DNA of 64,000 nucleotides. Source: Bdellovibrionales bacterium. Lineage in GTDB: Bacteria; Bdellovibrionota; Bdellovibrionia; Bdellovibrionales; UBA1609. The notes beneath the pieces were generated by a model that was not told the origin of the DNA, ran no database searches, and saw only the letters and a list, made by a program, of their open reading frames with translations. Below are positions 1-64,000 of this stretch, piece after piece. Location of the stretch: positions 1,632,001 to 1,696,000 of the forward strand of contig OZ241329.1 of NCBI GenBank assembly GCA_965199825.1, written 5' to 3'. How positions within the stretch are numbered: the stretch's first letter is position 1; every line of letters starts with the position of its first letter. Both the position numbers and the translations under genes were made by a program.

Positions 1-66
1 CAGACACGCTAGACTTAGGATCTAGTGCCGTAAGGTGTGCAGGTTCAAGTCCTGTCTCGGGTACCA
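1..66 (+). tRNA. tRNA-Leu(TAG), 5' end cut by window edge
   Basis: Anticodon arm CTAGA-CTTAGGA-TCTAG, long variable arm, T-loop GGTTCAAGTCC, encoded CCA at 64-66. Confidence 0.95.
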
Positions 67-141
67 AAAAACCTAATCTTAAAAGCTCAGACATGCTTCA
101 GCTTCGCTGAAGAACTCGCTTTTAAGATTAGGTTTTTTTTT
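66..141 (+). terminator. Long hairpin / probable intrinsic terminator after tRNA-Leu
   Basis: Perfect 21-bp inverted repeat (66-86 / 118-138) enclosing an inner CTTCAGC/GCTGAAG hairpin, followed by T-runs. Confidence 0.6.
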
Positions 142-209
142 ACTTTTTTTTTGGATTGGTGTTGGGATTTGAGTTCCTATGGGTTTTTGGCGTTAGCGGT
201 TGAATATTT

Positions 210-935
210 ATGATCAGAAGTCTTTTAGTATTATTTTTTTTTGTATCTGTTAGTTGTTCTAAAAATAAACATTTGCCTTACGTAGTGCACCTGCCGCAGG
301 TTCATTCAACCGATAACGGCCTGTGGGAATCCGTTGAAGACAATCTTTCTTTAACCCAACAAATTATTGAGTCGCAGCTTGAGATACTCCATATCCTTTT
401 ACAACATCAGCCCGCTGCTGTTTTTGTAGAAGCATACATTCTTTTTGTTACCAGGTCTGATCTGTCACACTTTTATCTCCAAGATGTTCAAGAACATTTT
501 AGAGGTGCGATCCCAACAAGCGAGAGCGAACTGACAGAGACTCAAAGACAAATCCTCTATGAATTTGGCGCCCCATCTGTCGCTTTGGCCTTAGGTTCTA
601 TTTCCAAGATACATCCAACATCAGATTACCAATTTGAAGCGAGCATCCTTGCAAGGCTCAAACAGTTAATCTCAGCGCCACAAGCAGAAGGAATTTATTT
701 TTTGGAGGATGCAGAAGTCAAAAACTTGATTTTTGATATGAGAGAACAAAAAGCTTTAGAGAAAATAAAACAGTACGTCGAAATAAATAAACCTACAGCA
801 CAAATATTTCTTATTTATGGAGCTTTACATTACTTTTCTCCGTTCGATAGTAAACTCCCGTTTATCGTATTGAGAAAAATGGGATCTTGCTCTGAACTCC
901 TAGTTTCGAAATTAGGATTTAACAGCAAGTTGTAA
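210..935 (+). CDS. Exported/lipoprotein hypothetical, possible EreA/ChaN/TIKI-fold protein
   Basis: Signal peptide with Cys (VSVSC); motifs LPQVH, VFVE, MRE, IYGALH in the order typical of that superfamily. Confidence 0.6.
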   Translation: MIRSLLVLFFFVSVSCSKNKHLPYVVHLPQVHSTDNGLWESVEDNLSLTQQIIESQLEILHILLQHQPAAVFVEAYILFVTRSDLSHFYLQDVQEHFRGAIPTSESELTETQRQILYEFGAPSVALALGSISKIHPTSDYQFEASILARLKQLISAPQAEGIYFLEDAEVKNLIFDMREQKALEKIKQYVEINKPTAQIFLIYGALHYFSPFDSKLPFIVLRKMGSCSELLVSKLGFNSKL

Positions 936-1039
936 CTTGTGGTGCGTACCAAACCGGTGATGCGGATAAGTTAGAACCTTGCATCGCCTCATTTTCAAAA
1001 TGAGCAAAGTTGCTTAACCGTAAATTGATCCCGCCATGC

Positions 1040-1954
1040 TTATTTGTATTTGCGGTTGATGTTATATTTTCGTGCGAGTTCGATTTGTGGATTTACTTCA
1101 CCAGGAAAATTTTGAGCAAACCAGCTCACGTTTTTTTGAATAATTTTTTCTATTTTGTCATTGAGGTAGCCAGCATCGATTGCTACGTTTGCTTCATTAT
1201 CTAAATATGATTTTCTAATTCCCGGAAGGTCTATTACCGACCCAATATTCAACGCTCTTAATTGCGGAACTCCATCGGCATCAAATGTGTAGATTGGATC
1301 ACCAGAAGATCCGCCTCTTGTAGGACAGTCATGCAAATAAAGATGATCGATCGATTCGCTTCGAAGTCTGCAAGGAGATGTCCAAATTGAACCAAATTTT
1401 TTATCACCTTGGATGCCAGTAAGAGTGACATTTAGCTTCTCTTCGGCTTTTGCTAATTTTATCCAGCCAATCGTTTTAACAACTCCAATACATCTCTCAA
1501 CATGCAAGATAACCCAGTCATTTCCGTTTACATTGTCAGGTCCCCAAAGAATTGGTTTAGCGGCCAATGTGAAGAATTCATTGCTGCCGAGCTGCCCGAT
1601 CGTCAACGTGACCGTGAAATTCTCGGAATCGGCGTCCTCGTCGCCAAATACAGAATGACGAGCGGCTAGAACATGGCATGGAGATATGGTAAATGCTCCA
1701 GACCCCAGTTTATCTTTTTTATGATTAGACAAAATTTGTCGATTGGTTGCGATGCTGCCGATAAATCCCGCGAGAGGATCGTCTCCTATCGGCTCTCGAA
1801 GATCTTGAACAAAAATATTAGCTTTAAGAAAAACAGAATTGAGATCACCAATTGGAGCGTCCCAACCAATGGAAGGGATTGCGTAAAGATTTGAACTCAA
1901 CGTCATGGTCATTAAACAAAATAAGCAAATGTAAACTAATCTGAGATAATTCAT
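1040..1954 (-). CDS. Secreted trypsin-like (V8/S1B-type) serine protease
   Basis: Signal peptide; catalytic triad motifs LAARHS, NDWVIL, GGSSGDP. Confidence 0.85.
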   Translation of the reverse strand: MNYLRLVYICLFCLMTMTLSSNLYAIPSIGWDAPIGDLNSVFLKANIFVQDLREPIGDDPLAGFIGSIATNRQILSNHKKDKLGSGAFTISPCHVLAARHSVFGDEDADSENFTVTLTIGQLGSNEFFTLAAKPILWGPDNVNGNDWVILHVERCIGVVKTIGWIKLAKAEEKLNVTLTGIQGDKKFGSIWTSPCRLRSESIDHLYLHDCPTRGGSSGDPIYTFDADGVPQLRALNIGSVIDLPGIRKSYLDNEANVAIDAGYLNDKIEKIIQKNVSWFAQNFPGEVNPQIELARKYNINRKYK

Positions 1955-2202
1955 ACTAGAGCAGGCACTAGCATTTGCTTCGAAGTAAGGTCAACGATTA
2001 CGTCACCAAACAGTTTTAGTAGATATCGACGATTTATGAGTCGATCTCATGACCCTACGTCCACCAAAGCCACATTGAAAGATTCACTCTTGAACAGCTG
2101 ACTTATTTCATAAATGACTAAGACGATGACGTTCCATTTTATTTTTTGTTTGTCTTGGGGCATGACGATATAAGCGATTTAACAATTTTTTAAAGGTCCG
2201 CT

Positions 2203-3051
2203 ATGTTTTGTGGGAAACAGTTATTCAGTTTTGTAGCGTTAATAGTTTTGTTTAGTTCTGTTACAGCCGTTGCATCGACTCCAGCAGAAATTCTAAATTC
2301 TAACATTGAATTCCTAGAGCTTCCCGCAAACGCCAAGATCGCCTTAATTCGGGCTCATAATAAGCAATTTGGGCTAGGCCTTGCTCAAAGAGAATTCACC
2401 GTCGGTCATGTGGTTCGAACCTCTTCCCTGTATTTTGCTGCAGTGATAGGTAGTCGGCGAGTGATCGCAGAAATTAAAAGCTCATTAAATAAAAAAAATT
2501 TAAGGCTCGGTATGGTGCAGATCGAAATCGATGAATATTTGAAAAATGGAGAGACTCCACCTTTGTTTCAAAATTCAAGAATCGAAAATCTTCCGCTTAC
2601 ACATTCTGATCTAGTGCAACTTAACAATTCATGTATAAAAACGATTGATCAATTTTTTGGCCTTACGACGCAGGAGTTGTTAAAAAATCATTTCGACTCT
2701 CATACTGGAATATTTTTTAGAACCAAATTTCGCTATTATGATCTCTTCGAAAATTATGGCCATATTTTGTTTGACGATGTTGTGCACCGAGCTCAGTTTT
2801 CTCGCACGCATTTATCAGCGAATACGAGTCTTGATGGGGTTCGGATGAGTACTGAGTGTCGCAGATATTCAAAAAGCTTGGGGCTCAATACTGTTGGCGA
2901 TGTCAAAAATCTCCACGATAACTTCTTGCAAAATTCATCTTCATTTTTGCCAAAGAAAGAAAAAACCGAAATTGAATTTTTAGAACTGCGACGCGTGCTG
3001 AATGCTCTTATTCAAACGTCTTGCGAAGCAAACTTATTACCAAATTATTGA
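2203..3051 (+). CDS. Secreted protein with tandem RNA polymerase alpha-CTD-like repeats (paralog 1)
   Basis: Signal peptide; IEFLEL...IAEIKSSLNKKNLRLGM resembles alpha-CTD; collinear with 3758-4624. Confidence 0.7.
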   Translation: MFCGKQLFSFVALIVLFSSVTAVASTPAEILNSNIEFLELPANAKIALIRAHNKQFGLGLAQREFTVGHVVRTSSLYFAAVIGSRRVIAEIKSSLNKKNLRLGMVQIEIDEYLKNGETPPLFQNSRIENLPLTHSDLVQLNNSCIKTIDQFFGLTTQELLKNHFDSHTGIFFRTKFRYYDLFENYGHILFDDVVHRAQFSRTHLSANTSLDGVRMSTECRRYSKSLGLNTVGDVKNLHDNFLQNSSSFLPKKEKTEIEFLELRRVLNALIQTSCEANLLPNY

Positions 3052-3091
3052 ACGCTGATCTGAATATTTGCCCAAAAGTTACGCCACGTGA

Positions 3092-3583
3092 TTAGCCGTA
3101 CCACAATTTCCATTCTGCTTTGAGGTTGCGGTACGACTCACATTCTTCTACCGCCTGCCATGCGACTTTAAAAATTTCTGCGCATTGGGCTTTGATGGGG
3201 TCAGGATCGTTTGCAAGCTTTGAACGTCCATGACTGCCGCTCACACCTTTTAATTCCTGTGGAACGGGGCCATCATATTTTTTTCCGGAGCGATGATTGG
3301 CGTAGCGTCGAGACCGGGTGTAACCCATTTGCAAAAATTTGCGGGCCATGTCCATTCCGGCAAAATCATTCTCAGATTTATACTTGTGAAAGGCTTGTGA
3401 GATTGCTTGAGCCGATTTTTCTGCGAGATCAGGAGTCTTAAATTTCCATAAGGGCAATATTTCTGATTTGTACGGTTCGACGAGCAAAACGCCTTGTTCA
3501 CCAATACCTACGCGGTAGAGCTCTGGACGTTCGCGGAAATTTATTTTTTTAAAATCTTGAGTGTAGTCAAAGGCCATAGCCAT
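3092..3583 (-). CDS. DUF4385 family protein
   Basis: GEQGVLLVEPYKSEILPLWKFKTP and GMDMARKFLQMGYTRSRRYANH motifs. Confidence 0.85.
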   Translation of the reverse strand: MAMAFDYTQDFKKINFRERPELYRVGIGEQGVLLVEPYKSEILPLWKFKTPDLAEKSAQAISQAFHKYKSENDFAGMDMARKFLQMGYTRSRRYANHRSGKKYDGPVPQELKGVSGSHGRSKLANDPDPIKAQCAEIFKVAWQAVEECESYRNLKAEWKLWYG

Positions 3584-3757
3584 CAAGTCTTATGAGTTTT
3601 AGAAGTCCCAATCAATACCTAACACTCACTTTATTTCAGAGGTGTCTAACAGTCTCACCCAACATGTAAGGCAGGCGCTCTCTTAACTACTGCTAAGGCT
3701 TTTTTAAAAGGCATGGATGTTGAATTGATTATCAAAAAATATTTTAATTGAAGAGGT

Positions 3758-4624
3758 TTGTCGGTGGTCTTTGCAAGGAAGTCTTTATTTGTAGTTACCG
3801 CAATTCTTTTATCCACATCCTCAATTACGTTCGCTGACGAGTCTGAGTCTAATGCTTCTGCGAAAAGAATTTTAAATTCTGGAATTGAAATATTGGGTTT
3901 ATCTTCAAGTAATCAGCTCGAACTGGCGCGCGGTTATGAGATTCAATTCCAAAAACCTCTCAAATGGGAGGACTTCAAGGTTTTAAGGGCGGTCCAAATT
4001 TCTTCTGTTTACCTGACTGGAGATACCGGTTCAAAGGGCCCCGTTGCACAAATTAAAAAAGCTCTGAGTAAATATAATCTTCGCCTTGGGATGGTGAAGG
4101 AAGAAATTGATTATTTCAAAGTCCATGGCGATTCTAAGGGTTTCTTTGCTCAATCACGGATTGAATACCTGCCGTTAGAAAAGGATGATTTGGTTCGTCT
4201 CAATGCTGCTAAGGTGATCACGATTGCTCAATTTTTTTCACGGACAGTCCAAGACTTTTTAATTGATCCCACTGATTCTTTTAGTCCCGATTTCAATGCT
4301 AAAAAGCAAGTATTTGGCGAAATTTTTGAATTTTACAAAAAAACCTTGGATGATGATGTGATTCAACGATCATATCGAAAACACAACCAACTATTTCCTG
4401 AAGTCTCTTTAAACCGAGTTCGAATGAGTTCGAGTTTAAGAGGAATTTTAGAAAAATCGAATCTCATTACTGTTGGACCAATTGCTAAGCTTTCCGATGA
4501 AGAAGCGGTGACACTGGTTTCGCATCACCATATGGAGTCCAAAGTCGAAGTTGAATTTTATGAGTTGCGAGAGCATCTCATTCAACTGACTGCCTCAGCA
4601 TGCCAAGGGGCCTTAACTAACTAA
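3758..4624 (+). CDS. Secreted protein with tandem RNA polymerase alpha-CTD-like repeats (paralog 2)
   Basis: TTG start after GAGG; signal peptide; AQIKKALSKYNLRLGM, SRIEYLPL; paralog of 2203-3051. Confidence 0.7.
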   Translation: MSVVFARKSLFVVTAILLSTSSITFADESESNASAKRILNSGIEILGLSSSNQLELARGYEIQFQKPLKWEDFKVLRAVQISSVYLTGDTGSKGPVAQIKKALSKYNLRLGMVKEEIDYFKVHGDSKGFFAQSRIEYLPLEKDDLVRLNAAKVITIAQFFSRTVQDFLIDPTDSFSPDFNAKKQVFGEIFEFYKKTLDDDVIQRSYRKHNQLFPEVSLNRVRMSSSLRGILEKSNLITVGPIAKLSDEEAVTLVSHHHMESKVEVEFYELREHLIQLTASACQGALTN

Positions 4625-4883
4625 GTTCGGCCGAGCTCATAAAAGCTTTTAAATCTTTATTCGCCTCTGGATCTTGGGACACAGCTTGTGGATCTAACTT
4701 CTCGAGGTGAAGTCCATTGAAATTCTTGAGTTGTTCTGAGAGTTTTGTTTGATCAAGCGGCGTGGCGATCCATAGTCCATTGCTGGATTGGATCACTTTT
4801 GACCCACCTGATTTAAGCGTATCAATAATTTCTGTTTGGGCAGCGGATGCGCCCTGACCAAAAGTCATCGCAAAAAAATTCAT
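4617..4883 (-). CDS. Hypothetical protein (88 aa)
   Basis: ATGA overlap with upstream nitroreductase; protein-like composition. Confidence 0.65.
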   Translation of the reverse strand: MNFFAMTFGQGASAAQTEIIDTLKSGGSKVIQSSNGLWIATPLDQTKLSEQLKNFNGLHLEKLDPQAVSQDPEANKDLKAFMSSAELS

Positions 4884-5497
4884 ATGATCGAAAAAAACTT
4901 TTCTTTGGGCTGACGCACTTTTTTGAAGTGCTGAAATTGATCATTAGGACTTCGATATCCCAATGCGACCACTGCGATGGTGTGTAGGTCGGTTGCATCT
5001 AAGATGCGGTCGTATTCGGCGCCGTTAATACCCTCCATAGGACAGGCATCAACTTTGTTAACCGCTGCAGCATAAAGCATAAATCCCATCGCGATATAGG
5101 CTTGCCGTTTACACCATTCTTGCGATTCAACCGTTTCGGGTTTTTGGGCAATTGAGTTGACCATCACATCGCGAAAATCTTTAAGGACTTCTGTGCCGAC
5201 ACCACGAGTTTTTGAAATGAGCTCGACATAGTTGTCGACAAAACTCTCGTCCATTCTTTTTTCGATCTGAAACACAATCAAATCTGAGCAATCTGTAATT
5301 TGGGATTGATTGTAGGAGACCTCGCGCAATTGTTTTCGGATATCGCGGTCTTCTATCAATATCAAATGATAGGGCTGAAGACCAAATGAGGAGGGTGCGA
5401 GGCGTGCTGCCTCCATGACCGCATCGAGTTTGTCTCGAGAAATTTTTCTGCTGGGATCAAAAGTCTTAACCGCATATCGCCAATTGAGTGCATCCAT
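4880..5497 (-). CDS. NAD(P)H-dependent nitroreductase (NfsB-like)
   Basis: WRYAVKTFD, RLAPSSFGLQP, DACPMEG motifs. Confidence 0.92.
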   Translation of the reverse strand: MDALNWRYAVKTFDPSRKISRDKLDAVMEAARLAPSSFGLQPYHLILIEDRDIRKQLREVSYNQSQITDCSDLIVFQIEKRMDESFVDNYVELISKTRGVGTEVLKDFRDVMVNSIAQKPETVESQEWCKRQAYIAMGFMLYAAAVNKVDACPMEGINGAEYDRILDATDLHTIAVVALGYRSPNDQFQHFKKVRQPKEKFFSII

Positions 5498-5558
5498 GAT
5501 CAAAAGGGTAGTCGTTTAAAAAAAGGGGCGCAAGCAAGTCAGGTGGAGCTGTGCGCTA

Positions 5559-6986
5559 TCAGGGTAGGCCAACGTCACCAGACCGTCTTAAAGACGACAA
5601 ATCCCTAAATGATTTGGTTGGTATTTGCTCAGGGGTGGTGCTGTGTTTAATGATCATCAAGCCACAATTTTGTTTTTCACATCGTGAGGCATAGCCTTGA
5701 GCAAAAAACTTTCCTTTATAATAAACCTTCATCCCGATTTGCTGATTGTTAAAGGCCTCATTCAAAGTCGACATCAGCAACCCTTCACTCGGCACAACCG
5801 GATCAAGCACAATACTTAAATTTCCGTTGTTCGCAAAAGCGGTTCGACTGAGCAAGATTCGGCTCTCATCTTTGGTTTCATCAATATAAAGCGAAAAGGT
5901 TTTTGGATTTTGGGGGCCGTGATGAGGATAAACACTTTGGCTTGCTCTGCCCGAGATACAGGGACGAGTCGAGGGCTGCCCATCACAAAAAGTTACAAGC
6001 TCGCGAGGGGGCACAGAGATCAATTGAAAGTAGGCCATTTCAATTCCCGCCGTGGTATCTGCAGATTCAAAAATCAAAAACGTCTCGCCCTTATTCCAGA
6101 GTGAGCATGGGATATTTCCTGTAGCCGGATTATTTGTAGGATCACATACATTTGTTGCATCACTTAAAAAGCGATCAAACATCTGTTGGTCTTTTATTCC
6201 TCGACTCATGGTAAACACAAAACTGTGTGAGCCATTGCCCAGAACTGGCCGGTAGGGTCCGCGCAAAAATGGATATCCGCCAAGCCCTGGACGAAATGTC
6301 TGGGGCGCAGCCGGTGTTGGCTCAGCTGGAATTTCGGGTCGCGGCTTTGGATTTCGTGGCTGCGGCGACACCGTGATTGAAAATCCATCATCCTGGGATT
6401 CGACCGGTTTTTGAGGTGTTTGCGGTGTGATCACAATTTCGGCTGGCTTTGCTTGTCGCGGTTTTTGGGGTTCGGGGGGCATAAGGCGAACCGTTGGTGG
6501 CCGCGGCTCAGTCGGAGGCAGTGGCATCGCTTCGATCGGAATTGGCTGACTTGGCTCAATCGCACGAGGGGTCAGAGTCAGTGTGCGCGGCGCCTCGGGT
6601 GGCGGCGTCGGAAGAGCCAAAGCTCGTGGCACGGTGAGCGAAGGTAGAGTGGGCTTGGGTGCTTCAACTCGTGGAGTAATTTCGGGCAATGGGCGTTCGA
6701 CAACAGGCGGTGTTGGCTTAAGCGGAGGCAGAGGTGGCCTTGCCGCAGGAACCGGTTTTACGGGCTCAACAAGTGGGATGCGAGGAGGCGTCGGTTTTTC
6801 AACGATCGGCGAGGGCGATCTTTCTGGCCTTGCTGGAGGTGCTTCGATGGATTGACGTGGAGTGCTTCGCGGCTGTTCCACAGAACGGTGTTCACCCCAC
6901 GCTGGGGGCGCACTGTTTTTATAGTCGTCGAGTTCATCGAAGACATTGGCTTGGGCAAAAAGAGAGAGAAGTAAAATAAGATGCAC
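5559..6986 (-). CDS. Secreted protein with long Pro-rich stalk and Cys-containing C-terminal domain
   Basis: Signal peptide (probable GTG at 6986), about 200-aa Pro/Thr/Glu-rich region, globular C-terminus. Confidence 0.75.
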   Translation of the reverse strand: MHLILLLSLFAQANVFDELDDYKNSAPPAWGEHRSVEQPRSTPRQSIEAPPARPERSPSPIVEKPTPPRIPLVEPVKPVPAARPPLPPLKPTPPVVERPLPEITPRVEAPKPTLPSLTVPRALALPTPPPEAPRTLTLTPRAIEPSQPIPIEAMPLPPTEPRPPTVRLMPPEPQKPRQAKPAEIVITPQTPQKPVESQDDGFSITVSPQPRNPKPRPEIPAEPTPAAPQTFRPGLGGYPFLRGPYRPVLGNGSHSFVFTMSRGIKDQQMFDRFLSDATNVCDPTNNPATGNIPCSLWNKGETFLIFESADTTAGIEMAYFQLISVPPRELVTFCDGQPSTRPCISGRASQSVYPHHGPQNPKTFSLYIDETKDESRILLSRTAFANNGNLSIVLDPVVPSEGLLMSTLNEAFNNQQIGMKVYYKGKFFAQGYASRCEKQNCGLMIIKHSTTPEQIPTKSFRDLSSLRRSGDVGLP

Positions 6987-6997
6987 AACACACAAAT

Positions 6998-7013
6998 TGC
7001 AACCGCGGTGCCC
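6998..7013 (-). promoter_or_regulatory. Putative sigma-54 (-24/-12) promoter
   Basis: Minus strand GGCACCGCGGTTGCA (GG-N10-GC), close to TGGCACG-N4-TTGCW. Confidence 0.6.
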
Positions 7014-7100
7014 CTCTCAGTGCGCGATAAATAACAATCGAGCAAGACTTCGATGCTCGGCACTTTGACACCAAGGTACAACTTTCATAACTTCAAATTT

Positions 7101-7637
7101 ATGAATCCATGGCACGACGTCATCATAGGTCCTGATGCTCCAAATATTTTAAACGCGGTCATTGAAATCCCAAAGGGATCAAAAGCAAAGTATGAACTCG
7201 ATAAAGAAACGGGCTTACTGAGGCTTGATCGATTTCTTTACAGCTCGGTTCATTATCCCTGCAATTACGGTTTTATTCCCCAAACCTATTGCGAGGATCA
7301 TGATCCCCTAGATATTTTGGTGTTGGGTCAAGAGCCAGTTGTGCCTTTGTGTTTGGTGCGAGCCAAACCCATTGGTGTGATGAAGATGATCGATCACGGT
7401 GAGGCCGATGACAAAATCATTGCGGTCCATGCTGATGATCCAGAGTATGCCCACTTTAATTGTATCGATGAATTAGCCCCTCATCGCATGATTGAGGTCC
7501 AAAGATTTTTTGAGGATTATAAGATTTTAGAAAACAAACATGTGGTGATCGAAAAGTTTTTTAAAAGCACCGAGGCGTATCAAATTATCCAAAGTGCGAT
7601 CGATCTGTACAACAAAACTTTTAAACTAAAAAAGTAG
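7101..7637 (+). CDS. ppa: Inorganic pyrophosphatase (family I)
   Basis: [42 protein letters not shown]. Confidence 0.96.
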
Positions 7638-8339
7638 AGTTCCGGTCACACCAACCATCCCGTTCGAATCGAGCTGCGGCAATATCGAAAACGCTTTGCC
7701 ATTCGAATCTGGCATATGGTGTTGGCTATAACTGTGACCAACAAGATAGCCTAAAGTTGAACCAAAAATCACATCCGACAAATGATGTCGACCCGACGCC
7801 ATCCGACTGACCGCGGTCAACGCGGTTAAAAAATAAAAAGGTGCAGCGGTTTCAAAACCATAAAACTGATCGATCACTGCAGCAGTGGTCATCAAAGTGG
7901 ACGTGTGTCCGGAGGGAAATGAATAGTGATCTCCCCCATCGGGCCGTTCATGAGGAATCGCTAATTTTAACACGGTAGTGTAGCCAAGATTTGCCACCAG
8001 GGCCTCGAGCTGAGCTTCACCAAATTGCAGAGAATGGTCATCATCGTTGAGATACGCATGTAAGAGTGCGGCAGCTCCAACGCCGACGCCGATAATCCCT
8101 GTGCCCAAAAATTGATTGCCAATATTCTCTAATCCACCAAGACGATTGCGATTAGAAAAATACTGATCCACTGAGGAGTCCAACAAAATTAAACTTAAAC
8201 CCGTAGCCGACAGGCCATAAACAAAAACTTCAAGATTCTGTTTGGCAAATAAATCGATGCTGCCTTTTTTCATATGTTCAAACGGATTGTAGGCGAGGGC
8301 CTGAGATCCAATAAAAAATAAAACTAAAAATCGCATCAC
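7626..8339 (-). CDS. PAP2 superfamily phosphatase
   Basis: [22 protein letters not shown] motifs. Confidence 0.9.
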
Positions 8340-8343
8340 GTTT

Positions 8344-9174
8344 TTAAAAACTCCAGTGGGCCGACATAATGGGCTCGCCCTCGTAAGAGGTTGTCGGCAT
8401 GATCAAAGGCCAAGCCGAATTTAATTTTGATTTTGGATGATTGCGACGAGTGATCACTTTTGAAAAGCTATAGCTCAATGCAATTGCAATCGGCATATCA
8501 CTCCACCAGTGAATTCCGGTTCCAACAAGTCCCATCGAAACCCAACCCAACGCAGGATAAGCAATATAAGGCATCCAAGTTTGTTCAGGATAATTGTCCA
8601 TAATGATAAAGAGGCTTACAGAAAACGACTGCAGATGACCCGACGGCATCGCATCGTACTCTTGAGTGTTATGAGAGTAATCCACCTGACTCGGAAGCAA
8701 ACGCCAACGGCCTGTTCGCGAGGTGCTCTTGAAAGGACTTTGTCGACCTGTGGTGTGCTTCATCAATTGAACAATAATGCCGCTCGACAGAATTCCCTCA
8801 CCAATTTGATAGGCGGTTCTTAATGCTCGTCGATCAAAAATTCCGGCAGCCAAAAATCCACCGATCGCCACATACTGAAAGGGCCCTTTACTAAAGCTCT
8901 CACCCGCATCGACGATATCGTGAAAGTTATCGTTTGTGTCATATTGGCGTTTTTCAGCCTGCCAAGTTTCATAATCGGTCATGGTCATCACCCCGGTGAT
9001 CGCGGTGAGGCTTAAGAGTGACGGGATATTTTGTTTGGTAAATGTGTCTTGAGCCCAGTCGCTAAGATTGCTCGGAATGTTGGTGATGATTTTGTAGAAC
9101 TTGGGCCGCTCCACCTCTTCACTTGCTTGGACCGAAAAATGAAAGACGAATAAAATAACTGCTAAACTTTTCAT
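8344..9174 (-). CDS. PAP2 superfamily phosphatase (divergent)
   Basis: KHTTGRQSP, MPSGH, HWWSD; ATGA-coupled to upstream gene. Confidence 0.85.
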   Translation of the reverse strand: MKSLAVILFVFHFSVQASEEVERPKFYKIITNIPSNLSDWAQDTFTKQNIPSLLSLTAITGVMTMTDYETWQAEKRQYDTNDNFHDIVDAGESFSKGPFQYVAIGGFLAAGIFDRRALRTAYQIGEGILSSGIIVQLMKHTTGRQSPFKSTSRTGRWRLLPSQVDYSHNTQEYDAMPSGHLQSFSVSLFIIMDNYPEQTWMPYIAYPALGWVSMGLVGTGIHWWSDMPIAIALSYSFSKVITRRNHPKSKLNSAWPLIMPTTSYEGEPIMSAHWSF

Positions 9175-9770
9175 AATAAAACTCCCAGCCGCACAAGCGC
9201 ACCCCAAAGTGTGTTTGGTCCTGCGGTCGAATAGTAGGGCCCAACCTCAATGAGAGTATGTGCAACCCCAAAAAAATCAAATCCATATCCAAATCCTCCG
9301 CGCACCATCACTCCGGTATCATTGGTGGAGGAATTTGGAATCAAGGAGGTTTGGGTAACAATTTGTAAACTCTCAACCCCTAGATCAAAATGATAATAAT
9401 AACCTGAGCCAATAGTAGGTTTTAAAAAATTCATATAGGTGAAAAGCCCAGAATAGGAACGAATCGCCAGCCTGCGCTGATCGCGTTGATCGCGACCGAA
9501 TTCTTCGAGCAGTGCGCTTGCCAAAAATCCAAAAAGTTTTTGATCGTCTAAGCGGTAGTAGGCCCCTGGCAGCTCAAGCAGTCCACCCGAGATACTCCAC
9601 AATCCGTCGGCATGGGCCTCGCCAATTTTTTGTTGCAGGTTTGAATCATGCTGAGGATAGGGCGAAAAACCGGTGCCCACATAAAAATACCACTGATCTT
9701 GAACCCCTTCTTCGGCAGAGACAGCTTGGTTAAACAAACCGAGCGCCAAAATGATAATCAAAACTGGCAT
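9171..9770 (-). CDS. Outer-membrane beta-barrel-like protein
   Basis: Signal peptide, aromatic/Gly-rich amphipathic strands; AAGGA RBS before ATG 9770. Confidence 0.65.
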   Translation of the reverse strand: MPVLIIILALGLFNQAVSAEEGVQDQWYFYVGTGFSPYPQHDSNLQQKIGEAHADGLWSISGGLLELPGAYYRLDDQKLFGFLASALLEEFGRDQRDQRRLAIRSYSGLFTYMNFLKPTIGSGYYYHFDLGVESLQIVTQTSLIPNSSTNDTGVMVRGGFGYGFDFFGVAHTLIEVGPYYSTAGPNTLWGALVRLGVLL

Positions 9771-9852
9771 TTTTTCCTTTACCTTATTCATTCTTTTAGA
9801 GAAGTCGCGACAGTGCGATACTCCAGCAATGAATTTTGAATTTGATTTCGCC

Positions 9853-10455
9853 ATGATTCATCTCAAAAAGAAAGTTTTCTGTTTCGCTAGCACGCTGCTT
9901 TTTTGCCAAGTGATTTGTGCTCAAGAAATGTGCTTGAGCCAACTTGCCAAAGGCCGACTCAGAAATTTTACTTCTGAGCATATCACTGCAGCGACCGCAA
10001 TTTTGAATGACCCTGAAGTGTCACACTATCTGCATGATCATCCCGCAAATGAAATACCCGATGAATTGGCAAAAATGATTCGCCATGAAGACGACTCGTT
10101 GATCAAAGGATATTGGTATCAGGACGAGCTGGTTGCCTTAGTGGGTCTGCAGCACGATAAAAATCAACTGAGATTTATCGCAAGAACCGAATCCGAAAAA
10201 CAGTATCTGATGATGTGGTTTGCGGTTAAGCCTTCACAACAAGGCCGAGGTTTCGGAACAGGTGCAACAAGAGCTCTGCTCGAATTCTTGTTCGACCACA
10301 CGGACCTTCCGGGAGTGTTTGCTTGTTTCAACAAAGAAAATGTTTTCTCTCGAAATTTAGTGGCAAGAGTTGGATTTTCGCTCACCACTCGCATTGGAGC
10401 CAGCGGATTGATCTGCGCTCACCTTAGCCGCGAGCGATTTTTAAATAAACATTAA
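9853..10455 (+). CDS. Signal-peptide-bearing GNAT (RimJ/RimL-like) acetyltransferase
   Basis: QQGRGFGT acetyl-CoA motif, N..S...RVGF motif; N-terminal signal peptide. Confidence 0.8.
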   Translation: MIHLKKKVFCFASTLLFCQVICAQEMCLSQLAKGRLRNFTSEHITAATAILNDPEVSHYLHDHPANEIPDELAKMIRHEDDSLIKGYWYQDELVALVGLQHDKNQLRFIARTESEKQYLMMWFAVKPSQQGRGFGTGATRALLEFLFDHTDLPGVFACFNKENVFSRNLVARVGFSLTTRIGASGLICAHLSRERFLNKH

Positions 10456-11981
10456 TTGTTTGGGCAAGCTAGACCGTGAAGAAGAGCTTCGCGTTGGCCT
10501 GGCACCTGGGATCGAGCAGCAACTTGCAACGCGGTGATTGCGGCTTCATATTTGTCTTTAATATCTTTGCAGACCGCTTTATTTTTTTGGACTTGTTTTG
10601 CTAGCAACTCGCCAACTTCTTTGTGTGTATTCGAATTGCTAGAGGCCGCGTTATCGCGCCATGCGTTTTTAAAGCTATCTAAATTTTGATTCAGCATGAG
10701 TGTTTCAAAACGTTCGTTTTCTTGTGGAGTTTGGCAATTTTCAACATAGGCATTGATCTCGCTAACCTTATAAACATAATTTGTAGATTCAAGTAATTTT
10801 GCATTATCACATTTTTTATAATAGCGCGTGCTCGGTTTAATTTGCGGCGGTTGCGAATTTGCTAATTCCAAAACAGCAATTCCGTTGAAGGGTGCAGTTT
10901 CTTTGGGCGCAGCCGGGGCCGCGTCCGCTTTTAAAATAGGCGATTTTGGAGCTTGTGGTTTTTCTACCGGCGTATTGGCAACCGGTGTGGTGAGCTCAGG
11001 AGCTGGACGGGGAACGGGCACGCTACTCTCATTTATCGATGCAGCCGAAGGGACCGGGACTGAGCCCCCGCCTAAATTCGTTTTGGCGGCGGCTGCTGGG
11101 GGTGGAGTGGCCGAGGCTGTTCGTGGGGCTGGTGAGCTCGCAGTTCTTGGTGAAGTTGCACGCGCAGTTCTTACAGTCGGTCTTACCGCAGCTCCAGAGC
11201 CGCGGCTTCTTGCGTGTGAAGTTCTCGCCGGAGTTGATTTGGGTGCAGCCAGTGGAGTTGAACTTGAAGCTCCCGAACCATAACAATCCTTGCCGCCACA
11301 GGCGACGGTGCAGCCTTCGATATATTTTTCTAAATCTTCTTTTGTTTGAAGCGACATCGCGGTTTTGAATTCGGGCATATAATATTGGCAATAACCATTC
11401 GTGGCGAGACGATGAAGTTCATCGTATTCATCATAGGTTTTTTCGACTTGGTACTGACTGTAGTTACTTATCATAGCATAGCTTTCAGGTTGGAGAGCCA
11501 ACCCACTGCCGCCGTACTGTGCGGCATCGCCGCTCGTTTCATTTGTTCCAAAACTATTTTGATATTTCGATTCTAAAGAAGATTGCGCCTTCTTTTTTCG
11601 CAATTGCTCTCCTAACGACCTTTCAACACCGGTAAAATAATTTTTAAATTGTTCTGTAAAACTACAGTAATCAGATTTGATCCCCGAACCACTCGAAGCA
11701 CAGGCAGAGCTTGCAAATCCGCTGCGCACACTGGTAGTTCCACCAGGCTTTTCTTGGCAATTGGCAACCACTACAGCCCAACGTGTACGAAGGTTTGTAA
11801 ATGTGATTCCCCATTCTACAGGGTGAGATTCAAAGCAAGATGTGGGCGGTGCTTTTGCTGGTGCTATAGGGGTTGAACGTCGGCTTGAACTTGATGTGTC
11901 ATCGTGACATCGGCCTGTTTTTGGATCTCGGTAGCAAGAGTCATCAGCGAAAATAGAAAAACATAAAATTAAAAAAATCAT
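10452..11981 (-). CDS. Secreted Cys-rich protein with central Ala/Pro/Thr/Ser linker
   Basis: Long ORF, short signal peptide, two Cys-containing domains separated by a low-complexity linker. Confidence 0.75.
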   Translation of the reverse strand: MIFLILCFSIFADDSCYRDPKTGRCHDDTSSSSRRSTPIAPAKAPPTSCFESHPVEWGITFTNLRTRWAVVVANCQEKPGGTTSVRSGFASSACASSGSGIKSDYCSFTEQFKNYFTGVERSLGEQLRKKKAQSSLESKYQNSFGTNETSGDAAQYGGSGLALQPESYAMISNYSQYQVEKTYDEYDELHRLATNGYCQYYMPEFKTAMSLQTKEDLEKYIEGCTVACGGKDCYGSGASSSTPLAAPKSTPARTSHARSRGSGAAVRPTVRTARATSPRTASSPAPRTASATPPPAAAAKTNLGGGSVPVPSAASINESSVPVPRPAPELTTPVANTPVEKPQAPKSPILKADAAPAAPKETAPFNGIAVLELANSQPPQIKPSTRYYKKCDNAKLLESTNYVYKVSEINAYVENCQTPQENERFETLMLNQNLDSFKNAWRDNAASSNSNTHKEVGELLAKQVQKNKAVCKDIKDKYEAAITALQVAARSQVPGQREALLHGLACPNN

Positions 11982-12167
11982 ATCTTCATGATCAAGCATT
12001 TTGGCCCAAATAAAAATGGCAGGATAAAAGGCCTAGACCTAGGTCGCTCGTGAAATGATCCGATTTTCGGTCAGCATTCCCGGACCACAAGATTGAAAGA
12101 GTCATGTCATTCTTGTTTGATCAATTACCAAAAATTGCATTTCCCAAAATCAATAAAGGAGATTTCA

Positions 12168-12746
12168 ATGATCGAACAATCTATCGACAATGACTTTAAT
12201 GATTTTAAACTCACATTTTTGCAGTCTATAAAAAAATATCCCGCAGCTTTGAGCCGAATGCTTTGCCGTCCGTTAAAAGCGGTGAAGAGTCAATATTCAG
12301 AATCGTGGGTAGTTTTAGCCTGCTATACTTTTGTGACATGCTTTTTGGCGCAAATGCCGTGGATGATTTCATTTCATTATCCGCCATATTTTTTAAATAC
12401 TTCGTTTAACTTCGTGTTTGATGCTGCGGTAATCAGTTTTGCAATCCACTTATGGACAGCTGCGGAAAATCCCGAGTCGGATACGTTTTTACCAGTTTTT
12501 AAATCACTGCTTATCGCTTTTATGATCAGCACGATCTACTGCTTACCTTTATCGTTCCTAGCGATCCGATACATGGTGATGTTTGCTTTTGTAAGTCAGT
12601 TGATGGTGGGACTCAAAGTCGCCATACTGACATGGCTATTTTATTTTGTTTTTAGAACGCATTCGCATTTGGCCAGAAAACATATTCTTACAGTCAGTGT
12701 ACTTTCGGCCTTTTTCTCAAGCTATATCATTCCGAGTTTATTATGA
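12168..12746 (+). CDS. Multi-pass membrane protein (Yip1-like)
   Basis: AAGGAG RBS before ATG 12168; about 5 hydrophobic segments. Confidence 0.7.
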   Translation: MIEQSIDNDFNDFKLTFLQSIKKYPAALSRMLCRPLKAVKSQYSESWVVLACYTFVTCFLAQMPWMISFHYPPYFLNTSFNFVFDAAVISFAIHLWTAAENPESDTFLPVFKSLLIAFMISTIYCLPLSFLAIRYMVMFAFVSQLMVGLKVAILTWLFYFVFRTHSHLARKHILTVSVLSAFFSSYIIPSLL

Positions 12747-12910
12747 TCACCATTTTTTTGTTGGCTGCGTTGGCGGATCCCGTACCACCGGTAAAAAAAG
12801 AAATTCCGGTGGGTGCTCGACCAGATCCAAAAATTCAAATTAAAAAATTAGAAAAGTCGGTGGATAAAATCCTGATTTGGAAAAATAAGCTTGAAGGATT
12901 TCATTGGTGA
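12743..12910 (+). CDS. Small putative exported protein (55 aa; not in ORF track)
   Basis: ATGA overlap with previous stop; MITIFLLAALADPVPPVKKE...EGFHW*. Confidence 0.45.
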   Translation: MITIFLLAALADPVPPVKKEIPVGARPDPKIQIKKLEKSVDKILIWKNKLEGFHW

Positions 12911-13254
12911 TTGAGCTTCGATTTTAGATATGTCGAAATCTCAGTCCGGCCATAAATCCTTTGAAGTAACTCAAAGCCCTGAGCGCCCATAAAATCCTCA
13001 ACCGTTTGGCGAGATTGGTCATGCTCAGCAAAGACTTTATCAAGACGGTAGGAGTGGCGGCAAGCCGGGGTTTGAGCCACCACCTGATTATCACAGATAA
13101 TGCGGATCGGGAAAATGCAAAACATGAGATCATTGAATACGTCTTTAGAGTAGCACGCCGAACTACTTTGAATTTGTTGCGGATTAAAAACTTCGACTTC
13201 ACCAAATTGTGTGGCGCTAGCAAAAAAACAAATTATGAGTTGAACCAAAATCAT
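12901..13254 (-). CDS. Small secreted 4-Cys protein, paralog 4
   Basis: Signal peptide; C..C..I.IIC...VVAQ...C..FM..QGF pattern shared with neighbours. Confidence 0.75.
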   Translation of the reverse strand: MILVQLIICFFASATQFGEVEVFNPQQIQSSSACYSKDVFNDLMFCIFPIRIICDNQVVAQTPACRHSYRLDKVFAEHDQSRQTVEDFMGAQGFELLQRIYGRTEISTYLKSKLNHQ

Positions 13255-13272
13255 CGGATCTCCTGGGTAAAA

Positions 13273-13635
13273 TTAATTCTTTCGATTAAAAGTTAAGAAA
13301 TGAATCTGGGTGGTTGGATTCAAAAGATATTTATAGGATTGATCCAACACAAAACCTTGATCAGTCATAAACTGGTGAATGGCTTCATAGGATGTGTCGA
13401 CCTCTTCTGATTTGCGAAAAATATTAAGGCCTTCGGAACAGGCATTCACCTCGGCCACCACAGTCTCATCGCAAATCAGTTCGATCGGCATTAAGCAAAT
13501 TTGTCGATCCACGAGTACGCAGTTGTTTGAGGCAGAGAGTCTCTGCTGATCGATCACACTTACAATTCCCAGATCGAGCCCGTAAGCGGTAAGCGATTTA
13601 AGAAAGATCGAAACGATGATTAAATAGAATTTCAT
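13273..13635 (-). CDS. Small secreted 4-Cys protein, paralog 3
   Basis: VSVIDQQRLS...C...C..PIELIC...VVAE...C...FM..QGF..DQ. Confidence 0.8.
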   Translation of the reverse strand: MKFYLIIVSIFLKSLTAYGLDLGIVSVIDQQRLSASNNCVLVDRQICLMPIELICDETVVAEVNACSEGLNIFRKSEEVDTSYEAIHQFMTDQGFVLDQSYKYLLNPTTQIHFLTFNRKN

Positions 13636-14004
13636 TTAGTCTTTGGTGACGGTCATCACTCTGTACGCCGCGCCATATCGAAGGGCCTTCGAATTAAGAT
13701 AAAGATCTTGATCAATTTTAAAACCGTTGGAACGAATGAAATCTTTTGTGGTGGCCCAGGAAAGCTCTGCGTCCCGCCTTTTACGTGAATTGCCAGAGTA
13801 TGCGGAACATTGTTCGAGTTCCGCCACAACTTTATTTCCACAAGCGATAGTGATTTTTTCACCGCAATAGGGGGACGCTGTAACGATACAGCTTCTTGCT
13901 TGAGACAAAACGGCTTGATCTAAAACATGGACTTCAAGGCCCAGCGCCGCTTCGCAAGTAAAGACGATCAGAAGAGACAAAAAGTTTACAAGAGATTTGT
14001 TCAT
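13636..14004 (-). CDS. Small secreted 4-Cys protein, paralog 2
   Basis: AAGGAG RBS before ATG 14004; VHVLDQAVLSQARSC... Confidence 0.8.
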   Translation of the reverse strand: MNKSLVNFLSLLIVFTCEAALGLEVHVLDQAVLSQARSCIVTASPYCGEKITIACGNKVVAELEQCSAYSGNSRKRRDAELSWATTKDFIRSNGFKIDQDLYLNSKALRYGAAYRVMTVTKD

Positions 14005-14096
14005 TGGGAGCTGCTCCTTAGATTTCGGAAACCTATTGCAAGATATAATCCCAAGATGCGCCCCATAAATGTTTTTTATTAATCTTGCTACCGACT

Positions 14097-14453
14097 TCAA
14101 TTTTTTATGAAAGTGATAAGTGGGACTTTGCCGTTTTTCCAAATTAAAAATTTAAGTGACTGATCAACCTCAAATTTCTCTCGGTGCATGAACGCCGTGA
14201 GAGTTGAAATGGCGACAGAGTGTTGTTCTGCAGTTTTATTTCTAAAAAAAGTTGTACAGCCCATAATCTCGGCGGTGACTCGACCCCCGCAAAACAGTTG
14301 AATTGGATCTCCGCAATCTCTGACATCAAGAATTAAACAAGATTTTGCCTGAGAGAGATTTTTTTGATCCAAAACATGGACCTTTGAAAAGTCCTGAGCT
14401 TGGCTTAAAATAATATTAGAAAAGATGAGAAAATTTACGAAAGTCATGAACAT
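14097..14453 (-). CDS. Small secreted 4-Cys protein, paralog 1
   Basis: AGGAGG RBS; VHVLDQKNLSQAKSC... Confidence 0.8.
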   Translation of the reverse strand: MFMTFVNFLIFSNIILSQAQDFSKVHVLDQKNLSQAKSCLILDVRDCGDPIQLFCGGRVTAEIMGCTTFFRNKTAEQHSVAISTLTAFMHREKFEVDQSLKFLIWKNGKVPLITFIKN

Positions 14454-14673
14454 CGAGGCCTCCTAGCAAGGAGGTTTAAGGCTTAAAATTTTTGTTTTCT
14501 AAGGATTTTTACTGCTCATCCAATAAAAACCAGTTTGTTTAGTTGTTATCGTAGCATCGGTAACATGCTCAATGCTCTTTTGACTGGATCTAATACGTCG
14601 ACTTGGTTTCTCTCGAAGGTCCTTCTTTACATAACAGAATTGTCTTAATGAATTTTTTGCCTTGATTTCATTC

Positions 14674-15124
14674 GTGCTCGGAAGAGGACTTGTTGTTCAC
14701 GGAGCTGCTCGTGCCGCTCCTCCACAGACGGGGAAGCCGCTCGTCAGCCATCGTGGCTGCCGCATCTTGCCGAATGCTTCCTTTGGTCGCATCCAACAAG
14801 ACGACGCGACTTCTCTTCAAGTCCTCTTCTTACAATGCTGTGCGATTGTTATTTGAATTTGTTGGTTTAATTTTTCTTTTGTTTTTTTGGTGCTCGGAAG
14901 AGGACTTGTTGTTCACGGAGCGGCTTGTGCCGCTCCTCCACAGACGGGGAAGCCGCTCGTCAGCCATCGTGGCTGCCGCATCTTGCCGAATGCTTCCTTT
15001 GGTCGCATCCAACAAGACGACGCGACTTCTCTTCAAGTCCTCTTCTTACAATGCTGTGCGATTCTTATTTAAATTTGTTGGTTTAATTTTTCTTTTGTTT
15101 TTTTGGTGCTCGGAAGAGGACTTG
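14674..15124 (-). repeat. tRNA-linked tandem repeat, 216-bp period (about 2.1 copies); each unit ends in the tRNA-Leu 3' end
   Basis: GTGCTCGGAAGAGGACTTG starts at 14674, 14890 and 15106; the two full units differ at 4 positions. Confidence 0.95.
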
Positions 15125-15190
15125 AACCTCCACACCCTTTCGAGCACAGGCTTCTGAGACCTGTGTGTCTACCAATTTCACCATCCGAGC
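15104..15190 (-). tRNA. tRNA-Leu(CAG)
   Basis: Reverse complement GCTCGGATGGTGAAATTGGTAGACAC...CTCAGAA...GGTTCAAGTCCTCTTCCGAGCACCA; long variable arm. Confidence 0.96.
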
Positions 15191-15232
15191 AGTGAGCACT
15201 AGTAATGAATGCTTTGGGGGTTTTAGGTCAAC

Positions 15233-16072
15233 TTATTTTGGTACCGAGGCTGGCATTCTTGACGAGGCCGAATCAGGCGCACGAAGCGACAAAATCCCTG
15301 AACCTGGAATCTCATTAAAATCTTGGGCGGTAAAAAAAGTTCGGGATTTTAATTCGCGAAACAGTTCGGCCCCCGACAAATGATTTTTGAGATCATCAAG
15401 ATCTGACAATGTGGACTGATAAATTCTTTGGCCAAATCGCTCAACATCCGCAATCAACGGACCGCGTAGGGGATCGAGACGCACGATATATTTTAAATGC
15501 GAAGGTTCAAGTTCTGCAGAGCACAGCACGTAAGGGGACAACTGAACATCCACTGCCACATGGGGTTCTGAACAACGATAACTGGCATTATCCTTTGGGG
15601 TGGAGCACGCAAATCTTGAGATGTGGGTGACTCGTGGCTCAGCTGGAAATGCATGAACACGTGCTCGAACATTACTGTCGCCTTTGGCGCCTAAAATATC
15701 GAGTTGGTGTTTTTCGCTGCGGGCGCCGGCACGGGCTAAGAGGCCCAAGTATTTTTCGCGCACCCAAAAGGAAAATAAAAATTCGATTTCGGTGTGATGG
15801 TCTTCTTGAAAGCCTTTAAGTGCTTTGAGTCGCTCAAGCCAAGTGTCGGCATCAAAGGCTTTGACCAAACCTTCAGCTTGTTCAAAACGCGAATCATCTT
15901 TCGCGGCATAAAGACTTTTGTGAATCGGCTGCAAACGCGCACGTAAAACTTCGGCGACATCGACCTTTAAAGTTTTTTGCATACTTTGTTTGTCGTGGTC
16001 CGAGAGTTCGCGACAGGTCAGCAAATCATCGGCATAGCTCAATGAGAGAATCAATAAAAGTGAGATCATCAC
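15233..16072 (-). CDS. Secreted hypothetical protein
   Basis: Signal peptide; 279-aa ORF co-oriented with upstream methyltransferase. Confidence 0.7.
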   Translation of the reverse strand: MMISLLLILSLSYADDLLTCRELSDHDKQSMQKTLKVDVAEVLRARLQPIHKSLYAAKDDSRFEQAEGLVKAFDADTWLERLKALKGFQEDHHTEIEFLFSFWVREKYLGLLARAGARSEKHQLDILGAKGDSNVRARVHAFPAEPRVTHISRFACSTPKDNASYRCSEPHVAVDVQLSPYVLCSAELEPSHLKYIVRLDPLRGPLIADVERFGQRIYQSTLSDLDDLKNHLSGAELFRELKSRTFFTAQDFNEIPGSGILSLRAPDSASSRMPASVPK

Positions 16073-16076
16073 AACT

Positions 16077-16829
16077 TTATCGGTCGGTTTTGACTAACTT
16101 TAGAGCGTGGTCAAAGGTCCAGCGACGAAAGGCCAGGGTGCACTGCTTTTTCCCACCAAAGCCGGGGCGTTTGCTCAAAAAAAATTGATTTTGTTTGAGG
16201 CACCGATTCAACACGCCCTTGGCGGCGTAAGAAGCGAGGATACAGGTTGGGTCAGCAAATTCTTTGATGAAATGATTTAGCCACTGTTCCGACCAAAACT
16301 GCGACTCCATTTTTTCGCTAAATGGATCGTACAAAATCCCATTAAATAAGGTTTGAGTTTGAGGATGATCATCTAATGCCCCAAAAATTACGAGCTGTGA
16401 GGTCTTTATCCAGAGTTTCAGTTTTTGATAAATGAGTTTGGGGTCGATCTCCAAAGTTTTTGCGACACTTTCCACCACAATCAAATTTTCAAGAGCAATC
16501 GAATCCAAAAAATATTGGGTTAAGGCCTGTTCTTTTTCGTAGGAATGAATCACTCCAAAATCTTTGTTATATTTTAAACTTAAAGCGGCACATAAAACTT
16601 CGGAATATCCGAGGCCGAGTCCCACGTTGATAATTTTGGGTTGAGGATAAAAACTGAGTAGCAATTCCAAAAGTTCACCGTAAACGTAAATAGTTTCGGA
16701 TAAAGCTCCGCGTTGGTTGTGCATCAGTTCGGTTTGGCCGTGCTCATCTGTAAAAAGAACCGAGGGCGACCCGTCTTCGGTGAGCAATATCTGGCTCCCC
16801 CTCAATTTTAAGTCTATAAGCTGTGACAT
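16077..16829 (-). CDS. mnmD: MnmC-type methyltransferase domain protein (tRNA mnm5s2U34 methyltransferase, MnmD-like)
   Basis: TEDGSPS, H...GALSET.YVY, VGLGLG, YDPFS, PGFGGKK motifs. Confidence 0.75.
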   Translation of the reverse strand: MSQLIDLKLRGSQILLTEDGSPSVLFTDEHGQTELMHNQRGALSETIYVYGELLELLLSFYPQPKIINVGLGLGYSEVLCAALSLKYNKDFGVIHSYEKEQALTQYFLDSIALENLIVVESVAKTLEIDPKLIYQKLKLWIKTSQLVIFGALDDHPQTQTLFNGILYDPFSEKMESQFWSEQWLNHFIKEFADPTCILASYAAKGVLNRCLKQNQFFLSKRPGFGGKKQCTLAFRRWTFDHALKLVKTDR

Positions 16830-17775
16830 GTCTTACTTTCCGATTAGTGAATTCTATAAAAAACGTTTTGGCGAAAAGGTCTATAAAATTCCTGTGAGCA
16901 CCGCCGGAAGTTGTCCCAACCGTGAAGGTCTTAAAGGAATGAAGACCTGTAATTTTTGTGATGTTTGGGGCTCGGCGGCCTATCCTGAATCGCGCGAACT
17001 TTCGCTCGTTGATCAGATTAAAAAAACAAGAGCCACAATCCAGGCTCATACCAATGCCAAAAAATTTTTGGTTTACTTTCAAGCCTACACAAACACATTT
17101 CAAAAATCTAAAATTCTCAAAAACCAATTTGAAGTCGCTAAACAATTTTCGGATGTGATTGGTTTTGTTGTTGGCACGAGGCCAGACTGTTTATCAGATG
17201 CGGTTTTAGAATTGTGGAATGAAACATCCCAATCTCATTTTGTCGCGGTCGAAATGGGATTACAGAGTTTTTCGGAATCCCAACTGGTCTGGATGAGGCG
17301 CGGTCATACCGCCCAAAAATGTGTGGAGGCTCTTTATCGCCTTCATCGTGACACACCAAAAGTGGATTTAGGAATTCATCTTATTTTTGGTCTGCCGGGT
17401 GAGACCAATCAGGATATCGTTGAGGCCGCAAAAAAGACCAATGATTTGCCAATCACAAATATAAAACTTCATCATCTTCATGTGCTCGAAAAAACGCCAC
17501 TCGAGCAAGATTATCGCAGAGGATTATTTACGCCGCTGGATCTTAAAGAGTATGCCGAGCGTGTCGCCTTGTTTTTACAACATTTACGAAAAGACATTGC
17601 GGTTCATCGCTTATCGGCCCTTTCAAGACGGAGTGACGAATTGATCGCACCCGATTGGACCGCAAAAAAAATGGCGATCTATCAAACTATTTTGGATGAG
17701 TTAAAGGTTCAGAAAGCTTATCAAGGGCAGCTTTATCAAGACGAATCTCATTGCCCTTCATCTCAGTATTCCTAA
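16828..17775 (+). CDS. TIGR01212 (YhcC/YtqA/MnmL-like) radical SAM protein
   Basis: FGEKVYKI, CPNR...CNFC, YFQAYTNT, GTRPDC, RGH, HLIFGLPGE. Confidence 0.9.
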   Translation: MSYFPISEFYKKRFGEKVYKIPVSTAGSCPNREGLKGMKTCNFCDVWGSAAYPESRELSLVDQIKKTRATIQAHTNAKKFLVYFQAYTNTFQKSKILKNQFEVAKQFSDVIGFVVGTRPDCLSDAVLELWNETSQSHFVAVEMGLQSFSESQLVWMRRGHTAQKCVEALYRLHRDTPKVDLGIHLIFGLPGETNQDIVEAAKKTNDLPITNIKLHHLHVLEKTPLEQDYRRGLFTPLDLKEYAERVALFLQHLRKDIAVHRLSALSRRSDELIAPDWTAKKMAIYQTILDELKVQKAYQGQLYQDESHCPSSQYS

Positions 17776-18679
17776 AATCAGGGATTAGATTCCCATGGGG
17801 AAATCCGACAAAATCTTTTTTTATTTTTGTTAGCACCGAAATAAATTCTCGATTGGAATCCCTACAGATTGCTTGGCGCACTTTGCCGTTTTCAAAAAGA
17901 GTGTCTCCGATCACGCGGGCATGGTGCTCAGTAGAATTTTTTAATATTTTACTGCCAATCAAATACGAGTGGGTGAGGCTGCGATTTTTGATTGGCATAT
18001 AGGATTCAAGTTCAATCAACCAATCTGGCCGATCAGGAAAAAACCGATCATGGCAAAAATCGGTTTTTGAATGAATCAACAGCGGGCAGTCTTGCTGATG
18101 AGTGCAAGGCGCCAGTATTGAATAACCAGACTCGATCAATTGTTTTCTCCAGGCCATCAGCCGTCGGCTTTGATCGGTCTGTGAGGGTTCGATAATCAAA
18201 AAGTGGTTAGATCGCAAATGGGGTGTTTCGATTTCATTGATGCTGTAAGAAAAAATTCCGCAGCCCGAGTTGGGGATTTTTTTTAAGCGTTGTGGCCTTT
18301 TGATATTAAAAAAATCGCAAAGATCATTGTGCAGTTCAAAGGCGGTGTTAGATTTTTCAATCACTCCATAATCACAGTCAATTCCGGATTCAAACAAAGC
18401 CAGTTGAAAGTTGCCAGCACCACTCCCAACTTCAAAAACCTGATCAAAAATCTGAGGGGGAGTTTCTTTGAGCACATGCTGAATGCGCAAATAATTATAT
18501 GGAAAAAAATAAGCCAAGTACGCCGCGGGTGAACGGTCCCATGGAGTCGTCTTTATGGGTTGTTGAAAATAAGTCGAGAGCTGAATCACTTGCTGGCTCA
18601 GTTTTTTAAAATCCCTTGGCAGTTCAATACCAAAATTTTTGAGTTTTAAAAAAATCCAATCTGACAATTTGGGATTCAT
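17687..18679 (-). CDS. Rsm22-like SAM-dependent methyltransferase
   Basis: AYLAYFFP, EVGSGAG, IIEP, APCTHQQDCPL...FCH motifs. Confidence 0.75.
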   Translation of the reverse strand: MNPKLSDWIFLKLKNFGIELPRDFKKLSQQVIQLSTYFQQPIKTTPWDRSPAAYLAYFFPYNYLRIQHVLKETPPQIFDQVFEVGSGAGNFQLALFESGIDCDYGVIEKSNTAFELHNDLCDFFNIKRPQRLKKIPNSGCGIFSYSINEIETPHLRSNHFLIIEPSQTDQSRRLMAWRKQLIESGYSILAPCTHQQDCPLLIHSKTDFCHDRFFPDRPDWLIELESYMPIKNRSLTHSYLIGSKILKNSTEHHARVIGDTLFENGKVRQAICRDSNREFISVLTKIKKDFVGFPHGNLIPDFRNTEMKGNEIRLDKAALDKLSEPLTHPK

Positions 18680-19638
18680 TTGATGCTTTCCAATGCAGTC
18701 TCAAGCACGGTGTTCACCGAGAGTTCGCGCATATCGTGAGTGGCAGTGGGAGGGGCTTCAACAACTTGGACGAAAGCGCCGAGGGGACGCCATCTTTTAG
18801 CACGATGAGCTCGCACAGGACTGTAAAGCCCAAGTGTTGGAACTCCCAATGAGGCTGCGATATGAACAACCCCGGTACTTGGCGCAATCACCAACGCGCT
18901 CTCTGCATAAAGGGCCAAGAGCTCTTGGGTGTTTAAGCGATCATCCAACCATGTAATTTGATCTTCACTTTTCAAGGCTATTCTTAAAGGCTCCAAATAT
19001 TTTTCATCCATCTTTGTGCCCGTAATTATAATTTGTTTATATTTTTTGAGCTTAAGGATCAGCTGAGCATAAAAATCGGTTGGCCAATTGAGCGCAGAGC
19101 CGCCCATCCCAGGGTGCACCACGATAAAACTTTTGGGTTGATGACCCCATGGTTTGTTTAAAACAGTTGGCGCCGCAAGCTTGAGAGGATGGGGCATCGG
19201 GAGTGAAGGTTTAATTTGCTGACACAGTTCGAGATTGTATTCCAACTCGTGTTTTTCACTTAAGTGTCTTTTTTGGCGCACACCGCGATTATAAAATAGG
19301 TAAGAGTGCCACTGACTCAAGCGGCCCGCCCGCAAGGGAACTCGGCTTAAAAATAAAATCAACGACACCCACCACGGCGCATGAAACACCACCGCCCCTT
19401 GAGGGCGAATCATTCGGATAGCCTTAAACATGCGATAGGCCTGCGAAAGTGAAAAGGCTTTTTGAAATTCGATGCCTGCCCGAATGGGCCGGGCATGATC
19501 GAGAACAAATCCAGTGCCATTGGTTATAAACCAATGCACCTTTTCGTCTTTGAAATCTTGGTCACAGGGGAGAGTTAAAATAAGATCGCCAATGCGGTCC
19601 ATCCGCACAAAAATAAATGCCATAGCCAACAATGACAT
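18676..19638 (-). CDS. Glycosyltransferase family 9 (LPS heptosyltransferase-like)
   Basis: RMDRIGDLILTLP, VHPG, STGVVHIAASLGVPT. Confidence 0.9.
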   Translation of the reverse strand: MSLLAMAFIFVRMDRIGDLILTLPCDQDFKDEKVHWFITNGTGFVLDHARPIRAGIEFQKAFSLSQAYRMFKAIRMIRPQGAVVFHAPWWVSLILFLSRVPLRAGRLSQWHSYLFYNRGVRQKRHLSEKHELEYNLELCQQIKPSLPMPHPLKLAAPTVLNKPWGHQPKSFIVVHPGMGGSALNWPTDFYAQLILKLKKYKQIIITGTKMDEKYLEPLRIALKSEDQITWLDDRLNTQELLALYAESALVIAPSTGVVHIAASLGVPTLGLYSPVRAHRAKRWRPLGAFVQVVEAPPTATHDMRELSVNTVLETALESIK

Positions 19639-19709
19639 GTTCCTGGCCCAAGGTCCAATACAGCAAAAAAAAGGCTGCCACACCAAAGTCCAACTCCTAT
19701 GCTTGAAAG

Positions 19710-20972
19710 GTGCAAAAAATTTTAGTTGGGCTTTGCCTTATTTTTATTGGCTGTAGTGGAAATCAAAATGCTTCGAGCACGAATACATCGACTTTGCCAT
19801 CGATTGGCAATGTTGCATCGCCTGCACCCTCAGCTGGTCCGGTTACAAATGATGCATTCAGTGTGAATGCGGTGATGCCCAATACCGAAATCGCTTATTT
19901 TATGAATAAGTCTTCAGCCTTTGGCACAAACTGTAGCATCGATGCCACCGTCACTGGGCAAAATATTGTGTGCTATCTCGATATGAACGAGACCGATGTT
20001 TATACCCAACCTTTTTCTCTCGTTTATAATGTGCCGCAAACCATGTGTAAATATTTTGAGTTTACACCTTACTGGTATTACAATCACGAAACCGGATTTG
20101 GGCCAACCCGCTACACAATCTCAATTGATTATTCTGATACAAGCCGCCAGATTTTAAGTTCGGTAAATTGTAATGTGGATGGCGTTTCTTATCCGGGTTG
20201 CGCAAATATTCCCGAACTCCAAGTGGTCGATGCGATTGCTGGATCGGTAAAATGTATTTATGATCAAAGTCCCGCATCGGCCAATTGTTGTTTTGGAAAT
20301 TACACCGCAACATTAACAAGCACCATCAATGGTGCTCAACCTTTGACCTCGACAACATCGTCAAATTGGAATACCGCCGGCGGGATGAACAACTGCACCG
20401 GAGGACAAGGGCATAACAACTGGGCTCTAAAAACTAAAGTTGGCTATCCTGCAACCCAAATTACTTACATTGCCGGAGTTGGACTCAACAATGTTTATAC
20501 AATGGTGCCACCAATCAATGGTGGAAATAGCGGAGTCAACGTCGAAGTAGCAAACTTTTACGGCGATGTTTCGCAATCTCACTCAGGCTATGTTTCGTCG
20601 CGAACAACCAATCGCCCCTATGCGGTTGATCCGGTAGATGATCGCAATGGATCATTAATGCTTCCGGGAAATGATTCCTATTTTTTTGATTGCCAAGATC
20701 ACAACCATGAAACCGTCAATAGTGTTCGTGTTTATGTAAGAGCTTGGAATACCTATTCTGATTTTCTGGTTTACGGCACGAGCGGTGGTGTGACTTATCA
20801 GCCCAATGTGTCGGGGATTGAGGGATCAAACTGTTCGGGAGTAGGAACGTATTGCGATGATTTTATGAAGTGGGATTCCCACGTGGGATCGCCCTCAAGA
20901 ATCAGCAGAGATTATGTGGGACCCTACACAAGCGCTAATCGTCAGAGCTATTTTCCCGAAGAGTCTTATTAA
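19710..20972 (+). CDS. Cys-rich lipoprotein, unknown function
   Basis: Lipobox FIGC; Ser/Thr/Asn/Gly- and Cys-rich mature region. Confidence 0.75.
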
Positions 20973-23755
20973 GAATAAGAATCCACCGGCAAACACGAGC
21001 ACACCAAATTTTTATCTCCATAGACATTGTCCACGCGACCCACCGTCGCCCATAACTTATGGTGCGATACCCACTCTAATGGGCTTGATGCTTTTTCGCG
21101 CGAATAGGGATGATCCCACTTGCTAGATGTCATGTGCGCCAAAGTGTGCGGTGAATTTTTTAAAACATTATTTTCGCGATCGGCTTGATCACTTTCAATT
21201 TCGGCTATCTCTTTACGAATACTGATCATCGCTTCGATAAAGCGATCAAGCTCAGCCTTGGACTCAGATTCGGTAGGCTCAACCATCAAGGTTCCTGTCA
21301 CGGGCCACGACATTGTGGGCGCATGAAATCCATAATCCATTAGGCGTTTGGCCACATCATCAACCGTAATTCCACAACTACTTTTAAAATCACGAAGATC
21401 AAAAATACATTCGTGGGCAACAAATCCCTCACCATTGGTATACAAAAGCGGAAAATGATCTTTTAATTTTTGGGCAATATAATTGGCGTTGAGAATAGCA
21501 ACTTGAGTTGCTTTTTTAAGACCATCAAAACCCATCATTCGAATGTAGGCCCAAGAGATTGGTAAAATACTCGCACTTCCAAATGGGGCCGCAGTAACTG
21601 CTGTGGCAGCTCCCGGTTTTAAAAATCGATGGCTTGGCAAAAACGGCGCAAGATGTTTTGCCACACCAATGGGCCCCACTCCTGGTCCGCCCCCACCGTG
21701 AGGAATACAAAATGTTTTATGAAGATTCATATGAGCAACGTCTGCGCCAAGATCAAAAGGACGAATCAGTCCAACAAGCGCATTCATGTTTGCCCCGTCC
21801 ATATAAACCTGACCGCCTTGATCATGAATGATTTTACAGATCTCACCGATATGTTCTTCGAACACACCATGGGTGGAGGGGTAGGTGACCATCAATGCTG
21901 CTAAATTATTTTTATGGAGTTCAGCTTTTTGTTTGAGATCAGCAATATCAATATTTCCCTGATCGTCACATCGAACCACCACCACTTTCATACCCACCAT
22001 CGTGCTGCTCGCAGGATTTGTTCCATGGGCTGAACTTGGAATTAAACACACATTGCGCTGAGTTTGACCCTTCGAATGATGAAAGGCCTTAATCACCAAC
22101 AGTCCGGCATATTCACCTTGCGATCCCGCATTGGGTTGAAGGCTCACTTTTGAAAAGCCGGTGAGATCACACAAGTCCTGCTCGAGTTCAGCAATCAGTT
22201 CAAGATAACCTCGAGCTTGATCGAGCGGGGCAAAGGGATGAAGGTTTGCAAACTCAGGCCACGTCACAGGAATCATCTCAGTTGTTGAATTGAGTTTCAT
22301 CGTGCAAGAGCCAAGCGGAATCATCGAATGCACTAAAGATAAGTCTTTGCTTTGAAGCCTCATCATATATCTGAGCATTTCTGTTTCAGAATGGATCTCG
22401 TTAAACACGGGATGCTCAAGAAATTTCTTTGTGCGTAAAATTTCTGGTGGAATCGGATCGGGTTCGGCTTGTTCTAACTTATTAATATCAAAGCAGCCGA
22501 GCAATCGAGATAAGGCCGATTCGGTTGTTGTTTCGTCGAGTGAAATTTGGAGTGTTGAGGAATCAACCAATAAAACATTTAAATTTTGTTCTAAACATTT
22601 TTTATTGATCGCAACCGAATCTTTAACCCGCACTTGTAAGGTGTCAAAAAATTGCGAGGTCAAAACTTCAAGTCCCGCTTTTTTTAAAGTCGTCTTTAAT
22701 TGCGAGGTGAGATGACGGATGCGCGATGCAATTTTTAATAGCCCATCTGGCCCATGGTAGACCGCATACATCGAAGCCATAACCGCCAACAGAACTTGAG
22801 CCGTGCAAATATTGCTTGTCGCTTTTTCGCGGCGAATGTGTTGCTCACGGGTTTGGAGCGCAAGCCGGAGTGCTCGATTGCCATGAACATCTTTTGAAAC
22901 GCCGATAATTCGACCAGGTAAAAGTCTTTTATGCTCATCACGACACGCCAAAAACCCAGCATGCGGTCCGCCGTATCCCATGGGAACACCAAAGCGTTGG
23001 CTAGATCCCACAACTAAGTCTGCGCCCATTTCGCCAGGAGATTTATAAAGAGTGAGACTCAAAAGGTCCGTGGCCACAATGACCAAGGCTTTTTGTGCAT
23101 GAGCCGTTTTGACCAGATCGGTGATGTCATTGATCTGTCCCGATGAGGCCGGGTACTGCACAAAAACACCAAAGGTATTGGCACTCAACTGATCGGTGAT
23201 TTTAATATTTAAAGGTGCTGCTCTGGTTTCAAGCACTTCGCGGGTTTGTGGAAACACATCACGATCAACAAAAAATTCATCGGCGTCGTGATTGGGACAA
23301 ATGGCGTAGGCCATCGACATCGCTTCTGCGGCTGCGGTGGCTTCGTCTAATAACGAAGAGTTGGCCATCGGCATCCCGGTGAGATCGGTGATCATGGTTT
23401 GAAAATTAAGTAGGGCTTCCATTCGGCCTTGAGAAATTTCGGCTTGATAGGGAGTGTATGCAGTATACCAAGCCGGATTTTCAAAAATATTTCTTAAAAT
23501 CACCGAAGGTGTAATGCAGCCGTAATAACCTTGGCCAATAAACGAGGTATTGATTTTATTTTTTTTGGCAATACTTCGTGCGTATTCCAAAAGTTCGGTT
23601 TCACTTAAAGCTTTTTTTAAATCAGATTTAAAATCTTTAAGTAAAGATTTTGGAGCTGCTTTTGAAATCAGCTCCTCAAGGTTTGAACTTTTTAAAAACT
23701 GCAACATCTGTTCGATGTCGCGATCGCGAGGACCGAGGTGTCGCTCAACAAACAT
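20969..23755 (-). CDS. gcvP: Glycine dehydrogenase (glycine cleavage P protein)
   Basis: [53 protein letters not shown]. Confidence 0.98.
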
Positions 23756-24210
23756 TATTTTTTCCGATTTGGTGTTTTCTTTTTGGAAAGTTTTTGTGTT
23801 TTGGCTTTTTTAACTGGAGTTTTTTTGGCTGAAGTTTTTTTCACAGGCTTAGGATGAATTCGTTTTTGAATTTCGTCCGAAGCTTTCTCAACCCAAGTGG
23901 AATTGGATTTTGCAAATTGAAACAAGGATTCCAATTTTTTTTCGGCCTCATTGCGTGTGGTTTTAAATGATCGCATAAAACGATTCACTTCGCGGTCTAA
24001 TTCACGCTGAGCGCGGTGGAGTTGACGGACGAGCTGTTTGTATTTTTGCTCCAGCCCTCGTAATTTTCTTTTGGCCGCAGGGCTCAACAAGTCGCGTACG
24101 CCATGCGATTGAATTTCGTTTTTTAAACGCAAAACTTCTTTTTTAATTTTATCGAGATCCGCGTGTTTTTTGATTTCGGCACGAATTTTAGTCCAGTTGA
24201 TCGAAGCCAT
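23755..24210 (-). CDS. Basic coiled-coil hypothetical protein with Lys-rich tail
   Basis: GGGG RBS before ATG 24210; stop overlaps gcvP start. Confidence 0.7.
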
Positions 24211-24285
24211 AGAAAAATCCCCCTTTTTCAAGAGCCGAGGTTAACTCTCTTGAGTGGTAGGGTCAAGACGGCTAAAGGATTGGCC

Positions 24286-25482
24286 ATGATCTCACTTCGT
24301 CAATGGTTGAAAATTTTAAATTGTCCAGCACGGGTTGGTGGTCGACTTCGCTATGCTTCGCGCGCGCGATATGAGTCAGGGGACTTCGAGCTCTACGGTC
24401 AAGGCTGTGTGGTCAAAATTAAATCTCACGGTGTTCAATCAAAAGCCAGCGATGGGGATTTGATTTTGCTTGGCGTGGATCGGCCACCAGTTGCAGGCAT
24501 CATTCATTTATCCGGGTTAGCAGAGATCGAGATTGTGACAAAAACCTCAACTCCACCACAGATTTTTAGCAACGCCGAAATTCAAAAAAAGTGGTTTCAT
24601 TTTTTGCGTGATATCGAAGAGATTTTTGATGATCTTGGCCTATTGAGAGTAACAACACCGACACGAGTCAAATCCAATGGTCTTGAGCCAAGCATCGAGC
24701 CGATTGCCAGCGAAGATCTTTTTTTACCAACAAGTCCAGAGCTCGCCTTAAAAAAAATTTTGAGTCATGATTTTACCGATATCTATGAAATCCGCGCCTG
24801 CTTTCGGAAAGAAACCCCAACGCCACATCACTTAAGTGAATTTACGATGATCGAATGGTACAGGGGCTTTGCCGATCTCAGAAAAATTGAAAACGACATT
24901 GAAGTTTTGATTCAAAAACTTTTCAGTAAAAATTGGCATCATGATAAACGTCCACTACAAAAAATGACAATGGCCGAGGTCTTTCAAGACGCGCTTAATT
25001 TTGAACTCAAAAGTTCAACCACCCAATTAGAAATACAAAATTGTTTACGCGAGCACGGCCAACATTTCCAAACGGATTGGAACTTTGACGACAGTTTTAA
25101 CGCCTTATTTGTGACCCTTGTGGAACCCTATCTTAAAAACAAAGGCCCATTGCTTATAGGTCAATTTCCACCTTCGCAAGCGGCGTTGGCTCGAATTAAT
25201 CAGGACGGTTGGGCCGAGCGTGTGGAACTCTATTGGAATGGCTTAGAGCTTGCAAATGGCTATGACGAACTTGTGGATCCGGTAGAACAGCGAGTTCGAT
25301 TTAATAAAGATATACAAAAACGAAAGCTCAACCATAAAATTGATTTACCCATAGATGAAGACTTTTTGGCGGCACTCACTGCAGGCTTACCTCCAACGGC
25401 CGGGATCGCACTCGGTCTTGAGCGCTTATTTATGGCCTGTGTCCAACTTTCAAATATTCAGGATCTTAAATTTTTTAATTAA
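24286..25482 (+). CDS. epmA: EF-P lysine aminoacylase (GenX/PoxA) with N-terminal extension
   Basis: LPTSPELALKK, CFRKE...HLSEFTMIEWYR, QAALAR, ELANGYDEL, GIALGLERL. Confidence 0.88.
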   Translation: MISLRQWLKILNCPARVGGRLRYASRARYESGDFELYGQGCVVKIKSHGVQSKASDGDLILLGVDRPPVAGIIHLSGLAEIEIVTKTSTPPQIFSNAEIQKKWFHFLRDIEEIFDDLGLLRVTTPTRVKSNGLEPSIEPIASEDLFLPTSPELALKKILSHDFTDIYEIRACFRKETPTPHHLSEFTMIEWYRGFADLRKIENDIEVLIQKLFSKNWHHDKRPLQKMTMAEVFQDALNFELKSSTTQLEIQNCLREHGQHFQTDWNFDDSFNALFVTLVEPYLKNKGPLLIGQFPPSQAALARINQDGWAERVELYWNGLELANGYDELVDPVEQRVRFNKDIQKRKLNHKIDLPIDEDFLAALTAGLPPTAGIALGLERLFMACVQLSNIQDLKFFN

Positions 25483-26071
25483 AATTATTTTGTCGATTGG
25501 TTCTTTTATAAGTGTGGCCGATCCTGTTACGAAAAGGTGCACCGCTTTTTTAGCTCTGGGAGATCCGATCACCATTGCAATGATCAAGGCCAATAAAATT
25601 GCACCGCATATTGAAAGTTTTAATCAACTTGAAGTATTGGCCCATTTTCTTAAAGATCCCGTGACTCAAGCCGAGTTGATAGAGCCGGCCAACAAATTTC
25701 AGATCACTACCTTATCCCAAGCATTGAATGTCCATCCGCTCGTTGCTCAAAATCGAATTCGCCATACCAAAGCCAATTTGCTTAAAAACGCCACAATTGT
25801 AGTTAATGTATTTAGCTCTACTCCGATCACACAACTTGATGATTTCTATATTCATGGCGAACTGTATGAAGTGTCCCAATCTTTAAAAGTGGGCCTTCGG
25901 ATTGAGCAACTTTTATCAACCATCAACACCGATTCTTGGATCAATTCTAAAAGTCGTATTGATCAACGACTCAAACTCAAAACCGAATTGATGGCCCAAA
26001 ATAAATTCGACTCCTCTTTTGCAAAACTCTTTAATGATGTGGTCGTTGCGGTTTTAAACAATTCCAATTAA
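25355..26071 (+). CDS. Hypothetical protein, probably exported (true start likely near 25480)
   Basis: Open frame fills the gap between epmA and M48; hydrophobic stretch then KRCTAFL. Confidence 0.55.
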   Translation: MKTFWRHSLQAYLQRPGSHSVLSAYLWPVSNFQIFRILNFLIKIILSIGSFISVADPVTKRCTAFLALGDPITIAMIKANKIAPHIESFNQLEVLAHFLKDPVTQAELIEPANKFQITTLSQALNVHPLVAQNRIRHTKANLLKNATIVVNVFSSTPITQLDDFYIHGELYEVSQSLKVGLRIEQLLSTINTDSWINSKSRIDQRLKLKTELMAQNKFDSSFAKLFNDVVVAVLNNSN

Positions 26072-26083
26072 GGTTCGTGCATT

Positions 26084-26866
26084 ATGAAATACATTCTTAT
26101 TTTTATGACTTTCTTTATCGCCTCTTGTGCAACCACCACCGAGCAAGGTGCTGTGGGTGTGGAGCGGCGTCAGTTGATGATTGTCTCAAGTGATCAAGTC
26201 AATCAAATGGCGGATCAGGCCTACGCAAAGGTGAAATCCGAAGCCCTCGATAAAAAAGAATTAGATGTAAATACAAAACTTTTAGAGCGAGTGAAGCTGA
26301 TCTCGCAAAAAATAATTCCACAAACCGCAACGTTTCGAAAAGATGCACCCAACTGGAAATGGGAAGTTCATGTGGTCTCAAGCGACATTCTTAATGCCTA
26401 CTGTATGCCGGGTGGAAAAATTATTTTTTATTCTGGCATTATCGAAAAACTCGGTCTTGATGATGCCCAGATTGCGGCGATTATGGGTCATGAAATTGCA
26501 CATGCCTTGCGTGAGCATGGCCGCGAGCGTGTGTCTGAACAAATGCTTCAGCAAGGAACACTTCAACTGTTGATGGCTACAGGAAAATTAGACTCAAAAT
26601 ATGCCCAGCTGATCGGGATGGGAGCCACGATGATTTTGACTTTGCCCCATAGCCGCGGGCAGGAGAGCGAAGCCGACAAGATTGGTTTAGAACTTATGGC
26701 GAGGGCCGGTTATGATCCTCGTGAAGCTGTGACACTTTGGCAAAAGATGTCTAAGGCAGGAGGCAATAAACCACCTGAGTTTATGAGCACACATCCCGCA
26801 GATGAGCGACGCATCCACCAGATCCAAGCTCTGTTGCCAAAGGTTGAGCCACTTTTTAAAAATTAA
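26084..26866 (+). CDS. M48 family metallopeptidase lipoprotein
   Basis: Lipobox IASC; NAYCMPGG, HEIAH, ESEAD, STHP. Confidence 0.93.
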   Translation: MKYILIFMTFFIASCATTTEQGAVGVERRQLMIVSSDQVNQMADQAYAKVKSEALDKKELDVNTKLLERVKLISQKIIPQTATFRKDAPNWKWEVHVVSSDILNAYCMPGGKIIFYSGIIEKLGLDDAQIAAIMGHEIAHALREHGRERVSEQMLQQGTLQLLMATGKLDSKYAQLIGMGATMILTLPHSRGQESEADKIGLELMARAGYDPREAVTLWQKMSKAGGNKPPEFMSTHPADERRIHQIQALLPKVEPLFKN

Positions 26867-27150
26867 GATTCGATATTTTTATTGATGTCTTCTTTAAGTT
26901 CTTTGCCGACTTTAAAAAAGGGAAGTTTTTTTTCTTCGACTTCAATCACTTCGCCGGTGCGCGGATTGCGACCCTTATAAGCTCCGTATTCACGATTCAC
27001 AAAAGATCCAAAGCCCCTAATTTCGATCCGGTCGTTTCGCATCAAGGCCTCTACCATTGAGTCAAAGATCGTATTCACGACTGTTTCCGCTTTGACACGA
27101 GTGATGCCCGCTTTATCCGAAATAAAATTGATAAGATCTGCTTTGGTCAT
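26863..27150 (-). CDS. ihfB: Integration host factor beta / HU family DNA-binding protein
   Basis: MTKADL, RIEIRGFGSF, GRNPRTGE, PFFKVGKELK. Confidence 0.85.
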   Translation of the reverse strand: MTKADLINFISDKAGITRVKAETVVNTIFDSMVEALMRNDRIEIRGFGSFVNREYGAYKGRNPRTGEVIEVEEKKLPFFKVGKELKEDINKNIES

Positions 27151-27184
27151 AATTAAGCGTAGGCAAAAATTTTTTTTATCACAA

Positions 27185-28426
27185 TCAAAATCTCATGGTC
27201 GAAAGGGTTTGGTAATAAGCCTCAAGCGTCTGATCAACCATGCGTTTTGTGTCAAAAAGTTTAAGCACTTTGTCGCGCGCCTGGCTGCCCAAAACTTCGG
27301 TAAGAATGCGCCCATTAAATACCGCCAAGAGCAGCCCCGCCAAGGATTCGGTATCGGCAGGACGAATCAAAAATCCATCCTTGCCGTCATCGATAATGGT
27401 GGCAATGGGTGAGACTTCACTTCCGATCACCACTTTTTGTTGCGCCATGGCTTCGAGCATCGAAGGCTCAAAGCCAGTGGTCCTAGAACTTAAATTTACA
27501 AACACATCCCCAAGAGCAATATGATCTGCCACTTGGACTGCAGAGAGGGCGCCGGTAAAAATCACTTTGCTGCCCAAAGCTAAACTGAGCATCTCAAATT
27601 CGATTTCCTTAAATTTTGGACCATGACCAATAATGACCAGTCGAGCGGATGGTTTTTTGATCACCGTTTTTTCAAAAGCGCGCAAAAGATTTCTCATCCC
27701 ACTGACTTCGCTCATATCTGAAATTGTCACAACAATTTGGGCGTCGTCTGGGAAGCCAAGTTTTTTTCTTAAGTCGGCCGATTTTTCTCTGGGTGAGAGA
27801 TCACCGATCTCAATCCCGTAGGGGATAGTATGGATTTTTTTTTCGGGATAAAGATAGTATCGTTCAAGACCAATTTTTTGTTGGGGGCTTGTAACAAAAA
27901 CGGTGTCGGCGGTTTTTAAGAGTCTTCGATCTTTACCCAAATAGGTGAGCAAATAGCGCCAGGTCAGTTCAATCCCCGTGCGCAATAAACTTCCGAGAGT
28001 TTCCTGGGAGCGGCCCAAGATTGAGGTCAACTCAGACATACGGGTGGCCTCGACGTCATAAGCCATTGCCACTTTATAGTTATTTTTTTGTTTACCCACT
28101 TCGTAGCCGCTGCGATCTAAACTGTGCACAATATGAAATTTGTTTTGTTTGTGCAGAGAAATAAATTTGTGATTTGCCAATTTTGGAAACTGACCTCTTG
28201 GCTCTTTTGATTTTTCACCCAAGAAATAGGCATGAACTTCATCCTTTATCACCTCTTCGCGATGATCAGGATTTTGCCAAGATAGGATTGTGACATGATG
28301 ACCTTTTGCCACAAGTCCTCGGGCGATCGGCCACAAAAATCCATAATCGGCGGCGCGTCCTAAGATTGGAAATTCGCGAGCGATAAAACAAATATTTAGT
28401 ATTTGGGGCAATTGTTTTTTGGCCAT
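27185..28426 (-). CDS. Glycosyltransferase family 4
   Basis: GT-B motifs IPYGIE, LEAMA, DGKDGFL. Confidence 0.88.
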   Translation of the reverse strand: MAKKQLPQILNICFIAREFPILGRAADYGFLWPIARGLVAKGHHVTILSWQNPDHREEVIKDEVHAYFLGEKSKEPRGQFPKLANHKFISLHKQNKFHIVHSLDRSGYEVGKQKNNYKVAMAYDVEATRMSELTSILGRSQETLGSLLRTGIELTWRYLLTYLGKDRRLLKTADTVFVTSPQQKIGLERYYLYPEKKIHTIPYGIEIGDLSPREKSADLRKKLGFPDDAQIVVTISDMSEVSGMRNLLRAFEKTVIKKPSARLVIIGHGPKFKEIEFEMLSLALGSKVIFTGALSAVQVADHIALGDVFVNLSSRTTGFEPSMLEAMAQQKVVIGSEVSPIATIIDDGKDGFLIRPADTESLAGLLLAVFNGRILTEVLGSQARDKVLKLFDTKRMVDQTLEAYYQTLSTMRF

Positions 28427-28444
28427 AAATAACTCTGCCACATC

Positions 28445-29350
28445 TTAAGCATAGATGCGAAGCAGTTCGTTTGAACAATCGGGTGGCGGTGTCCATTGAG
28501 GAGACTCGGATAAAATCCTCTTCAATGTCTGAAAGCTCACTTCTCCAATATAGTCTTTTGAAAATTGAATTGGGCACATGCTGCTTTGCATAGGACTTAA
28601 CAATGTTGGAGTTTCTGACGCCAGTGATAAACCCAAACTTTCGGTCCACAAAGGACTCATCGGTTTGATTGGACTGATCACAAGGAGTTTAGCCTCAGCA
28701 ATTTTTTGGCGACGAATTTCAACCTCGGGACTTGAGATCACTTCGGCTCTGATCAATTTTAAAACTTTGGATCTTTTGAAGCCAACCAGTTCTTGTTTTT
28801 CATCAAGTAAACAAATTTTATGGTCAGGAAATTCAAGCTGAAGCTGTTTTAAATTTTGCAGTAGGCTTGTAAAACTGCGCCACACTGAGGGCGAGCCCGA
28901 GATCACGATTGTTTTGGAGGGTCGGCTTGCGGTCTTTTCAATAGAGTTGGGAAGGAGAATCTGATTCTGGCTTGGCTTAAGCCAAGAATTTGACGACACG
29001 ATGAGAGTATCGGCTTTTTTGATCACTAAATTTTCGATAAAGTTGGGCTTGTTGTTTAAATGAAATATTATTTTCGATTTGGGGCACGTTTTAATAAATA
29101 TTTGTGCCAGTGCAGAGGCGCCAAAAAATCCCAACACATCTGGTTTTAATTCAAAGAGCATTTGTGCAAAGCCCAAAGGATTAAAACTTAAAAAAGGTTC
29201 TAATAAATTGGGCAGATCCAGGGGCGATTTTTTTTTGGCAAGCGAGATTAGGCTGACTCGATGATTGGCTTCCCTCAGTAAACGAGAAAGATTGATCATT
29301 TGAAGAGCTTGAATTTGGTCAAATGGATCAGCGACAAGTACGGTGTGCAT
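28445..29350 (-). CDS. Hypothetical protein, possibly degenerate GT-B fold
   Basis: Long ORF in operon with GT4; weak GT-like pattern only. Confidence 0.55.
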   Translation of the reverse strand: MHTVLVADPFDQIQALQMINLSRLLREANHRVSLISLAKKKSPLDLPNLLEPFLSFNPLGFAQMLFELKPDVLGFFGASALAQIFIKTCPKSKIIFHLNNKPNFIENLVIKKADTLIVSSNSWLKPSQNQILLPNSIEKTASRPSKTIVISGSPSVWRSFTSLLQNLKQLQLEFPDHKICLLDEKQELVGFKRSKVLKLIRAEVISSPEVEIRRQKIAEAKLLVISPIKPMSPLWTESLGLSLASETPTLLSPMQSSMCPIQFSKDYIGEVSFQTLKRILSESPQWTPPPDCSNELLRIYA

Positions 29351-29355
29351 CTTTT

Positions 29356-29763
29356 TTAAGTTTTTAAAAGTTCGATCAGTTGATGAAGCACTCGGCGATT
29401 GGCCTCGGGCAAATCTTCGTTTTTGAGTTCATCAGGCTCGACCCACTTTAATTCGGTATGGTGGACTGCCTTGGGTTGGCCGCGCCAATAAAACACATCA
29501 TAAAATAATAACAGAATCGAAGTGTCGCCGTAGCTATGAGTGGTCGCAAGTCGTAAATGCCCAATGTCAGATTCAATGCCGAGCTCTTCTTGCAGTTCGC
29601 GCGCTAGCGCTTTTTCGGGACTCTCATTGGTTTCAATTTTTCCGCCAGGAAATTCCCAAACTCCTGCTAAAGATCCTTCGGGTCGTCGACCCAAAAGTAT
29701 TTTTCCTTGGCGACGAACAAGCCCGGTGACCACTGGGATCCAGCGCACGGGCTTGTTTTTCAT
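29356..29763 (-). CDS. mutT: 8-oxo-dGTP diphosphatase (NUDIX)
   Basis: WEFPGGKIETNESPEKALARELQEELGI Nudix box. Confidence 0.88.
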   Translation of the reverse strand: MKNKPVRWIPVVTGLVRRQGKILLGRRPEGSLAGVWEFPGGKIETNESPEKALARELQEELGIESDIGHLRLATTHSYGDTSILLLFYDVFYWRGQPKAVHHTELKWVEPDELKNEDLPEANRRVLHQLIELLKT

Positions 29764-30767
29764 CGAAGCCCGTCCTGCGCCAGATCGGCCACTTGCCTAA
29801 AAAACGAGGGGCCCTCAAACACAAGTGCCGAGTAAGTTTGGACAAGATTCGCCCCAAGTTTAAGTCGCTCAAAAACATCTTGCGGAGTCATCACTCCGCC
29901 ACACGAAACAATCAGCAAATCTTTACGCTGAGGTCCTAGTGCTTGAATTGTTTGCTTCAAAAAATCTTTTGATCGCTCAGCCAAAGGCAAACCCGAAACA
30001 CCGCCATCTTCGGGAAATTGCAAGCCTGACCGAATCTCACTGGATGAATTGGTCACCACAAAACCATCTATTCCTGCTTCAACCGCAACACTCAAAACCT
30101 CTTGAAGTTGTGATGCTGAAATATCGGGGCTTATTTTTAATAATAAGGGAGGCGTTTGGTCAGAAGATCTTTTACCTTGGGGCTCTTTGTTGCCCGCGAT
30201 GAGAGGCTCTAAAAAATTCTTTAATCGATCAGGTGATAAAAGCTCACGTAAGCCCGCTGAGTTAGGTGAGCTGATGTTAATCACAAATCCGTCAACCAAA
30301 CCCGAAAGCAAATGAAGACAGGTGAGATAATCATCCACCGCACCTTCAAGAGCAGTCGACGAGTTTTTGCCGATATTTGCAAACACCGGTGTAAATCGAG
30401 GTTGATACAATTTTTTGAGTCGTTTGATAACGGCTTCCACACCATCCGATGGAAAGCCCATCTTATTCCACAGCGCTTGCTGTTTAACGTCTCGCTTGAG
30501 AGTGATTCCGCGGTGACCCTTTTGGGGTCGCGGCGTGATGGTTCCGATTTCTAAAAAGCCGGGACCAAAGGTCCACCAATCCTCAATGCTCACTCCATCC
30601 TTATCCACTCCGCCCGCTATTCCTAAGGGATTTGTAAATTCCAAACCGCGCCAGCTAAATGAGCTCCACGACAATGTTTGAAATTCTTGGAAGCGACTTA
30701 AAAAACGAAGTGCCAGTGGCATTAGATCGTGAGCAGCTCTTGGGGGAAGCCATAACCAAGGTTTCAT
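29760..30767 (-). CDS. pyrD: Quinone-dependent dihydroorotate dehydrogenase
   Basis: NPLGIAGGVDK, EIGTITPRPQ, INISSPN, KISPD, GGVSG. Confidence 0.94.
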   Translation of the reverse strand: MKPWLWLPPRAAHDLMPLALRFLSRFQEFQTLSWSSFSWRGLEFTNPLGIAGGVDKDGVSIEDWWTFGPGFLEIGTITPRPQKGHRGITLKRDVKQQALWNKMGFPSDGVEAVIKRLKKLYQPRFTPVFANIGKNSSTALEGAVDDYLTCLHLLSGLVDGFVINISSPNSAGLRELLSPDRLKNFLEPLIAGNKEPQGKRSSDQTPPLLLKISPDISASQLQEVLSVAVEAGIDGFVVTNSSSEIRSGLQFPEDGGVSGLPLAERSKDFLKQTIQALGPQRKDLLIVSCGGVMTPQDVFERLKLGANLVQTYSALVFEGPSFFRQVADLAQDGLR

Positions 30768-32023
30768 CACCAAGCCTGGCCTCTCAGTTTGAGCGCGGTT
30801 TCGAGCCGCTGGAGCGAGACCGCCATCGCTGATGTTCTCATATCTAAATTGTTTGGTTTGGAAAATGCGATAACACGATCAAAAGCTCGAAACATAATTT
30901 CGCGCAGTTTATTTCGCACCTCTTCTTCGGTCCAAAATAACCAACCCAAATCCTGCACCCACTCAAAATAACTCACCACCACGCCGCCACCGTTGGATAA
31001 AATATCTGGCAACACCATCACACCATTTTTGTTGAGATAGTCACTGGCTTCGGCAGTCATTGGTCCGTTTGCGCCTTCAACAATAACTTTGGCTTTAATT
31101 CCGCGCATATTTTTTTCGTGAATCACACCGTCTAAAGCACAAGGAGCTAAAACATCGCATTCAACATGAAGCAAATCGTCATTGGTAATGGCTTGGGCAT
31201 CTGGGAAACCCTTAACCGTTTTTGTATCCTTCACGTAGCGAACAAGATCGGCAATGTTAATGCCTTTGGGATTATGAAGAGCACCTTGAACATCGCTCAC
31301 TGCAACAACTTTTGCACCAAGGGCATAGGCTTCGATGGCGGCATGCATGCCCACTTTTCCAAACCCTTGAACCGCAAGTGTACTTTCGGCAAATTTTTTA
31401 TTTAAAACCACCAACGCTTTTTCCATAATAAACACAACACCCAAACCGGTTGCGGCTTCGCGCCCAAGAGATCCACCAATTTCAACCGGCTTTCCGGTCA
31501 CAACACCGGTTTGTGAGTATCCCGTTTCCATTGAGTACTGATCCATCATCCACGCCATGGTTTGGCCATCTGTTCCCACATCGGGTGCGGGAATGTCTTT
31601 GTCAGTGCCGATAAATAAACCAAGTTCAGATGTGAATCGACGAGTGAGATTTTCGAGTTCGCGCTTTGACAGCTGATTGGGATCAACTTCAACTCCGCCC
31701 TTTGCCCCTCCGAGCGGAAGTCCCATCAGCGAATTTTTGTAAGTCATCAGCGAAGCAAGTGCTGCGACCTCTGAAAGATCAACCGCGGGATGATAGCGCA
31801 ATCCACCTTTGTACGGTCCGAGCACCTGATTGTGTTGCACTCGATATCCCATGAAGGTTTGGATTCGATCGTCATCCATTCGAACCGGAATCGAAACAAC
31901 TAAGGCTCTTCGCGGATGTCGCAATCGTTCCAGCGCATTGGGGTTGATCTTGATTATCTTCCCCGCGGACTCCACGGTAAGCATCACGTTTTTATATAGG
32001 GCGCCATCAGTTAGGCCGTTCAT
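30767..32023 (-). CDS. gdhA: Glu/Leu/Phe/Val dehydrogenase (glutamate dehydrogenase)
   Basis: GPYKGGLRYHP, GGAKGG, DIPAPDVGT, VTGKP, EGANGP, VSYFEWVQ. Confidence 0.92.
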   Translation of the reverse strand: MNGLTDGALYKNVMLTVESAGKIIKINPNALERLRHPRRALVVSIPVRMDDDRIQTFMGYRVQHNQVLGPYKGGLRYHPAVDLSEVAALASLMTYKNSLMGLPLGGAKGGVEVDPNQLSKRELENLTRRFTSELGLFIGTDKDIPAPDVGTDGQTMAWMMDQYSMETGYSQTGVVTGKPVEIGGSLGREAATGLGVVFIMEKALVVLNKKFAESTLAVQGFGKVGMHAAIEAYALGAKVVAVSDVQGALHNPKGINIADLVRYVKDTKTVKGFPDAQAITNDDLLHVECDVLAPCALDGVIHEKNMRGIKAKVIVEGANGPMTAEASDYLNKNGVMVLPDILSNGGGVVVSYFEWVQDLGWLFWTEEEVRNKLREIMFRAFDRVIAFSKPNNLDMRTSAMAVSLQRLETALKLRGQAW

Positions 32024-32119
32024 ACTTTTTGTCTCCTGCAAAAAATCTTATTGTACTGAATGGCTCGCTTCGAAGTCGAGCGTTTGCTCGGGTGCGACAT
32101 TTCATGCTACCAATTTTAA

Positions 32120-33154
32120 ATGCATGAAATCGAACTGAATCATGAAGTTCTCACAAAGCTTCAATCGGGGCTAAAAAGTCGATTACCTCAACTCAAAGGA
32201 AAAAAACTTCTTATTATTGGCGATATTGGCCTTGATGAATATGTGATGGGCGAGGTGAAGCGCATTTCACCTGAGGCCCCTGTTCCAGTTGTCGAAGTGA
32301 ATTCTCAGGATGAAAGATTGGGGCTTGCGGCCAATGTGGCCCAAAATGTTCAAAGCCTTGGTGGCACAGCGGAACTGGTTGCGGTGATTGGCCAAGATAT
32401 GGCGGCCGAAAAGTTGACTCATCTTTTAAAAAAAGCAGACGTCAATCCTGAGCATTTGATTTCATGTTCGGATCGACCAACCACCCGAAAACTTCGGATA
32501 ATGGCCGAACATCACCACATTGTGCGAGTGGATTTTGAACATCGAAAATTTTTAAGTCCTGAAGACGAAAGTCGAGTTCTCAAAAAAGTTTCGCATCTTT
32601 TAGACTCGGTCGATGCGGTGGTGATGGAAGATTATGCCAAAGGTGTGTTTAGCCAAACACTCTGCGCCGAGGTGATTCGCCTCTCTCATGAGGCGGGCAA
32701 AAAAGTGGTGCTCGATCCTCATCCAAAAACTCCGGTGCGTTTTTATCGCGGAGTTGATTTGCTCACTCCGAATCGTGACGAAGCCTTAGCACTTTCGGGA
32801 TTAGTACTTGATGATTTAAGTGGCGATTCGCTATTAAAAGTCGGCGTCGAAATTATGAAAAAAATTGGCAACTCCCAACTTGTAATTACTCGTGGAAAAG
32901 AGGGAATGAGTTTGTTTTCTGACAATCATGTCACTCGACTTCCCACTTACGCTCGGCAAGTTTTTGATGTCACAGGAGCAGGCGATACGGTGATTGCCGC
33001 AATGACTTTAGCATGGGCCTCTGGTTTTAATTTGACCGATGCATGTGCGTTGGCGAATTTTGCTGCCGGTGTTGTTGTGGGTAAGGTCGGTTGCGTTCCC
33101 TGTACTGTTCCGCAATTGATGGACTACATTGATTCTTTTGCTTTCACAAAATAA
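32120..33154 (+). CDS. rfaE1: D-glycero-beta-D-manno-heptose-7-phosphate kinase (stand-alone HldE domain I)
   Basis: RISPEAPVPVV, AANVA, DYAKG, TPN, DVTGAGDTV. Confidence 0.92.
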   Translation: MHEIELNHEVLTKLQSGLKSRLPQLKGKKLLIIGDIGLDEYVMGEVKRISPEAPVPVVEVNSQDERLGLAANVAQNVQSLGGTAELVAVIGQDMAAEKLTHLLKKADVNPEHLISCSDRPTTRKLRIMAEHHHIVRVDFEHRKFLSPEDESRVLKKVSHLLDSVDAVVMEDYAKGVFSQTLCAEVIRLSHEAGKKVVLDPHPKTPVRFYRGVDLLTPNRDEALALSGLVLDDLSGDSLLKVGVEIMKKIGNSQLVITRGKEGMSLFSDNHVTRLPTYARQVFDVTGAGDTVIAAMTLAWASGFNLTDACALANFAAGVVVGKVGCVPCTVPQLMDYIDSFAFTK

Positions 33155-33244
33155 CGAGACCTTTTTTTACCCCAAATTTTGGGAAGGATTGTCCCACAAA
33201 TCTAAGAATCGGGCTGAATCAGATTTTGATTTGGTGTTTCTATG

Positions 33245-33260
33245 TGGCCTTCGACTTGCA
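33245..33260 (+). promoter_or_regulatory. Putative sigma-54 promoter of BON/stress operon
   Basis: TGGCCTTCGACTTGCA (GG-N10-GC). Confidence 0.5.
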
Positions 33261-33271
33261 ATGTTGCAGTG

Positions 33272-33568
33272 ATGATTATTATTTTTTTGACCTCGCTCAT
33301 GTTTAATTTTTCGCACGCCAAAATACTCAACGCACAAGATCAAGGATCTTCATCGAGGCAAGTGAGCATCACTCGCCAGATTCGTCGCGATCTTATGGCG
33401 CAATCCAAATTATCTCTAAAAGCTAAAAATATTACGGTGGTGACCACCGGAAATTCGGTCTACCTCAAGGGCACCGTAAAAAATGGTCGCGAAAAAAGTT
33501 TGATCCAAAAAATTGCGTTAAAAAATTCGCGCTCTGCGAAAGTGATCAATAAAATCAAAATCCAATAA
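33272..33568 (+). CDS. BON domain protein
   Basis: Signal peptide; ITRQIRRDL...KNITVVT...VYLKGTV. Confidence 0.85.
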   Translation: MIIIFLTSLMFNFSHAKILNAQDQGSSSRQVSITRQIRRDLMAQSKLSLKAKNITVVTTGNSVYLKGTVKNGREKSLIQKIALKNSRSAKVINKIKIQ

Positions 33569-33578
33569 GGAGTGAGCG

Positions 33579-34151
33579 ATGGAAGAAAATAAAGCGGTCT
33601 TTGGTCTTTATGGAAGTCGTCCTGCTGTTGAACTCGGAGTTGATCGATTAAAGTTTCATGGATTTGCAAATTCTGACATATCGGTTTTGTTACCTGAAGA
33701 GGGCGGATCAGAAATGTTTGCCCACGCAAATTCAACCAAAGCCCCTGAGGGTGCTTCGGCTGGAGCAGGTACAGGTCTTATCGTGGGTGGTGCACTGGGT
33801 TGGTTGATCGGAATTGGTGCCCTAGCGATTCCTGGTGTTGGCCCCTTTATAGCGGCAGGTCCAATTGTTGCGCTACTTGCCGGTGCCGGTACAGGTGCCG
33901 CAGTGGGTGGATTAGCCGGAGCCCTCGTTGGAATGGGAATTCCCGAATATGAAGCCAAAAGGTTTGAGGGCATCATCAAGGGTGGCGGAATTTTACTTTC
34001 GGTTCACACCGCAAACTCTGAATTTGTTAAAAAAGCCCAAACTATTTTAGAAGAGACAGGTGCCCGAGACATTTCATGTACCGCAGAGGCCTCGGTTCGA
34101 CATCCCTTCAAAATTTCAAATACCAATAACAACCTGCCATTAAGGCATTAA
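33579..34151 (+). CDS. General-stress / glycine-zipper membrane protein (DUF3341-like)
   Basis: GF..SDISVL, GALAIPGVGPFIAAGP, GIPEYEAKR. Confidence 0.8.
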   Translation: MEENKAVFGLYGSRPAVELGVDRLKFHGFANSDISVLLPEEGGSEMFAHANSTKAPEGASAGAGTGLIVGGALGWLIGIGALAIPGVGPFIAAGPIVALLAGAGTGAAVGGLAGALVGMGIPEYEAKRFEGIIKGGGILLSVHTANSEFVKKAQTILEETGARDISCTAEASVRHPFKISNTNNNLPLRH

Positions 34152-34164
34152 TTAAGGAGAACAA

Positions 34165-34425
34165 ATGGACGATTCAATTCTAAAAGGAAAATGGAAAGAG
34201 ATTTCTGGCGAGATTTTAACCCAATGGGGCAAAATCACTGATAGCGATCTTCAACAAACCAAGGGCAATACCCAATCTATCATTGGTTTGATCGAGCAAA
34301 AATATGGTCATGCTAAAGAAGAGATCATGAACAAACTGCACCAAATCAGCGAGAGTTTTAAAGACCAAGCTGGCGATGCAGCGGTGAACAGCACCGACGC
34401 TACAAAACAAAAATTACGTCAGTAA
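34165..34425 (+). CDS. csbD: CsbD family stress protein
   Basis: KGKWKEISG...WGKITDSDL...G.IEQKYG. Confidence 0.88.
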   Translation: MDDSILKGKWKEISGEILTQWGKITDSDLQQTKGNTQSIIGLIEQKYGHAKEEIMNKLHQISESFKDQAGDAAVNSTDATKQKLRQ

Positions 34426-34433
34426 GCTTTATA

Positions 34434-34463
34434 TCCGCTCCCTTTAGTTTATAGGGGAGCGGA
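34434..34463 (+). terminator. Hairpin after csbD
   Basis: TCCGCTCCC...GGGAGCGGA 9-bp stem. Confidence 0.5.
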
Positions 34464-34492
34464 ACTTAAAACTGTGGTACGAACAGCACCCT

Positions 34493-35539
34493 ATGCTTAT
34501 GTCAGACAGTTTTTATAATTATTCGTTAGAAGATCTAGAAAAAAAAATCGTTGGACTTGGAAAACAGTCCTATCGCGCCCAACAGTTAATGAAATGGGTT
34601 TACCGCGAAAACATCTCCGACTTTAACGAGATGTCAAATCTCTCCAAAACATTTCGTAGTGAACTTCCACAAATGTTTTCTTTGGCTCTGCCAAAAATCG
34701 TCACCGAACAGTTGAGCTCTGATGGAACGCGCAAATTTCTTTTCGATATGGGCGGAAATTTAACCGTCGAGGCAGTGGCGATTCCATCTGAAGATCGAAT
34801 GACATTGTGTTTATCTTCTGAAGTGGGATGCAACATGGCCTGCAGTTTTTGTTTTACCGGAAAACAAAAACTTAAACGTCGATTAACCGCTGCCGAGATT
34901 GTGGGCCAATTTTTGGTTGTTAAAAATCGAATTCCCGAACGGTTAACAAATATTGTTTTTATGGGTATGGGCGAGCCACTCGACAATACCGATGCGGTAT
35001 TTAAATCGATCGAGATTTTTCATTCACCCTGGGGCCTAAATATCTCACGAAAAAAAATTACCGTTTCGACCTCGGGACTTGTTGACCGTATACCTTTGAT
35101 CACACAATCAGGCACACGACTCGCTGTTAGCCTGAATGCGGTCACTGATGAATTGCGCGATAAAATTATGCCGATTAATCGCAAATGGCCGCTCAAACAA
35201 CTCTTGGATGCTTGCGCTACACATTGCGCCGAAAGTCGTGACCGCGTCACTTTTGAATACGTCTTGCTTAAGAACGTGACAGACTCTTTAGAGCATGCAA
35301 AAAAACTTTATCAGATAACAAGAAGAGTACCGTGCAAGATCAATATTATTCCGTTCAATGAACATCCGGATTCGGAATTTCAGCGACCAGAAGAAGCACG
35401 CATTCAGAGATTTCAAGCCGAATTGATGAGGCTTGGAGCCCATGTGTTGAGAAGAAAAACCATGGGACGTGATATCTACGCGGCGTGTGGACAGCTCACC
35501 TCGGCTTTTGATCAGCATCCGGTACGTTTAGAGGGGTAA
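34493..35539 (+). CDS. rlmN: 23S rRNA m2A2503/tRNA methyltransferase RlmN
   Basis: CNMACSFC, VFMGMGEP, AVSLNA, INIIPFNE, AACGQL. Confidence 0.95.
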   Translation: MLMSDSFYNYSLEDLEKKIVGLGKQSYRAQQLMKWVYRENISDFNEMSNLSKTFRSELPQMFSLALPKIVTEQLSSDGTRKFLFDMGGNLTVEAVAIPSEDRMTLCLSSEVGCNMACSFCFTGKQKLKRRLTAAEIVGQFLVVKNRIPERLTNIVFMGMGEPLDNTDAVFKSIEIFHSPWGLNISRKKITVSTSGLVDRIPLITQSGTRLAVSLNAVTDELRDKIMPINRKWPLKQLLDACATHCAESRDRVTFEYVLLKNVTDSLEHAKKLYQITRRVPCKINIIPFNEHPDSEFQRPEEARIQRFQAELMRLGAHVLRRKTMGRDIYAACGQLTSAFDQHPVRLEG

Positions 35540-35541
35540 AC

Positions 35542-36468
35542 GTGGGAAAAATTTTGGTTGTGGGAAGCATTGGCTATGACACGATTGTAACCCCATCGGG
35601 TTCGGTCACCGAAACTTTGGGTGGCTCGGCGGTTTACTTTTCTTATGCAGCCTCACATTTTGCTCCAGTTTCGATGGTCGGCGTTGTGGGCACGGATTGC
35701 CGTAAAGAAGATATCGAATTATTAAAAAAAAGATCTGTAAACCTTGAGGGTTTACAAAAGGTCGAGGGCAAAACCTTTCGCTGGTCGGGCGAATATCAAG
35801 GTGATTTGAATCAGGCCATCACTCATAAAACTGAACTCAATGTTTTACAAAATTTTGCTCCCCAAATTCCAAAGAGTTTGCAAGATGCCGAATATTTATT
35901 TTTGGCCAATATCGATCCCGACTTACAGCTATCGGTTTTAAAACAAACCGAGCGGCCACGTATTGTGGGTGCGGATACCATGAACTTTTGGATTAGCTCT
36001 AAACGTGAAAGTTTGATGCAGCTCTTTAAGCATATTGATGTGATTTTAATCAACGAGGCCGAGGCCCAAGCATTGACCGGCAAACAGCACACTCTGCAAG
36101 CTGCAGTCGAGCTCAGTTCAAAAGGGCCAAAGGCTGTGATTATTAAAAGAGGTGAATATGGTTTTGCCCTTTTATATCAAAAACAGTTTTTTATCTTGCC
36201 CGCATTTCCTGTGATGGAAGTGATTGATCCAACTGGTGCCGGGGATACTTTTGCCGCAGGATTATTTGGTTCTCTTGCAAGTCAAAACGAAGACCTTAGT
36301 CTAGAAGCTTTAAAGCGTGCCTGTGTTGAGGGATTGTTGCTCGCAAGTTTTACCGTGCAAGGCTTTGGTCTGGATGGATTAAAAAACTTGGATGCAAAAT
36401 CGCTTGAGAAGCGTCGCCAAGATTATTATCAGGTGATTCAGCATCTGGATGAACGTCTCAGTTCATAA
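35542..36468 (+). CDS. PfkB family carbohydrate/nucleoside kinase
   Basis: LGGSA, DPTGAGDTFAAG. Confidence 0.9.
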   Translation: MGKILVVGSIGYDTIVTPSGSVTETLGGSAVYFSYAASHFAPVSMVGVVGTDCRKEDIELLKKRSVNLEGLQKVEGKTFRWSGEYQGDLNQAITHKTELNVLQNFAPQIPKSLQDAEYLFLANIDPDLQLSVLKQTERPRIVGADTMNFWISSKRESLMQLFKHIDVILINEAEAQALTGKQHTLQAAVELSSKGPKAVIIKRGEYGFALLYQKQFFILPAFPVMEVIDPTGAGDTFAAGLFGSLASQNEDLSLEALKRACVEGLLLASFTVQGFGLDGLKNLDAKSLEKRRQDYYQVIQHLDERLSS

Positions 36469-36498
36469 TTTGTACAGCTTTTCCGATACCTATCCAGG

Positions 36499-37383
36499 AT
36501 GGCTGATAAAAAAAGTAATGCTTTAGCAAAACGATTGATCGACGACTTGCTCGAAGATGAATCGCAAATCGTTTCTGAGGAAGATCTTCCTCAGTATCCG
36601 CATACGTCCGTCCATGCCGATGATCACACTGTGCCAGTGTCTTTGCCCGTAGAAGATGTGATTCAGGATCGCACAGAAATTTCGACAACCGATGACACAG
36701 TTAAAAAAAGAGATATGAGTTACGAGGCCGAAGATAAAGTGCGCGCAAGTGTGGGCCGCTTTGCAGGACTCAGAAATTCGTGGTCCTCTGCGGATGCTTC
36801 CTTAGCCCAAGCCGAAAACTTGCGCTTGGCGCAAAGTCGAATTTTAGAACTCGAAAGTGAAGTCGAAAAATTAAGGTCTAATAACGAGCAACTCGCAGCC
36901 GCTGGCGAAACCCTTCGTCAAAGAGCTGATGAGAACATGGCTGAATTTGAAAATCTTAAATCTCGTAACAATTCGATTGAGTCGGCTGCGGATGATGAAA
37001 AGCAGATCTTGCAAAATAATCTTTACGCTCGCGAAAAAGAACTTGGGATTTTGCGTACCAAAGTTGACGAGATGGAGATGCGCCTATCCACGAATATCCA
37101 AAAGATTCGGGTGCGCGAACGTGAACTCGAAAATCGTTTGGAACTTGTCAAAATGGAATCTCAAGCTTTACTTCGCAGTAAAGACGAGATGCTTTTAACT
37201 CTAAAAAGACAGATCGATCAGCTCAACCTTGAGCTCGAAAATTATCGTAACAAGGGCCAAGAACTCAATCGCCAGATTCAAGAAAAACAGGAATTGTTAC
37301 GTCGAACGGTGAAGGCGCTGCGCTTAGCGTTATCGATGCTTGAGGGCGATGACGAATCGTTAAGATTAAAGAAGGCAAAATGA
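36499..37383 (+). CDS. Coiled-coil hypothetical protein
   Basis: Acidic N-terminus, long heptad-rich region; ATGA-coupled to GGDEF gene. Confidence 0.8.
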   Translation: MADKKSNALAKRLIDDLLEDESQIVSEEDLPQYPHTSVHADDHTVPVSLPVEDVIQDRTEISTTDDTVKKRDMSYEAEDKVRASVGRFAGLRNSWSSADASLAQAENLRLAQSRILELESEVEKLRSNNEQLAAAGETLRQRADENMAEFENLKSRNNSIESAADDEKQILQNNLYAREKELGILRTKVDEMEMRLSTNIQKIRVRERELENRLELVKMESQALLRSKDEMLLTLKRQIDQLNLELENYRNKGQELNRQIQEKQELLRRTVKALRLALSMLEGDDESLRLKKAK

Positions 37384-38630
37384 TCTCGCGAATCTTGCTT
37401 TTGACGGATGAAAAAGGGGACTGCAAAATCACCCAACATTGTCAAAAGGCGGGCTTTGAAGTTGAGGTGATGACCTATTCTCAAATCAAGGGACATGTGC
37501 CTTTAGGCAATCATATTTGTTTATTTAATAATCCCAAAAATCCTCTGATGTTAAAAAGACTTTTGCAATTTGAGCAAAAAAATCCCGAGGTACCAAAGCT
37601 CTGGTGTGTCACAAAAAATGCGAAAATTCCTAAAACTTTGCTCAATCAATCGCTTGGAATAAAACCGAGCCAAAAACAAATCACAAACGCTCTTAGCCTT
37701 CTTCAAGAAGCGGCTCGCTGGAGCATGTCTCAGTATCCACGCTATAGCGAAACCAATGATATCTCGGCTCAACTCAAAGTTTTGGTTGGGCGATTAAGTA
37801 ATTTAAGTCCTAAAAGCAATGTGCGTTTCGTGATGCAAGAGTCATTGAATTTAATTTTAAAAACCGATCCCCAAATGCTTGATCTCGACAGTGGGGGCCG
37901 CCTCAGGCAAGCGCCATTTATCGTGAGCCATAGTAGCGTGGGCGAAAAAGAATTTTTAACCGAGCTGTCATCTGGGCATTCGCAATTTTGTATCAAGCTT
38001 GGTGCATTCGGAGTTTTGTTTTTTGAAAATACTCAGATTATTAACTGGCAGTTTTATCTCAACCAAATCGATTATGAAATTGAATGTGCTCTGACCTATC
38101 TTAATTTTGGGTTCGGGTTTTGGCAGGCCAAAAATCTTTCTTACATCGATGAGCTCACAGGGCTCTTCAATCAGAAGTATTTAGCCCTGCTCTTAGATCG
38201 AGAAATTGAGCGTTCTCGACGTCAAACCACAAATTTCACGGTTTTATTTCTCGATATCGATTATTTTAAAAGAGTGAACGATTCTAAGGGTCATCTTGTT
38301 GGATCAAAATTGTTAATTGCCTGTGCTGAAGTTCTCAAAGACTGTATTCGTCTATGTGATTTTGCTTTTCGCTATGGTGGCGACGAATTTGTGGTGGTCT
38401 TGCCCAATGCGAATGCTCAGGAATCTCAAGTGATTGCCCAGCGCATCCGTGCTCAAGTTGAGCAAACCCCATTTTTGATCGATGGCAGTGAAATTCGTTT
38501 GACCATAAGCATAGGTCTTGCGGCTTATCCGCAACACGCCGAGACCAGCGAACAAATTATTCGCATGGCCGATGAAGCTTTGTATCAAGGAAAAAACAAA
38601 AGCCGTAACATCGTGTATATTGCAAGTTAA
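37380..38630 (+). CDS. GGDEF dinucleotide cyclase, Hypr-type signature
   Basis: DELTGLFN, DIDYFKRVND, GHLVGS (Ser in place of Asp), RYGGDEF, RLCD I-site. Confidence 0.9.
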   Translation: MISRILLLTDEKGDCKITQHCQKAGFEVEVMTYSQIKGHVPLGNHICLFNNPKNPLMLKRLLQFEQKNPEVPKLWCVTKNAKIPKTLLNQSLGIKPSQKQITNALSLLQEAARWSMSQYPRYSETNDISAQLKVLVGRLSNLSPKSNVRFVMQESLNLILKTDPQMLDLDSGGRLRQAPFIVSHSSVGEKEFLTELSSGHSQFCIKLGAFGVLFFENTQIINWQFYLNQIDYEIECALTYLNFGFGFWQAKNLSYIDELTGLFNQKYLALLLDREIERSRRQTTNFTVLFLDIDYFKRVNDSKGHLVGSKLLIACAEVLKDCIRLCDFAFRYGGDEFVVVLPNANAQESQVIAQRIRAQVEQTPFLIDGSEIRLTISIGLAAYPQHAETSEQIIRMADEALYQGKNKSRNIVYIAS

Positions 38631-39715
38631 TGGCTGTGAAAAAAATTAAGATTATATTAAGTGATTTGCATTTGGGTGTGGGCCGTATTCTTGAATCGGG
38701 CCAGCTCAATCAGTTTGAAGAATTTTATTTTGACGAAAAGTTTGTCGAGTTCTTGCATTACTACAGCACCGGAAAATACGCCGAAACCGAAATCGAATTG
38801 ATTTTGAATGGTGATATTTTTAATTTTCTTCAGGTGGATTACAAAGGTCATTTTTTGACCGTCGATACTGAGGAAATCACCATCGATAAAATGAAGCGCA
38901 TTACCGATGGACACAGAGTTTTTTTTCAAGCTTTAAAAGAGTTCGTGAGTGTGAGTCATCGATCGATCAGCTACATCGTCGGAAATCACGATCAAGGAAT
39001 GTTCTGGCCAGGAGCGCGCCAATTTTTGAATACCTTGCTAGAGACAAACGTGCGCTACAAAAATTTGGTTTATTTTTTTGATGGGGTCCATGTTGAGCAT
39101 GGTCATATGCATGAGGCCGCCAATCGATTTGATGCCAGAAAGTTTTTTTTAAAAAAAGATTTGGCTGAGCCTATTTTAAATCTGCCATTTGGATCGCATT
39201 TCTTTGTCGAATTTGTTTTAAAGATCAAGCAGCATCATCCCCACGTAGACAAGGTCCGGCCCTTTTCAAAAATGCTTCGCTGGGCTTTATTTAATGAAAC
39301 CCTTTTTACCATCAAAAGTGCTTTTGCTCTGTTGTGGTATTTCTTTAAGGCCGCAGTGGTTCACGATCCCAGACGCTCATTTCCATTTAAACGAGTATTA
39401 AAAGTTTTGCTCGAAAGTGCTGTGTTTCCGGATTTAGGCGAGTCGGCTTTTAGAATTTTGCAAGATGAGCGCACCCATACCGTAGTTTTTGGTCACACCC
39501 ACGTTTATCAATATCGTCAATGGAATCAGAACAAAGAGTATTTTAATTCTGGATCTTGGACGGATATTACGTCGCTCGATATCACTTCACTTGGGAAAAT
39601 CACAAAATTGACATATATTCTTTTTGAATATCCCGAAGACGAGGGACGCCCGCGCGGCCGATTAAAAGAGTGGCGGGGGTATCACCGCATAGAAGAGGAC
39701 GTAGCTGTTTCATGA
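38630..39715 (+). CDS. Calcineurin-like metallophosphoesterase
   Basis: SDLHLG, NGDIF, GNHD, EHGH, GHTH, NSGSW. Confidence 0.9.
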   Translation: MAVKKIKIILSDLHLGVGRILESGQLNQFEEFYFDEKFVEFLHYYSTGKYAETEIELILNGDIFNFLQVDYKGHFLTVDTEEITIDKMKRITDGHRVFFQALKEFVSVSHRSISYIVGNHDQGMFWPGARQFLNTLLETNVRYKNLVYFFDGVHVEHGHMHEAANRFDARKFFLKKDLAEPILNLPFGSHFFVEFVLKIKQHHPHVDKVRPFSKMLRWALFNETLFTIKSAFALLWYFFKAAVVHDPRRSFPFKRVLKVLLESAVFPDLGESAFRILQDERTHTVVFGHTHVYQYRQWNQNKEYFNSGSWTDITSLDITSLGKITKLTYILFEYPEDEGRPRGRLKEWRGYHRIEEDVAVS

Positions 39716-40929
39716 TCGAGATCGAATTTAGCAAAAATGTTTCTACCCCCAATGTGTATTCTGCCTATGATAAACTTCTCAAACGCCAAGACCTCGGATT
39801 TTTAAAAATTTTAGAACGTGATCATCTTTGGCAGAGCTCACTCGAGCGCGCAGTTCAAATCCGTGCACAAGCCCAACAATTTCTATTTATAGGCATCGGT
39901 GGCAGCTCACTCGGTGTGAGAGCCCTATTGGCCGCATGCCCACATCAACGGGATGAATTTTTGATTCTCGAAAATGTGGATGAAGACACTTACACCCAAA
40001 CCTTGAAACTGATAAAAGATTTCTCGCAACTTCACGTGGTGGTCACCAGCAAAAGCGGTGGCACCCTTGAAACATTGGCGTTGCTCGAATTTTTGAGTCT
40101 TGAATTCAAATCTCGTGGCTTAAAAATAGAACAGCAAACCACCGTCATCTCAGAGCTTGGACCCAATGCGCTTGGCGATTGGGCACGTGCTCACCATATT
40201 CCAATTTTGGAAATTCCGGTGGATGTGGGGGGACGTTTTTCGGTTTTATCTCCTGTTGGTTTTTTGCCTGCAGCTTTAAGCCTTAAATCTTTGGATGAAA
40301 TCAAGTCGGGTATTCAGTGGGCCTTTCAACAACGCAATATGATCGAAAAATTGGTGACCCAAAGTCTCGCAAGCTTCGAGCGCAAAGAGTGGATTACGGT
40401 TTTATGGCATTATGGCGATCGGCTCAATGATTGCGGATTATGGTGGCAACAACTTTGGGCCGAGTCTTTGGCAAAAGTAAAAACGGTGGACAACAAAACG
40501 CCCCTTCGAGTGAGTACCCCGCTTGTTGTGCGCGGCGCCCAAGATCAGCACTCGCTGCTGCAACAGTTTATGGAAGGGGCAAAAGATAAGTGGTTTTGGT
40601 TTTTTCAATTGTCTGAACCTTCAAAACTGAAACCCTTAAGTGCTCAAGAAATCGCGAGCCCATGGAAACTAAAAAATAAATCTCTCGCCGATGTGATGCA
40701 GGCCGAGATGCAAGCCACAAAAGAAGCTCTTGAAGAGCAAAAAATTGCTACCGCCCAATTTCGATTTGATGAATTCACGCCACGCGCTGTCGCAGGTTAT
40801 TTTATGTTGATGCAGCTCGTAGTGGGAACACTCGGCGAATTTCTTGAGATCAACGCCTACAATCAGCCAGGAGTGGAGTTTGGAAAAATACGCGCTCGCG
40901 AGATTTTGGCAAAGGGTGTTGCAGTTTAA
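39712..40929 (+). CDS. pgi: Glucose-6-phosphate isomerase
   Basis: GIGGSSLG, SKSGGTLET, VGGRFSVLS, QQLWAESLAK, DQHS, NQPGVEFGK. Confidence 0.95.
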   Translation: MIEIEFSKNVSTPNVYSAYDKLLKRQDLGFLKILERDHLWQSSLERAVQIRAQAQQFLFIGIGGSSLGVRALLAACPHQRDEFLILENVDEDTYTQTLKLIKDFSQLHVVVTSKSGGTLETLALLEFLSLEFKSRGLKIEQQTTVISELGPNALGDWARAHHIPILEIPVDVGGRFSVLSPVGFLPAALSLKSLDEIKSGIQWAFQQRNMIEKLVTQSLASFERKEWITVLWHYGDRLNDCGLWWQQLWAESLAKVKTVDNKTPLRVSTPLVVRGAQDQHSLLQQFMEGAKDKWFWFFQLSEPSKLKPLSAQEIASPWKLKNKSLADVMQAEMQATKEALEEQKIATAQFRFDEFTPRAVAGYFMLMQLVVGTLGEFLEINAYNQPGVEFGKIRAREILAKGVAV

Positions 40930-40954
40930 AGCCAACCTCTCCTAACATATTCAT

Positions 40955-41896
40955 ATGGTCCAAGATGATAGCAAAAATGGTGATGGTTCAGATATTTCTG
41001 ACAAAACCAGTATTCTTCCAAGTGATACTTTTAAACTTCGATTGGCTCAGGCAGGACAAGCCCCACCGAGTGTGGTGATGCTCGTTGGTCCAGCAAGCAG
41101 TGTCGGCAGGCAGTGGCCGCTAGAAAACACCGATTTAATTTTAGGCCGGGCAGCCTCTTGCTACATTTGTGTTGATGATCGCAGCATGAGTAAGTCCCAT
41201 GCCAAAGTGTTGGTGGCGGGTGGCGATGTGTCGATCATGGATCTTGAAAGCACAAACAAAACCATTGTGAACGGCAGGCCCGTAAAGGCCCTGACTCCTG
41301 TAAAACTCAAAAACAATGATCAGATCAAATGCGGCAATGTGATCTTCAAATTTTTAGAGCGCGGCAATATCGAAACCGTCTCGACCGCTCAAGCTTTTGA
41401 TCGGGCTTTGACCGATGCACTTACAGGATTGGCCAATCGAGGGGCCCTCAATGCCAAAGGCCCAGAAAGTTTTAATCGCTCATCTTTATTAGGCCTTGCC
41501 CTTAATTTTATTATTTTTGATATCGATCATTTTAAAAAGGTTAACGACACTTACGGTCACCCTGCGGGCGATTATGTTCTTAAAGAAATTTCTTCGGTGA
41601 TTCGAGCCCGATTGATTCGCGAAAATGATTTTGTTGCTCGCGCGGGAGGCGAAGAATTTTGTCTTGTTCTCCTAGGTGCACCTTTAAATACTACGGTCGA
41701 AGTTGCCGAGCGATTACGCCACACTGTTGAGACCCATAGTTTTATTTTCGAGGGTAACACCATTCCGATCACAATCAGTTGTGGCGTGGCCTCACGCCAA
41801 GAGTCTGATACGGGCTGGGAGATGATTTATAAGCGCGCCGATGAGGCGCTTTATTTATCTAAAAATGGTGGGCGCAATAAGGTGACAGTAAAATAA
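40955..41896 (+). CDS. dgcB: FHA-GGDEF diguanylate cyclase (Bdellovibrio DgcB-like)
   Basis: N-tail DKTSIL (pThr-type site), FHA (GR...SKSH...STN), GHPAGD, REND I-site, GGEEF; follows pgi. Confidence 0.85.
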   Translation: MVQDDSKNGDGSDISDKTSILPSDTFKLRLAQAGQAPPSVVMLVGPASSVGRQWPLENTDLILGRAASCYICVDDRSMSKSHAKVLVAGGDVSIMDLESTNKTIVNGRPVKALTPVKLKNNDQIKCGNVIFKFLERGNIETVSTAQAFDRALTDALTGLANRGALNAKGPESFNRSSLLGLALNFIIFDIDHFKKVNDTYGHPAGDYVLKEISSVIRARLIRENDFVARAGGEEFCLVLLGAPLNTTVEVAERLRHTVETHSFIFEGNTIPITISCGVASRQESDTGWEMIYKRADEALYLSKNGGRNKVTVK

Positions 41897-41902
41897 ATTA
41901 AA

Positions 41903-42415
41903 TTAAATACTGCGCGCTTGGGTCAGCGCCTTTTGAAATTCCTCTGAATCTGGTTTTACACCTGATCGAAACCGCGCCACGATTTTTCCTTTGGGTGAGA
42001 GAATGAACTTTTCAAAGTTCCATTTGATTTCGGAATTGTCGTTTGAAGCTTCGATCAAACTTTTAAAGACCGGATTTTTTTCTGAACCGGTCACCACCGA
42101 TTTTTCAAACAATGGAAAGCTCACGCCATAATTCAATTTGCAAAACGAGGCGATCTCTTTATTTGACCCGGGCTCTTGACCGCCAAAATCATTACTCGGA
42201 AAACCAAGCACCACAACGTCTTCAGATTTATGCGCTTCATAGAGCGCTTCGAGTCCCTCATATTGGGGAGTGTACCCACATTTAGAAGCAGTGTTGACGA
42301 CCACAATCGTTTTCCCTTTATATTGTTTAAGGGCGACCTCGGTTCCATCAATTCGGTGGGTTGTTAAATCATAAAAACTTAAGGTCATTGCAAGAGCTCC
42401 TAATATAAAATTCAT
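41903..42415 (-). CDS. Glutathione peroxidase (Cys-type)
   Basis: VNTASKCGYTPQY, GFPSNDFGGQEPG, WNFEKF. Confidence 0.94.
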   Translation of the reverse strand: MNFILGALAMTLSFYDLTTHRIDGTEVALKQYKGKTIVVVNTASKCGYTPQYEGLEALYEAHKSEDVVVLGFPSNDFGGQEPGSNKEIASFCKLNYGVSFPLFEKSVVTGSEKNPVFKSLIEASNDNSEIKWNFEKFILSPKGKIVARFRSGVKPDSEEFQKALTQARSI

Positions 42416-43467
42416 TGAACATATCCTTTCAAATCGGCGGTCGCATGAGCTGAATTTTTGAGGGTTTTTAAATATTCAAAAGCAGCTTTAAAGCTCCCTT
42501 TCTTTTTATAAAGCTTTTCAAAATCCGACAAGTCCTGATCATAGGTGGTGTAGTTCAACAATACCGCATTATTGAGTTTTAGTTTTTCAAAATATAAAAA
42601 TGCATTTGTTTTGAGCTTGGGTTTAATCGACCTTTTAAATTGTTCCATCATCGCATTTAATCGATCTTCTTTTTGTTTCAAAGATTGGTGAGTTTTATAA
42701 AACTCATTGAGATCAACGATCTGATTTGAGATCCAGTCCGAAAAAATCAAATGGTCCGCATTTTCAAGTGCAACCTGGCCTGCGAGTTCGTTTTCACCTC
42801 GTGAAGAATAAAAAAGTTCTGTCCCCTTTGTTCCTAAAAAGTTTGCCATGCGTTCGTTAAATTCGGCTTGGCCCGAGATAAACAAAGTCGCATGCACAGA
42901 CTCGTGAATAATAGTTTCGATCAAATCAGCATCTTGATATTTGAGCATCGAACTTAAAATTGGATCATGAAACCATCCAAGAGTGCTAAATGCCGAGGCT
43001 CCACGTACGGCGCGATCGTATTTTGATTTATCAAATTTTTCGGCTTCAAGGTGAGCGCTCTCTTCGTCAAAAAATCCCTTATATGGAAGACTCCCCACAA
43101 TCGGAAACCACCATGTATAAGGAGTAACATCATAAAGGGGTGCGACCTGTACAATCCATGTCACATAGGGACGATGCAATTCGACAAAAGTTTGATAATT
43201 TTTGTGAGGAGCAAGACTTAAATTTTCGACACCAAACTTTAAAGCCTCCTGACTGAGTCGAAGTTTACGTTTGATTTCTGAATCCACCGTAGGATCGGCC
43301 AAAACTTTTTCAACCGGTACACGTGAATTTAAAAGTTTGAGCTGTTCATAAGAATTGTGAATCAAGTAAGAGACGCTACAGCCATTTAAGCCTAGAGCAA
43401 AAATGATAAACCCGCACGACCGGCGTAATCGACCAAGATTGGCTGCGACTGAAGGGGAGATGTCCAT
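42412..43467 (-). CDS. Putative zinc aminopeptidase lipoprotein
   Basis: Lipobox LNGC; WWFPIVG..PYKGFF, STLGWF.DP, HESVH...NE. Confidence 0.85.
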   Translation of the reverse strand: MDISPSVAANLGRLRRSCGFIIFALGLNGCSVSYLIHNSYEQLKLLNSRVPVEKVLADPTVDSEIKRKLRLSQEALKFGVENLSLAPHKNYQTFVELHRPYVTWIVQVAPLYDVTPYTWWFPIVGSLPYKGFFDEESAHLEAEKFDKSKYDRAVRGASAFSTLGWFHDPILSSMLKYQDADLIETIIHESVHATLFISGQAEFNERMANFLGTKGTELFYSSRGENELAGQVALENADHLIFSDWISNQIVDLNEFYKTHQSLKQKEDRLNAMMEQFKRSIKPKLKTNAFLYFEKLKLNNAVLLNYTTYDQDLSDFEKLYKKKGSFKAAFEYLKTLKNSAHATADLKGYVQ

Positions 43468-43925
43468 GCATCGATTCCGATCTTAAATGAAAAAGATTTG
43501 GTCAAATTCAATTTAACACCGAGGCCCGCGCTCGGCACAAATCCTTTTACCATCGGGATCTGTTCTGCTGATGCTACGTCGGTGTTTTGCTCAAATTGTT
43601 TTTTAATATAAGCAGCGCCAAATTTGACAAAGGGTTGAATCATTCCTTCTTGCACACTGAGAACATAATCAAGACCAATCATTTCAAAATTGGAGGTGAT
43701 GCGGGTTTTTGCTGTTGCGATGGGTTGAATTAAGATCACGCCGCTTCCATTGGTGTAACTCAGTTCCACTGCAGAATTTTGTGAAAAATAATAACTGACG
43801 GATCCTGTTACTGAGGATGAGACCTGATAGTTTTCCGAATTGACCGAAGACTTTCGGTAACTCACCGCCGAGCCCACCTCAACCATTGCCGATGCCGAGA
43901 ATATTGAAACAAAAAAGAGCCACAT
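43392..43925 (-). CDS. Outer-membrane beta-barrel protein
   Basis: Signal peptide; OmpA/OmpW-like amphipathic strands. Confidence 0.7.
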   Translation of the reverse strand: MWLFFVSIFSASAMVEVGSAVSYRKSSVNSENYQVSSSVTGSVSYYFSQNSAVELSYTNGSGVILIQPIATAKTRITSNFEMIGLDYVLSVQEGMIQPFVKFGAAYIKKQFEQNTDVASAEQIPMVKGFVPSAGLGVKLNLTKSFSFKIGIDAWTSPLQSQPILVDYAGRAGLSFLL

Positions 43926-43938
43926 TTTAAAAAACCTC

Positions 43939-44769
43939 TTAATGCGCGAGCACTTCAAATTGATACAGCAAATGAATTTTACCATCTTCTTTTACCATCT
44001 CGCGCGGCGGATTTAAAAATGGTGCAGCCTCTTTAAATGCATTGGTGACCGCTTGGTCTAAATTGGTGTCGCCCGAGGGGTGATGCATCACTGCTCTTTG
44101 AAATTCACCAGCTGGACTTAAAATGATTTCAACTCCAGTGATATTGGGTGAAAGGGCTAATTGCTTTTGCATTGCTGGAGGCAACATCGAAAAATAATCA
44201 CGAAGATGCCCAATCCACCGATTCACAATTCCTTCGTTCACCCGCGAATAAAAAGAATAAAAAGTGAGTTGATCGGTATTGAGCGCTGTAAAGCTTCCTT
44301 GCTTGACCCCTGGAATTGTAATTCCAGATGACGATGCTCCCACCGCCATAAATCGGCCCAAGCCCTCAGCACCCAAAGCGGGTGAAGTTCTCCGAGACAT
44401 TTGGCCTTCGCCCGATTGAGATTGAAACGGATTAAATTGTTGAACCGATGATCCCCCTTTTGAATTCGAATTTCCACGTCCTGCATTTTGGGTGATGCCG
44501 CTCAGTTTTTTTGCGGTCAATTGTTGACGAACCCGGCGGTCGAGTTGTGAGAGAATCTTTGCTTGTTCACGCAATTTTTTTTCGAGTAGCTTGTCAGGCA
44601 GCTCAAGGCTTTTTGTGGGGTGTATCGTTTTGCTACGGTCGTCATCAAGCATCGTGATTTGGGTCGGTTGCTCTGGCATCTGAAATGATGGGGCCTTCAT
44701 GAGGAACCAGGCTAAAAGTCCATGCAAGATAAGGCTTAGAATAAGTGTTTGAAACTCTTTATTTTCCAT
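43939..44769 (-). CDS. TonB-family protein (TonB C-terminal domain)
   Basis: N-terminal TM with SxxLH; C-terminal SG..LDQA..AF..AAPF.NPP. Confidence 0.8.
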   Translation of the reverse strand: MENKEFQTLILSLILHGLLAWFLMKAPSFQMPEQPTQITMLDDDRSKTIHPTKSLELPDKLLEKKLREQAKILSQLDRRVRQQLTAKKLSGITQNAGRGNSNSKGGSSVQQFNPFQSQSGEGQMSRRTSPALGAEGLGRFMAVGASSSGITIPGVKQGSFTALNTDQLTFYSFYSRVNEGIVNRWIGHLRDYFSMLPPAMQKQLALSPNITGVEIILSPAGEFQRAVMHHPSGDTNLDQAVTNAFKEAAPFLNPPREMVKEDGKIHLLYQFEVLAH

Positions 44770-44814
44770 CGCCCTTGAGCACCCTCTTTTTTAAAAGATA
44801 GCAAAGCCAACGCC

Positions 44815-44842
44815 TAAAGTTGAGACATTTATAAGCCGATAG
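44815..44842 (+). promoter_or_regulatory. Putative sigma-28 (FliA) promoter
   Basis: TAAA-N16-GCCGATAG upstream of PilZ gene. Confidence 0.55.
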
Positions 44843-44866
44843 GTAAGAGGTCACAGGGGGAAAATA

Positions 44867-45388
44867 ATGAGTATTAAGAGTAATGTCATAGATATGACCG
44901 CGCGCCGGTCGACAAAGATTGCAAATAAAAATCTTCAAACTATTGATGCTCCAATCGTTGATATGACTGAACGTCGAAACGAAATCCTCAATCAAGAGCG
45001 TCGCAATGTGAAACGAACCATTCTTTCCGAATTTATTGGCGCCTGCGCGGTAATTCCAAATCAAGGTCTTATCAAATTGATGATCTATGATATTTCAGAA
45101 ACAGGAATCGCCTTCGACACCACACAAGAAACAGGACAATTTAAAGTGGGCGAAGAAGTTGCGATGCGAGTTTATCTCAACAACCAAACTTATTTTCCAT
45201 TTACTGTTAAAATTGCGAATGCACGCTCACTTGCTGATGAAGGAACATTTCGTCACGGCGGAAATTTTGTAACTGGAACGATGAACGAATTAGCTCTGAC
45301 CCATTTTGTAAAATTCATTGAAACCGTAAGTGCAAGTCTACAGCGCGATTCCGGTGATGTGATGGTCTCAGGACTTGGTTCCCGATAA
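44867..45388 (+). CDS. PilZ domain protein
   Basis: ERRNVKR and DISETG c-di-GMP-binding motifs. Confidence 0.85.
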   Translation: MSIKSNVIDMTARRSTKIANKNLQTIDAPIVDMTERRNEILNQERRNVKRTILSEFIGACAVIPNQGLIKLMIYDISETGIAFDTTQETGQFKVGEEVAMRVYLNNQTYFPFTVKIANARSLADEGTFRHGGNFVTGTMNELALTHFVKFIETVSASLQRDSGDVMVSGLGSR

Positions 45389-45467
45389 GCGTCATAATTT
45401 TTTTAAATGTACAGTGATTAAAAGTTGGGTTCGAATACTCCTATAACAAGAGGAGAACTCCCCAACT

Positions 45468-46796
45468 ATGGCACTGACCACTCGTCACGATCGAAAAATT
45501 GTTGTTGATACAAACGTAATTTTATTCGACGCCAATGCGATTTTTAAATTTCGTAATTCCGATGTGTTTGTGCCCTTTTCTGTGATCGAAGAGATTGATC
45601 GATTTAAAAGAGATCTTGGAGAAAATGGCCGTAACGCCAGACAGTTTAGCCGATTTATTGACGAGCTCCGCAGCCAAGGCTCTTTAGCCCAAGGTTTACA
45701 TCTCGAAAAAAGTCAGTCGCATTTTTATATCATCACCGATTCATCCTTTGATAATCTTCCCTCTGATCTTGATATCATCAAGGCAGACAATCGTATTTTG
45801 GCCACAGCTTATTGGCTCGGAAAAGAATATCCCACATCAAAAGTTGAGCTGATTACCAAAGATATTAATTTAAGAATCAAAGCGGATGTTTTTGGAATCG
45901 ACGCCAAAGATTACGATCCTGACAATACTGTTTTTGAAGACATGTATACGGGCCTTAAAGAAATTGATGTGGATCCCGATGTGATCGATCGTTTTTACCG
46001 CGAAAAAGGGGTGAGCCTCGGTAGCGATTTTAAATTGTTTGCGAATCAATATGTGATCATGAAGGATTCGACCAACGAAAATCATTCGGCTATTGGTCGA
46101 TTCTCACAACGTGATCAAAAAATAGTTCCACTCATTTCACCTTCGGAAAGTATCTGGGGAATTCATCCAAGAAATGTTGAGCAAAGTTTTGCACTCGATT
46201 GTTTATTAAATGATGAGTTGTTGTTTGTGACATTGGTCGGAAAAGCCGGCACCGGAAAAACTCTTTTGGCACTGGCCGCAGGTCTTTATAAAACTTTAGA
46301 CGAAGGGCAATTCAAGCGCCTACTTGTTTCACGCCCGATTTTTCCAATGGGTCGAGATATTGGTTACTTGCCTGGCGATGTCGAACAAAAGCTCAATCCA
46401 TGGATGCAGCCCATTTTTGATAACGTTGAATTTTTGATGGGAGCAGATAAAAAGGCAGCAGGACGCGCACAAGAGTTGATCAACCAAGGAATGTTGAACA
46501 TAGAACCACTTACTTATATTCGCGGTCGCAGCATTCCTAATCAGTTTTTGATTGTGGATGAATCGCAAAATTTAACGCCCCATGAAATAAAAACCATTGT
46601 GACACGGGCAGGCCAAGGCACCAAAGTGGTATTAACAGGGGATTGCTATCAGATTGATAATCCTTATGTTGATTCAGCAAACAGTGGGCTGACATATTCG
46701 GTTGAAAGATTCAAAGGACATCCCATTTCGGCGCATGTAACACTGACAAAAGGTGAACGGTCCGAACTTGCGGAGCTTGCTGCGAATATTCTTTAG
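45468..46796 (+). CDS. phoH: PIN-PhoH family protein (PhoH2/YlaK-like)
   Basis: VDTNV PIN motif; GKAGTGKT, IGYLPG, YIRGRS, DESQN. Confidence 0.92.
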   Translation: MALTTRHDRKIVVDTNVILFDANAIFKFRNSDVFVPFSVIEEIDRFKRDLGENGRNARQFSRFIDELRSQGSLAQGLHLEKSQSHFYIITDSSFDNLPSDLDIIKADNRILATAYWLGKEYPTSKVELITKDINLRIKADVFGIDAKDYDPDNTVFEDMYTGLKEIDVDPDVIDRFYREKGVSLGSDFKLFANQYVIMKDSTNENHSAIGRFSQRDQKIVPLISPSESIWGIHPRNVEQSFALDCLLNDELLFVTLVGKAGTGKTLLALAAGLYKTLDEGQFKRLLVSRPIFPMGRDIGYLPGDVEQKLNPWMQPIFDNVEFLMGADKKAAGRAQELINQGMLNIEPLTYIRGRSIPNQFLIVDESQNLTPHEIKTIVTRAGQGTKVVLTGDCYQIDNPYVDSANSGLTYSVERFKGHPISAHVTLTKGERSELAELAANIL

Positions 46797-46800
46797 TTTA

Positions 46801-46816
46801 GGGCATATTTATTGCT
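46801..46816 (+). promoter_or_regulatory. Putative sigma-54 promoter
   Basis: GGGCATATTTATTGCT (GG-N10-GC). Confidence 0.55.
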
Positions 46817-46829
46817 AAATAGTTTGTAG

Positions 46830-48842
46830 ATGTCTTCAAACTATTCAGTTCAGGTACGATCTTCCGGTCGAATGCTGTTTTTAATTTTATGTTTTTTTTG
46901 TTTCAGCGCAAGAGCTACTGACTGCATAACTATATTGAGTTCAAGCCCTCACACAACAGCATTCCACGATGATCAAGATGCATTTACTGCTTTAGGTGAA
47001 TCCCTCCGCAATATTATTTCACCTGTGAACGATGGTAAACCCACCGTGATCAATATGATTGATCAGGAAATCCAAGCCACTAAAACTGCGTCGGACGAAG
47101 TTTTTATCACTTGGACTGGATCGGCCAATTCAGGCAAATCGACTTTGTTTAATATGATCGCACAAACTATTGGCGGCAGTCCCATCCGCGAGCTTTCAAA
47201 AGCCGGAGTCAGAGCGGGCCTAACCACGCGACTCACTGTCGGTGTGGGATCAAACGATCCTGGCCAAGCTTTCGAACGGGATCGTCGTGAGCGACTAGGT
47301 CCTTTACAACTTTGGCAAAATAACATGGATGCCACAACTCCTGGAAAAGGATTGATTGTTCAGCTTCCGAATTTACCAACAGGAATTGCGATCATCGATG
47401 CACCTGATATTAATTCTGGATCGCGTTTTTCGGCTGAGCCTACAAATCTTAATTCGGCTCTTCAGGTAATCTACACCTCCGATGTTCTCTTAATTATTGT
47501 TGATAAAAAAGATTATGCGAATCGCGACTTGCGTGTGGGTCTTAATACCATATTTAAAAAATATGGAGTGAAGCACACCATACTCATTTTTGAAGGCAAA
47601 GAGGCCAATGACTCTGCCGTAATCGCACAAATGCTCAAAGAGTTTGCCAACGAAATTTATCCAAAAAAGTATCACAATCCTAATGGTGGATATCCTGACC
47701 CGGTATTGGCAGCTTATCTTGTGCCTGATGATAACGATGTGGTCCTTGGCCGTGCTCATCCGCGATTGATTCCTGTGGGCGGAAGTCGTCTCTCGATAGA
47801 CGATGTCATTCATCGCATCAGTTATAATCGGAAACATATTCGTGCGTCGTCGTTGGCTTTTACCAAAGAAGCGATTGTTACTGCTGCTCACCAAGAACTT
47901 ACTCATGTGAAACAACAAAGACTTGCAGCCCAACTTTATTTGAAGGGTGTGATGGATGCCATCGATACCGCAGCCTCATCTAAACTTTTAGATTACCCAT
48001 ATGAAGAGGCCAAAAAATATATTCGCGATACATTTGTTGAGCAGCTCTCAGACAACCGACAACTGCTTGAGAAAGTGACCCAAGTTTTTTCGCCTGAGAT
48101 TGTTAAAAATTTATTTAAAGTTTTCTCTAAAGGAACCCCTCCTGAGTTTGTAAAAACCAATCATCTTGAACACGATTCCTTTGCGGTATCACAGCTCAAA
48201 CTTCAACTGGCTTCAATTCAAAATCACCAGCTTATAATTCAGAGCGAAAGCGACCGGGCCCTTTATAAAAAAACTTTTCCGGGCGAACAGATTGGCGATC
48301 GATACTCTTTACCCAGTAAAGAATTGCTCTCTCCAGAAATTCGTAAGTCATTTGACGATATGCTCAATGCCGATTCAGCAATTTGGAGCGCCGGAATAGG
48401 AAAAAAAATAACCGAGCGCCAAAGCATTCATAAAAATAGTGAAATCGAAAAGCTGCTCTCAAATTTGGCCCAAAAAAGAATGATGAAGATTACCGCTATG
48501 GGATTGCTTACCGTAGCCTCACCTCTCGCAGGTCTTGTAGGAATGAGCTTTGTTGGGGCAACCTCATTTACCGCCTGGCTTGCTGCGGCCATTGGTCCTC
48601 CAATTTTGCTCAAAAGAGTGCAAAGCCAGATGATTGATAACCATTTAAAAGAATCCCTAAATGTTTGGTTCAAACAACTCCAAATCGATGCCACGCGTGA
48701 ATACTTTTACGAAGCGTTAGCACCTCTTATGAGTCAATTGAGCGCGCAGTCGGCTCTTCATAGCCGAGATCTTGATAATGCTCAGCGAGCCATCCAGTTT
48801 TTGAGCCCCAAGGGCGAAAGTCCAATCCAAACCCTACGGTAA
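46830..48842 (+). CDS. Signal-peptide-bearing dynamin-like/TRAFAC GTPase
   Basis: GSANSGKS (G1), LTT (G2), DAPD (G3), helical region, C-terminal hydrophobic hairpin; start may be ATG 46872. Confidence 0.75.
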   Translation: MSSNYSVQVRSSGRMLFLILCFFCFSARATDCITILSSSPHTTAFHDDQDAFTALGESLRNIISPVNDGKPTVINMIDQEIQATKTASDEVFITWTGSANSGKSTLFNMIAQTIGGSPIRELSKAGVRAGLTTRLTVGVGSNDPGQAFERDRRERLGPLQLWQNNMDATTPGKGLIVQLPNLPTGIAIIDAPDINSGSRFSAEPTNLNSALQVIYTSDVLLIIVDKKDYANRDLRVGLNTIFKKYGVKHTILIFEGKEANDSAVIAQMLKEFANEIYPKKYHNPNGGYPDPVLAAYLVPDDNDVVLGRAHPRLIPVGGSRLSIDDVIHRISYNRKHIRASSLAFTKEAIVTAAHQELTHVKQQRLAAQLYLKGVMDAIDTAASSKLLDYPYEEAKKYIRDTFVEQLSDNRQLLEKVTQVFSPEIVKNLFKVFSKGTPPEFVKTNHLEHDSFAVSQLKLQLASIQNHQLIIQSESDRALYKKTFPGEQIGDRYSLPSKELLSPEIRKSFDDMLNADSAIWSAGIGKKITERQSIHKNSEIEKLLSNLAQKRMMKITAMGLLTVASPLAGLVGMSFVGATSFTAWLAAAIGPPILLKRVQSQMIDNHLKESLNVWFKQLQIDATREYFYEALAPLMSQLSAQSALHSRDLDNAQRAIQFLSPKGESPIQTLR

Positions 48843-48864
48843 CTTGACACACCCTTAAGACCCT

Positions 48865-49686
48865 TTGGATGCTAGTAAAGGGGGATTTGGGGTGGTTGTT
48901 ATTTTTGTTTTGATGCAGATGTTCGCATTTGCTGACTGTGAACACATTTTGAATTCAAACATCTTGTGGTCTGCGCTCAACAAACCAAAAATGATTCCTC
49001 AAAAACCGGTAGGCTCTTTCACAAAAAAATACGCCCATCACGAATTTTTTGATCAAGATCAAATCCCGTGGACTTTCATCAAAGACGACCGTTACTTGGA
49101 TCTCAATACCGCATCGAGTGTGATCTCATCTCTTATTTATTCGCACTTTCAAATTTTAACTCCGATCACCACTCGCTACATGAATTATGCGGCGATTCGT
49201 TCTTTAGAAACCAATCTCCCTCTTGGTCGCCTTGATCATCTCGACACTCAGAAAGTTCGTGGGCTTATTTTTGTGGCGGCATTTTTACAAGATCTTAAGC
49301 GGCTTGAAAACGACCAAAGTAATCTTCTACTCAAACAAAATGAGTTTATAGCTTTAGATTTTAGCCAAACACTAGGTGCTGGCAAAAATGGTTTTCATAA
49401 AAAAGGTCGAATTATAAGTGGTGCGGTAGGGGGTTATCCGGCGTTTAAATCAATGGCTGAAGCTTTAAACCAAATAGATTGGACACTGCTTGATAAAAAT
49501 CATCCTTGGAAAAATCTGAACGAGGAGGATTATGATTTTGCTCTGCGCGGGTTTGACAGTTTAAGCGACCAAGATATCCAGGCTTACGTCGAGGCGGCCG
49601 AGTACTCAGAGCCCCTAGATGCTCAATATATGATCGAAAAACTGATTCATAATCGAGATATTTTTAAACGCGACCTTCGTCGATAG
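48865..49686 (+). CDS. Secreted hypothetical protein, possible HipA/PI-kinase-like fold
   Basis: Signal peptide; AFLQD.KR....SNLLL...IALDFS. Confidence 0.55.
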   Translation: MDASKGGFGVVVIFVLMQMFAFADCEHILNSNILWSALNKPKMIPQKPVGSFTKKYAHHEFFDQDQIPWTFIKDDRYLDLNTASSVISSLIYSHFQILTPITTRYMNYAAIRSLETNLPLGRLDHLDTQKVRGLIFVAAFLQDLKRLENDQSNLLLKQNEFIALDFSQTLGAGKNGFHKKGRIISGAVGGYPAFKSMAEALNQIDWTLLDKNHPWKNLNEEDYDFALRGFDSLSDQDIQAYVEAAEYSEPLDAQYMIEKLIHNRDIFKRDLRR

Positions 49687-49690
49687 CTAT

Positions 49691-49718
49691 TCAAGTCCTT
49701 TCAGCAAATCTCCGAAAT
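49691..49718 (+). promoter_or_regulatory. Putative sigma-28 (FliA) promoter
   Basis: TCAA-N16-TCCGAAAT upstream of 3-gene operon ending in cpaF. Confidence 0.4.
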
Positions 49719-49746
49719 AGAGATAGGTTTGCGAAAGGATTCATCA

Positions 49747-50025
49747 ATGTATCTTCAAGGTCAACTTCAGACAGTCTTCGATGCTCTTTATCATATGGGA
49801 GTGATCGACCCCGTTCTTCAAATGGATTGGACTCAAGTGGTTGAAGACCGCCAATTTCAATCCGAAATGTTTGAGCGCATTGTTTTGGTCGCAAATTGCT
49901 ATCAAAACGATATTGATCAACTTATGGTTGAGCTCGAAAAATTTGATCAAAAAGCTCTTGGATTTTTGGCAATGGAAGTGGCAAAAGAATTTGCCGATTT
50001 TCATGCGCGCAAGGATCTTCACTAA
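49747..50025 (+). CDS. Small helical hypothetical protein
   Basis: AAGGA RBS; stop overlaps next start. Confidence 0.7.
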   Translation: MYLQGQLQTVFDALYHMGVIDPVLQMDWTQVVEDRQFQSEMFERIVLVANCYQNDIDQLMVELEKFDQKALGFLAMEVAKEFADFHARKDLH

Positions 50026-50522
50026 TGAAAACCGGAATTCGTTTTTTTATTTTTTTAAGTGTTTTATTGATTACAAAAACGGCGAGTGCCGAATGGGCCA
50101 TTGATTTATCTCGACGTTTTAATCTTGACCCTCAAAAAACAGAGAACGAAAAATCGATTTACGAGCATGTCGTTTCTGTGCAGCCCAAAACGATTGCTCA
50201 AGAGTTTGTGATCTTACAAACCGAGCAAGGATTTATCCCTCGCAAAGTTCAGGTTCGGGCAGGGCAGAGTTACAAGATCAATGTGGTCAACATCAACGAG
50301 CAACAACGCAATGTCAGTTTTGTTTTTGATCAATTCGAAGAGCATCAGGCAACCTACTACGGTAAAATAAAATCATTTATAATTGATCCACAAAGCGAAG
50401 GGATCTTTACTTTTCAATCTCCCGAAACCGGCTTTGATGGGCAGTTGGTTGTTTTACCCAATGCGAATCCTAAAATAGAAAAAGAAGTTGAGCTTCGAGC
50501 GCCGGCATCGGCACAGGAGTAA
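50025..50522 (+). CDS. Exported cupredoxin-fold protein lacking obvious Cu ligands
   Basis: GFIPRKVQVRAGQ...P.SEGIFTFQSP cupredoxin-like pattern. Confidence 0.65.
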   Translation: MKTGIRFFIFLSVLLITKTASAEWAIDLSRRFNLDPQKTENEKSIYEHVVSVQPKTIAQEFVILQTEQGFIPRKVQVRAGQSYKINVVNINEQQRNVSFVFDQFEEHQATYYGKIKSFIIDPQSEGIFTFQSPETGFDGQLVVLPNANPKIEKEVELRAPASAQE

Positions 50523-50524
50523 TC

Positions 50525-51619
50525 TTGTCTGACGTTTATTTCCAAACTATTCGAAGTTACTTGGGTCCAATCCTTCATTTTTTAGAAGATGAATCCGTCA
50601 CCGAAGTCATGATCAACAGTCCAAGCGAAATTTGGATCGAAGTTGCCGGAAAAATTCAAAAGACCACAGCCAAATTTCAAGACGAAGATTCATTGCGTGC
50701 AGCTGTCAACAATATCGCCCAAAGTGTTGGCAGAAGAATCAACGACGAGGAGCCTCGGCTAGATGCCCGATTGCCCAATGGCTATCGTATTCATGCGGTT
50801 ATTCCTCCGTGCGCGCGCAAAGGGACCACTCTAGCGATTCGAAAATTTTCGAAAGTTCAATTTACATTTAAGGATTATATTCGGATTGGTGCCTTAAGCG
50901 TTGATGGTGCACAGTTTTTAGATATCGCAATGAAACTCGGAAAAAACATTTTGGTCAGCGGTGGAACGGGTTCAGGAAAAACCACTTTGCTCAGTGTTTT
51001 GAGTAACCGAATTCCAAGCGGCCAACGCGTGATCGTGATCGAAGATTCAAGTGAACTCCAAGTAGAGTATGAGCATGTGGTATTTTTTGAAACTCGCATG
51101 CCTGATGAACAAGGTCGTAACGAAGTGACCATTCGTGATCTACTCAAAAGCAGTTTAAGGCTCAGACCCGACCGCATCATTGTGGGTGAGGTTCGTGGTG
51201 CTGAGGCTTTAGAATTGGTCCAAGCCATGAACACCGGTCACAAAGGTTGTATGGGAACCATCCATTCCAACTCGGCATCGGATGCATTGGTGCGACTCGA
51301 AGCCCTCGCTCAAGGTGGAGATTCTAGATTGAGCGAAAAAGCACTTCGGTATCAGATCGGATCGGCAATTGATCTTGTTGTTCAAATTTCAAGATACCCC
51401 GATGGTTCAAGACGTATTGGTGAAATTGCAGAGGTGCTAGGATGGGACAAAGAGGGAACATACAATGTTGCACCGATTTACCGTCTGTCTCGTTTGGTCA
51501 AAAAACCAGACGGAAAACTAGAAGGCTCTCTCGTTGCAACCGGTGAAGTGCCCTCGTTTATCGACGAGATCGAAGACAATCAAATTCCATTTCCAAGGAC
51601 TAAGTTTAAGGCCGCATGA
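50525..51619 (+). CDS. cpaF: CpaF/TadA family secretion ATPase
   Basis: DARLPNG, IRKF, GGTGSGKTT, IEDSSEL, LRLRPDRIIVGEVRG, AMNTGH..TIH. Confidence 0.9.
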   Translation: MSDVYFQTIRSYLGPILHFLEDESVTEVMINSPSEIWIEVAGKIQKTTAKFQDEDSLRAAVNNIAQSVGRRINDEEPRLDARLPNGYRIHAVIPPCARKGTTLAIRKFSKVQFTFKDYIRIGALSVDGAQFLDIAMKLGKNILVSGGTGSGKTTLLSVLSNRIPSGQRVIVIEDSSELQVEYEHVVFFETRMPDEQGRNEVTIRDLLKSSLRLRPDRIIVGEVRGAEALELVQAMNTGHKGCMGTIHSNSASDALVRLEALAQGGDSRLSEKALRYQIGSAIDLVVQISRYPDGSRRIGEIAEVLGWDKEGTYNVAPIYRLSRLVKKPDGKLEGSLVATGEVPSFIDEIEDNQIPFPRTKFKAA

Positions 51620-51709
51620 CGTGGCGCAGCCTTTGATTTGAAGACCACCGCTTAAAGTTTCGGGATTTTTGTTTGTTCTTAAACAAGACTCTGCGTTACA
51701 ACGACTTGT

Positions 51710-52720
51710 GTGTACTTCAGTGGTAAAATCACAAATTCTTTTGTTCAATATTTAGGTCGGCAGGGCATCGACACCGAGCGCCTTTTTGAACTGACCGAGT
51801 TACCCACCGAGTTTTTGCAAGATTCTTCGTGCTGGCTCAATGCCGCCGATGTCGAAGCCTTTTTAAATATTATCGAGCGCGAATTTAGCAATAAATTTCC
51901 CGACAAAAATTTGATGTGTGCAGTCGGTCATGCTTGTAACGATATCAAGGCCTGGGGTGTATTAGACGGCGTCTTAAAGATGATGCAAAAACCCACCGAC
52001 ATTTACTCGCAACCCCAACGGTTTATTTCTTATTTTGTTTCGCCCGCACCACCTATTGGAAATCTTCAACGTGAAGACGAAAGCATCTCGTTTGATTTGC
52101 CATTTTCAAATACCGAATTTCCACTCGCCACCGAATATCTGAGAGCAGCGTTTGAGGCCTTGCCTTTGTATGTCGGAAAAAACATGTCGAGCGCACAGTG
52201 GCGTCACACAAAACTGACGGTGTCCTGGTCAGAGGCGCAAGAGTCACTGATCGAGAATTCTGAATTTGTGGTGAAGCCTGAGGTCATTCATGAATTGGTG
52301 GCTTCACTTGAAGAAGCTCAACGCGAACTCGAAACCCAAAAACAAATTGTGATGGCCCAAGCTCATGAGATTGAGCAACTCAAATCTCTAAGTTTAGGCA
52401 CCGAACGGATCAAAAGCGCATTCAATGAAGACGATATGATGATGATGCGCAGCCAAGTTTTGCGCTTGAGTGATTATATCACCCGATCACTCCAACTCGT
52501 CACACTTCTTGTTCGTCAAAATCGGCTCGACCGCCAGGTTCAAGAGGCGATGAAGCGACTCGATTGGGATTTTGTATCCACCCAGTACCGAGATGTTGTC
52601 GATGATTTATTAAAAAAGATTGAAACGTTAAAGCTAATTCCAGCCACACCTGTTAAACCCACTCGAGCCCTTAAACGCAAACGCACTTCAAGCGAGCTCG
52701 AACTCACCGCAACCAGTTAG
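51710..52720 (+). CDS. Hypothetical protein (sensor-like N-terminus, coiled-coil C-terminus)
   Basis: Long GTG-start ORF in operon with eno. Confidence 0.7.
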
Positions 52721-52727
52721 GAACAAA

Positions 52728-54005
52728 ATGAGCAAAATTAAAAAAGTAAAAGCCCGTGAAATCCTTGATTCTCGGGGTACGCCTACACTTGAAGTCGAAG
52801 TCGAACTCTCAAGCGGAATGATCGGTCGAGCCGCAGTGCCAAGTGGAGCCTCCACCGGAGCCCACGAAGCTTTAGAACTTCGCGACCAAGATCCCAAACG
52901 CTATTTTGGCAAAGGTGTTTTAAAAGCCATCGATAACGTCAACACAATCATTGCTCGCGCGGTGGTCGGTCTTTCGATGGATGATCGCACTGTGATAGAA
53001 AAAAAATTGAAGGAACTTGATCCCACCCCAAATAAGTCAAAACTTGGAGCGAATGCAATTTTGGGAGTGTCGCTCGCAAGTGTAAAAGCTCAGGCTCAAC
53101 ACGAGGATTTGCCTCTTTATCAATATCTCAATGATCAAGAAGACTATAGTCTGCCAGTGCCATTAATGAATGTTCTCAATGGCGGGGCTCACGCCGATAA
53201 TGGGGTTGATGTTCAAGAATTTATGATTGTTCCTCACGGTCAAAAAAACTTTCGTGAGGCTTTGCGCTGTGGCGCCGAAGTTTTTCATAATCTCAAAACA
53301 ATCTTAAAAAAACGTGGGCTCGTGACCGCAGTTGGTGATGAAGGGGGATTTGCTCCACACCTTAAGGGCAATGCTGAAGCCTTGACCTTGATCTGTGAAG
53401 CCATCGAGCTCAGTGGATACAAACTCGGTCAGGACGTTTCGCTCGCCCTCGATGTGGCTGCAACCGAATTTTTTAAAGACGGCAGTTATCATTGGGAAAA
53501 AGAAAATTTAACCGCCGCTCAATTGATTGCGGTCTATCAAGATTGGCGCAAAAAATTCCCAATTGTCAGTATTGAAGACGGTTTGTCAGAGGATGATTGG
53601 GAGGGCTGGAAGACTTTGACCGAGACTATGGGTCGATCAACTCAATTGGTAGGTGATGATTTATTTGTGACCAACCCTGAGCGAATTACGCGTGGGATCG
53701 AAGGCCACATTGCCAATGCGGTTTTGATCAAAGTGAACCAAATTGGCTCTCTCTCGCAAACAGAAGAGGCTGTGCGCATCGCTAAACAAGGTGAGTATGC
53801 GACAGTGATGTCTCATCGCAGTGGCGAAACTGAAGATACAACCATTGCCGATTTGGCGGTGGCTTTGCAGTGTGAACAAATCAAGACAGGAAGCTTGTGC
53901 CGAGGAGAGCGAACTGCTAAATATAATCAATTGCTTCGAATAGAAGACGAACTCGGGACCCACGCAAAATTTCTGGGTCGCAAAGCTTTTAAAGCTGTCG
54001 AATGA
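52728..54005 (+). CDS. eno: Enolase
   Basis: [41 protein letters not shown]. Confidence 0.98.
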
Positions 54006-54025
54006 TTCCTTACTAAGGAGAGATT

Positions 54026-54769
54026 GTGTTTTCAGTGTTATTTTATTTTATGTCGGCGCAGGCTGCGTCGGCAAATTGTAGTGCTTTAAATAGCATTAAC
54101 TTCGAAATTCCTGGAGTTCAGCTCCAAGCTCGCACTGTCAAACGTGACGAATATAGATCTCTGATGGAATTGATTTTCGGCAAAGTCGCATTTAATTTTG
54201 ATTCTAAAGAAGTCAACTCACCCGATGACACCGCAAAGCTAGTTTGGACCAATCATTTCGAGCCTCTGCTTCAGAGCAGTCGATTCACTTATCATGAAAT
54301 GGCCAAGATCAATATGGATTCAAAAATAACAATTTTTGATGCTCGTTCAAAATCAGATCCTAAGGTGAGTTATTTTGATAACCCGGCTCAATTTTTTAAA
54401 GGCAGTCCTTTTGCCATTATAACCGTAGGAATTTTTTCTGGAGCTAAACTGATTGGGTTTGCTTCGATTTACAAAGATACGACTACAACTGCAAGATATC
54501 TAAACCCGCATTTCAGCAACCAGACCGTGTTTATTACTGTCGCTTTAAGTCGCCAAACTCGGCGGCTCGTTGAAGTCACAAAGGCAGCAATGAATTATGC
54601 TTTCCAAACACTCAAAGTTGAGGAAGTTATTGTCCCTTTGCCGATCGACGAAAACATCGAAAGATTAGGGCATGCCTTACAACTTAATAAAGGTGAGCAG
54701 CACGGAAATCTGAATTACATGTGGCGAAACACGATTCCGGTTTCTCACTCTGCCGCCGGCAACGACTGA
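54026..54769 (+). CDS. Secreted hypothetical protein with degenerate GNAT-like C-terminus
   Basis: GGAG RBS, GTG start, signal peptide; LIGFASIY...AMNYAFQTLKVEEV resembles RimJ/RimL GNATs. Confidence 0.55.
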   Translation: MFSVLFYFMSAQAASANCSALNSINFEIPGVQLQARTVKRDEYRSLMELIFGKVAFNFDSKEVNSPDDTAKLVWTNHFEPLLQSSRFTYHEMAKINMDSKITIFDARSKSDPKVSYFDNPAQFFKGSPFAIITVGIFSGAKLIGFASIYKDTTTTARYLNPHFSNQTVFITVALSRQTRRLVEVTKAAMNYAFQTLKVEEVIVPLPIDENIERLGHALQLNKGEQHGNLNYMWRNTIPVSHSAAGND

Positions 54770-55629
54770 AGCATCAACTGGCAAAAAAAGTTCATCGGAA
54801 CTTCGGGTAATTGATAGGGGCGCGGCTCGTTGAGGTTTTTGATTTCTGATTGCAACTGACTCACCGACCAACCCTTTTCGCTCAACAACCGTTCGGCTTG
54901 CACCGCCAAAATCATATTTCGACCGGCTCCCTCAAAATCCTCGTCCATCCCTGCGGGCTTGGCATAGGCTAAAGTGAACAATCGGCCGTGCGGGTGCATG
55001 GGACTCGGAGTCTCAGCCACTTGCAGCGCCATCTTTTGGGGCACCATACGGTAGGCGACATGACCCAAATTTAATTTTTGGGCGAGATCTTTTGCGACTT
55101 CATATGAGTTTCCTAAAGACTCTAGTTTTTGAACCACATCGCTTAAACTTTCTTTTTTTAAAGCCTGTTCTAAAAGGGCCGACACAATTTCCAATTGATC
55201 GCTCGAGGTATTGAGTCTTATTTTTTTGATTTGCCCTTGAGGAAATTCGGCGGTGGGGGATTCAAAGATTTCAATCCCATCTTTGACGGGTACAATTCGG
55301 TAATGCGACTTACGACTTGAGGATGAACGAAATAATAATTCTGAAGCGGTGAGAGGTGTGAGGCGAGGGACTGCATTGCCAAACTTATTTTTTAAAATTT
55401 GTAAGATTTCGCGCGCGCCCGTCGTGCCAAATCTCTGATCCAGTGTGGCCAGCAAAACTCCGGTGTGTTGGTGATTCAATGGGGTTTTAAGATCTGGTTC
55501 TACCGGTTTAAAGAGTGGATACCATCGTTCGCGATCGGCAACTGCGACTTGTTTTCCATCTATAAAAAATCGGGCGTGCACGGTTTGTAGGGGCAACATC
55601 AAAACAAAAAATAAAATTTTAAAATTCAT
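54745..55629 (-). CDS. Secreted hypothetical protein
   Basis: ATG 55629 overlaps argR end; signal peptide MNFKILFFVLMLPLQTVHA. Confidence 0.65.
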   Translation of the reverse strand: MNFKILFFVLMLPLQTVHARFFIDGKQVAVADRERWYPLFKPVEPDLKTPLNHQHTGVLLATLDQRFGTTGAREILQILKNKFGNAVPRLTPLTASELLFRSSSSRKSHYRIVPVKDGIEIFESPTAEFPQGQIKKIRLNTSSDQLEIVSALLEQALKKESLSDVVQKLESLGNSYEVAKDLAQKLNLGHVAYRMVPQKMALQVAETPSPMHPHGRLFTLAYAKPAGMDEDFEGAGRNMILAVQAERLLSEKGWSVSQLQSEIKNLNEPRPYQLPEVPMNFFCQLMLQSLPAAE

Positions 55630-56062
55630 TGATAATTGCTTTAGTAAGAGATTGGATTTTGTTTGTCGAACGGGGAGCCACAAAAACGGTGTCATCACCC
55701 GCAATAGTGCCTAAAATCTCTTTGATTTGAGATTTATCCAGTAGTCGCGCCACAAGGCTTGCCGATCCGGGAGTTGTGCGCAAAACAATCAATGATCCAT
55801 TGTGTTCAACACTCATCAAAAGACTTTGCATGTCGGTGGTCACCACCGATGAATCCTCAGAGAGGCGATAAACAATTGCGCCCGAACTGTTTCGCATTTT
55901 GATCGCATTGATCCGTCTTAAATCGCGCGAAATAGTACTTTGGGTTGCGGTAAATTTTTTTGATTTGAGGGCCGCGACCAGCTCCTCTTGGGTTGATAAA
56001 CCTCCCTCAACCAAAAGAGTTTTTAAAGCTTGCATGCGCTCTGCAGATTCGTTTGACGACAT
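55619..56062 (-). CDS. argR: Arginine repressor
   Basis: TQEELV, TQSTISRDL, TTPGSA, GTIAGDDT. Confidence 0.95.
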   Translation of the reverse strand: MSSNESAERMQALKTLLVEGGLSTQEELVAALKSKKFTATQSTISRDLRRINAIKMRNSSGAIVYRLSEDSSVVTTDMQSLLMSVEHNGSLIVLRTTPGSASLVARLLDKSQIKEILGTIAGDDTVFVAPRSTNKIQSLTKAIINEF

Positions 56063-56967
56063 CAGTAAAGTCCCATCATTAAAGCTTTTTGGGCATGGAG
56101 GCGATTTTCGGCCTGCTCAAAAATTTTGGATTGGGGATGGTCAGCCATTTCTGAAGTGATCTCTTGATCTCTGACCATCGGCAAGCAATGCAAAATAATC
56201 GCATTAGCTTCGGCCTGACTAAATATTTTTTTATTTACCTGATAGGGCCTAAAAGTTTCAAGCCTCGTGCTATTTTGTTGCGACTCAAAGCCCATGCTGG
56301 TCCATACATCGGTGTAAATCGCATGACACCCCTTGGCCGCCTCTAATGGCGATTCGAAAAATTTAATTTTATTTGGAGCGCGGTGATTCGCACGCTCGAC
56401 AATAGACGCTTTCGGAAGATGTGCAGTCGGACACGCATAGTGCACGTCGATTCCGAGTTGAGGAAGCATCAGCATCAGCGAATGAAGCATATTGTTGCCA
56501 TCACCCACATAGCACAGCTTTAAACCTTCCAGCCGATCAAAGGTTTGAAACAATGTTGTGAGATCAGCAAGTATTTGGCACGGGTGATGATCATCAGAAA
56601 GACCATTAATAATCGGAATCTTTGCAACCGTTGCCATCCGATCTAAAGTCGAATGCTCAAACGTTCTTAGCATGATTCCTTGCACCATTCCTTGGAGCAC
56701 CCGCATAGTGTCTTCGGGTTCTTCATGTTTTTTTTGGCTCCCCAAAAGCTCAAGGGGGTGACCACCCATTTCATTGACACCCACCGCAAAACTTACCCGT
56801 GTGCGGAGCGAGGGCTTTTCAAAAATCAGCGCGATTGTTTTGTTTTTGAGATGATCACTGGGTTGCCGATTTTTTTTGAGCTGATCTGCGGTTTTAATCA
56901 ACTCCATCAGCTCAAGAGGCGACAACTCTTCGCCGGTTAAAAAGTTGCGAGTTTTAAACCGCAACAT
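56062..56967 (-). CDS. argF: Ornithine carbamoyltransferase
   Basis: FEKPSLRTR, HPCQILAD, DVWTSMG, HCLP, QAENR. Confidence 0.93.
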   Translation of the reverse strand: MLRFKTRNFLTGEELSPLELMELIKTADQLKKNRQPSDHLKNKTIALIFEKPSLRTRVSFAVGVNEMGGHPLELLGSQKKHEEPEDTMRVLQGMVQGIMLRTFEHSTLDRMATVAKIPIINGLSDDHHPCQILADLTTLFQTFDRLEGLKLCYVGDGNNMLHSLMLMLPQLGIDVHYACPTAHLPKASIVERANHRAPNKIKFFESPLEAAKGCHAIYTDVWTSMGFESQQNSTRLETFRPYQVNKKIFSQAEANAIILHCLPMVRDQEITSEMADHPQSKIFEQAENRLHAQKALMMGLY

Positions 56968-57712
56968 GATGAAACCCCTCAAAATTACATGTTGTTGAGT
57001 GATCTTCAAAAATATCCGAGGCATGCACCACTTTTACTTTTTTTACTCCCGAATTGAGAGCATGGATGATCGCCAAAGTTTTGGTGAGCATTCCGCCAGA
57101 GACCACACGGTACTTGATCATTTGCTCAAGGCCCTCAACATCCACCGCTTTTATACTTTGGCCTTCTTCATCTAAAATTCCAAATTGATCGGTTAAAAAG
57201 ATTAACTCATCAACCTCAAGTGCACTCGCAAGATAGCTTGCGGCCCAATCGGCATTGATATTTAAAGCTTGTCCATTTTGACTTGTACCAATAGGTGCGA
57301 TCACTGGCAGAGATGTCATAGATAATAGCCAATCACTATTCACCTTTTTGATTTCGCCCACGTGTCCAAGATTTATTTTTTGATCACAAAGTAGAGTTTG
57401 GTTGTCGGTGCCCGCACAACCGAATGCCAAGATTCCGTGGGCATTTAAAAACCGAACCAATTTGCGATTGACCGAGCCACATAACGTCGACTCAATCACC
57501 CCAACCATTTCGGCAGTGGTCACGCGCTGGCCATCGATAAATGTCCATTGAATCCCGCGCAGAACGAGTTCGGCATTGATATTGGGACCCCCGCCATGAA
57601 CCAAAAAAATCTGATCGCCTCGTTCCTTTAACTTTTTAATTAGTTCGACCAAAATCAAAAGGTTTGATTCATGGTTGAGGGCTGATCCACCGAGTTTGAT
57701 AAGCGTCTTCAT
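56954..57712 (-). CDS. argB: Acetylglutamate kinase
   Basis: IKLGG, VHGGGP, GQRVT, NINAD, GGMLTK. Confidence 0.93.
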   Translation of the reverse strand: MKTLIKLGGSALNHESNLLILVELIKKLKERGDQIFLVHGGGPNINAELVLRGIQWTFIDGQRVTTAEMVGVIESTLCGSVNRKLVRFLNAHGILAFGCAGTDNQTLLCDQKINLGHVGEIKKVNSDWLLSMTSLPVIAPIGTSQNGQALNINADWAASYLASALEVDELIFLTDQFGILDEEGQSIKAVDVEGLEQMIKYRVVSGGMLTKTLAIIHALNSGVKKVKVVHASDIFEDHSTTCNFEGFHHVAV

Positions 57713-58899
57713 GAATACTCCGTATTGATAGTGATATAACGTTTAGAAAGATCGCAGCCCCATGCGGTTGCGGTGTTGTCGCCCGAGGCCAAATCAATTT
57801 CGATATGCACGCAATTTTTTTTTAAACTTTGCTTGATATGATCAAAATTAAAAACTTCGGGATGTCCCGCAGTAAACAAAACTTGTCCTTGGATTTTTAA
57901 TGTCATCTTATTCAGACACTCGAGCGGCACTTGCTCGGCTCCGAGACGGGCGATCACCCGCCCCCAGTTCGGATCTTCACCGTGCATTGCAGTTTTCACG
58001 AGTGGACTTAAAATCACTCCGCGTGCAGCACGTCGAGCAAGCTCCAAGGTCGGTGAACCTTTAAGTTCAACCTCGATCAGTTTTGTTGCGCCCTCACCAT
58101 CCGAGGCAATCGCTTTGGCCAAAAACTGACAGACCTCGATCAGCGCAGTTTTAAAAATTGCGATATCTTGAGCTGTAACAACCGAGACAAGTGACAAGCC
58201 ATTTGCGAGGAGAAATGAGCAATCATTGGTAGAGCAATCCCCATCTACACTGATCATATTAAAACTGACATCGGTGGACTGTTTCAAAAAATCTTGGGCT
58301 TGAGTTTGCTCAAGAACCGCGTCGGTCAAAATATATCCCAGCATCGTTCCCATCTGTGGATGAATCATGCCGGAACCTTTACAAATTCCGGTGATTTGAA
58401 CATCACCCCCACTTAAGGGCACTGTTGTCGAAACAGATTTAGGGACCAAGTCGGTGGTTAAAATTGAAAGTGCAAAACCATCGGCCACATCGCTCGCGCG
58501 CTCAATCAGTTCTGGAATCGCTAAAGTGATTTTATCAATTTCGAGTTGTTTACCAATCACACCCGTGCTGGCTGTCAAAACCGCGGTTGTATTCAGGTTT
58601 AAATGTCGAGCCACAGTCGCTGCCATTTGAAGATTTGAGGCTTCGCCTTGTGGACCTGTACCTGCATTGGCTTGGCCTGAATTTGTAATGACCGCACGAA
58701 TGGTGTTTGAGGGTAAAAGATTTTGTGAATATAAAATTGGCGCGGCTCTAAGCTGATTGAGTGTAAACACACCGGCTGCCACACAATCGACCTCCGAATA
58801 AATCAAGCCTAAGTCTGGGCGATAACGACGAACCCCAGAATTGATTCCACTTGCAAAAAAACCTTTGGGCAATGGAGTGTGATGAAGTCCTAAAGACAT
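57709..58899 (-). CDS. argJ: Ornithine acetyltransferase
   Basis: NSGQANAGTG, STGVIG, KGSGMIHPQMGTML, DGEGATK. Confidence 0.95.
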   Translation of the reverse strand: MSLGLHHTPLPKGFFASGINSGVRRYRPDLGLIYSEVDCVAAGVFTLNQLRAAPILYSQNLLPSNTIRAVITNSGQANAGTGPQGEASNLQMAATVARHLNLNTTAVLTASTGVIGKQLEIDKITLAIPELIERASDVADGFALSILTTDLVPKSVSTTVPLSGGDVQITGICKGSGMIHPQMGTMLGYILTDAVLEQTQAQDFLKQSTDVSFNMISVDGDCSTNDCSFLLANGLSLVSVVTAQDIAIFKTALIEVCQFLAKAIASDGEGATKLIEVELKGSPTLELARRAARGVILSPLVKTAMHGEDPNWGRVIARLGAEQVPLECLNKMTLKIQGQVLFTAGHPEVFNFDHIKQSLKKNCVHIEIDLASGDNTATAWGCDLSKRYITINTEYS

Positions 58900-59846
58900 G
58901 AGATTAACTCGTGTGAGGGCAGACCTAAAATTTGATTCAAGTTTTCAATTGCCTGGCTTGCTGCGCCCTTTAATAAGTTGTCGATAACACTAAATACATA
59001 AAGTTTATCTTGAACAACTTTGTAACTGATATGTGTCATCGCGGTGCGAATCACATTTTTGATGCGTGCAAGCTCTGTGATCGCTTCGCCATGTCGAACA
59101 AATGGATAATCATGATACGAGCGATCAAAGGCCTCTTTTATCTTTTCAAAAGGGGCGACCAGTTTGGTGTAAATCGCCACACTCAATCCTCGATCAATCG
59201 GTAACAGGTGGGTGTTAAAGTGCGGGTCGATCTGGATATCAGAAAATGTTTTCACCGCCTCGCAAATTTCGGGCAGATGTTGATGTTCCCCCACGCGATA
59301 GGGAGTAAAGTCTCCGCTCACTTCGCTAAACATCAAAGCTTCTTTTGGTTTTTTGCCGGCTCCGGTTGTTCCAGATTTGGCATCGATCACCAGTGTTGTT
59401 GTATCAATCAGATTATTTTTTATAAGCGGTAAAAGAGCCATAAGAGTGGCCGTTGCAAAACAGCCAGGATTACTAATCAAGTTGCTACTCGGCCGTTTTG
59501 CAAAAGGCAAGAGACCGTAGTGACCTTGAAGTGGCGACTTTAAATTGTAAGTGTCTTGACTTAACAAAGGCGGCAATCGAAAGGCCCCACTCAGATCAAT
59601 CACACAAATTCCAGATTGCAAAAGTTTGGGGGCTAACTCGAAAGAGACTTCAGCCGGTGTGGCCAAAAAAACAATAGGCGTGGTTAAAAGATTCTCAAAT
59701 TGATCTTGATCCATGTCCGATGCGAAACAATTTTTTACCGCGACGTAAGGGTGCCTGTTGAGCATCTGAACAAGCTCAACGCCTGCATATCCGCGACTCC
59801 CAACAACCGAAACAGCCATCTGATCAACTGAATTTTTATGCATCAT
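58890..59846 (-). CDS. argC: N-acetyl-gamma-glutamyl-phosphate reductase
   Basis: GSRGYAG, IDLSGAFRL, NPGCFAT, SGTTGAG, DNLLKGAASQA; start may be 59819. Confidence 0.94.
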   Translation of the reverse strand: MMHKNSVDQMAVSVVGSRGYAGVELVQMLNRHPYVAVKNCFASDMDQDQFENLLTTPIVFLATPAEVSFELAPKLLQSGICVIDLSGAFRLPPLLSQDTYNLKSPLQGHYGLLPFAKRPSSNLISNPGCFATATLMALLPLIKNNLIDTTTLVIDAKSGTTGAGKKPKEALMFSEVSGDFTPYRVGEHQHLPEICEAVKTFSDIQIDPHFNTHLLPIDRGLSVAIYTKLVAPFEKIKEAFDRSYHDYPFVRHGEAITELARIKNVIRTAMTHISYKVVQDKLYVFSVIDNLLKGAASQAIENLNQILGLPSHELISCL

Positions 59847-59915
59847 ACATGCATAAATAGTATAGATTTAGATTTAAATCAACATAAATATGTATTGACT
59901 GCATAAATATTCTAA
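59827..59915. promoter_or_regulatory. ARG boxes in divergent argC/argG promoter region
   Basis: TGAATTTTTATGCA (59829), TGCATAAATAGTAT (59850; canonical 21-bp spacing), TGCATAAATATTCT (59900). Confidence 0.75.
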
Positions 59916-59957
59916 GTAAAACATGGCAAAAAAAGGCTCAAAAAGAGGTTATTTCAT

Positions 59958-61157
59958 ATGGCTCGAAAAGTTTTACTGGTTTATAGCGGCGGACTCGACA
60001 CATCGATTTGTATTCCGATGATGCGTGAAGAATATGGTTATGACGATGTGGTTACGGTGACGGTGGACGTAGGGCAAGATCCTGCAGACATTGTTCAGGC
60101 AAGCGAAAAAGCGGCAATCCTCAAGACCGAACATTATACAGTGGATGCTAAAGAAGAATTTATCAAAAAATTTTGCTGGCCCTCTGTTATGCACAATGGA
60201 GACTATCAGGGGTATCCGATGTCGACTTCGATTGCGCGGCCCTTGATTGCGGCAAAAGCTGTGGAGATGGCAAAAAAATTGGGCATCACTTCTTTTGCTC
60301 ATGGCTGCACCGGCAAGGGCAACGATCAATACCGAATTGAATTTGGCATTCGAAGTCTTTTGCCCGAGGCCACAATCCATGCCCCAATTCGCGAAAAAAA
60401 TCTGACCCGAACTTGGGAAATTGAATATGCCCAAAAAAAATCAATTCCGATTCAACAATCGCTCAATAAAATTTGGTCCATAGATGAAAATCTTTGGGGC
60501 CGCTCCATTGAGGGAGGAAGATTAGAAGAGCCAAACTTTAAACCACCAGAAGAAATTTTTGTATGGACAAAAAGCCGCGAGACCGCCAATAAAAAACCTC
60601 TCGACATCACGCTGCAATTTGAAAATGGAATTCCTGTCGCGATCGATAAAAAACACTATTCGCCAGCAGCACTCGTACAAAAAATGAATGAGCTAGCGGG
60701 TGATCATGGAATTGGTCGGATTGATATTATGGAAGATCGAATGATGGGTCTCAAAGTTCGTGAAAATTATGAGTGTCCAGGATCAACCGTGATTCTCAAA
60801 GCTCACAAAGCCTTGGAGAATCTTGTGCTCACTCGCGATGAAATTCGTTTCAAAGCGCAAGTGGACCAAGAGTGGAGTCGCCTCGCGTACGAGGGACTCT
60901 GGTGGGATCCTTTAAAAGAATCTCTTGAGGCATTTGGTCAACACTCACAAACTCGTGTCACTGGCGAAGTCGCAATCAACCTTTTTCAAGGACAAGCGAT
61001 CATCACCGGCCGTGAATCAAAGTGGGCACTTTATTCTGAAGATTTAGCATCTTTTGATACCCAAACCTTTGATCAACGTGAGAGCACAGGAAGTGTCAAA
61101 AATTTTGGACTCCAATCTCGGATGTACATGCATCTTAAAAATCAAATAGGAAAATAA
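59958..61157 (+). CDS. argG: Argininosuccinate synthase
   Basis: YSGGLDTS, HGCTGKGNDQ, SIDENLWGRSIEGG, R.NYECP. Confidence 0.97.
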   Translation: MARKVLLVYSGGLDTSICIPMMREEYGYDDVVTVTVDVGQDPADIVQASEKAAILKTEHYTVDAKEEFIKKFCWPSVMHNGDYQGYPMSTSIARPLIAAKAVEMAKKLGITSFAHGCTGKGNDQYRIEFGIRSLLPEATIHAPIREKNLTRTWEIEYAQKKSIPIQQSLNKIWSIDENLWGRSIEGGRLEEPNFKPPEEIFVWTKSRETANKKPLDITLQFENGIPVAIDKKHYSPAALVQKMNELAGDHGIGRIDIMEDRMMGLKVRENYECPGSTVILKAHKALENLVLTRDEIRFKAQVDQEWSRLAYEGLWWDPLKESLEAFGQHSQTRVTGEVAINLFQGQAIITGRESKWALYSEDLASFDTQTFDQRESTGSVKNFGLQSRMYMHLKNQIGK

Positions 61158-61159
61158 TC

Positions 61160-62539
61160 GTGGCTTTGTGGGGTGCTCGTTTTAGTGGTGAAACAAATAA
61201 GATGGTCGAAGCTTTTTCATCTTCGATCGATATCGATCAACGTCTGTGGAAAGTCGATATTCGATCTTCAATTGCCCACGCCCAAATGCTTGGGCACCAA
61301 CATATCCTTGAGCAAAATGATGTCACCGATATAGTTAATGGTCTTAAACAGATTGAATCCGATTTGTCAGATAAACGCTGGAGCTTTCCTATAGACGCCG
61401 AAGATATTCACGGTGCTCTTGAAGACCGTTTGTTTGAATTGATTGGCGAGCCCGCAAAACGGCTTCACACCGCACGCAGCCGCAACGATCAAATCGCCAC
61501 GGATACCCGTTTGTTCTTGAGCGAAAGTGTTGAGCAGTTGTTAGAAGATCTCAACGATCTAAAAAAAATGTTTTTGAAGCATGCCGAAGAAAATATAAAT
61601 ACCCTGCTTCCTGGTTTGACCCATTTTCAAAATGCCCAACCCGTGAGTCTTGCACATCACCTTTTGAGTTATTTTTGGATGCTCGAGCGTGATTGCCAAA
61701 GGCTACGTCAAAGTCTACCGCGTATTTTGCAATTGCCCCTCGGCTCGGCCGCACTGGCGGGTACAGGATTTCAATTGGATCGCCAAATGGTCGCAAAAAA
61801 ATTAGGTTTTCACGGCGTCATTGCGAACAGTATGGATGCGGTTTCTGATCGCGATTTTGTGATTGAATTTTTAAGTGATTCTTCAATTTGCATGATGCAT
61901 CTGTCGCGATTTTGCGAAGAGATTATTTTGTGGAATTCTCAAGCTTTTCAATTCGTCGAGCTCGGTGACGCGGTGACAACCGGATCCTCAATCATGCCCC
62001 AAAAGAAAAATCCGGATGTGGCCGAACTCATTCGCGGCCGTGTGGGCCGAAGTTACGGCGCGCTGATCGGAGCTCTTACGATGATGAAGGCTCTGCCACT
62101 CACTTACAATCGCGACATGCAAGATGATAAGGTTCATCTCTTTCAAGGTCTCGACAATGTGATGTCCTGCGTGCGCCTCACAACCATTATGCTCCAAAAT
62201 TTAAAATGGCGATCCGACAGGATGGCTCAAGCGTTAAGCGGTGATTTTTCGAATGCCACCGATCTTGCCGATGATTTGGTAAAAAAAGGAATTAGCTTTC
62301 GTGAGGCCCACGAGATTGTGGGTCGAATTGTAAAATCGTGTTTGGCAAATGGACAATACTTGGAAAATTTAAGTCAATCAGAACTAAAACTGCACCACCC
62401 CCTGTTTGATCAAAGGAGTGTAGAGGTCTTAAAACACGTGGCTGTGATGAGTGCGCGCGTTTCCGAAGGCGGTACAGCTCCTGCGGCAGTCAAAGAACAA
62501 CTTGAAAAAGCTCGTCGAATCACTGATTTCAAAAACTAA
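61160..62539 (+). CDS. argH: Argininosuccinate lyase
   Basis: LWGARF, HTARSRNDQ, GSSIMPQKKNPD, YNRDMQ. Confidence 0.97.
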   Translation: MALWGARFSGETNKMVEAFSSSIDIDQRLWKVDIRSSIAHAQMLGHQHILEQNDVTDIVNGLKQIESDLSDKRWSFPIDAEDIHGALEDRLFELIGEPAKRLHTARSRNDQIATDTRLFLSESVEQLLEDLNDLKKMFLKHAEENINTLLPGLTHFQNAQPVSLAHHLLSYFWMLERDCQRLRQSLPRILQLPLGSAALAGTGFQLDRQMVAKKLGFHGVIANSMDAVSDRDFVIEFLSDSSICMMHLSRFCEEIILWNSQAFQFVELGDAVTTGSSIMPQKKNPDVAELIRGRVGRSYGALIGALTMMKALPLTYNRDMQDDKVHLFQGLDNVMSCVRLTTIMLQNLKWRSDRMAQALSGDFSNATDLADDLVKKGISFREAHEIVGRIVKSCLANGQYLENLSQSELKLHHPLFDQRSVEVLKHVAVMSARVSEGGTAPAAVKEQLEKARRITDFKN

Positions 62540-62704
62540 TGACCGCAATAAAAACATCTATTGTTGCAAGGTCATTTGGTTTTCTGTTACTAAACCCAAC
62601 ATGTGTACATATCATTACACCCATTTTTTAATGCTGAACTTGCCTCATTTGCATTGGCAGTCGCGAATTTAAATCCGTTTAAAAAATTTTATTAAGGGCA
62701 AGCA

Positions 62705-63838
62705 ATGAGCAAAAACATTTTCTTTTTAATTATTTTTTCTATGAGTGCGGCTGTAGCGCAAGAAACAATGCGCGCCCCACTTGAGAGTTACACGACCAAA
62801 CAAAATCCCTATAAAACATCCTGGGGACTTGGCCTTTACTCTCGTGGAGTGAGCGACTCGGTCGAAAAAAGTGTGGCCACCGGACTTGGCGCCACAGGCA
62901 CTTTAGAATTTAGTCCCGAGCGTTGGTTGAAAACCACAATCACTCCCGGCTTTGTGGTCGAAAGCGGAAGTCTTGCGTCTCTGTACGATGCGAACGTTCC
63001 ACGAAATCAAATCTTTCTTGATCAAGCGGTGGTGCAAGCAACTCCAATTTCACAGGTGAGGCTTGCGGCTGGGGCAATCAATCAGCGCTTTCTCGAAAGT
63101 CCATTGTTGATTGATGCTCAGTCTTTTCCTGCAGCGTTTGAATCTTTGAGCGATCACACTGACAACACAAAATGGTCGCTCACGGCTCAGCAGGCCATTC
63201 CGACTTCGATCAGTTTATCGACGATGACCAGTGATAAAGAACCTCTACCTACATTTTTCACATTTTCGGCACGAGGCGAGTGGGCGCCAAATCCAGAATT
63301 AAATTTTGTGGCAAGGGCTTCCCGATTTGCATTTAGCAATCTGCCCACCCAGGTGGCCTACAAGAGTTCTTTGAATGGAAACAAATGTGTCACTGGAGAT
63401 GTCCCACAGAATATGCGGTTTAATTGTGGCTTTGCGGGCTACACAGCGGGTCTACAGGCCAATTCAAGTGTATACAAAGATTATTTAGTGAGTGTTGGTG
63501 GAGACTACATTCTCAATCCCGAAGCTCCAAGTGGTCAAAACCAAGGATATCTTACTTTTGGCCAAGTGAGATTTGCTTTAAATCCGGCATGGCAAATGAC
63601 CACACGAGGCGAATTCTTTTTTAATGAATCCGATGCCTCTCCCTCGTTTTACAATGCGGTGGCCTTTGGCCATAGCAATCGTCAAGGTTATGCGGCCGAT
63701 TTCAAATTTGAAAATCGGGTGCAGCACTTTGGTATTCGTGCACGTTATGTGGACGCACGCTTAGTCGAAGAAAATGATAATCAAACGGACACATCTATTT
63801 TTTATTTAGGTTTGGAGCTCTCTGGTGTCGAAATTTAA
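62705..63838 (+). CDS. Outer-membrane porin-like beta-barrel protein
   Basis: Signal peptide; repeated amphipathic beta-strands. Confidence 0.7.
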   Translation: MSKNIFFLIIFSMSAAVAQETMRAPLESYTTKQNPYKTSWGLGLYSRGVSDSVEKSVATGLGATGTLEFSPERWLKTTITPGFVVESGSLASLYDANVPRNQIFLDQAVVQATPISQVRLAAGAINQRFLESPLLIDAQSFPAAFESLSDHTDNTKWSLTAQQAIPTSISLSTMTSDKEPLPTFFTFSARGEWAPNPELNFVARASRFAFSNLPTQVAYKSSLNGNKCVTGDVPQNMRFNCGFAGYTAGLQANSSVYKDYLVSVGGDYILNPEAPSGQNQGYLTFGQVRFALNPAWQMTTRGEFFFNESDASPSFYNAVAFGHSNRQGYAADFKFENRVQHFGIRARYVDARLVEENDNQTDTSIFYLGLELSGVEI

Positions 63839-64000
63839 AGTTTTAGTTTTAATTTTACCGCTTGTTATTTCTTGCACAAAAGCGACCCGCTCAGGATCGA
63901 GTGGCATGGCCAGTTATTACGTGGCCCGAATTCCTCCCGCAGATATTCCGTCGCAAACCACCTCGGTGGTCAAAGGCTGGAGCGGATTTCCAAATCAAAA
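63825..64000 (+). CDS. Lipoprotein, 3'-truncated by window edge
   Basis: GGAG RBS, GTG start, MSKFKVLVLILPLVISC lipobox, open to end. Confidence 0.55.
   Translation, partial: MSKFKVLVLILPLVISCTKATRSGSSGMASYYVARIPPADIPSQTTSVVKGWSGFPNQ

Follow-up and report, generated by a model that had tools for sequence, protein, structure and literature searches.

Tagged genes in the window

The window analyzed here is a stretch of 64,000 nt from Bdellovibrionales bacterium (GCA_965199825.1, contig OZ241329.1, positions 1,632,001-1,696,000 of the forward strand). A sequence-only reading had singled out nine dispersed ORFs encoding a signal peptide and a Cys motif close to one end of the protein, and all nine motifs lie where it placed them. 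Signal peptides are also predicted on these ORFs by our own heuristic, whose calls, and not those of SignalP, underlie every count of exported proteins given below.

Two of these ORFs, located at 2203..3051 (+) and 3764..4624 (+), encode paralogs (37% identity). The former combines a signal peptide, RNA polymerase alpha-CTD-like repeats and the C-terminal tag CEANL (3022-3036), and the sole mature Cys of the latter lies within its C-terminal tag CQGAL (4601-4615). The alpha-CTD likeness is weak (PDB E 0.005; Pfam 0.002 in one homolog) and an Atlas search with the 2203 protein gave no usable match. Two homologs of this protein, P0005 and P0006, retain the C-terminal Cys tag, which in P0006 is still terminal despite added domains. 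The acetyltransferase and GTPase labels proposed by the earlier reading were upheld: the ORF 9853..10455 (+) encodes a signal peptide, the N-terminal tag CLSQL (9931-9945) and a RimL-type GNAT (PF13302, 1.7e-13), and the ORF 46872..48842 (+) a signal peptide, the N-terminal tag CITIL (46923-46937) and a P-loop GTPase (PF01926, 1.2e-4) with a single mature Cys. The next ORF, 48865..49686 (+), encodes a signal peptide, the N-terminal tag CEHIL (48937-48951) and a domain labeled kinase-like from motifs present in its homologs only; these show DWDR..N..DFG where this copy shows DLKR..N..DFS, so that its predicted kinase activity is uncertain. Its single-sequence structure prediction (pLDDT 33) was too low to use.

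Three other members are single-Cys proteins. The orphan 25478..26071 (+), behind epmA, carries the N-terminal tag CTAFL (25538-25552), and its full signal peptide requires a non-canonical ATT start at 25478, the first TTG being at 25490. The ORF 54026..54769 (+) encodes a signal peptide and a looser N-terminal tag, CSAL (C-x2-L, 54077-54088); the GNAT fold suspected by eye for this protein was unconfirmed by searches, including a PDB sequence search. The orphan 54745..55629 (-), behind argR, encodes a signal peptide and the C-terminal tag CQLML (54783-54769), and its homologs among 251 genomes were restricted to the source genome itself. A TadA/CpaF-type pilus ATPase (50561..51619, +), one candidate conduit, completes the context and served to assign the genome to Bdellovibrionales.

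The ninth ORF, 210..935 (+), encodes an exported TraB/TIKI-like protein with CSELL (888-902) near its C-terminus, the TIKI likeness (Atlas 0.81) being a lead only. In two paralogs, Cys residues align with both C16 and C227, and Leu is missing at +4. A structural role for C227, in a pair with C16, is therefore probable, unless C16 marks the protein as a lipoprotein; CSELL is a doubtful tag, and the protein is probably no tag carrier. An end swap between this C-terminal motif and the N-terminal Cys of the paralogs was also considered, but the aligned proteins turned out to share two conserved Cys; no family with an N-end tag in one member and a C-end tag in another was seen in this dataset. Overall, six of the nine window members are solid and two looser, the TIKI-like one being doubtful. 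Word-based homolog searches for the 48865, 46872 and 210 proteins returned the queries themselves only, PDB sequence searches with A2, 54026 and 46872 were empty or gave chance matches, and a metagenome scan for homologs gave no match.

Prevalence and form of the tag

The tag was scored as C-x3-L just after the signal peptide (mature residues 2-16) or near the C-terminus. In the window, this strict form is present in seven of the 23 predicted exported proteins (0.55 expected). Genome-wide, it was found in 118 of 801 predicted exported proteins, about one in seven, with 61 N-end and 59 C-end tags. The positional enrichment over non-secreted and shuffled controls called for by the sequence-only reading was thus recovered, with heuristic signal calls, at the N-end (61/801 exported versus 17/1306 cytosolic proteins; OR 6.3, p 2e-13) and at the C-end (59/801 versus 19/1306; OR 5.4, p 7e-12). 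Only 8.2±2.8 N-end and 8.5±3.1 C-end tags were expected from 300 shuffles of the mature chains, and 15.7±3.9 and 17.2±3.8 after shuffling the terminal 15-16 residues alone. Since the excess outlasts these local shuffles, the Cys-to-Leu spacing itself is selected. Terminal C-x3-L is not enriched in cytosolic proteins. The terminal Cys tag is therefore real and proteome-wide in this genome, with about 17 of the 118 tagged proteins attributable to chance from the shuffles.

Among the exported proteins that are not lipoproteins, 138 have exactly one Cys, which lies near an end in 91 of them (26.5 expected). In this single-Cys set, Leu occupies +4 in 31 of 47 N-end and 31 of 44 C-end cases (27/210 in cytosolic proteins), and Pro and Gly are depleted at +1 to +4. 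At both ends, the hydrophobic fraction after the tag Cys reaches 0.66 at +3 and 0.79-0.80 at +4 against a background of 0.28. The C-x3-L form proposed initially, which the window member CSAL already departs from, is thus more accurately given as C-x-x-hydrophobic-L (Leu at +3, at +4 or at both), read in the same direction at both ends. The relaxed pattern retrieves 179 proteins in 150 families (177/675 versus 53.7±6.0 in shuffled chains). Of these families, 131 are singletons. The tag is portable across about 150 unrelated families.

In most cases the tag Cys is unpaired and its chain holds few Cys: Cys counts are odd rather than even in 82:36 tagged chains versus 180:310 untagged exported proteins, 60 of the 118 tagged chains have one Cys only, and their cytoplasm-like bodies contain 0.43% Cys (comparison values, 0.80% and 1.08%). 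The distance between the tag and either end ranges from 2 to about 50 residues, with a peak 6-12 residues from the C-terminal end, and the tails past the C-terminal tag Cys are short, polar and devoid of membrane helix. Only two proteins are tagged at both ends (4.5 expected); together with the odd:even ratio, this speaks against an intramolecular end-to-end disulfide staple, which likely fits the 210 protein only.

Tagged genes are scattered across the chromosome and most stand singly, but 38 of the 118 have a tagged neighbor, and several operons have an N-tagged gene next to a C-tagged one. The housekeeping neighbors noticed in the window (epmA, phoH, eno and argR) had been named correctly; however, such a location is no trait of tagged genes (18/118 lie directly behind a cytosolic gene versus 139/683, p 0.21). 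No common promoter was found upstream of the 118 tagged genes (strict sigma-54, 1/118; FliA-like, 8/118, p 0.07), and the best gapped 6-mer of the promoter motif search had a p of 5e-6 among tens of thousands tested.

Cargo of the tagged proteins

The cytoplasm-type cargo recognized includes PrkA, MutS, deformylase, DnaJ, ABC1 kinase, GNAT, GTPase and alpha-CTD-like domains. AIM24 and HEAT also occur among the cargo, as do ankyrin and ELM1 domains in relatives. By classes that are the analyst's judgement, Pfam matches were cytoplasm-type rather than envelope-type for 10 versus 3 of those in 95 tagged proteins, compared to 3 versus 21 in 85 untagged neighbors (p 1.7e-4). It should be emphasized that 80 of the 95 have no Pfam match, so that the cargo claim stands on 15 proteins, about three of which are false signal-peptide calls. 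Over all proteins, the contrast is 10/95 versus 3/85 (p 0.087; p 0.002 without the three false calls). From these matches, the identifiable cargo appears mostly cytoplasm-type. The genome has cytosolic genes of its own for PrkA, deformylase and MutS, and the tagged versions are diverged paralogs of these that bear a signal; the tag remains terminal in fusions of kinase-like with ADP-ribosyltransferase-like domains. The portable tag on unrelated proteins, the lone Cys and the cytoplasm-type cargo extend far beyond the window.

An exported PrkA/AAA/SpoVR-YeaH operon carries the tag on all three of its genes, whereas the housekeeping PrkA lacks both signal and tag (12/12). When two of the operon tags were compared over 15 genomes (23-39% identity), the Cys was kept in 30/30 and Leu at +4 in 25/30; C16 is invariant in the alignment of the operon family (A3). 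In one genus (g127), both neighboring operon tags have changed to C-x-x-S-A. A lineage-wide C-x-x-S-A-V-P dialect was not supported, with pattern counts of 2 and 6 in the genomes G156 and G163, near those of controls.

The tag in other genomes

Besides the Cys conservation in the operon, one family found outside the order (f20) keeps the tag terminal at 26% identity. In contrast, blind samples revealed 18 tagged proteins out of 323 in 11 other genomes (12.4 expected, p 0.08) and 6 out of 254 in 940 kb of a twelfth, G128 (4.8 expected). A tagged Fic-domain protein (L138) is present in the genus of G128. These relatives were translated with table 11, and table 4 (TGA recoding) gained little coding coverage. 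The lack of significant enrichment in the samples of these 12 genomes indicates that the expansion of the tag is lineage-specific, and the weak counts that a large set of tagged proteins is no requirement in many relatives.

Proposed mechanism and alternatives

PMC2797640 and PMC10482364 present it as an open question by what means predators of the Bdellovibrio type bring enzymes into the cytoplasm of their prey, which stays membrane-bound. A five-residue tag makes this question directly testable. It also offers a rule for reading effector repertoires from genomes whose exported proteins are mostly orphans, and leads to unexpected cargo such as the exported PrkA-YeaH-SpoVR operon.

We consider it slightly favored that the tag serves as a thiol handle for docking, held by a disulfide in the periplasm and let go in the prey cytoplasm, by which enzymes are delivered into prey; delivery itself is what we infer. 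Sec export would place enzymes dependent on ATP, GTP, NAD or acetyl-CoA where these cofactors are absent, and hence harmless to their producer. The motif would form one to two helical turns, its Leu face entering a hydrophobic groove while its Cys, oxidized by DsbA and a VKOR-DsbA fusion, pairs with a receptor Cys. The load might then be moved across by vesicles or by one of three machines (Tad, type II, type IVa pilus), and the reducing prey cytoplasm would cut the disulfide and free the enzyme, as with AB toxin A subunits. The genome encodes DsbA, a VKOR-DsbA fusion, four secretins, two Tad loci, a T2SS and a type IVa pilus. The two-step delivery suggested by the sequence-only reading is thus partly supported, by the enrichment, the portability of the tag, its lone Cys and the cargo, but inspection by eye of the loci for Tad, T2SS, type IVa pilus, Dsb and barrels and of lists of lone-Cys and CxxC proteins singled out no receptor, carrier or conduit. 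The weak counts in other genomes, the small number of Pfam-matched proteins, the lack of a common promoter and of an end swap in any family seen, and the heuristic nature of the signal calls also weigh against delivery. More tentatively, and with somewhat less than even confidence, we propose an undescribed Bdellovibrionota route in which a position-independent, redox-released Cys-helix tag, a bacterial counterpart of the Mia40 signal, would bring more than 100 Sec-exported effectors on one carrier into the prey cytoplasm, among them RNA polymerase alpha-CTD mimics, fusions of kinase and ADP-ribosyltransferase, and a PrkA-YeaH-SpoVR machine delivered subunit by subunit.

The lone terminal Cys followed by hydrophobic residues could also be an anchor, lipid-modified or disulfide-tied to the envelope or vesicles of the predator itself by an undescribed lipobox-independent enzyme, with the enzymes working where the two cells touch or on prey material that has leaked out. 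One kinase-like homolog (L214) resembles a lipoprotein, and PMC10482364 reports partial equilibration between the cytoplasm and periplasm of the prey. Nevertheless, we regard an anchor as unlikely: a lipobox is compatible with 3 of the 61 N-tags only, the C-tags lack GGC, membrane helix and CaaX, the variable distance to either end (2 to about 50 residues) implies no fixed cleavage geometry, and alpha-CTD-like, MutS, deformylase and PrkA-type cargo has no evident substrate at a cell surface. Tags might alternatively pair with each other, a Cys-Cys bond between short helices producing homo- or heterodimers or a stored periplasmic form with no dedicated receptor. The adjoining N- and C-tagged genes of several operons, the 38 tagged genes with a tagged neighbor and the joint shift to C-x-x-S-A in g127, which by pattern count is absent from the rest of those genomes, point this way, and the joint shift would fit pairing at least as well as receptor docking. 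However, the two g127 genomes are close kin with tags about 130 bases apart, so that local copying could explain the match; most tagged genes are alone, with 131 singletons among the 150 families, and interfaces private to each dimer would not arrive at a single motif with a single orientation at the N- and C-ends alike. Pairing is thus quite improbable in our view.

The same handle may instead direct the proteins to the cells of a eukaryotic host, or to organelles within them, and not to bacterial prey, which AIM24, ABC1 and HEAT cargo, ankyrin and ELM1 in relatives, and small contigs (C2-C5) resembling eukaryotic repeats or mobile elements by eye, a hint of a eukaryote-associated assembly, would suggest. 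Cultured Bdellovibrionales prey on bacteria, the closest TadA relatives are labeled Bdellovibrionales, CaaX boxes are absent, and the alpha-CTD-like, PrkA/YeaH/SpoVR and deformylase cargo indicates bacterial machinery, which makes a eukaryotic target very unlikely. Lastly, structural cysteines, misread lipoproteins and wrong signal-peptide calls do account for a few cases (the 210 protein, about three of the 15 Pfam-matched proteins and, by shuffling, about 17 of the 118 matches). As a general explanation, chance or a by-product is largely refuted, and hardly credible, given a seven-fold excess (p < 1e-11 at each end) that outlasts local shuffles, the single-Cys test and the Cys kept in all 30 operon-family tags.

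Comparison with known signals

Terminal Cys are already known on many unrelated exported proteins of predatory lineages of the deltaproteobacterial type. In MYXO-CTERM, a Gly-Cys signature precedes a membrane helix with a basic tail and has a cognate intramembrane protease (myxosortase), and a lipobox Cys is a lipoprotein signal. Unlike these, the tag described here is identical in form at both ends. A lipobox ([LVI][ASTVI][GAS]C, Cys at +1) is compatible with only 3 of the 61 N-tags, the other 59 tags being C-terminal, and a MYXO-CTERM-type sortase signal fails on the counts of GGC (0/59) and GC (4/59) and on the lack of both membrane helix and basic tail beyond the Cys. CaaX prenylation (0 among 801 exported proteins, the tag peaking 6-12 residues from the end) and Tat export (RRxF[LI], 0/118 tagged proteins) were likewise rejected. 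The C-terminal domain of type IX secretion is beta-rich, spans 70-80 residues and comes with Por/Spr machinery, whereas the tag has five residues, is also N-terminal, and no such Pfam domain occurs in the 95 proteins. The T4bP secretion signal (TcpF/CofJ) shares Sec export followed by a short post-cleavage motif for a second machine and motifs that drift across lineages. It binds a minor pilin trimer, and in this genome no candidate pilin partner was singled out. A short motif at the mature N-terminus is found in the 61 N-tags, but 59 others are C-terminal; the T4bP signal is aromatic-centered (FxxxYxSxS, SxGGAFT), N-terminal only, without Cys in the quoted motifs and restricted to one cognate protein per pilus operon, while the present tag is a Cys motif that occurs at one end or the other in about 150 dispersed families. 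Every known signal open to testing fails; no description of the tag was found in the literature covered (mostly open-access papers).

With regard to machines, the Myxococcus Kil (Tad-like) and the Bdellovibrio Tad/T2SS are proposed for contact-dependent effector delivery by predators, and the portions of PMC12075869 available to us describe no substrate signal for them; any relation of the tag to either is putative. If the tag reader is a Tad or type II system, the tag would be a variation on known secretion. With regard to mechanism, the A subunits of AB toxins are disulfide-tethered and freed in the reducing cytosol. Sec export, a terminal Cys tether and release triggered by reduction would be shared with the tag, but each A subunit has the B subunit of its own operon, and no B-like partner lies beside tagged genes. 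A formal parallel is the ITS/MISS signal of Mia40 (PMC2806287), in which the side of a short helix that bears the Cys is hydrophobic, whether the helix lies at the N- or the C-end of the protein, the helix being predicted in our case. The Mia40 signal forms a mixed disulfide with its receptor oxidoreductase, and a receptor of the Mia40 kind is not known from this genome. Mia40 acts in eukaryotic import and oxidative folding on twin-CX3C/CX9C substrates, whereas the tag belongs to bacterial export of mostly single-Cys proteins; the parallel is thus an analogy of mechanism, not membership.

A terminal cysteine tag in exported proteins

The C-x3-L tag, carried just after the signal peptide (N-tag) or near the C-terminus (C-tag) of exported proteins, is real and undescribed as far as the literature was searched; its function we infer. 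All nine motifs listed by the sequence-only reading were recovered at the positions that it gave in the window (contig C1:1632001-1696000), where strict terminal C-x3-L occurs in 7/23 predicted exported proteins (0.55 expected); the CSAL of ORF 54026 is C-x2-L and not strict. The tagged ORF that follows epmA (25478) has a complete signal peptide only if it starts at an ATT codon. This apparent start (25478-25490 in the window) overlaps the epmA stop and seems to be a rare start, a mutation or a sequence error.

The positional enrichment implied by that reading was found genome-wide, with heuristic signal calls, at both ends of exported proteins relative to shuffled and cytosolic controls. C-x3-L lies at mature residues 2-16 in 61/801 exported versus 17/1306 cytosolic proteins (p 2e-13), and 5-16 residues from the C-terminal end in 59/801 versus 19/1306 (p 7e-12). 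Chance matches expected at the N- and C-ends number 8.2 and 8.5 from whole-chain shuffles, and 15.7 and 17.2 when terminal residues alone are shuffled. Both ends are tagged in only two proteins, which gives 118 tagged proteins, about 17 of them expected by chance. The genome (2.84 Mb, completeness rating 100%) was called with a dicodon model (2697 genes) and signal peptides with a heuristic based on hydrophobicity and AxA, and every count rests on these gene and signal heuristics. Four small contigs (C2-C5), with tandem repeats, mobile-element-like frames and a eukaryotic appearance, are likely not part of the bacterium.

Independently of leucine, the cysteine is near an end in 91 of the 138 non-lipoprotein exported proteins that have exactly one (26.5 expected). 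In this set, Leu occupies +4 in 31/47 N-terminal and 31/44 C-terminal cases versus 27/210 in cytosolic proteins, and +3 or +4 in 41/47 and 38/44, which defines the motif as C-x-x-hydrophobic-L, with the same orientation at either end. Pro and Gly are scarce inside it and small polar residues often precede the Cys, a composition that would fit the start of a short helix. The relaxed pattern retrieves 179 proteins in 150 BLAST families (131 singletons), and 177/675 versus 53.7 in shuffles.

Several repeats were also observed. At C1:540188-546067, seven exported proteins (180-210 residues) form a tandem family; the three that were read carry C-x3-L internally, some 55 residues before the end, which may be the tag with a longer tail after it. 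On the minus strand of the window (12901-14453), four small paralogs with predicted export, of about 120 residues and with four Cys each, lie in tandem; they have no Pfam match. A direct repeat of about 190 bases, visible as a repeated open frame (14690-15157), and short tandem repeats read as CRARLS/CRARSK runs (C1:1618331-1618888 and 2565464-2565775) are probably non-coding.

Cargo of the tagged proteins

The Pfam scan covered the 95 tagged proteins within 40 fetched loci and 85 untagged exported neighbours (86 listed, minus ORF 54026, removed as loosely tagged). Among the 15 tagged proteins with a match, ten are cytoplasm-type (two DnaJ, AIM24, AAA, PrkA, peptide deformylase, ABC1 kinase, GNAT, MutS and MaoC), two are ambiguous (EEP nuclease, HEAT) and three, probably chance matches, are envelope-type. 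The neighbours gave 28 matches: 21 envelope-type, four ambiguous or noise, and three cytoplasm-type, apparently false signal calls. Between classes assigned by our own judgement, the cytoplasm versus envelope contrast has p 1.7e-4 among informative matches; over all proteins it has p 0.087, or p 0.002 without the three false signal calls. For PrkA, deformylase and MutS, the tagged protein is a divergent paralog of a cytosolic gene of the same genome.

In the window, the GNAT (9853) and P-loop GTPase (46872) assignments of the sequence-only reading were borne out, and the paralogs 2203 and 3764 show a weak match to RNA polymerase alpha-CTD. Both outside homologs of this pair keep the C-terminal Cys tag, one having gained an extra repeat before it. 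ORF 210 retains a weak TraB/TIKI lead; it is probably not a tag carrier, because in two paralogs two Cys align with its C16 and C227, and position +4 is not Leu. Annotation searches gave no assignment for ORFs 25478, 54026 and 54745.

ORF 48865, described as kinase-like, belongs to a small family with kinase-like motifs (DWDR..N..DFG); the catalytic motifs of the window copy itself are altered. Members are often fused to other domains or to an ADP-ribosyltransferase-like one (Pfam E 0.037, a weak assignment). Six of the eight outside members have an N-terminal Cys tag, one is lipoprotein-like, and for one the locus does not include the N-terminus. The family is polymorphic-toxin-like (L214, L216, L217, L230, L231, L233): after a signal peptide and N-tag, the kinase-like domain occurs in varying combinations with ADP-ribosyltransferase-like and other domains; the L217 copy is fragmented.

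An exported PrkA-YeaH-SpoVR operon

The strongest case for the tag lies outside the window, at C1:1097685-1108532 (L270, L015). Three genes in a row there code for a PrkA-like protein with an N-tag, an AAA protein of 1783 residues with a C-tag and a SpoVR-YeaH fusion with an N-tag; a signal peptide is predicted for all three. PrkA-YeaH-SpoVR is a cytoplasmic-type operon known from many bacteria (PMC5430801). The exported operon is a second version, the housekeeping one being also present in this genome. The fusion was queried in 15 genomes: it was present in all 14 Bdellovibrionales genomes preselected because their SpoVR match was weak or there was an additional one, including one of 1.6 Mb (G006) where the SpoVR family search gave only a weak match, and was not found in the control, G128.

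In these 14 genomes and the one under study, the fusion starts with a signal peptide and Cys tag and the AAA gene upstream ends in a Cys tag. Across the 30 tags, Cys is present in 30 and position +4 is Leu in 25, Phe in one and Ala in four. The Ala cases are both tags of two genomes of one genus, in which a pattern count detected no Ala-type dialect elsewhere. Eleven aligned fusions of 23-39% identity all share the tag Cys, which sits in a variable tail, 4-32 residues past cleavage, whereas signal and tag are both absent from 12/12 housekeeping PrkA. The C-terminal tag is also kept, at 26% identity, by an ABC1 kinase homolog (family f20). A tag on every subunit of a three-part machine is best read as separate shipment of the parts via a common gate.

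Distribution and novelty

The tag shows family-level conservation across the order and beyond; proteome-wide enrichment is demonstrated only for the genome under study. Tagged proteins amount to 9/281 in 80 loci around TadA (3.3 expected) and to 18/323 in blind samples of 60-160 kb from 11 genomes (12.4 expected, p 0.08). In 940 kb of G128, the strict tag occurs in 6/254 (4.8 expected), or 12 versus 7.4 with Phe allowed. Three genomes selected, not blindly, for the kinase-like gene gave 3/23, 2/6 and 1/7. The tag expansion is lineage-specific. The best 80 relatives of the TadA are nearly all labelled Bdellovibrionota-type, mostly Bdellovibrionales, and on this basis the bacterium is treated as belonging to that order; no congener was among 40 relatives drawn. 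Several relatives with genomes of 1.2-1.8 Mb at >90% completeness (G002, G006, G017, G018, G022, G031 and others), most without SpoVR match, are reduced Bdellovibrionales.

No description of the tag was found in the accessible literature on tag or cargo (mostly without subscription papers, and without supplements), nor in the available portions of PMC2797640, PMC10482364, 10.1101/506055 and PMC12419801, so that a prior mention is possible. The present analysis adds statistics at proteome scale, the observation that one motif serves at the N- and C-termini, tests of unpaired Cys and of cargo, the exported operon and the lineage-specific expansion. The genus of G128 has many complete genomes of 3-4 Mb, and single clear tag cases occur there (e.g., a Fic-domain protein); if it is the cultured model genus, this rarity would explain why the tag is undescribed.

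Possible function

Disulfide-forming bacteria show a bias to even Cys numbers. With a DsbA and a VKOR-DsbA fusion encoded in the genome, an oxidising periplasm is likely. Cys counts are odd in 82 and even in 36 tagged chains versus 180 and 310 in untagged exported ones. The body of tagged proteins is Cys-poor (0.43% versus 0.80% for the other exported and 1.08% for the cytosolic proteins), its composition being nearer the cytosolic set. From these sequence features, the lone tag Cys would most plausibly react with something outside its own chain. We give a little over an even chance to the tag being a thiol docking handle: Sec-exported cargo would dock via the tag thiol and then be delivered into bacterial prey. 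Enzymes needing ATP, GTP, NAD or acetyl-CoA, and RNA polymerase mimics, have no evident work in the periplasm. A lipobox is compatible with 3/61 N-tags, and there is no CaaX in the exported set, no GGC in 59 C-tags and no twin-arginine signal in 118 tagged proteins. That the Cys is an envelope anchor is unlikely. Pairing of one tag with another is quite improbable, and delivery into a eukaryotic target slightly more so. An artefact, given the enrichment at both ends, is very improbable.

For the docking handle, candidate conduits are four secretins, with two Tad loci, a type II system and a type IVa pilus. One Tad locus (C1:1619292-1627377; Flp pilin, TadE-like proteins, secretin and ATPase) stops some 4.6 kb short of the window; the other (C1:1121183-1131576) adjoins an RHS/YD-like protein. 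At C1:442387-447630 (partly L007), three related exported proteins, likely outer-membrane barrels, one matching TraF_2, are interleaved with two Cys-rich predicted lipoproteins, and one protein there ends in a lone Cys; this locus is a possible candidate for a putative tag carrier. In Myxococcus, prey is killed by a Tad-like machine (PMC12075869), and an outer-membrane protein of Bdellovibrio is reported to get as far as the prey inner membrane, perhaps via vesicles (PMC12228718). In PMC9565799, the type IVb pilus secretion signal is a short motif after cleavage that a minor pilin reads; in PMC2806287, the mitochondrial Mia40 signal combines a Cys and hydrophobic neighbours on a short helix and works at either end. 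The tag belongs to neither signal family; both are close working models for it.

Follow-up and report, generated by a model that had tools for sequence, protein, structure and literature searches.

Two predicted exported proteins of a Bdellovibrionales bacterium with tandem repeats likely derived from the alpha C-terminal domain of RNA polymerase

Two neighboring genes in the genome of an uncultured member of the Bdellovibrionales encode paralogous proteins which are predicted to be exported by the Sec pathway and which contain three tandem repeats each. The repeats likely descend from the domain at the C-terminus of RNA polymerase's alpha subunit (RpoA CTD, alphaCTD). Within the cytoplasm, this domain serves as a hub where contacts with DNA, sigma, activators and NusA are made. 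Our leading explanation, a tentative one, is that the two proteins are Sec-exported, RpoA-derived paralogs which, inside the cell of a prey or host, would pose as multivalent look-alikes of the alphaCTD and disturb the transcription apparatus of that cell.

The Two Genes and Their Products

In the window, which is the whole stretch of 64,000 nucleotides that was analyzed, ORF1 (P0001; 2203..3051, + strand) encodes a protein of 282 aa and ORF2 (P0004; 3764..4624, + strand) one of 286 aa. The ORF2 frame is open from TTG 3758, but GTG 3764 is the more likely start since AGAGG is found 7 nt upstream of it and the database protein begins at 3764. Both products have the same architecture, with a signal peptide pattern, three repeats of the alphaCTD fold and a C-terminal Cys tag, and they share 37-38% identity over their full length (E 7e-51). 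The N-terminal domain of the alpha subunit (PF01000, PF01193) is absent from both according to a Pfam scan. An intact rpoA is located at another site of the genome, away from ORF1 and ORF2, and the best named matches of its product are Bdellovibrionales proteins with 79-84% identity.

The two genes lie in a low-GC stretch (38-39% for both genes versus 43.8% for the chromosome), upstream of which a tRNA-Leu gene ends at position 66. Between the paralogs, and on the opposite strand as first described, lies a gene of the DUF4385 family (3092..3586, - strand; PF14328, E 6.9e-63). Its GC content is 45%, no DUF4385 gene was seen beside the family homolog at locus L039, and there is no sign that this gene is part of the system. 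Scans for promoters and terminators at the locus gave results no better than chance. A related strain is represented by low-depth contigs. Among the matches listed, it differs in mature ORF1 by 7 synonymous and 3 non-synonymous changes, with 3 further non-synonymous changes at the start of the ORF1 signal peptide; for ORF2 the same matches give 3 changes that are synonymous and 4 that are non-synonymous.

Residues 1-24 of each protein form the putative signal peptide (ORF1, 2203..2274, + strand; ORF2, 3764..3835, + strand), which is predicted to be of the Sec/SPase I type. By pattern reading, each N-terminus starts with a basic n-region, continues with an h-region that is hydrophobic and closes with a c-region whose residues -3 and -1 are small (AVA/S, TFA/D); a lipobox is absent, in agreement with the signal peptides proposed in the sequence-only reading. 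In the AlphaFold2 model, residues 1-23 of ORF1 have a pLDDT below 50. At the opposite end, ORF1 has a C-x-x-x-L tag (3022..3036, + strand) with Cys274, which fits the looser tag pattern only, and ORF2 has a C-x-x-A-L tag (4601..4615, + strand) whose Cys280 is the sole Cys in the mature protein.

Fold of the Repeats and Descent From RpoA

Fold prediction was done on ORF1, and the repeats of ORF2 were placed by colinearity with ORF1. Based on an alignment of four rows, AlphaFold2 predicts three compact helical, alphaCTD-like units in ORF1 (pLDDT 80.1, pTM 0.68). Scores of 56-63 were obtained for the four remaining models, and repeats 2 and 3 folded by themselves reached a pLDDT of 84.6. Repeat 1 (2281..2514, + strand; about residues 27-104) is the best-preserved unit, although about 11 aa are inserted behind its first helix. 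It is followed by repeat 2 (2566..2763, + strand; about residues 122-187) and by repeat 3 (2818..3012, + strand; about residues 206-270), which is the most diverged unit. In ORF2, repeats 1-3 span 3869..4591 (+ strand) at about residues 36-110, 129-194 and 212-276.

Structural comparison points to the alphaCTD for each unit. The first seven rows of a Foldseek search with the ORF1 model are alphaCTD chains, but at E 0.11-0.5, and Foldseek E values overall are only 0.11-0.6. In VIA, repeat 1 aligns to 4mex_A with Z 9.1 and to 1z3e_B with Z 8.3 (rmsd 2.0, 66 residues), and the best row outside the alphaCTD has Z 4.8. With the model of repeats 2 and 3, the top four rows are all alphaCTD; repeat 2 reaches Z 7.0 to both 1z3e_B and 4mex_A, and repeat 3 reaches Z 6.2 to 8w9z_A and 5.9 to 2max. 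For these two repeats the alphaCTD is ahead of RAD51C-NTD (5.8) and SAM (5.6) by at most about 1 Z unit, and the tool warns that Z below 8 may reflect no more than a common arrangement. SAM chains reach Z 5.0-5.6 with the model of repeats 2 and 3, below the alphaCTD by this small margin, and neither ORF1 nor ORF2 has a SAM match in Pfam. With alphaCTD chains leading both Foldseek and VIA (Z 6-9), the models support the alphaCTD-like fold that had been proposed from the sequence.

The sequences of the repeats are highly diverged. Three similar segments had been noted in each protein, and these are real structural units according to AlphaFold2 and HHalign; their resemblance to one another, however, is barely detectable against shuffles (ORF1: repeats 1 and 2, 42/2000; 1 and 3, 198/2000; 2 and 3, 120/2000; ORF2: 315-721/2000 for all pairs). 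PF03118 (RNA_pol_A_CTD), the family suggested as a check, has no match in either protein, both in a Pfam scan and in a genome-wide PF03118 search at E<=10. Direct scans of ORF1 and ORF2 against Pfam, PHROGs, NCBIfam, PDB sequences and the ESM Atlas were empty, word-index searches returned just the two proteins themselves, and no BFVD match fell under E 0.001.

Profiles connect the family to RpoA. A search of 1.84 billion representatives yielded four proteins, namely ORF1, ORF2, P0005 and P0006, and the four-row family profile run over 400 other genomes of the phylum found one more homolog, P0007 of genome G287 (E 1.8e-12). P0007 carries PF03118 with E 1.5e-16 and 60.3 bits, above the curated cut-off of 23.8 bits, and P0005 matches PF03118 at E 0.002 with 18.2 bits against the same cut-off. 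Because the family profile finds P0007, ORF1 and ORF2 can be linked to the RpoA CTD. One match in genome G019 (E 0.007) contained 3 stops and was dropped, and no locus came to light when metagenomes were scanned with P0005. A second profile of 46 rows comprises the repeats of other genomes and six RpoA CTDs and excludes every member of the ORF1/ORF2 subfamily; when 20,414 six-frame ORFs were ranked with it, RpoA came first, ORF2 second (E 0.0049) and ORF1 third (E 0.01). Moreover, HHalign of position-wise repeat profiles against this same independent profile gave probabilities of 94, 87 and 74 for repeats 1, 2 and 3. The transitive link via P0007, the rank directly behind RpoA and the HHalign result support the proposed relationship to the alphaCTD, and the repeats likely descend from this domain.

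Recurrence and Evolution in the Order

We searched PF03118 in 384 genomes of the order Bdellovibrionales, 354 of which have any match, with a threshold of E<=1e-4 for non-RpoA proteins. More than one match at this threshold is present in 20/384 genomes. In five of them (G021, G637, G432, G538 and G599) the extra matches are second rpoA copies or fragments and were dropped. At least 15/384 genomes encode non-RpoA alphaCTD proteins (E<=1e-4), 14/108 in the family of the ORF1/ORF2 host (genera g3, g18, g19 and g34) and 1/26 in family f2. This count is a lower bound because PF03118 misses ORF1 and ORF2 themselves. In family f10, 0/182 genomes have a non-RpoA match to PF03118, and thus the best-studied predators may lack the exported alphaCTD family. 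Secondary matches with E between 1e-4 and 0.1 are mostly partial, lie in frames of 480-740 aa, probably belong to HhH enzymes and were not counted; among five weak matches and that of G154, none passed the RpoA profile. In one protein of G036 the HHH_5 score exceeds the PF03118 score, and its origin is uncertain.

The set gathered for comparison holds 38 proteins with one to at least five repeats, taken from the 15 genomes, from genomes G659 and G079, from three metagenomic proteins and from ORF1 and ORF2. An N-terminal hydrophobic stretch, that is, a signal-like start, is present in 32/38 (the script counted 33, from which L054 was removed as its stretch is internal). A C-x-x-x-[FLMIV] tag accompanies the signal-like start in 32/32 proteins, directly after the signal peptide in 22 and at the C-terminus in 10; for three of the 32, the first script match fell inside the signal peptide and the second match was read by eye. 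Five of the remaining six proteins are truncated, whether by the end of a contig or locus, by an N-run or by a break; the sixth (L103) has no hydrophobic stretch.

A tree of the repeats (86 rows, 65 columns, rough bootstrap) contains two patterns. Repeats of g3, g18 and g19 cluster for the most part with others from the same protein or genome, as would be the case if amplification had been recent. Repeats of the ORF1/ORF2 subfamily mostly cluster by position (94/92 for repeat 1, 96/92 for repeat 2 and 92/77 for repeat 3), as in an old fixed array, with repeats 3 and 4 of P0006 and the later repeats of P0007 and P0009 outside the position groups. The repeat order of ORF1 and ORF2 is the same in four more homologs from other lineages or metagenomes, and the residues that are invariant in the subfamily are largely those of the core and the linkers.

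The CTD of the G628 protein is identical to that of its own RpoA at 66/75 positions, versus 53-62 for ten other RpoAs, and it nests among RpoAs in the tree (100/98). By sequence comparison, this shows a recent and separate capture of the CTD from the rpoA of the same genome. The exported-type alphaCTD family arose more than once in the Bdellovibrionales. At one end of its range stands this fresh capture, which is almost intact, and at the other are forms in which erosion is complete; several relatives have broken copies of alphaCTD genes.

The Cys-Tagged Class and Secretion

The tag is also found beyond the alphaCTD family. Tag counts in this genome are approximate, as the gene caller was a crude codon-score script that missed ORF1 and labels some cytoplasmic proteins as signal-peptide proteins (CarB). 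With this caller, 439 non-lipoprotein signal-peptide proteins are predicted, of which 26 have C-x-x-h-h near the N-terminus, 26 near the C-terminus, 0 at both ends and 2 in a mid-protein window; the 1,369 other proteins of the genome have 44, 40 and 18 at the N-terminal, C-terminal and mid-protein positions, respectively. A pattern similar to the tag of the family occurs in about 17% (75/439) of the signal-peptide proteins of the genome compared to all members with a signal-like start in the alphaCTD family. Enrichment is absent from a 400-kb sample of one genome of genus g56 (2/74) and modest in 400 kb of G017 (6/54).

Most tagged proteins are orphans, with no Pfam family for 44/52 versus 33/78 untagged neighbors (p 1e-6). 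Nine can be named. One of them, CarB, owes its place to a false signal call and was discarded; the others are a subtilase, a C13 peptidase and six proteins with cytoplasm-type domains, namely a peptide deformylase, a UbiB/ABC1 kinase, an OlsB-like acyltransferase, a MaoC protein, an AAA protein and a phage T5 A1-like protein. By our own reading, the untagged set consists mostly of envelope families and false signal calls. A tagged protein of G079 fuses an SF2 helicase to an alphaCTD. It is established that activities of these kinds depend on what a cytoplasm contains, be it ATP, an acyl donor, a nascent chain or DNA. We infer that the tag may route proteins to the prey cytoplasm, which is the likely destination of the tagged class because cytoplasm-type enzymes make up 6/8 identifiable tagged signal-peptide proteins, an argument built on these eight. 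For the export pathway, the genome encodes a gsp-like type II secretion cluster with secretin and GspK.

Contact Residues and Competing Explanations

Three determinants of the alphaCTD are defined in the accessible parts of PMC10853779 and also PMC1874639: the 265 determinant for DNA binding (7 residues; 265, 268, 294, 296, 298, 299 and 302), the 287 determinant for activators such as CRP (8 residues; 285-289, 315, 317 and 318) and the 261 determinant for sigma region 4 (4 residues; 257-259 and 261). We mapped them onto the RpoA of the genome itself, which retains 7/7 residues of the 265 set. With an uncertain alignment in the hairpin region, the ORF1 and ORF2 repeats keep 0-2/7 residues of the 265 set per repeat (R265, N268 and G296 in 0/6 each, N294 in 1/6). 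For the 287 set, 0-3/8 are identical to the same RpoA, and for the 261 set 0-1/4, with an acidic residue at position 258 in 5/6. The hydrophobic core is retained at 9-12/13 positions, and repeat 1 keeps the terminal L-x-L-G-M motif of the RpoA CTD. The two mature proteins have net charges of about +3 and -2 and a pI of 8.7 and 6.4. The idea that these two proteins bind UP elements or titrate activators is weakened by these losses; because the determinant residues are gone, canonical UP-element or CRP binding by ORF1 and ORF2 is unlikely. Binding to UP elements more likely suits the younger members of the family. Among the 43 repeats of other genomes, retention stands at 19/41 for R265, 24/42 for G296 and 20/43 for K298, versus 2/36 for E261, 4/33 for D258 and 1/43 for A287, counts that are descriptive since the rows are related and not independent.

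Loss of all three determinants with retention of the core would also suit an alternative in which the alphaCTD fold serves as an all-purpose scaffold of small, helical, SAM/HhH-like kind, exported toward a periplasmic, surface or prey target unrelated to transcription. The concentration of subfamily-invariant residues in core and linkers, the divergence of the repeats by position and the Z scores of SAM domains are in line with such a scaffold. However, the same domain was captured from rpoA repeatedly and independently, and the younger repeats keep R265, G296 and K298 better than other surface residues. Both point to selection for an activity of the alphaCTD type, in the beginning at any rate, and we consider the scaffold explanation doubtful.

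The same retention of R265, G296 and K298 over E261 and A287 in related rows would also fit DNA binders that resemble ComEA, an exported protein with DNA-binding modules of the HhH class. Such proteins might capture or retain the DNA of the prey, in the periplasm or at the feeding junction, so that it can be digested and taken up, a role that would require no crossing of the prey inner membrane and that accords with the T5 A1-like protein and the helicase fusion in the tagged class. ORF1 and ORF2 belong to a different HhH lineage than ComEA, though, and lack the hairpin glycine and a basic face; with the glycine and R265 missing in 6/6 repeats and a nearly neutral net charge, this role is unlikely for them.

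It is very improbable that the proteins are by-products of a signal-peptide and tag cassette that captures random gene fragments, most of which decay, and that ORF1 and ORF2 do little: the patchy distribution, the broken copies in relatives, the many orphans among tagged proteins and the low-GC stretch adjoining a tRNA gene would suit this, but two intact paralogs with 38% identity, a repeat order kept in four more homologs, a fold predicted with confidence and strain changes that are mostly synonymous in mature ORF1 argue against it. That the proteins stay in the producing cell as membrane-tethered alphaCTD decoys or regulators is hardly credible, for although the partners of the alphaCTD are cytoplasmic and stand-alone phage and Bacillota alphaCTDs need no export, an N-terminus with a basic n-region, an h-region of short length and a site of the A-x-A type would be expected to leave the mature part on the far side of the membrane, beyond the cytoplasm, and every signal-like N-terminus in the family is paired with the tag of the exported class.

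Relation to Known Systems

Each repeat shares the fold and the hydrophobic core of the RpoA CTD (PF03118; PDB 4MEX, 1Z3E, 3N4M). In contrast to RpoA, ORF1 and ORF2 lack the alpha-NTD, have three tandem copies together with a signal peptide and a Cys tag, and have eroded 265, 287 and 261 determinants; they also escape detection by Pfam. Stand-alone alphaCTD proteins of phages and Bacillota (NF005841/PRK07758; ESM Atlas clusters) are likewise freed from RpoA, and some are long enough for repeats. These families were compared by annotation, the phage entries being named 'RNA polymerase, alpha subunit, C-terminal' in UniProt, and at this level no report of export signals or of a function was found for them.

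An alphaCTD-like helical domain is reused in the conflict protein PglW of BREX beside nucleic-acid-binding modules, and NF033442 (BREX PglW) matches P0007 at E 4e-10. As far as the accessible text describes it, PglW is a large defense protein with kinase, wHTH and AAA domains and no signal peptide (PMC12839542). Pfam and NCBIfam scans found none of these three domains in ORF1 and ORF2 with their 282-286 aa. Secreted predation proteins of Bdellovibrio such as peptidoglycan enzymes and proteases have Sec signal peptides, and a type II secretion system is encoded; those named in the available parts of these sources modify or hydrolyze the envelope, and none of them mimics a transcription subunit or has a reported terminal Cys tag (PMC12622784, PMC13689555).

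The nearest known counterparts of the exported alphaCTD arrays, which are RpoA, the stand-alone alphaCTDs and the PglW domain, are all cytoplasmic. In the literature searched, mostly open papers taken by title and start of abstract and without supplements, we found no description of exported alphaCTD proteins, and for Bdellovibrio no paper on an alphaCTD family or a terminal Cys tag in a similar range of open papers. Provisionally, the exported alphaCTD array may be regarded as a new architecture, its novelty residing in the architecture itself.

Proposed Mechanism and Significance

For the look-alike explanation that we favor, a sequence of steps can be proposed. First, an rpoA CTD would have been captured into a cassette of signal peptide and tag, as identity and tree indicate for the nearly intact copy in one relative. 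Tandem amplification would have followed, recently in some genera and long ago in the lineage of ORF1 and ORF2, where the repeats appear fixed at three positions (tree, modest support). The proteins would then be exported by Sec and secreted onward, probably via the type II system encoded in the genome, and would enter the prey cytoplasm, as the other cargo of the tagged class suggests. There, younger members, whose DNA-binding face is retained in part, probably rely on avidity to bind AT-rich DNA. ORF1 and ORF2 would more likely bind a protein partner from the transcription or nucleoid machinery of the prey through a surface other than the textbook ones, because their DNA-binding face is lost and their charge is near neutral.

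Action of ORF1 and ORF2 in a target cell is plausible because the host belongs to a predatory order, the habit of this uncultured organism being deduced from its taxonomy, and because the Cys-tagged class is rich in cytoplasm-type domains. A further proposal, somewhat doubtful, is that Bdellovibrionales have repeatedly made exported weapons out of a part of their own RNA polymerase. Sent by the tag into the cytoplasm of the prey, tandem alphaCTD arrays would cover UP-like DNA or sequester partners of the alphaCTD and thereby silence prey transcription; the tag would then mark an undescribed delivery route, used as well by kinases, acyltransferases, deformylases, helicases and nucleases.

Secreted and tagged captures of the alphaCTD are candidates for how prey transcription gets shut down and for how predator proteins enter the prey cytoplasm. 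Moreover, the series from a near-intact capture to eroded forms makes both the activity and its evolution accessible to experiments.

Genomic Surroundings of the Repeat Genes

The window opens with a tRNA-Leu(TAG) gene (1-66, overlapping the window start), which is followed by a low-GC stretch at about 200-4600. Four genes for predicted exported proteins lie within this stretch, one of which encodes a trypsin-like protease (1040-1954, minus strand). The low-GC stretch behind the tRNA gene is possibly an inserted island.

Tagged Proteins in the Window and Genome

The terminal Cys tag (C-x-x-x-hydrophobic) recurs across the window in signal-peptide proteins without an assigned family, encoded at 210-935, 25355-26071 and 48865-49686 on the plus strand and at 54745-55704 on the minus strand, and in a GNAT acetyltransferase (9751-10455, plus strand) whose N-terminus resembles a signal peptide. 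Two further exported-looking proteins, both encoded on the minus strand (5559-6995 and 10452-11999), contain long Pro/Ala/Thr-rich segments; a Pfam scan of the former returned no family.

Elsewhere in the genome, both members of a HAD-like/T5 A1-like pair carry the terminal tag (locus L075, 11260-14330; G000:C1 1229868-1232941), and assignment of the T5 A1-like member to PHROG 1745 was confirmed. The small contig G000:C5 holds long frames at 5039-12148 and 17503-19356, which have identical C-terminal ends and appear non-bacterial. This contig possibly does not belong to this genome.

αCTD Proteins in Related Genomes

RpoA frames of genera g18 and g19, both of which have small genomes, span 443-815 aa (L096-L099, L120 and the g18 rows), and those that were read have long low-complexity C-terminal tails. 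In genome G033, a tagged signal-peptide protein (L037 2323-3078) of kinase-like appearance, as judged by eye, is encoded directly upstream of the αCTD-repeat gene P0008.

In G079, a single tagged signal-peptide protein of 1357 aa combines an SF2 (DEAD/ResIII) helicase with an αCTD (L038 4074-8144). A signal-peptide protein of G628 with a C-terminal Cys tag (L101 415-1899) contains a near-intact copy of the RpoA CTD of that same genome and represents a recent capture of this domain.

Follow-up and report, generated by a model that had tools for sequence, protein, structure and literature searches.

Short repeats placed behind stable RNA genes have been known in E. coli since 1978 as TLRs, and their function is still unknown. 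According to the available text of PMC8144298, these repeats lie behind a tRNA or rRNA gene, carry an 18-19 bp copy of the end of that gene, and number 22 copies. The same text, as far as it was available, describes no antisense arm, mobility or retargeting of TLRs, and the literature that we searched, in which few subscription papers were covered, contained no account of the unit family reported here, of retargeting, or of antisense arms in TLRs. In the accessible part of bioRxiv 2024.07.17.603846, raised mobilome coverage was reported at tyrT/rttR, and RNA-gene signals were ascribed to RNA/DNA hybrids rather than to circles.

Genomic islands and prophages that cross over in the T-loop of tRNA genes constitute a second comparable system. 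As presented in the available portions of Islander (PMC4383910) and bioRxiv 2020.11.02.365908, they share with the unit studied here an intact tRNA gene plus a direct, displaced 3′ fragment, a T-loop junction, filled and empty sites, and tandem arrays; the unit differs from them in being about 0.2 kb long, in being devoid of an integrase, in having an antisense arm, and in having a tail that is not borne by the element, so that one unit serves many tRNAs. In this part of its description, Islander rejects islands shorter than 2 kb (PMC4383910). When the unit was considered as a tRNA-targeting island, the tRNA and the 3′ fragment were found, and neither an integrase of its own nor an attP specific for a single tRNA was found.

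Folded single-strand recombination sites are known from integron attC and the CTX phage attP, where a strand-biased hairpin joins inverted site copies, and the ends of IS200/IS605 contain a short segment that matches the target or pairs with it. Compared with these systems, the present unit has the T-loop of the tRNA as its target and is accompanied there by a duplication of 21 bp, and no IntI, Xer-site or Y1 partner has been shown for it. In the locus described below, which belongs to a phylum distant from that of E. coli, the TLR layout is accompanied by comparative signs of mobility, namely a fixed T-loop junction, a duplication of host sequence, sites both filled and empty, and an antisense arm following its target.

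Organization of the repeat array behind tRNA-Leu(CAG)

The window (the whole stretch of 64,000 nucleotides that was analysed) contains a tRNA-Leu(CAG) gene at 15104..15190, which is the host site; this gene and all parts of the array lie on the minus strand. The last 21 nt of the gene, from C56 to CCA (15104-15124), constitute the first copy of a direct repeat, and an inverted-match search showed that its T-loop/T-stem segment (15113..15126) is matched by the antisense arms. Unit 1 (14888-15103, 216 bp) consists of an A-rich spacer of 58 nt that is unstructured in the window (15046..15103), a 14-nt antisense arm that is the exact complement of tRNA positions 54-67 (15032..15045), a conserved folded core of 123 nt (14909..15031), and a second copy of the 21-nt tRNA tail (14888..14908), identical to the tRNA-Leu end with CCA intact and able to pair over 12 bp with the arm. 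Within the core lie a long helix (14979-15019), a short helix (14958-14978) and a distal hairpin (14917-14936). Unit 2 (14672..14887) has the same order, with its spacer at 14830-14887, arm at 14816-14829, core at 14693-14815 and a tail at 14672-14692 that ends in CGA. A tandem-repeat search returned a period of 216 with 2.1 copies over 14674-15124, and the exact 14-nt inverted match between 15032-15045 and 15113-15126 was found again for the arm of unit 2. The preliminary description had recorded the 216-bp tandem, the antisense counterpart of the T-arm, and a tRNA end repeated over 21 nt, with CCA in the proximal and CGA in the distal unit, and all three were confirmed, the last by comparison of the units. 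It had also counted four differences between the units; those four were recovered, but the total becomes five once the change from CCA to CGA in the far tail is included. Two changes in the core of unit 2 are predicted to weaken its distal hairpin from -20.1 to -13.9 kcal/mol.

A third, decayed copy was detected at 14487..14668, with 105 matches to the unit over 186 columns (score 113 versus 55±6.6, equalled in 0 of 300 shuffles). This copy is AT-drifted (G+C 38% versus 59%), its predicted fold is weaker (-22 versus -64 kcal/mol), and no recognisable tRNA tail was found in it. With two intact copies and one decayed copy, the array falls within the one to five copies per locus that characterize TLRs. 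When contigs from sequencing runs were inspected, contig depth over the repeat was raised in two runs, either of which is possibly the source sample (41.8 versus 28-30 in the flanks in run X1; 28.6 versus 8-14 in run X2), and the distal tail was also present in a divergent strain (run X3). The raised depth and the presence of the tail in the divergent strain speak against an assembly artefact. No circle or element joint was found in the contigs of four sequencing-run sets.

Like the E. coli TLRs, as far as these are covered in the available text of PMC8144298, the unit stands directly behind a tRNA gene, occurs in tandem copies, and ends in the end of the tRNA (18-19 bp there, 21 bp here); its arm lies 58 nt from the tRNA end. 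The tyrT 178-bp repeats had been named as an analogue, and this analogy proved closer than stated, as inspection of the K-12 tyrV/tyrT repeats revealed that they too contain a T-arm copy in antisense orientation, which stands, as in the window, 67 nt away from the arm of the tRNA and closes the fold. The E. coli RtT RNA (RF00391) differs in that its core could not be aligned with the present one, and a search of this genome with RF00391 gave nothing at E≤1. A covariance model of the unit, R1 (built from 6 seeds, which match it by construction), scored four E. coli units at 10-11 bits, via the outer stem only. At gathering score, Rfam returned only tRNA and tmRNA; four further matches, at E 1-3, were at chance level.

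Four tandem paralogous open reading frames of 117-168 aa are located directly behind the array (12901-14453, minus strand). They are 25-32% identical to one another, have four invariant cysteines and hydrophobic N-termini, and had no match in Pfam. Reading frames of 64-155 aa that overlap the repeat were set aside as a consequence of its make-up.

Folding and covariation of the unit

The fold of the unit was more stable than that of shuffled sequences (z of -6.4 for 216 nt and -7.4 for 163 nt), and 0 of 200 shuffles were equally stable. In an alignment that had been fitted to R1, double changes were seen in 38 of 39 pairs, and 87% of cells were paired, compared with about 42% when the alignment was slid. 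When an unfitted alignment of 18 sequences was used, the closing stem and two inner helices were recovered, and 27 of 32 pairs covaried. Covariation across homologues, which the preliminary description had suggested as a check, was thus observed with both alignments. The first hairpin of the preliminary description lies outside both the predicted and the conserved fold, and the bases concerned sit in a longer, covarying helix of 15 bp (14979-15019). Closing stems of 12 bp were found as described, but the tail leaves 9 nt beyond the stem; an overhang of ACCA alone needs 5 weak extra pairs that are not kept in relatives.

Among the cells of the long helix, 171 were G-T and 8 were A-C, which points to the tRNA-sense strand as the one that folds. 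This bias is compatible with RNA as well as with single-stranded DNA. Of 46 short apical loops that were scored, 20 were triloops and none was UUCG, and GNRA loops were common among the copies. GNA-type triloops favour DNA, and the triloop counts lean weakly toward DNA over RNA.

Distribution of the family

BLAST of the unit against 60 relatives gave 0 matches, and the family was detectable by motif and covariance model only. R1 matched 33 of 109 genomes of the family (at least 145 matches, with at most 26 candidates scored per genome) and 20 of 151 genomes of the phylum. From a subset of these matches, 90 loci were retrieved that contained 123 hits, 121 of them distinct. As many as 86 of the 121 were the first unit behind a tRNA called by ARAGORN, and 24 tRNA types were represented; another 15 had no called tRNA upstream, and, judged by eye, all of these except L058 were located at a contig start or behind a tRNA-like or tmRNA-like end. 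Most of the hits other than the 86 were tandem copies or lay at contig ends. A 17-nt motif was found in 33 of 301 genomes; three of the loci examined stood behind tRNAs, and one genome (G233) had two copies without a tRNA call. Seven further hits of this motif, all in genome G006 (L036-L042), were rejected because they belong to another structured repeat, about 90 bp long and situated away from tRNAs, that is unrelated to the unit. A 23-nt pattern had 1 match in a genome-contig collection, 0 and 1 in metagenomes, and 0 in two viral-contig scans; the family was unmatched in phages and plasmids.

In the genome under study (2.84 Mb, 5 contigs), a copy of the core was found behind tRNA-Pro(CGG), 58 nt from the tRNA and 82% identical over 130 nt. 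Its arm of 13 nt is specific for Pro and its Pro tail is degenerate; a search for the same core with swapped tRNA ends at other tRNA genes of this genome had been proposed in the preliminary description. More distant units with matching arms were present behind tRNA-Asp, tRNA-Met, tRNA-Gln and the tmRNA.

The tail and the antisense arm follow the host tRNA

Among the 63 copies with a tail of at least 10 nt, the tail started at C56 in 54 and at positions 57-58 in the other 9. The first 18 nt of the tail were identical to the tRNA in 49 of 85 homologues. Spacer length varied from 0 to 175 nt; the right junction was fixed. The preliminary description had raised the possibility of a tiny element integrated at the tRNA site, and this notion was supported with one amendment, which is that the tail on both sides is the host tRNA's own and not carried by the element.

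The arm was examined over 85 of the 86 first-unit rows. Tested against its own tRNA, it matched at positions 56-62 in 78-85 of the 85 copies, and the number of matching copies was 60 at position 65 and 26 at position 69. The arm fitted its own tRNA better than other tRNAs in 83 of 86 cases. Moreover, in a comparison of 21 pairs of copies, each pair from one genome and with cores that were 90% or more alike (three genomes in all, so that the pairs are non-independent), the arm agreed with its own tRNA at every one of the 20 T-loop/T-stem positions that differed. At loci such as L057 and L159, tail, spacer and arm form a near-perfect fold-back.

Variant ends were also seen. Some cores end in a tRNA tail of just 4-10 nt, followed by other DNA (L130, L136; L172, L173, L176, L184), and two loci of genome G203 share the DNA after the tail but have first 7 nt that correspond to the tRNA of each locus.

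Indications of movement among tRNA genes, gain or loss, and decay

Cores compared across genera were 59.1% identical when they stood behind the same tRNA type and 58.9% identical when they stood behind different types. The nearest core was located at the same tRNA type in only 9 of 86 cases, and three pairs at different tRNAs had cores that were 98.5% identical. By these measures, the cores are grouped by genome or host lineage and not by tRNA. In genome G224, one spacer-plus-core was found behind the tRNAs for Met, Asn and Ser (GGA, GCT and TGA), and in every case the host tail stood on both sides. In three pairs of filled and empty sites (L169/L193, L171/L190 and L122/L144), the flank after the second tail was the same as the flank after the empty tRNA; these pairs record a gain or a loss between 21-bp repeats that start at C56, and do not by themselves give its direction. 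The site of the L122/L144 pair is tRNA-Trp-secE, which was filled in 2 of 6 genomes of genus g18, and the tRNA-Gln loci of genus g62 were filled in 9 of 30 cases. Among tRNA-Trp orthologues in genus g3, the element ranged from intact to remnant.

What was observed, then, is a core whose right end abuts C56, tails on both sides that are host-derived, an arm that tracks positions 56-62, filled and empty orthologous sites, and decay. We consider it probable that the units are a gene-less, folded, non-autonomous mobile insert that duplicates the tail of its host tRNA and is retargeted between tRNAs by an enzyme supplied in trans. This assessment covers mobility with retargeting; each chemical step proposed below is graded lower.

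In genome G193 (L144:1230-1554), two partial cores were seen upstream of tRNA-Trp, duplicated along with the 5′ part of the tRNA. Genes listed near elements encode a CD-NTase-like protein (L123:1234-2286), a methylase-Mrr fusion (L084:1428-3104) and a RelA/SpoT-domain protein (L087:2098-3147).

Evaluation of a role as host RNA

A strong fold and strand-biased G-U pairs would also be expected of an RNA that is useful to the host, be it a structured small RNA made by read-through from the tRNA or an arm that pairs with the pre-tRNA and tunes its maturation. In the window, no terminator was predicted in the spacer between tRNA-Leu and the unit, and nascent pairing of the arm with the tRNA was predicted to be nearly equal in energy to the cloverleaf (-34.1 versus -33.4 kcal/mol). 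Some copies are situated within tRNA-Trp-secE or tRNA-Gly-tuf gene runs, and in the available text of PMC8144298 transcription and processing are described for the E. coli rrA/B/F TLRs, as is binding of Hfq and CsrA in vitro. However, in 50 of 85 copies the spacer that separates the tRNA from the arm contained a terminator-like hairpin (13.1 expected from shuffles), and in the window the predicted pairing probability of the arm was 0.83 with its own tail and 0.03 with the tRNA; the maturation switch envisaged in the preliminary description is disfavoured on both counts. A tRNA-like, CCA-ended RNA, which it had also envisaged, is disfavoured by arm-tail pairing that fades after position 65 and by a distal tail that ends in CCA in only 30 of 85 copies. 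Given, in addition, the patchy presence of the units, their tandem pile-ups and decay, and the hopping of cores among tRNA types, a host-useful RNA appears unlikely.

Search for a mobilising enzyme

Among 150 of 157 downstream open reading frames, one integrase fragment and one rve-domain transposase were identified, and neither a reverse transcriptase (RT) nor an HUH enzyme was present. Y1 transposase was absent from genus g3 (0 of 4), G224 and G017, which are among the genomes richest in copies, and so a REPIN/RAYT or IS200/IS605 non-autonomous element was rejected, despite 17 weak Y1_Tnp (RAYT-like) matches on contig C1 of the genome under study (G000), one of them adjoining tRNA-Val. Cas1 and IS110 were found in 0 of 5 element-bearing genomes each, and a casposon or IS110 guide-directed element was likewise rejected, as was a retron msr-msd, there being no adjacent RT among the 150 downstream reading frames or the 8 of the window. 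The presence of Y1, RT, Cas1 or IS110 did not track that of the element. Tyrosine recombinases were found in 5 of 5 element-bearing genomes; this count is weak support, because the family also matches all 14 control genomes. The genome under study contains just two tyrosine recombinases (303-306 aa) and a 177-aa frame. Its sole RT match lies within a 1291-aa open frame on a 12-kb contig (G000:C2:1384-1863, plus strand).

The RT counts bear on movement through an RNA intermediate, in which the transcribed unit would be reverse transcribed from a primer at a nick in the T-loop by an RT from elsewhere. Such a route would account for the fixed right junction with a spacer of variable length and for the target duplication, is compatible with the G-U bias of the sense strand and the many GNRA loops, and could draw on the RT found in 18 of 33 element-positive genomes (28 of 76 negative ones). 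Nevertheless, RT was absent from the single-contig genomes G203, G017 and G036, which hold 17, 8 and 3 copies, and none was found beside the elements; copies preceded by a terminator would be expected to be poorly transcribed, and arm tracking is unexplained by this route alone. We regard an RNA intermediate as distinctly unlikely.

A classical minimal integrative element, in which the attP of a 216-bp circle is a tRNA tail of its own and an island or phage integrase inserts the circle at the T-loop, would agree with the tRNA plus displaced 3′ fragment of the T-loop crossover class (as given in the available text of PMC4383910), with the filled and empty pairs, and with the tandem arrays. At one locus, moreover, two copies 5 kb apart bracket an integrase fragment (L048:1625-1909). 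This route may allow re-insertion at the same tRNA. As a general explanation it is improbable, since near-identical units at different tRNAs are flanked on both sides by host and not donor tails, and cores are not grouped by tRNA. The last alternative, that resident repeats are homogenised by gene conversion between tRNA loci and their arms perfected by hairpin template switching, with no dedicated mobility, is very improbable, for although the grouping of cores by genome, the fold-backs at L057 and L159, and a mobiliser search that came up empty all agree with it, it requires a core at every tRNA beforehand, and it is opposed by the junction fixed at C56 and by clean empty sites in close relatives, and leaves the conserved, covarying fold unexplained.

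Proposed mechanism and relation to E. coli TLRs

If the units are indeed a mobile insert served by an enzyme in trans, the following steps can be proposed. The tRNA-sense strand would fold, likelier as single-stranded DNA than as RNA. The arm would then pair with target positions 56-62 and thereby set the right end of the core at the 55/56 bond, where one strand would be joined by the enzyme. The first candidate for this enzyme is a T-loop tyrosine recombinase acting in trans, because the tracked stretch is 7 nt long and this is the sole candidate class present in all five probed genomes. Fill-in synthesis could duplicate the tail; the arm could be rewritten when the strand folds back and is copied, or by repair inside the stem. 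The tandem in the window may reflect either re-insertion or unequal recombination involving the 21-bp repeats.

A broader proposal can be offered tentatively, as a possibility that we do not favour at present: the units may represent a widespread and so far undescribed class of self-programming, protein-less mobile DNA, with an arm that is rewritten for each tRNA, a class which takes over a recombinase of the host or of an island at the T-loop, uses the tRNA tail as the repeat of its arrays, and sometimes brackets cargo genes, with E. coli TLRs as fossil or domesticated members. A mobile unit would account for the E. coli TLRs, which have long lacked an explanation, as well as for the short duplications of tRNA ends that island finders discard for want of an integrase. 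It would also turn an annotation curiosity into a testable case in which a rewritable DNA arm recognises the target.

Further repeats in the same genome

The tRNA-Asp unit recurs 4.2 kb downstream (G000:C1:2209312-2214030, plus strand), inside a 453-bp direct repeat of 87% identity that brackets open reading frames of 735 and 320 aa. Behind the tmRNA (G000:C1:1422900-1424500, minus strand), three related structured units alternate with small open reading frames in a cassette-like arrangement, the tmRNA unit recurring twice with reading frames in between. One of these frames is of 115 aa and one of 90 aa; the latter presumably encodes a protein resembling a BrnT-type toxin. Another repeat, of about 116 bp in three copies, is palindromic to the end of tRNA-Arg(TCG) (G000:C1:1967632-1967970, plus strand), and related pieces were found at tRNA-Arg(CCT) and near 2550450. 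Finally, an 11-nt motif is present in 32 copies on contig C1, and small palindromes that follow several tRNA genes contain it as well.
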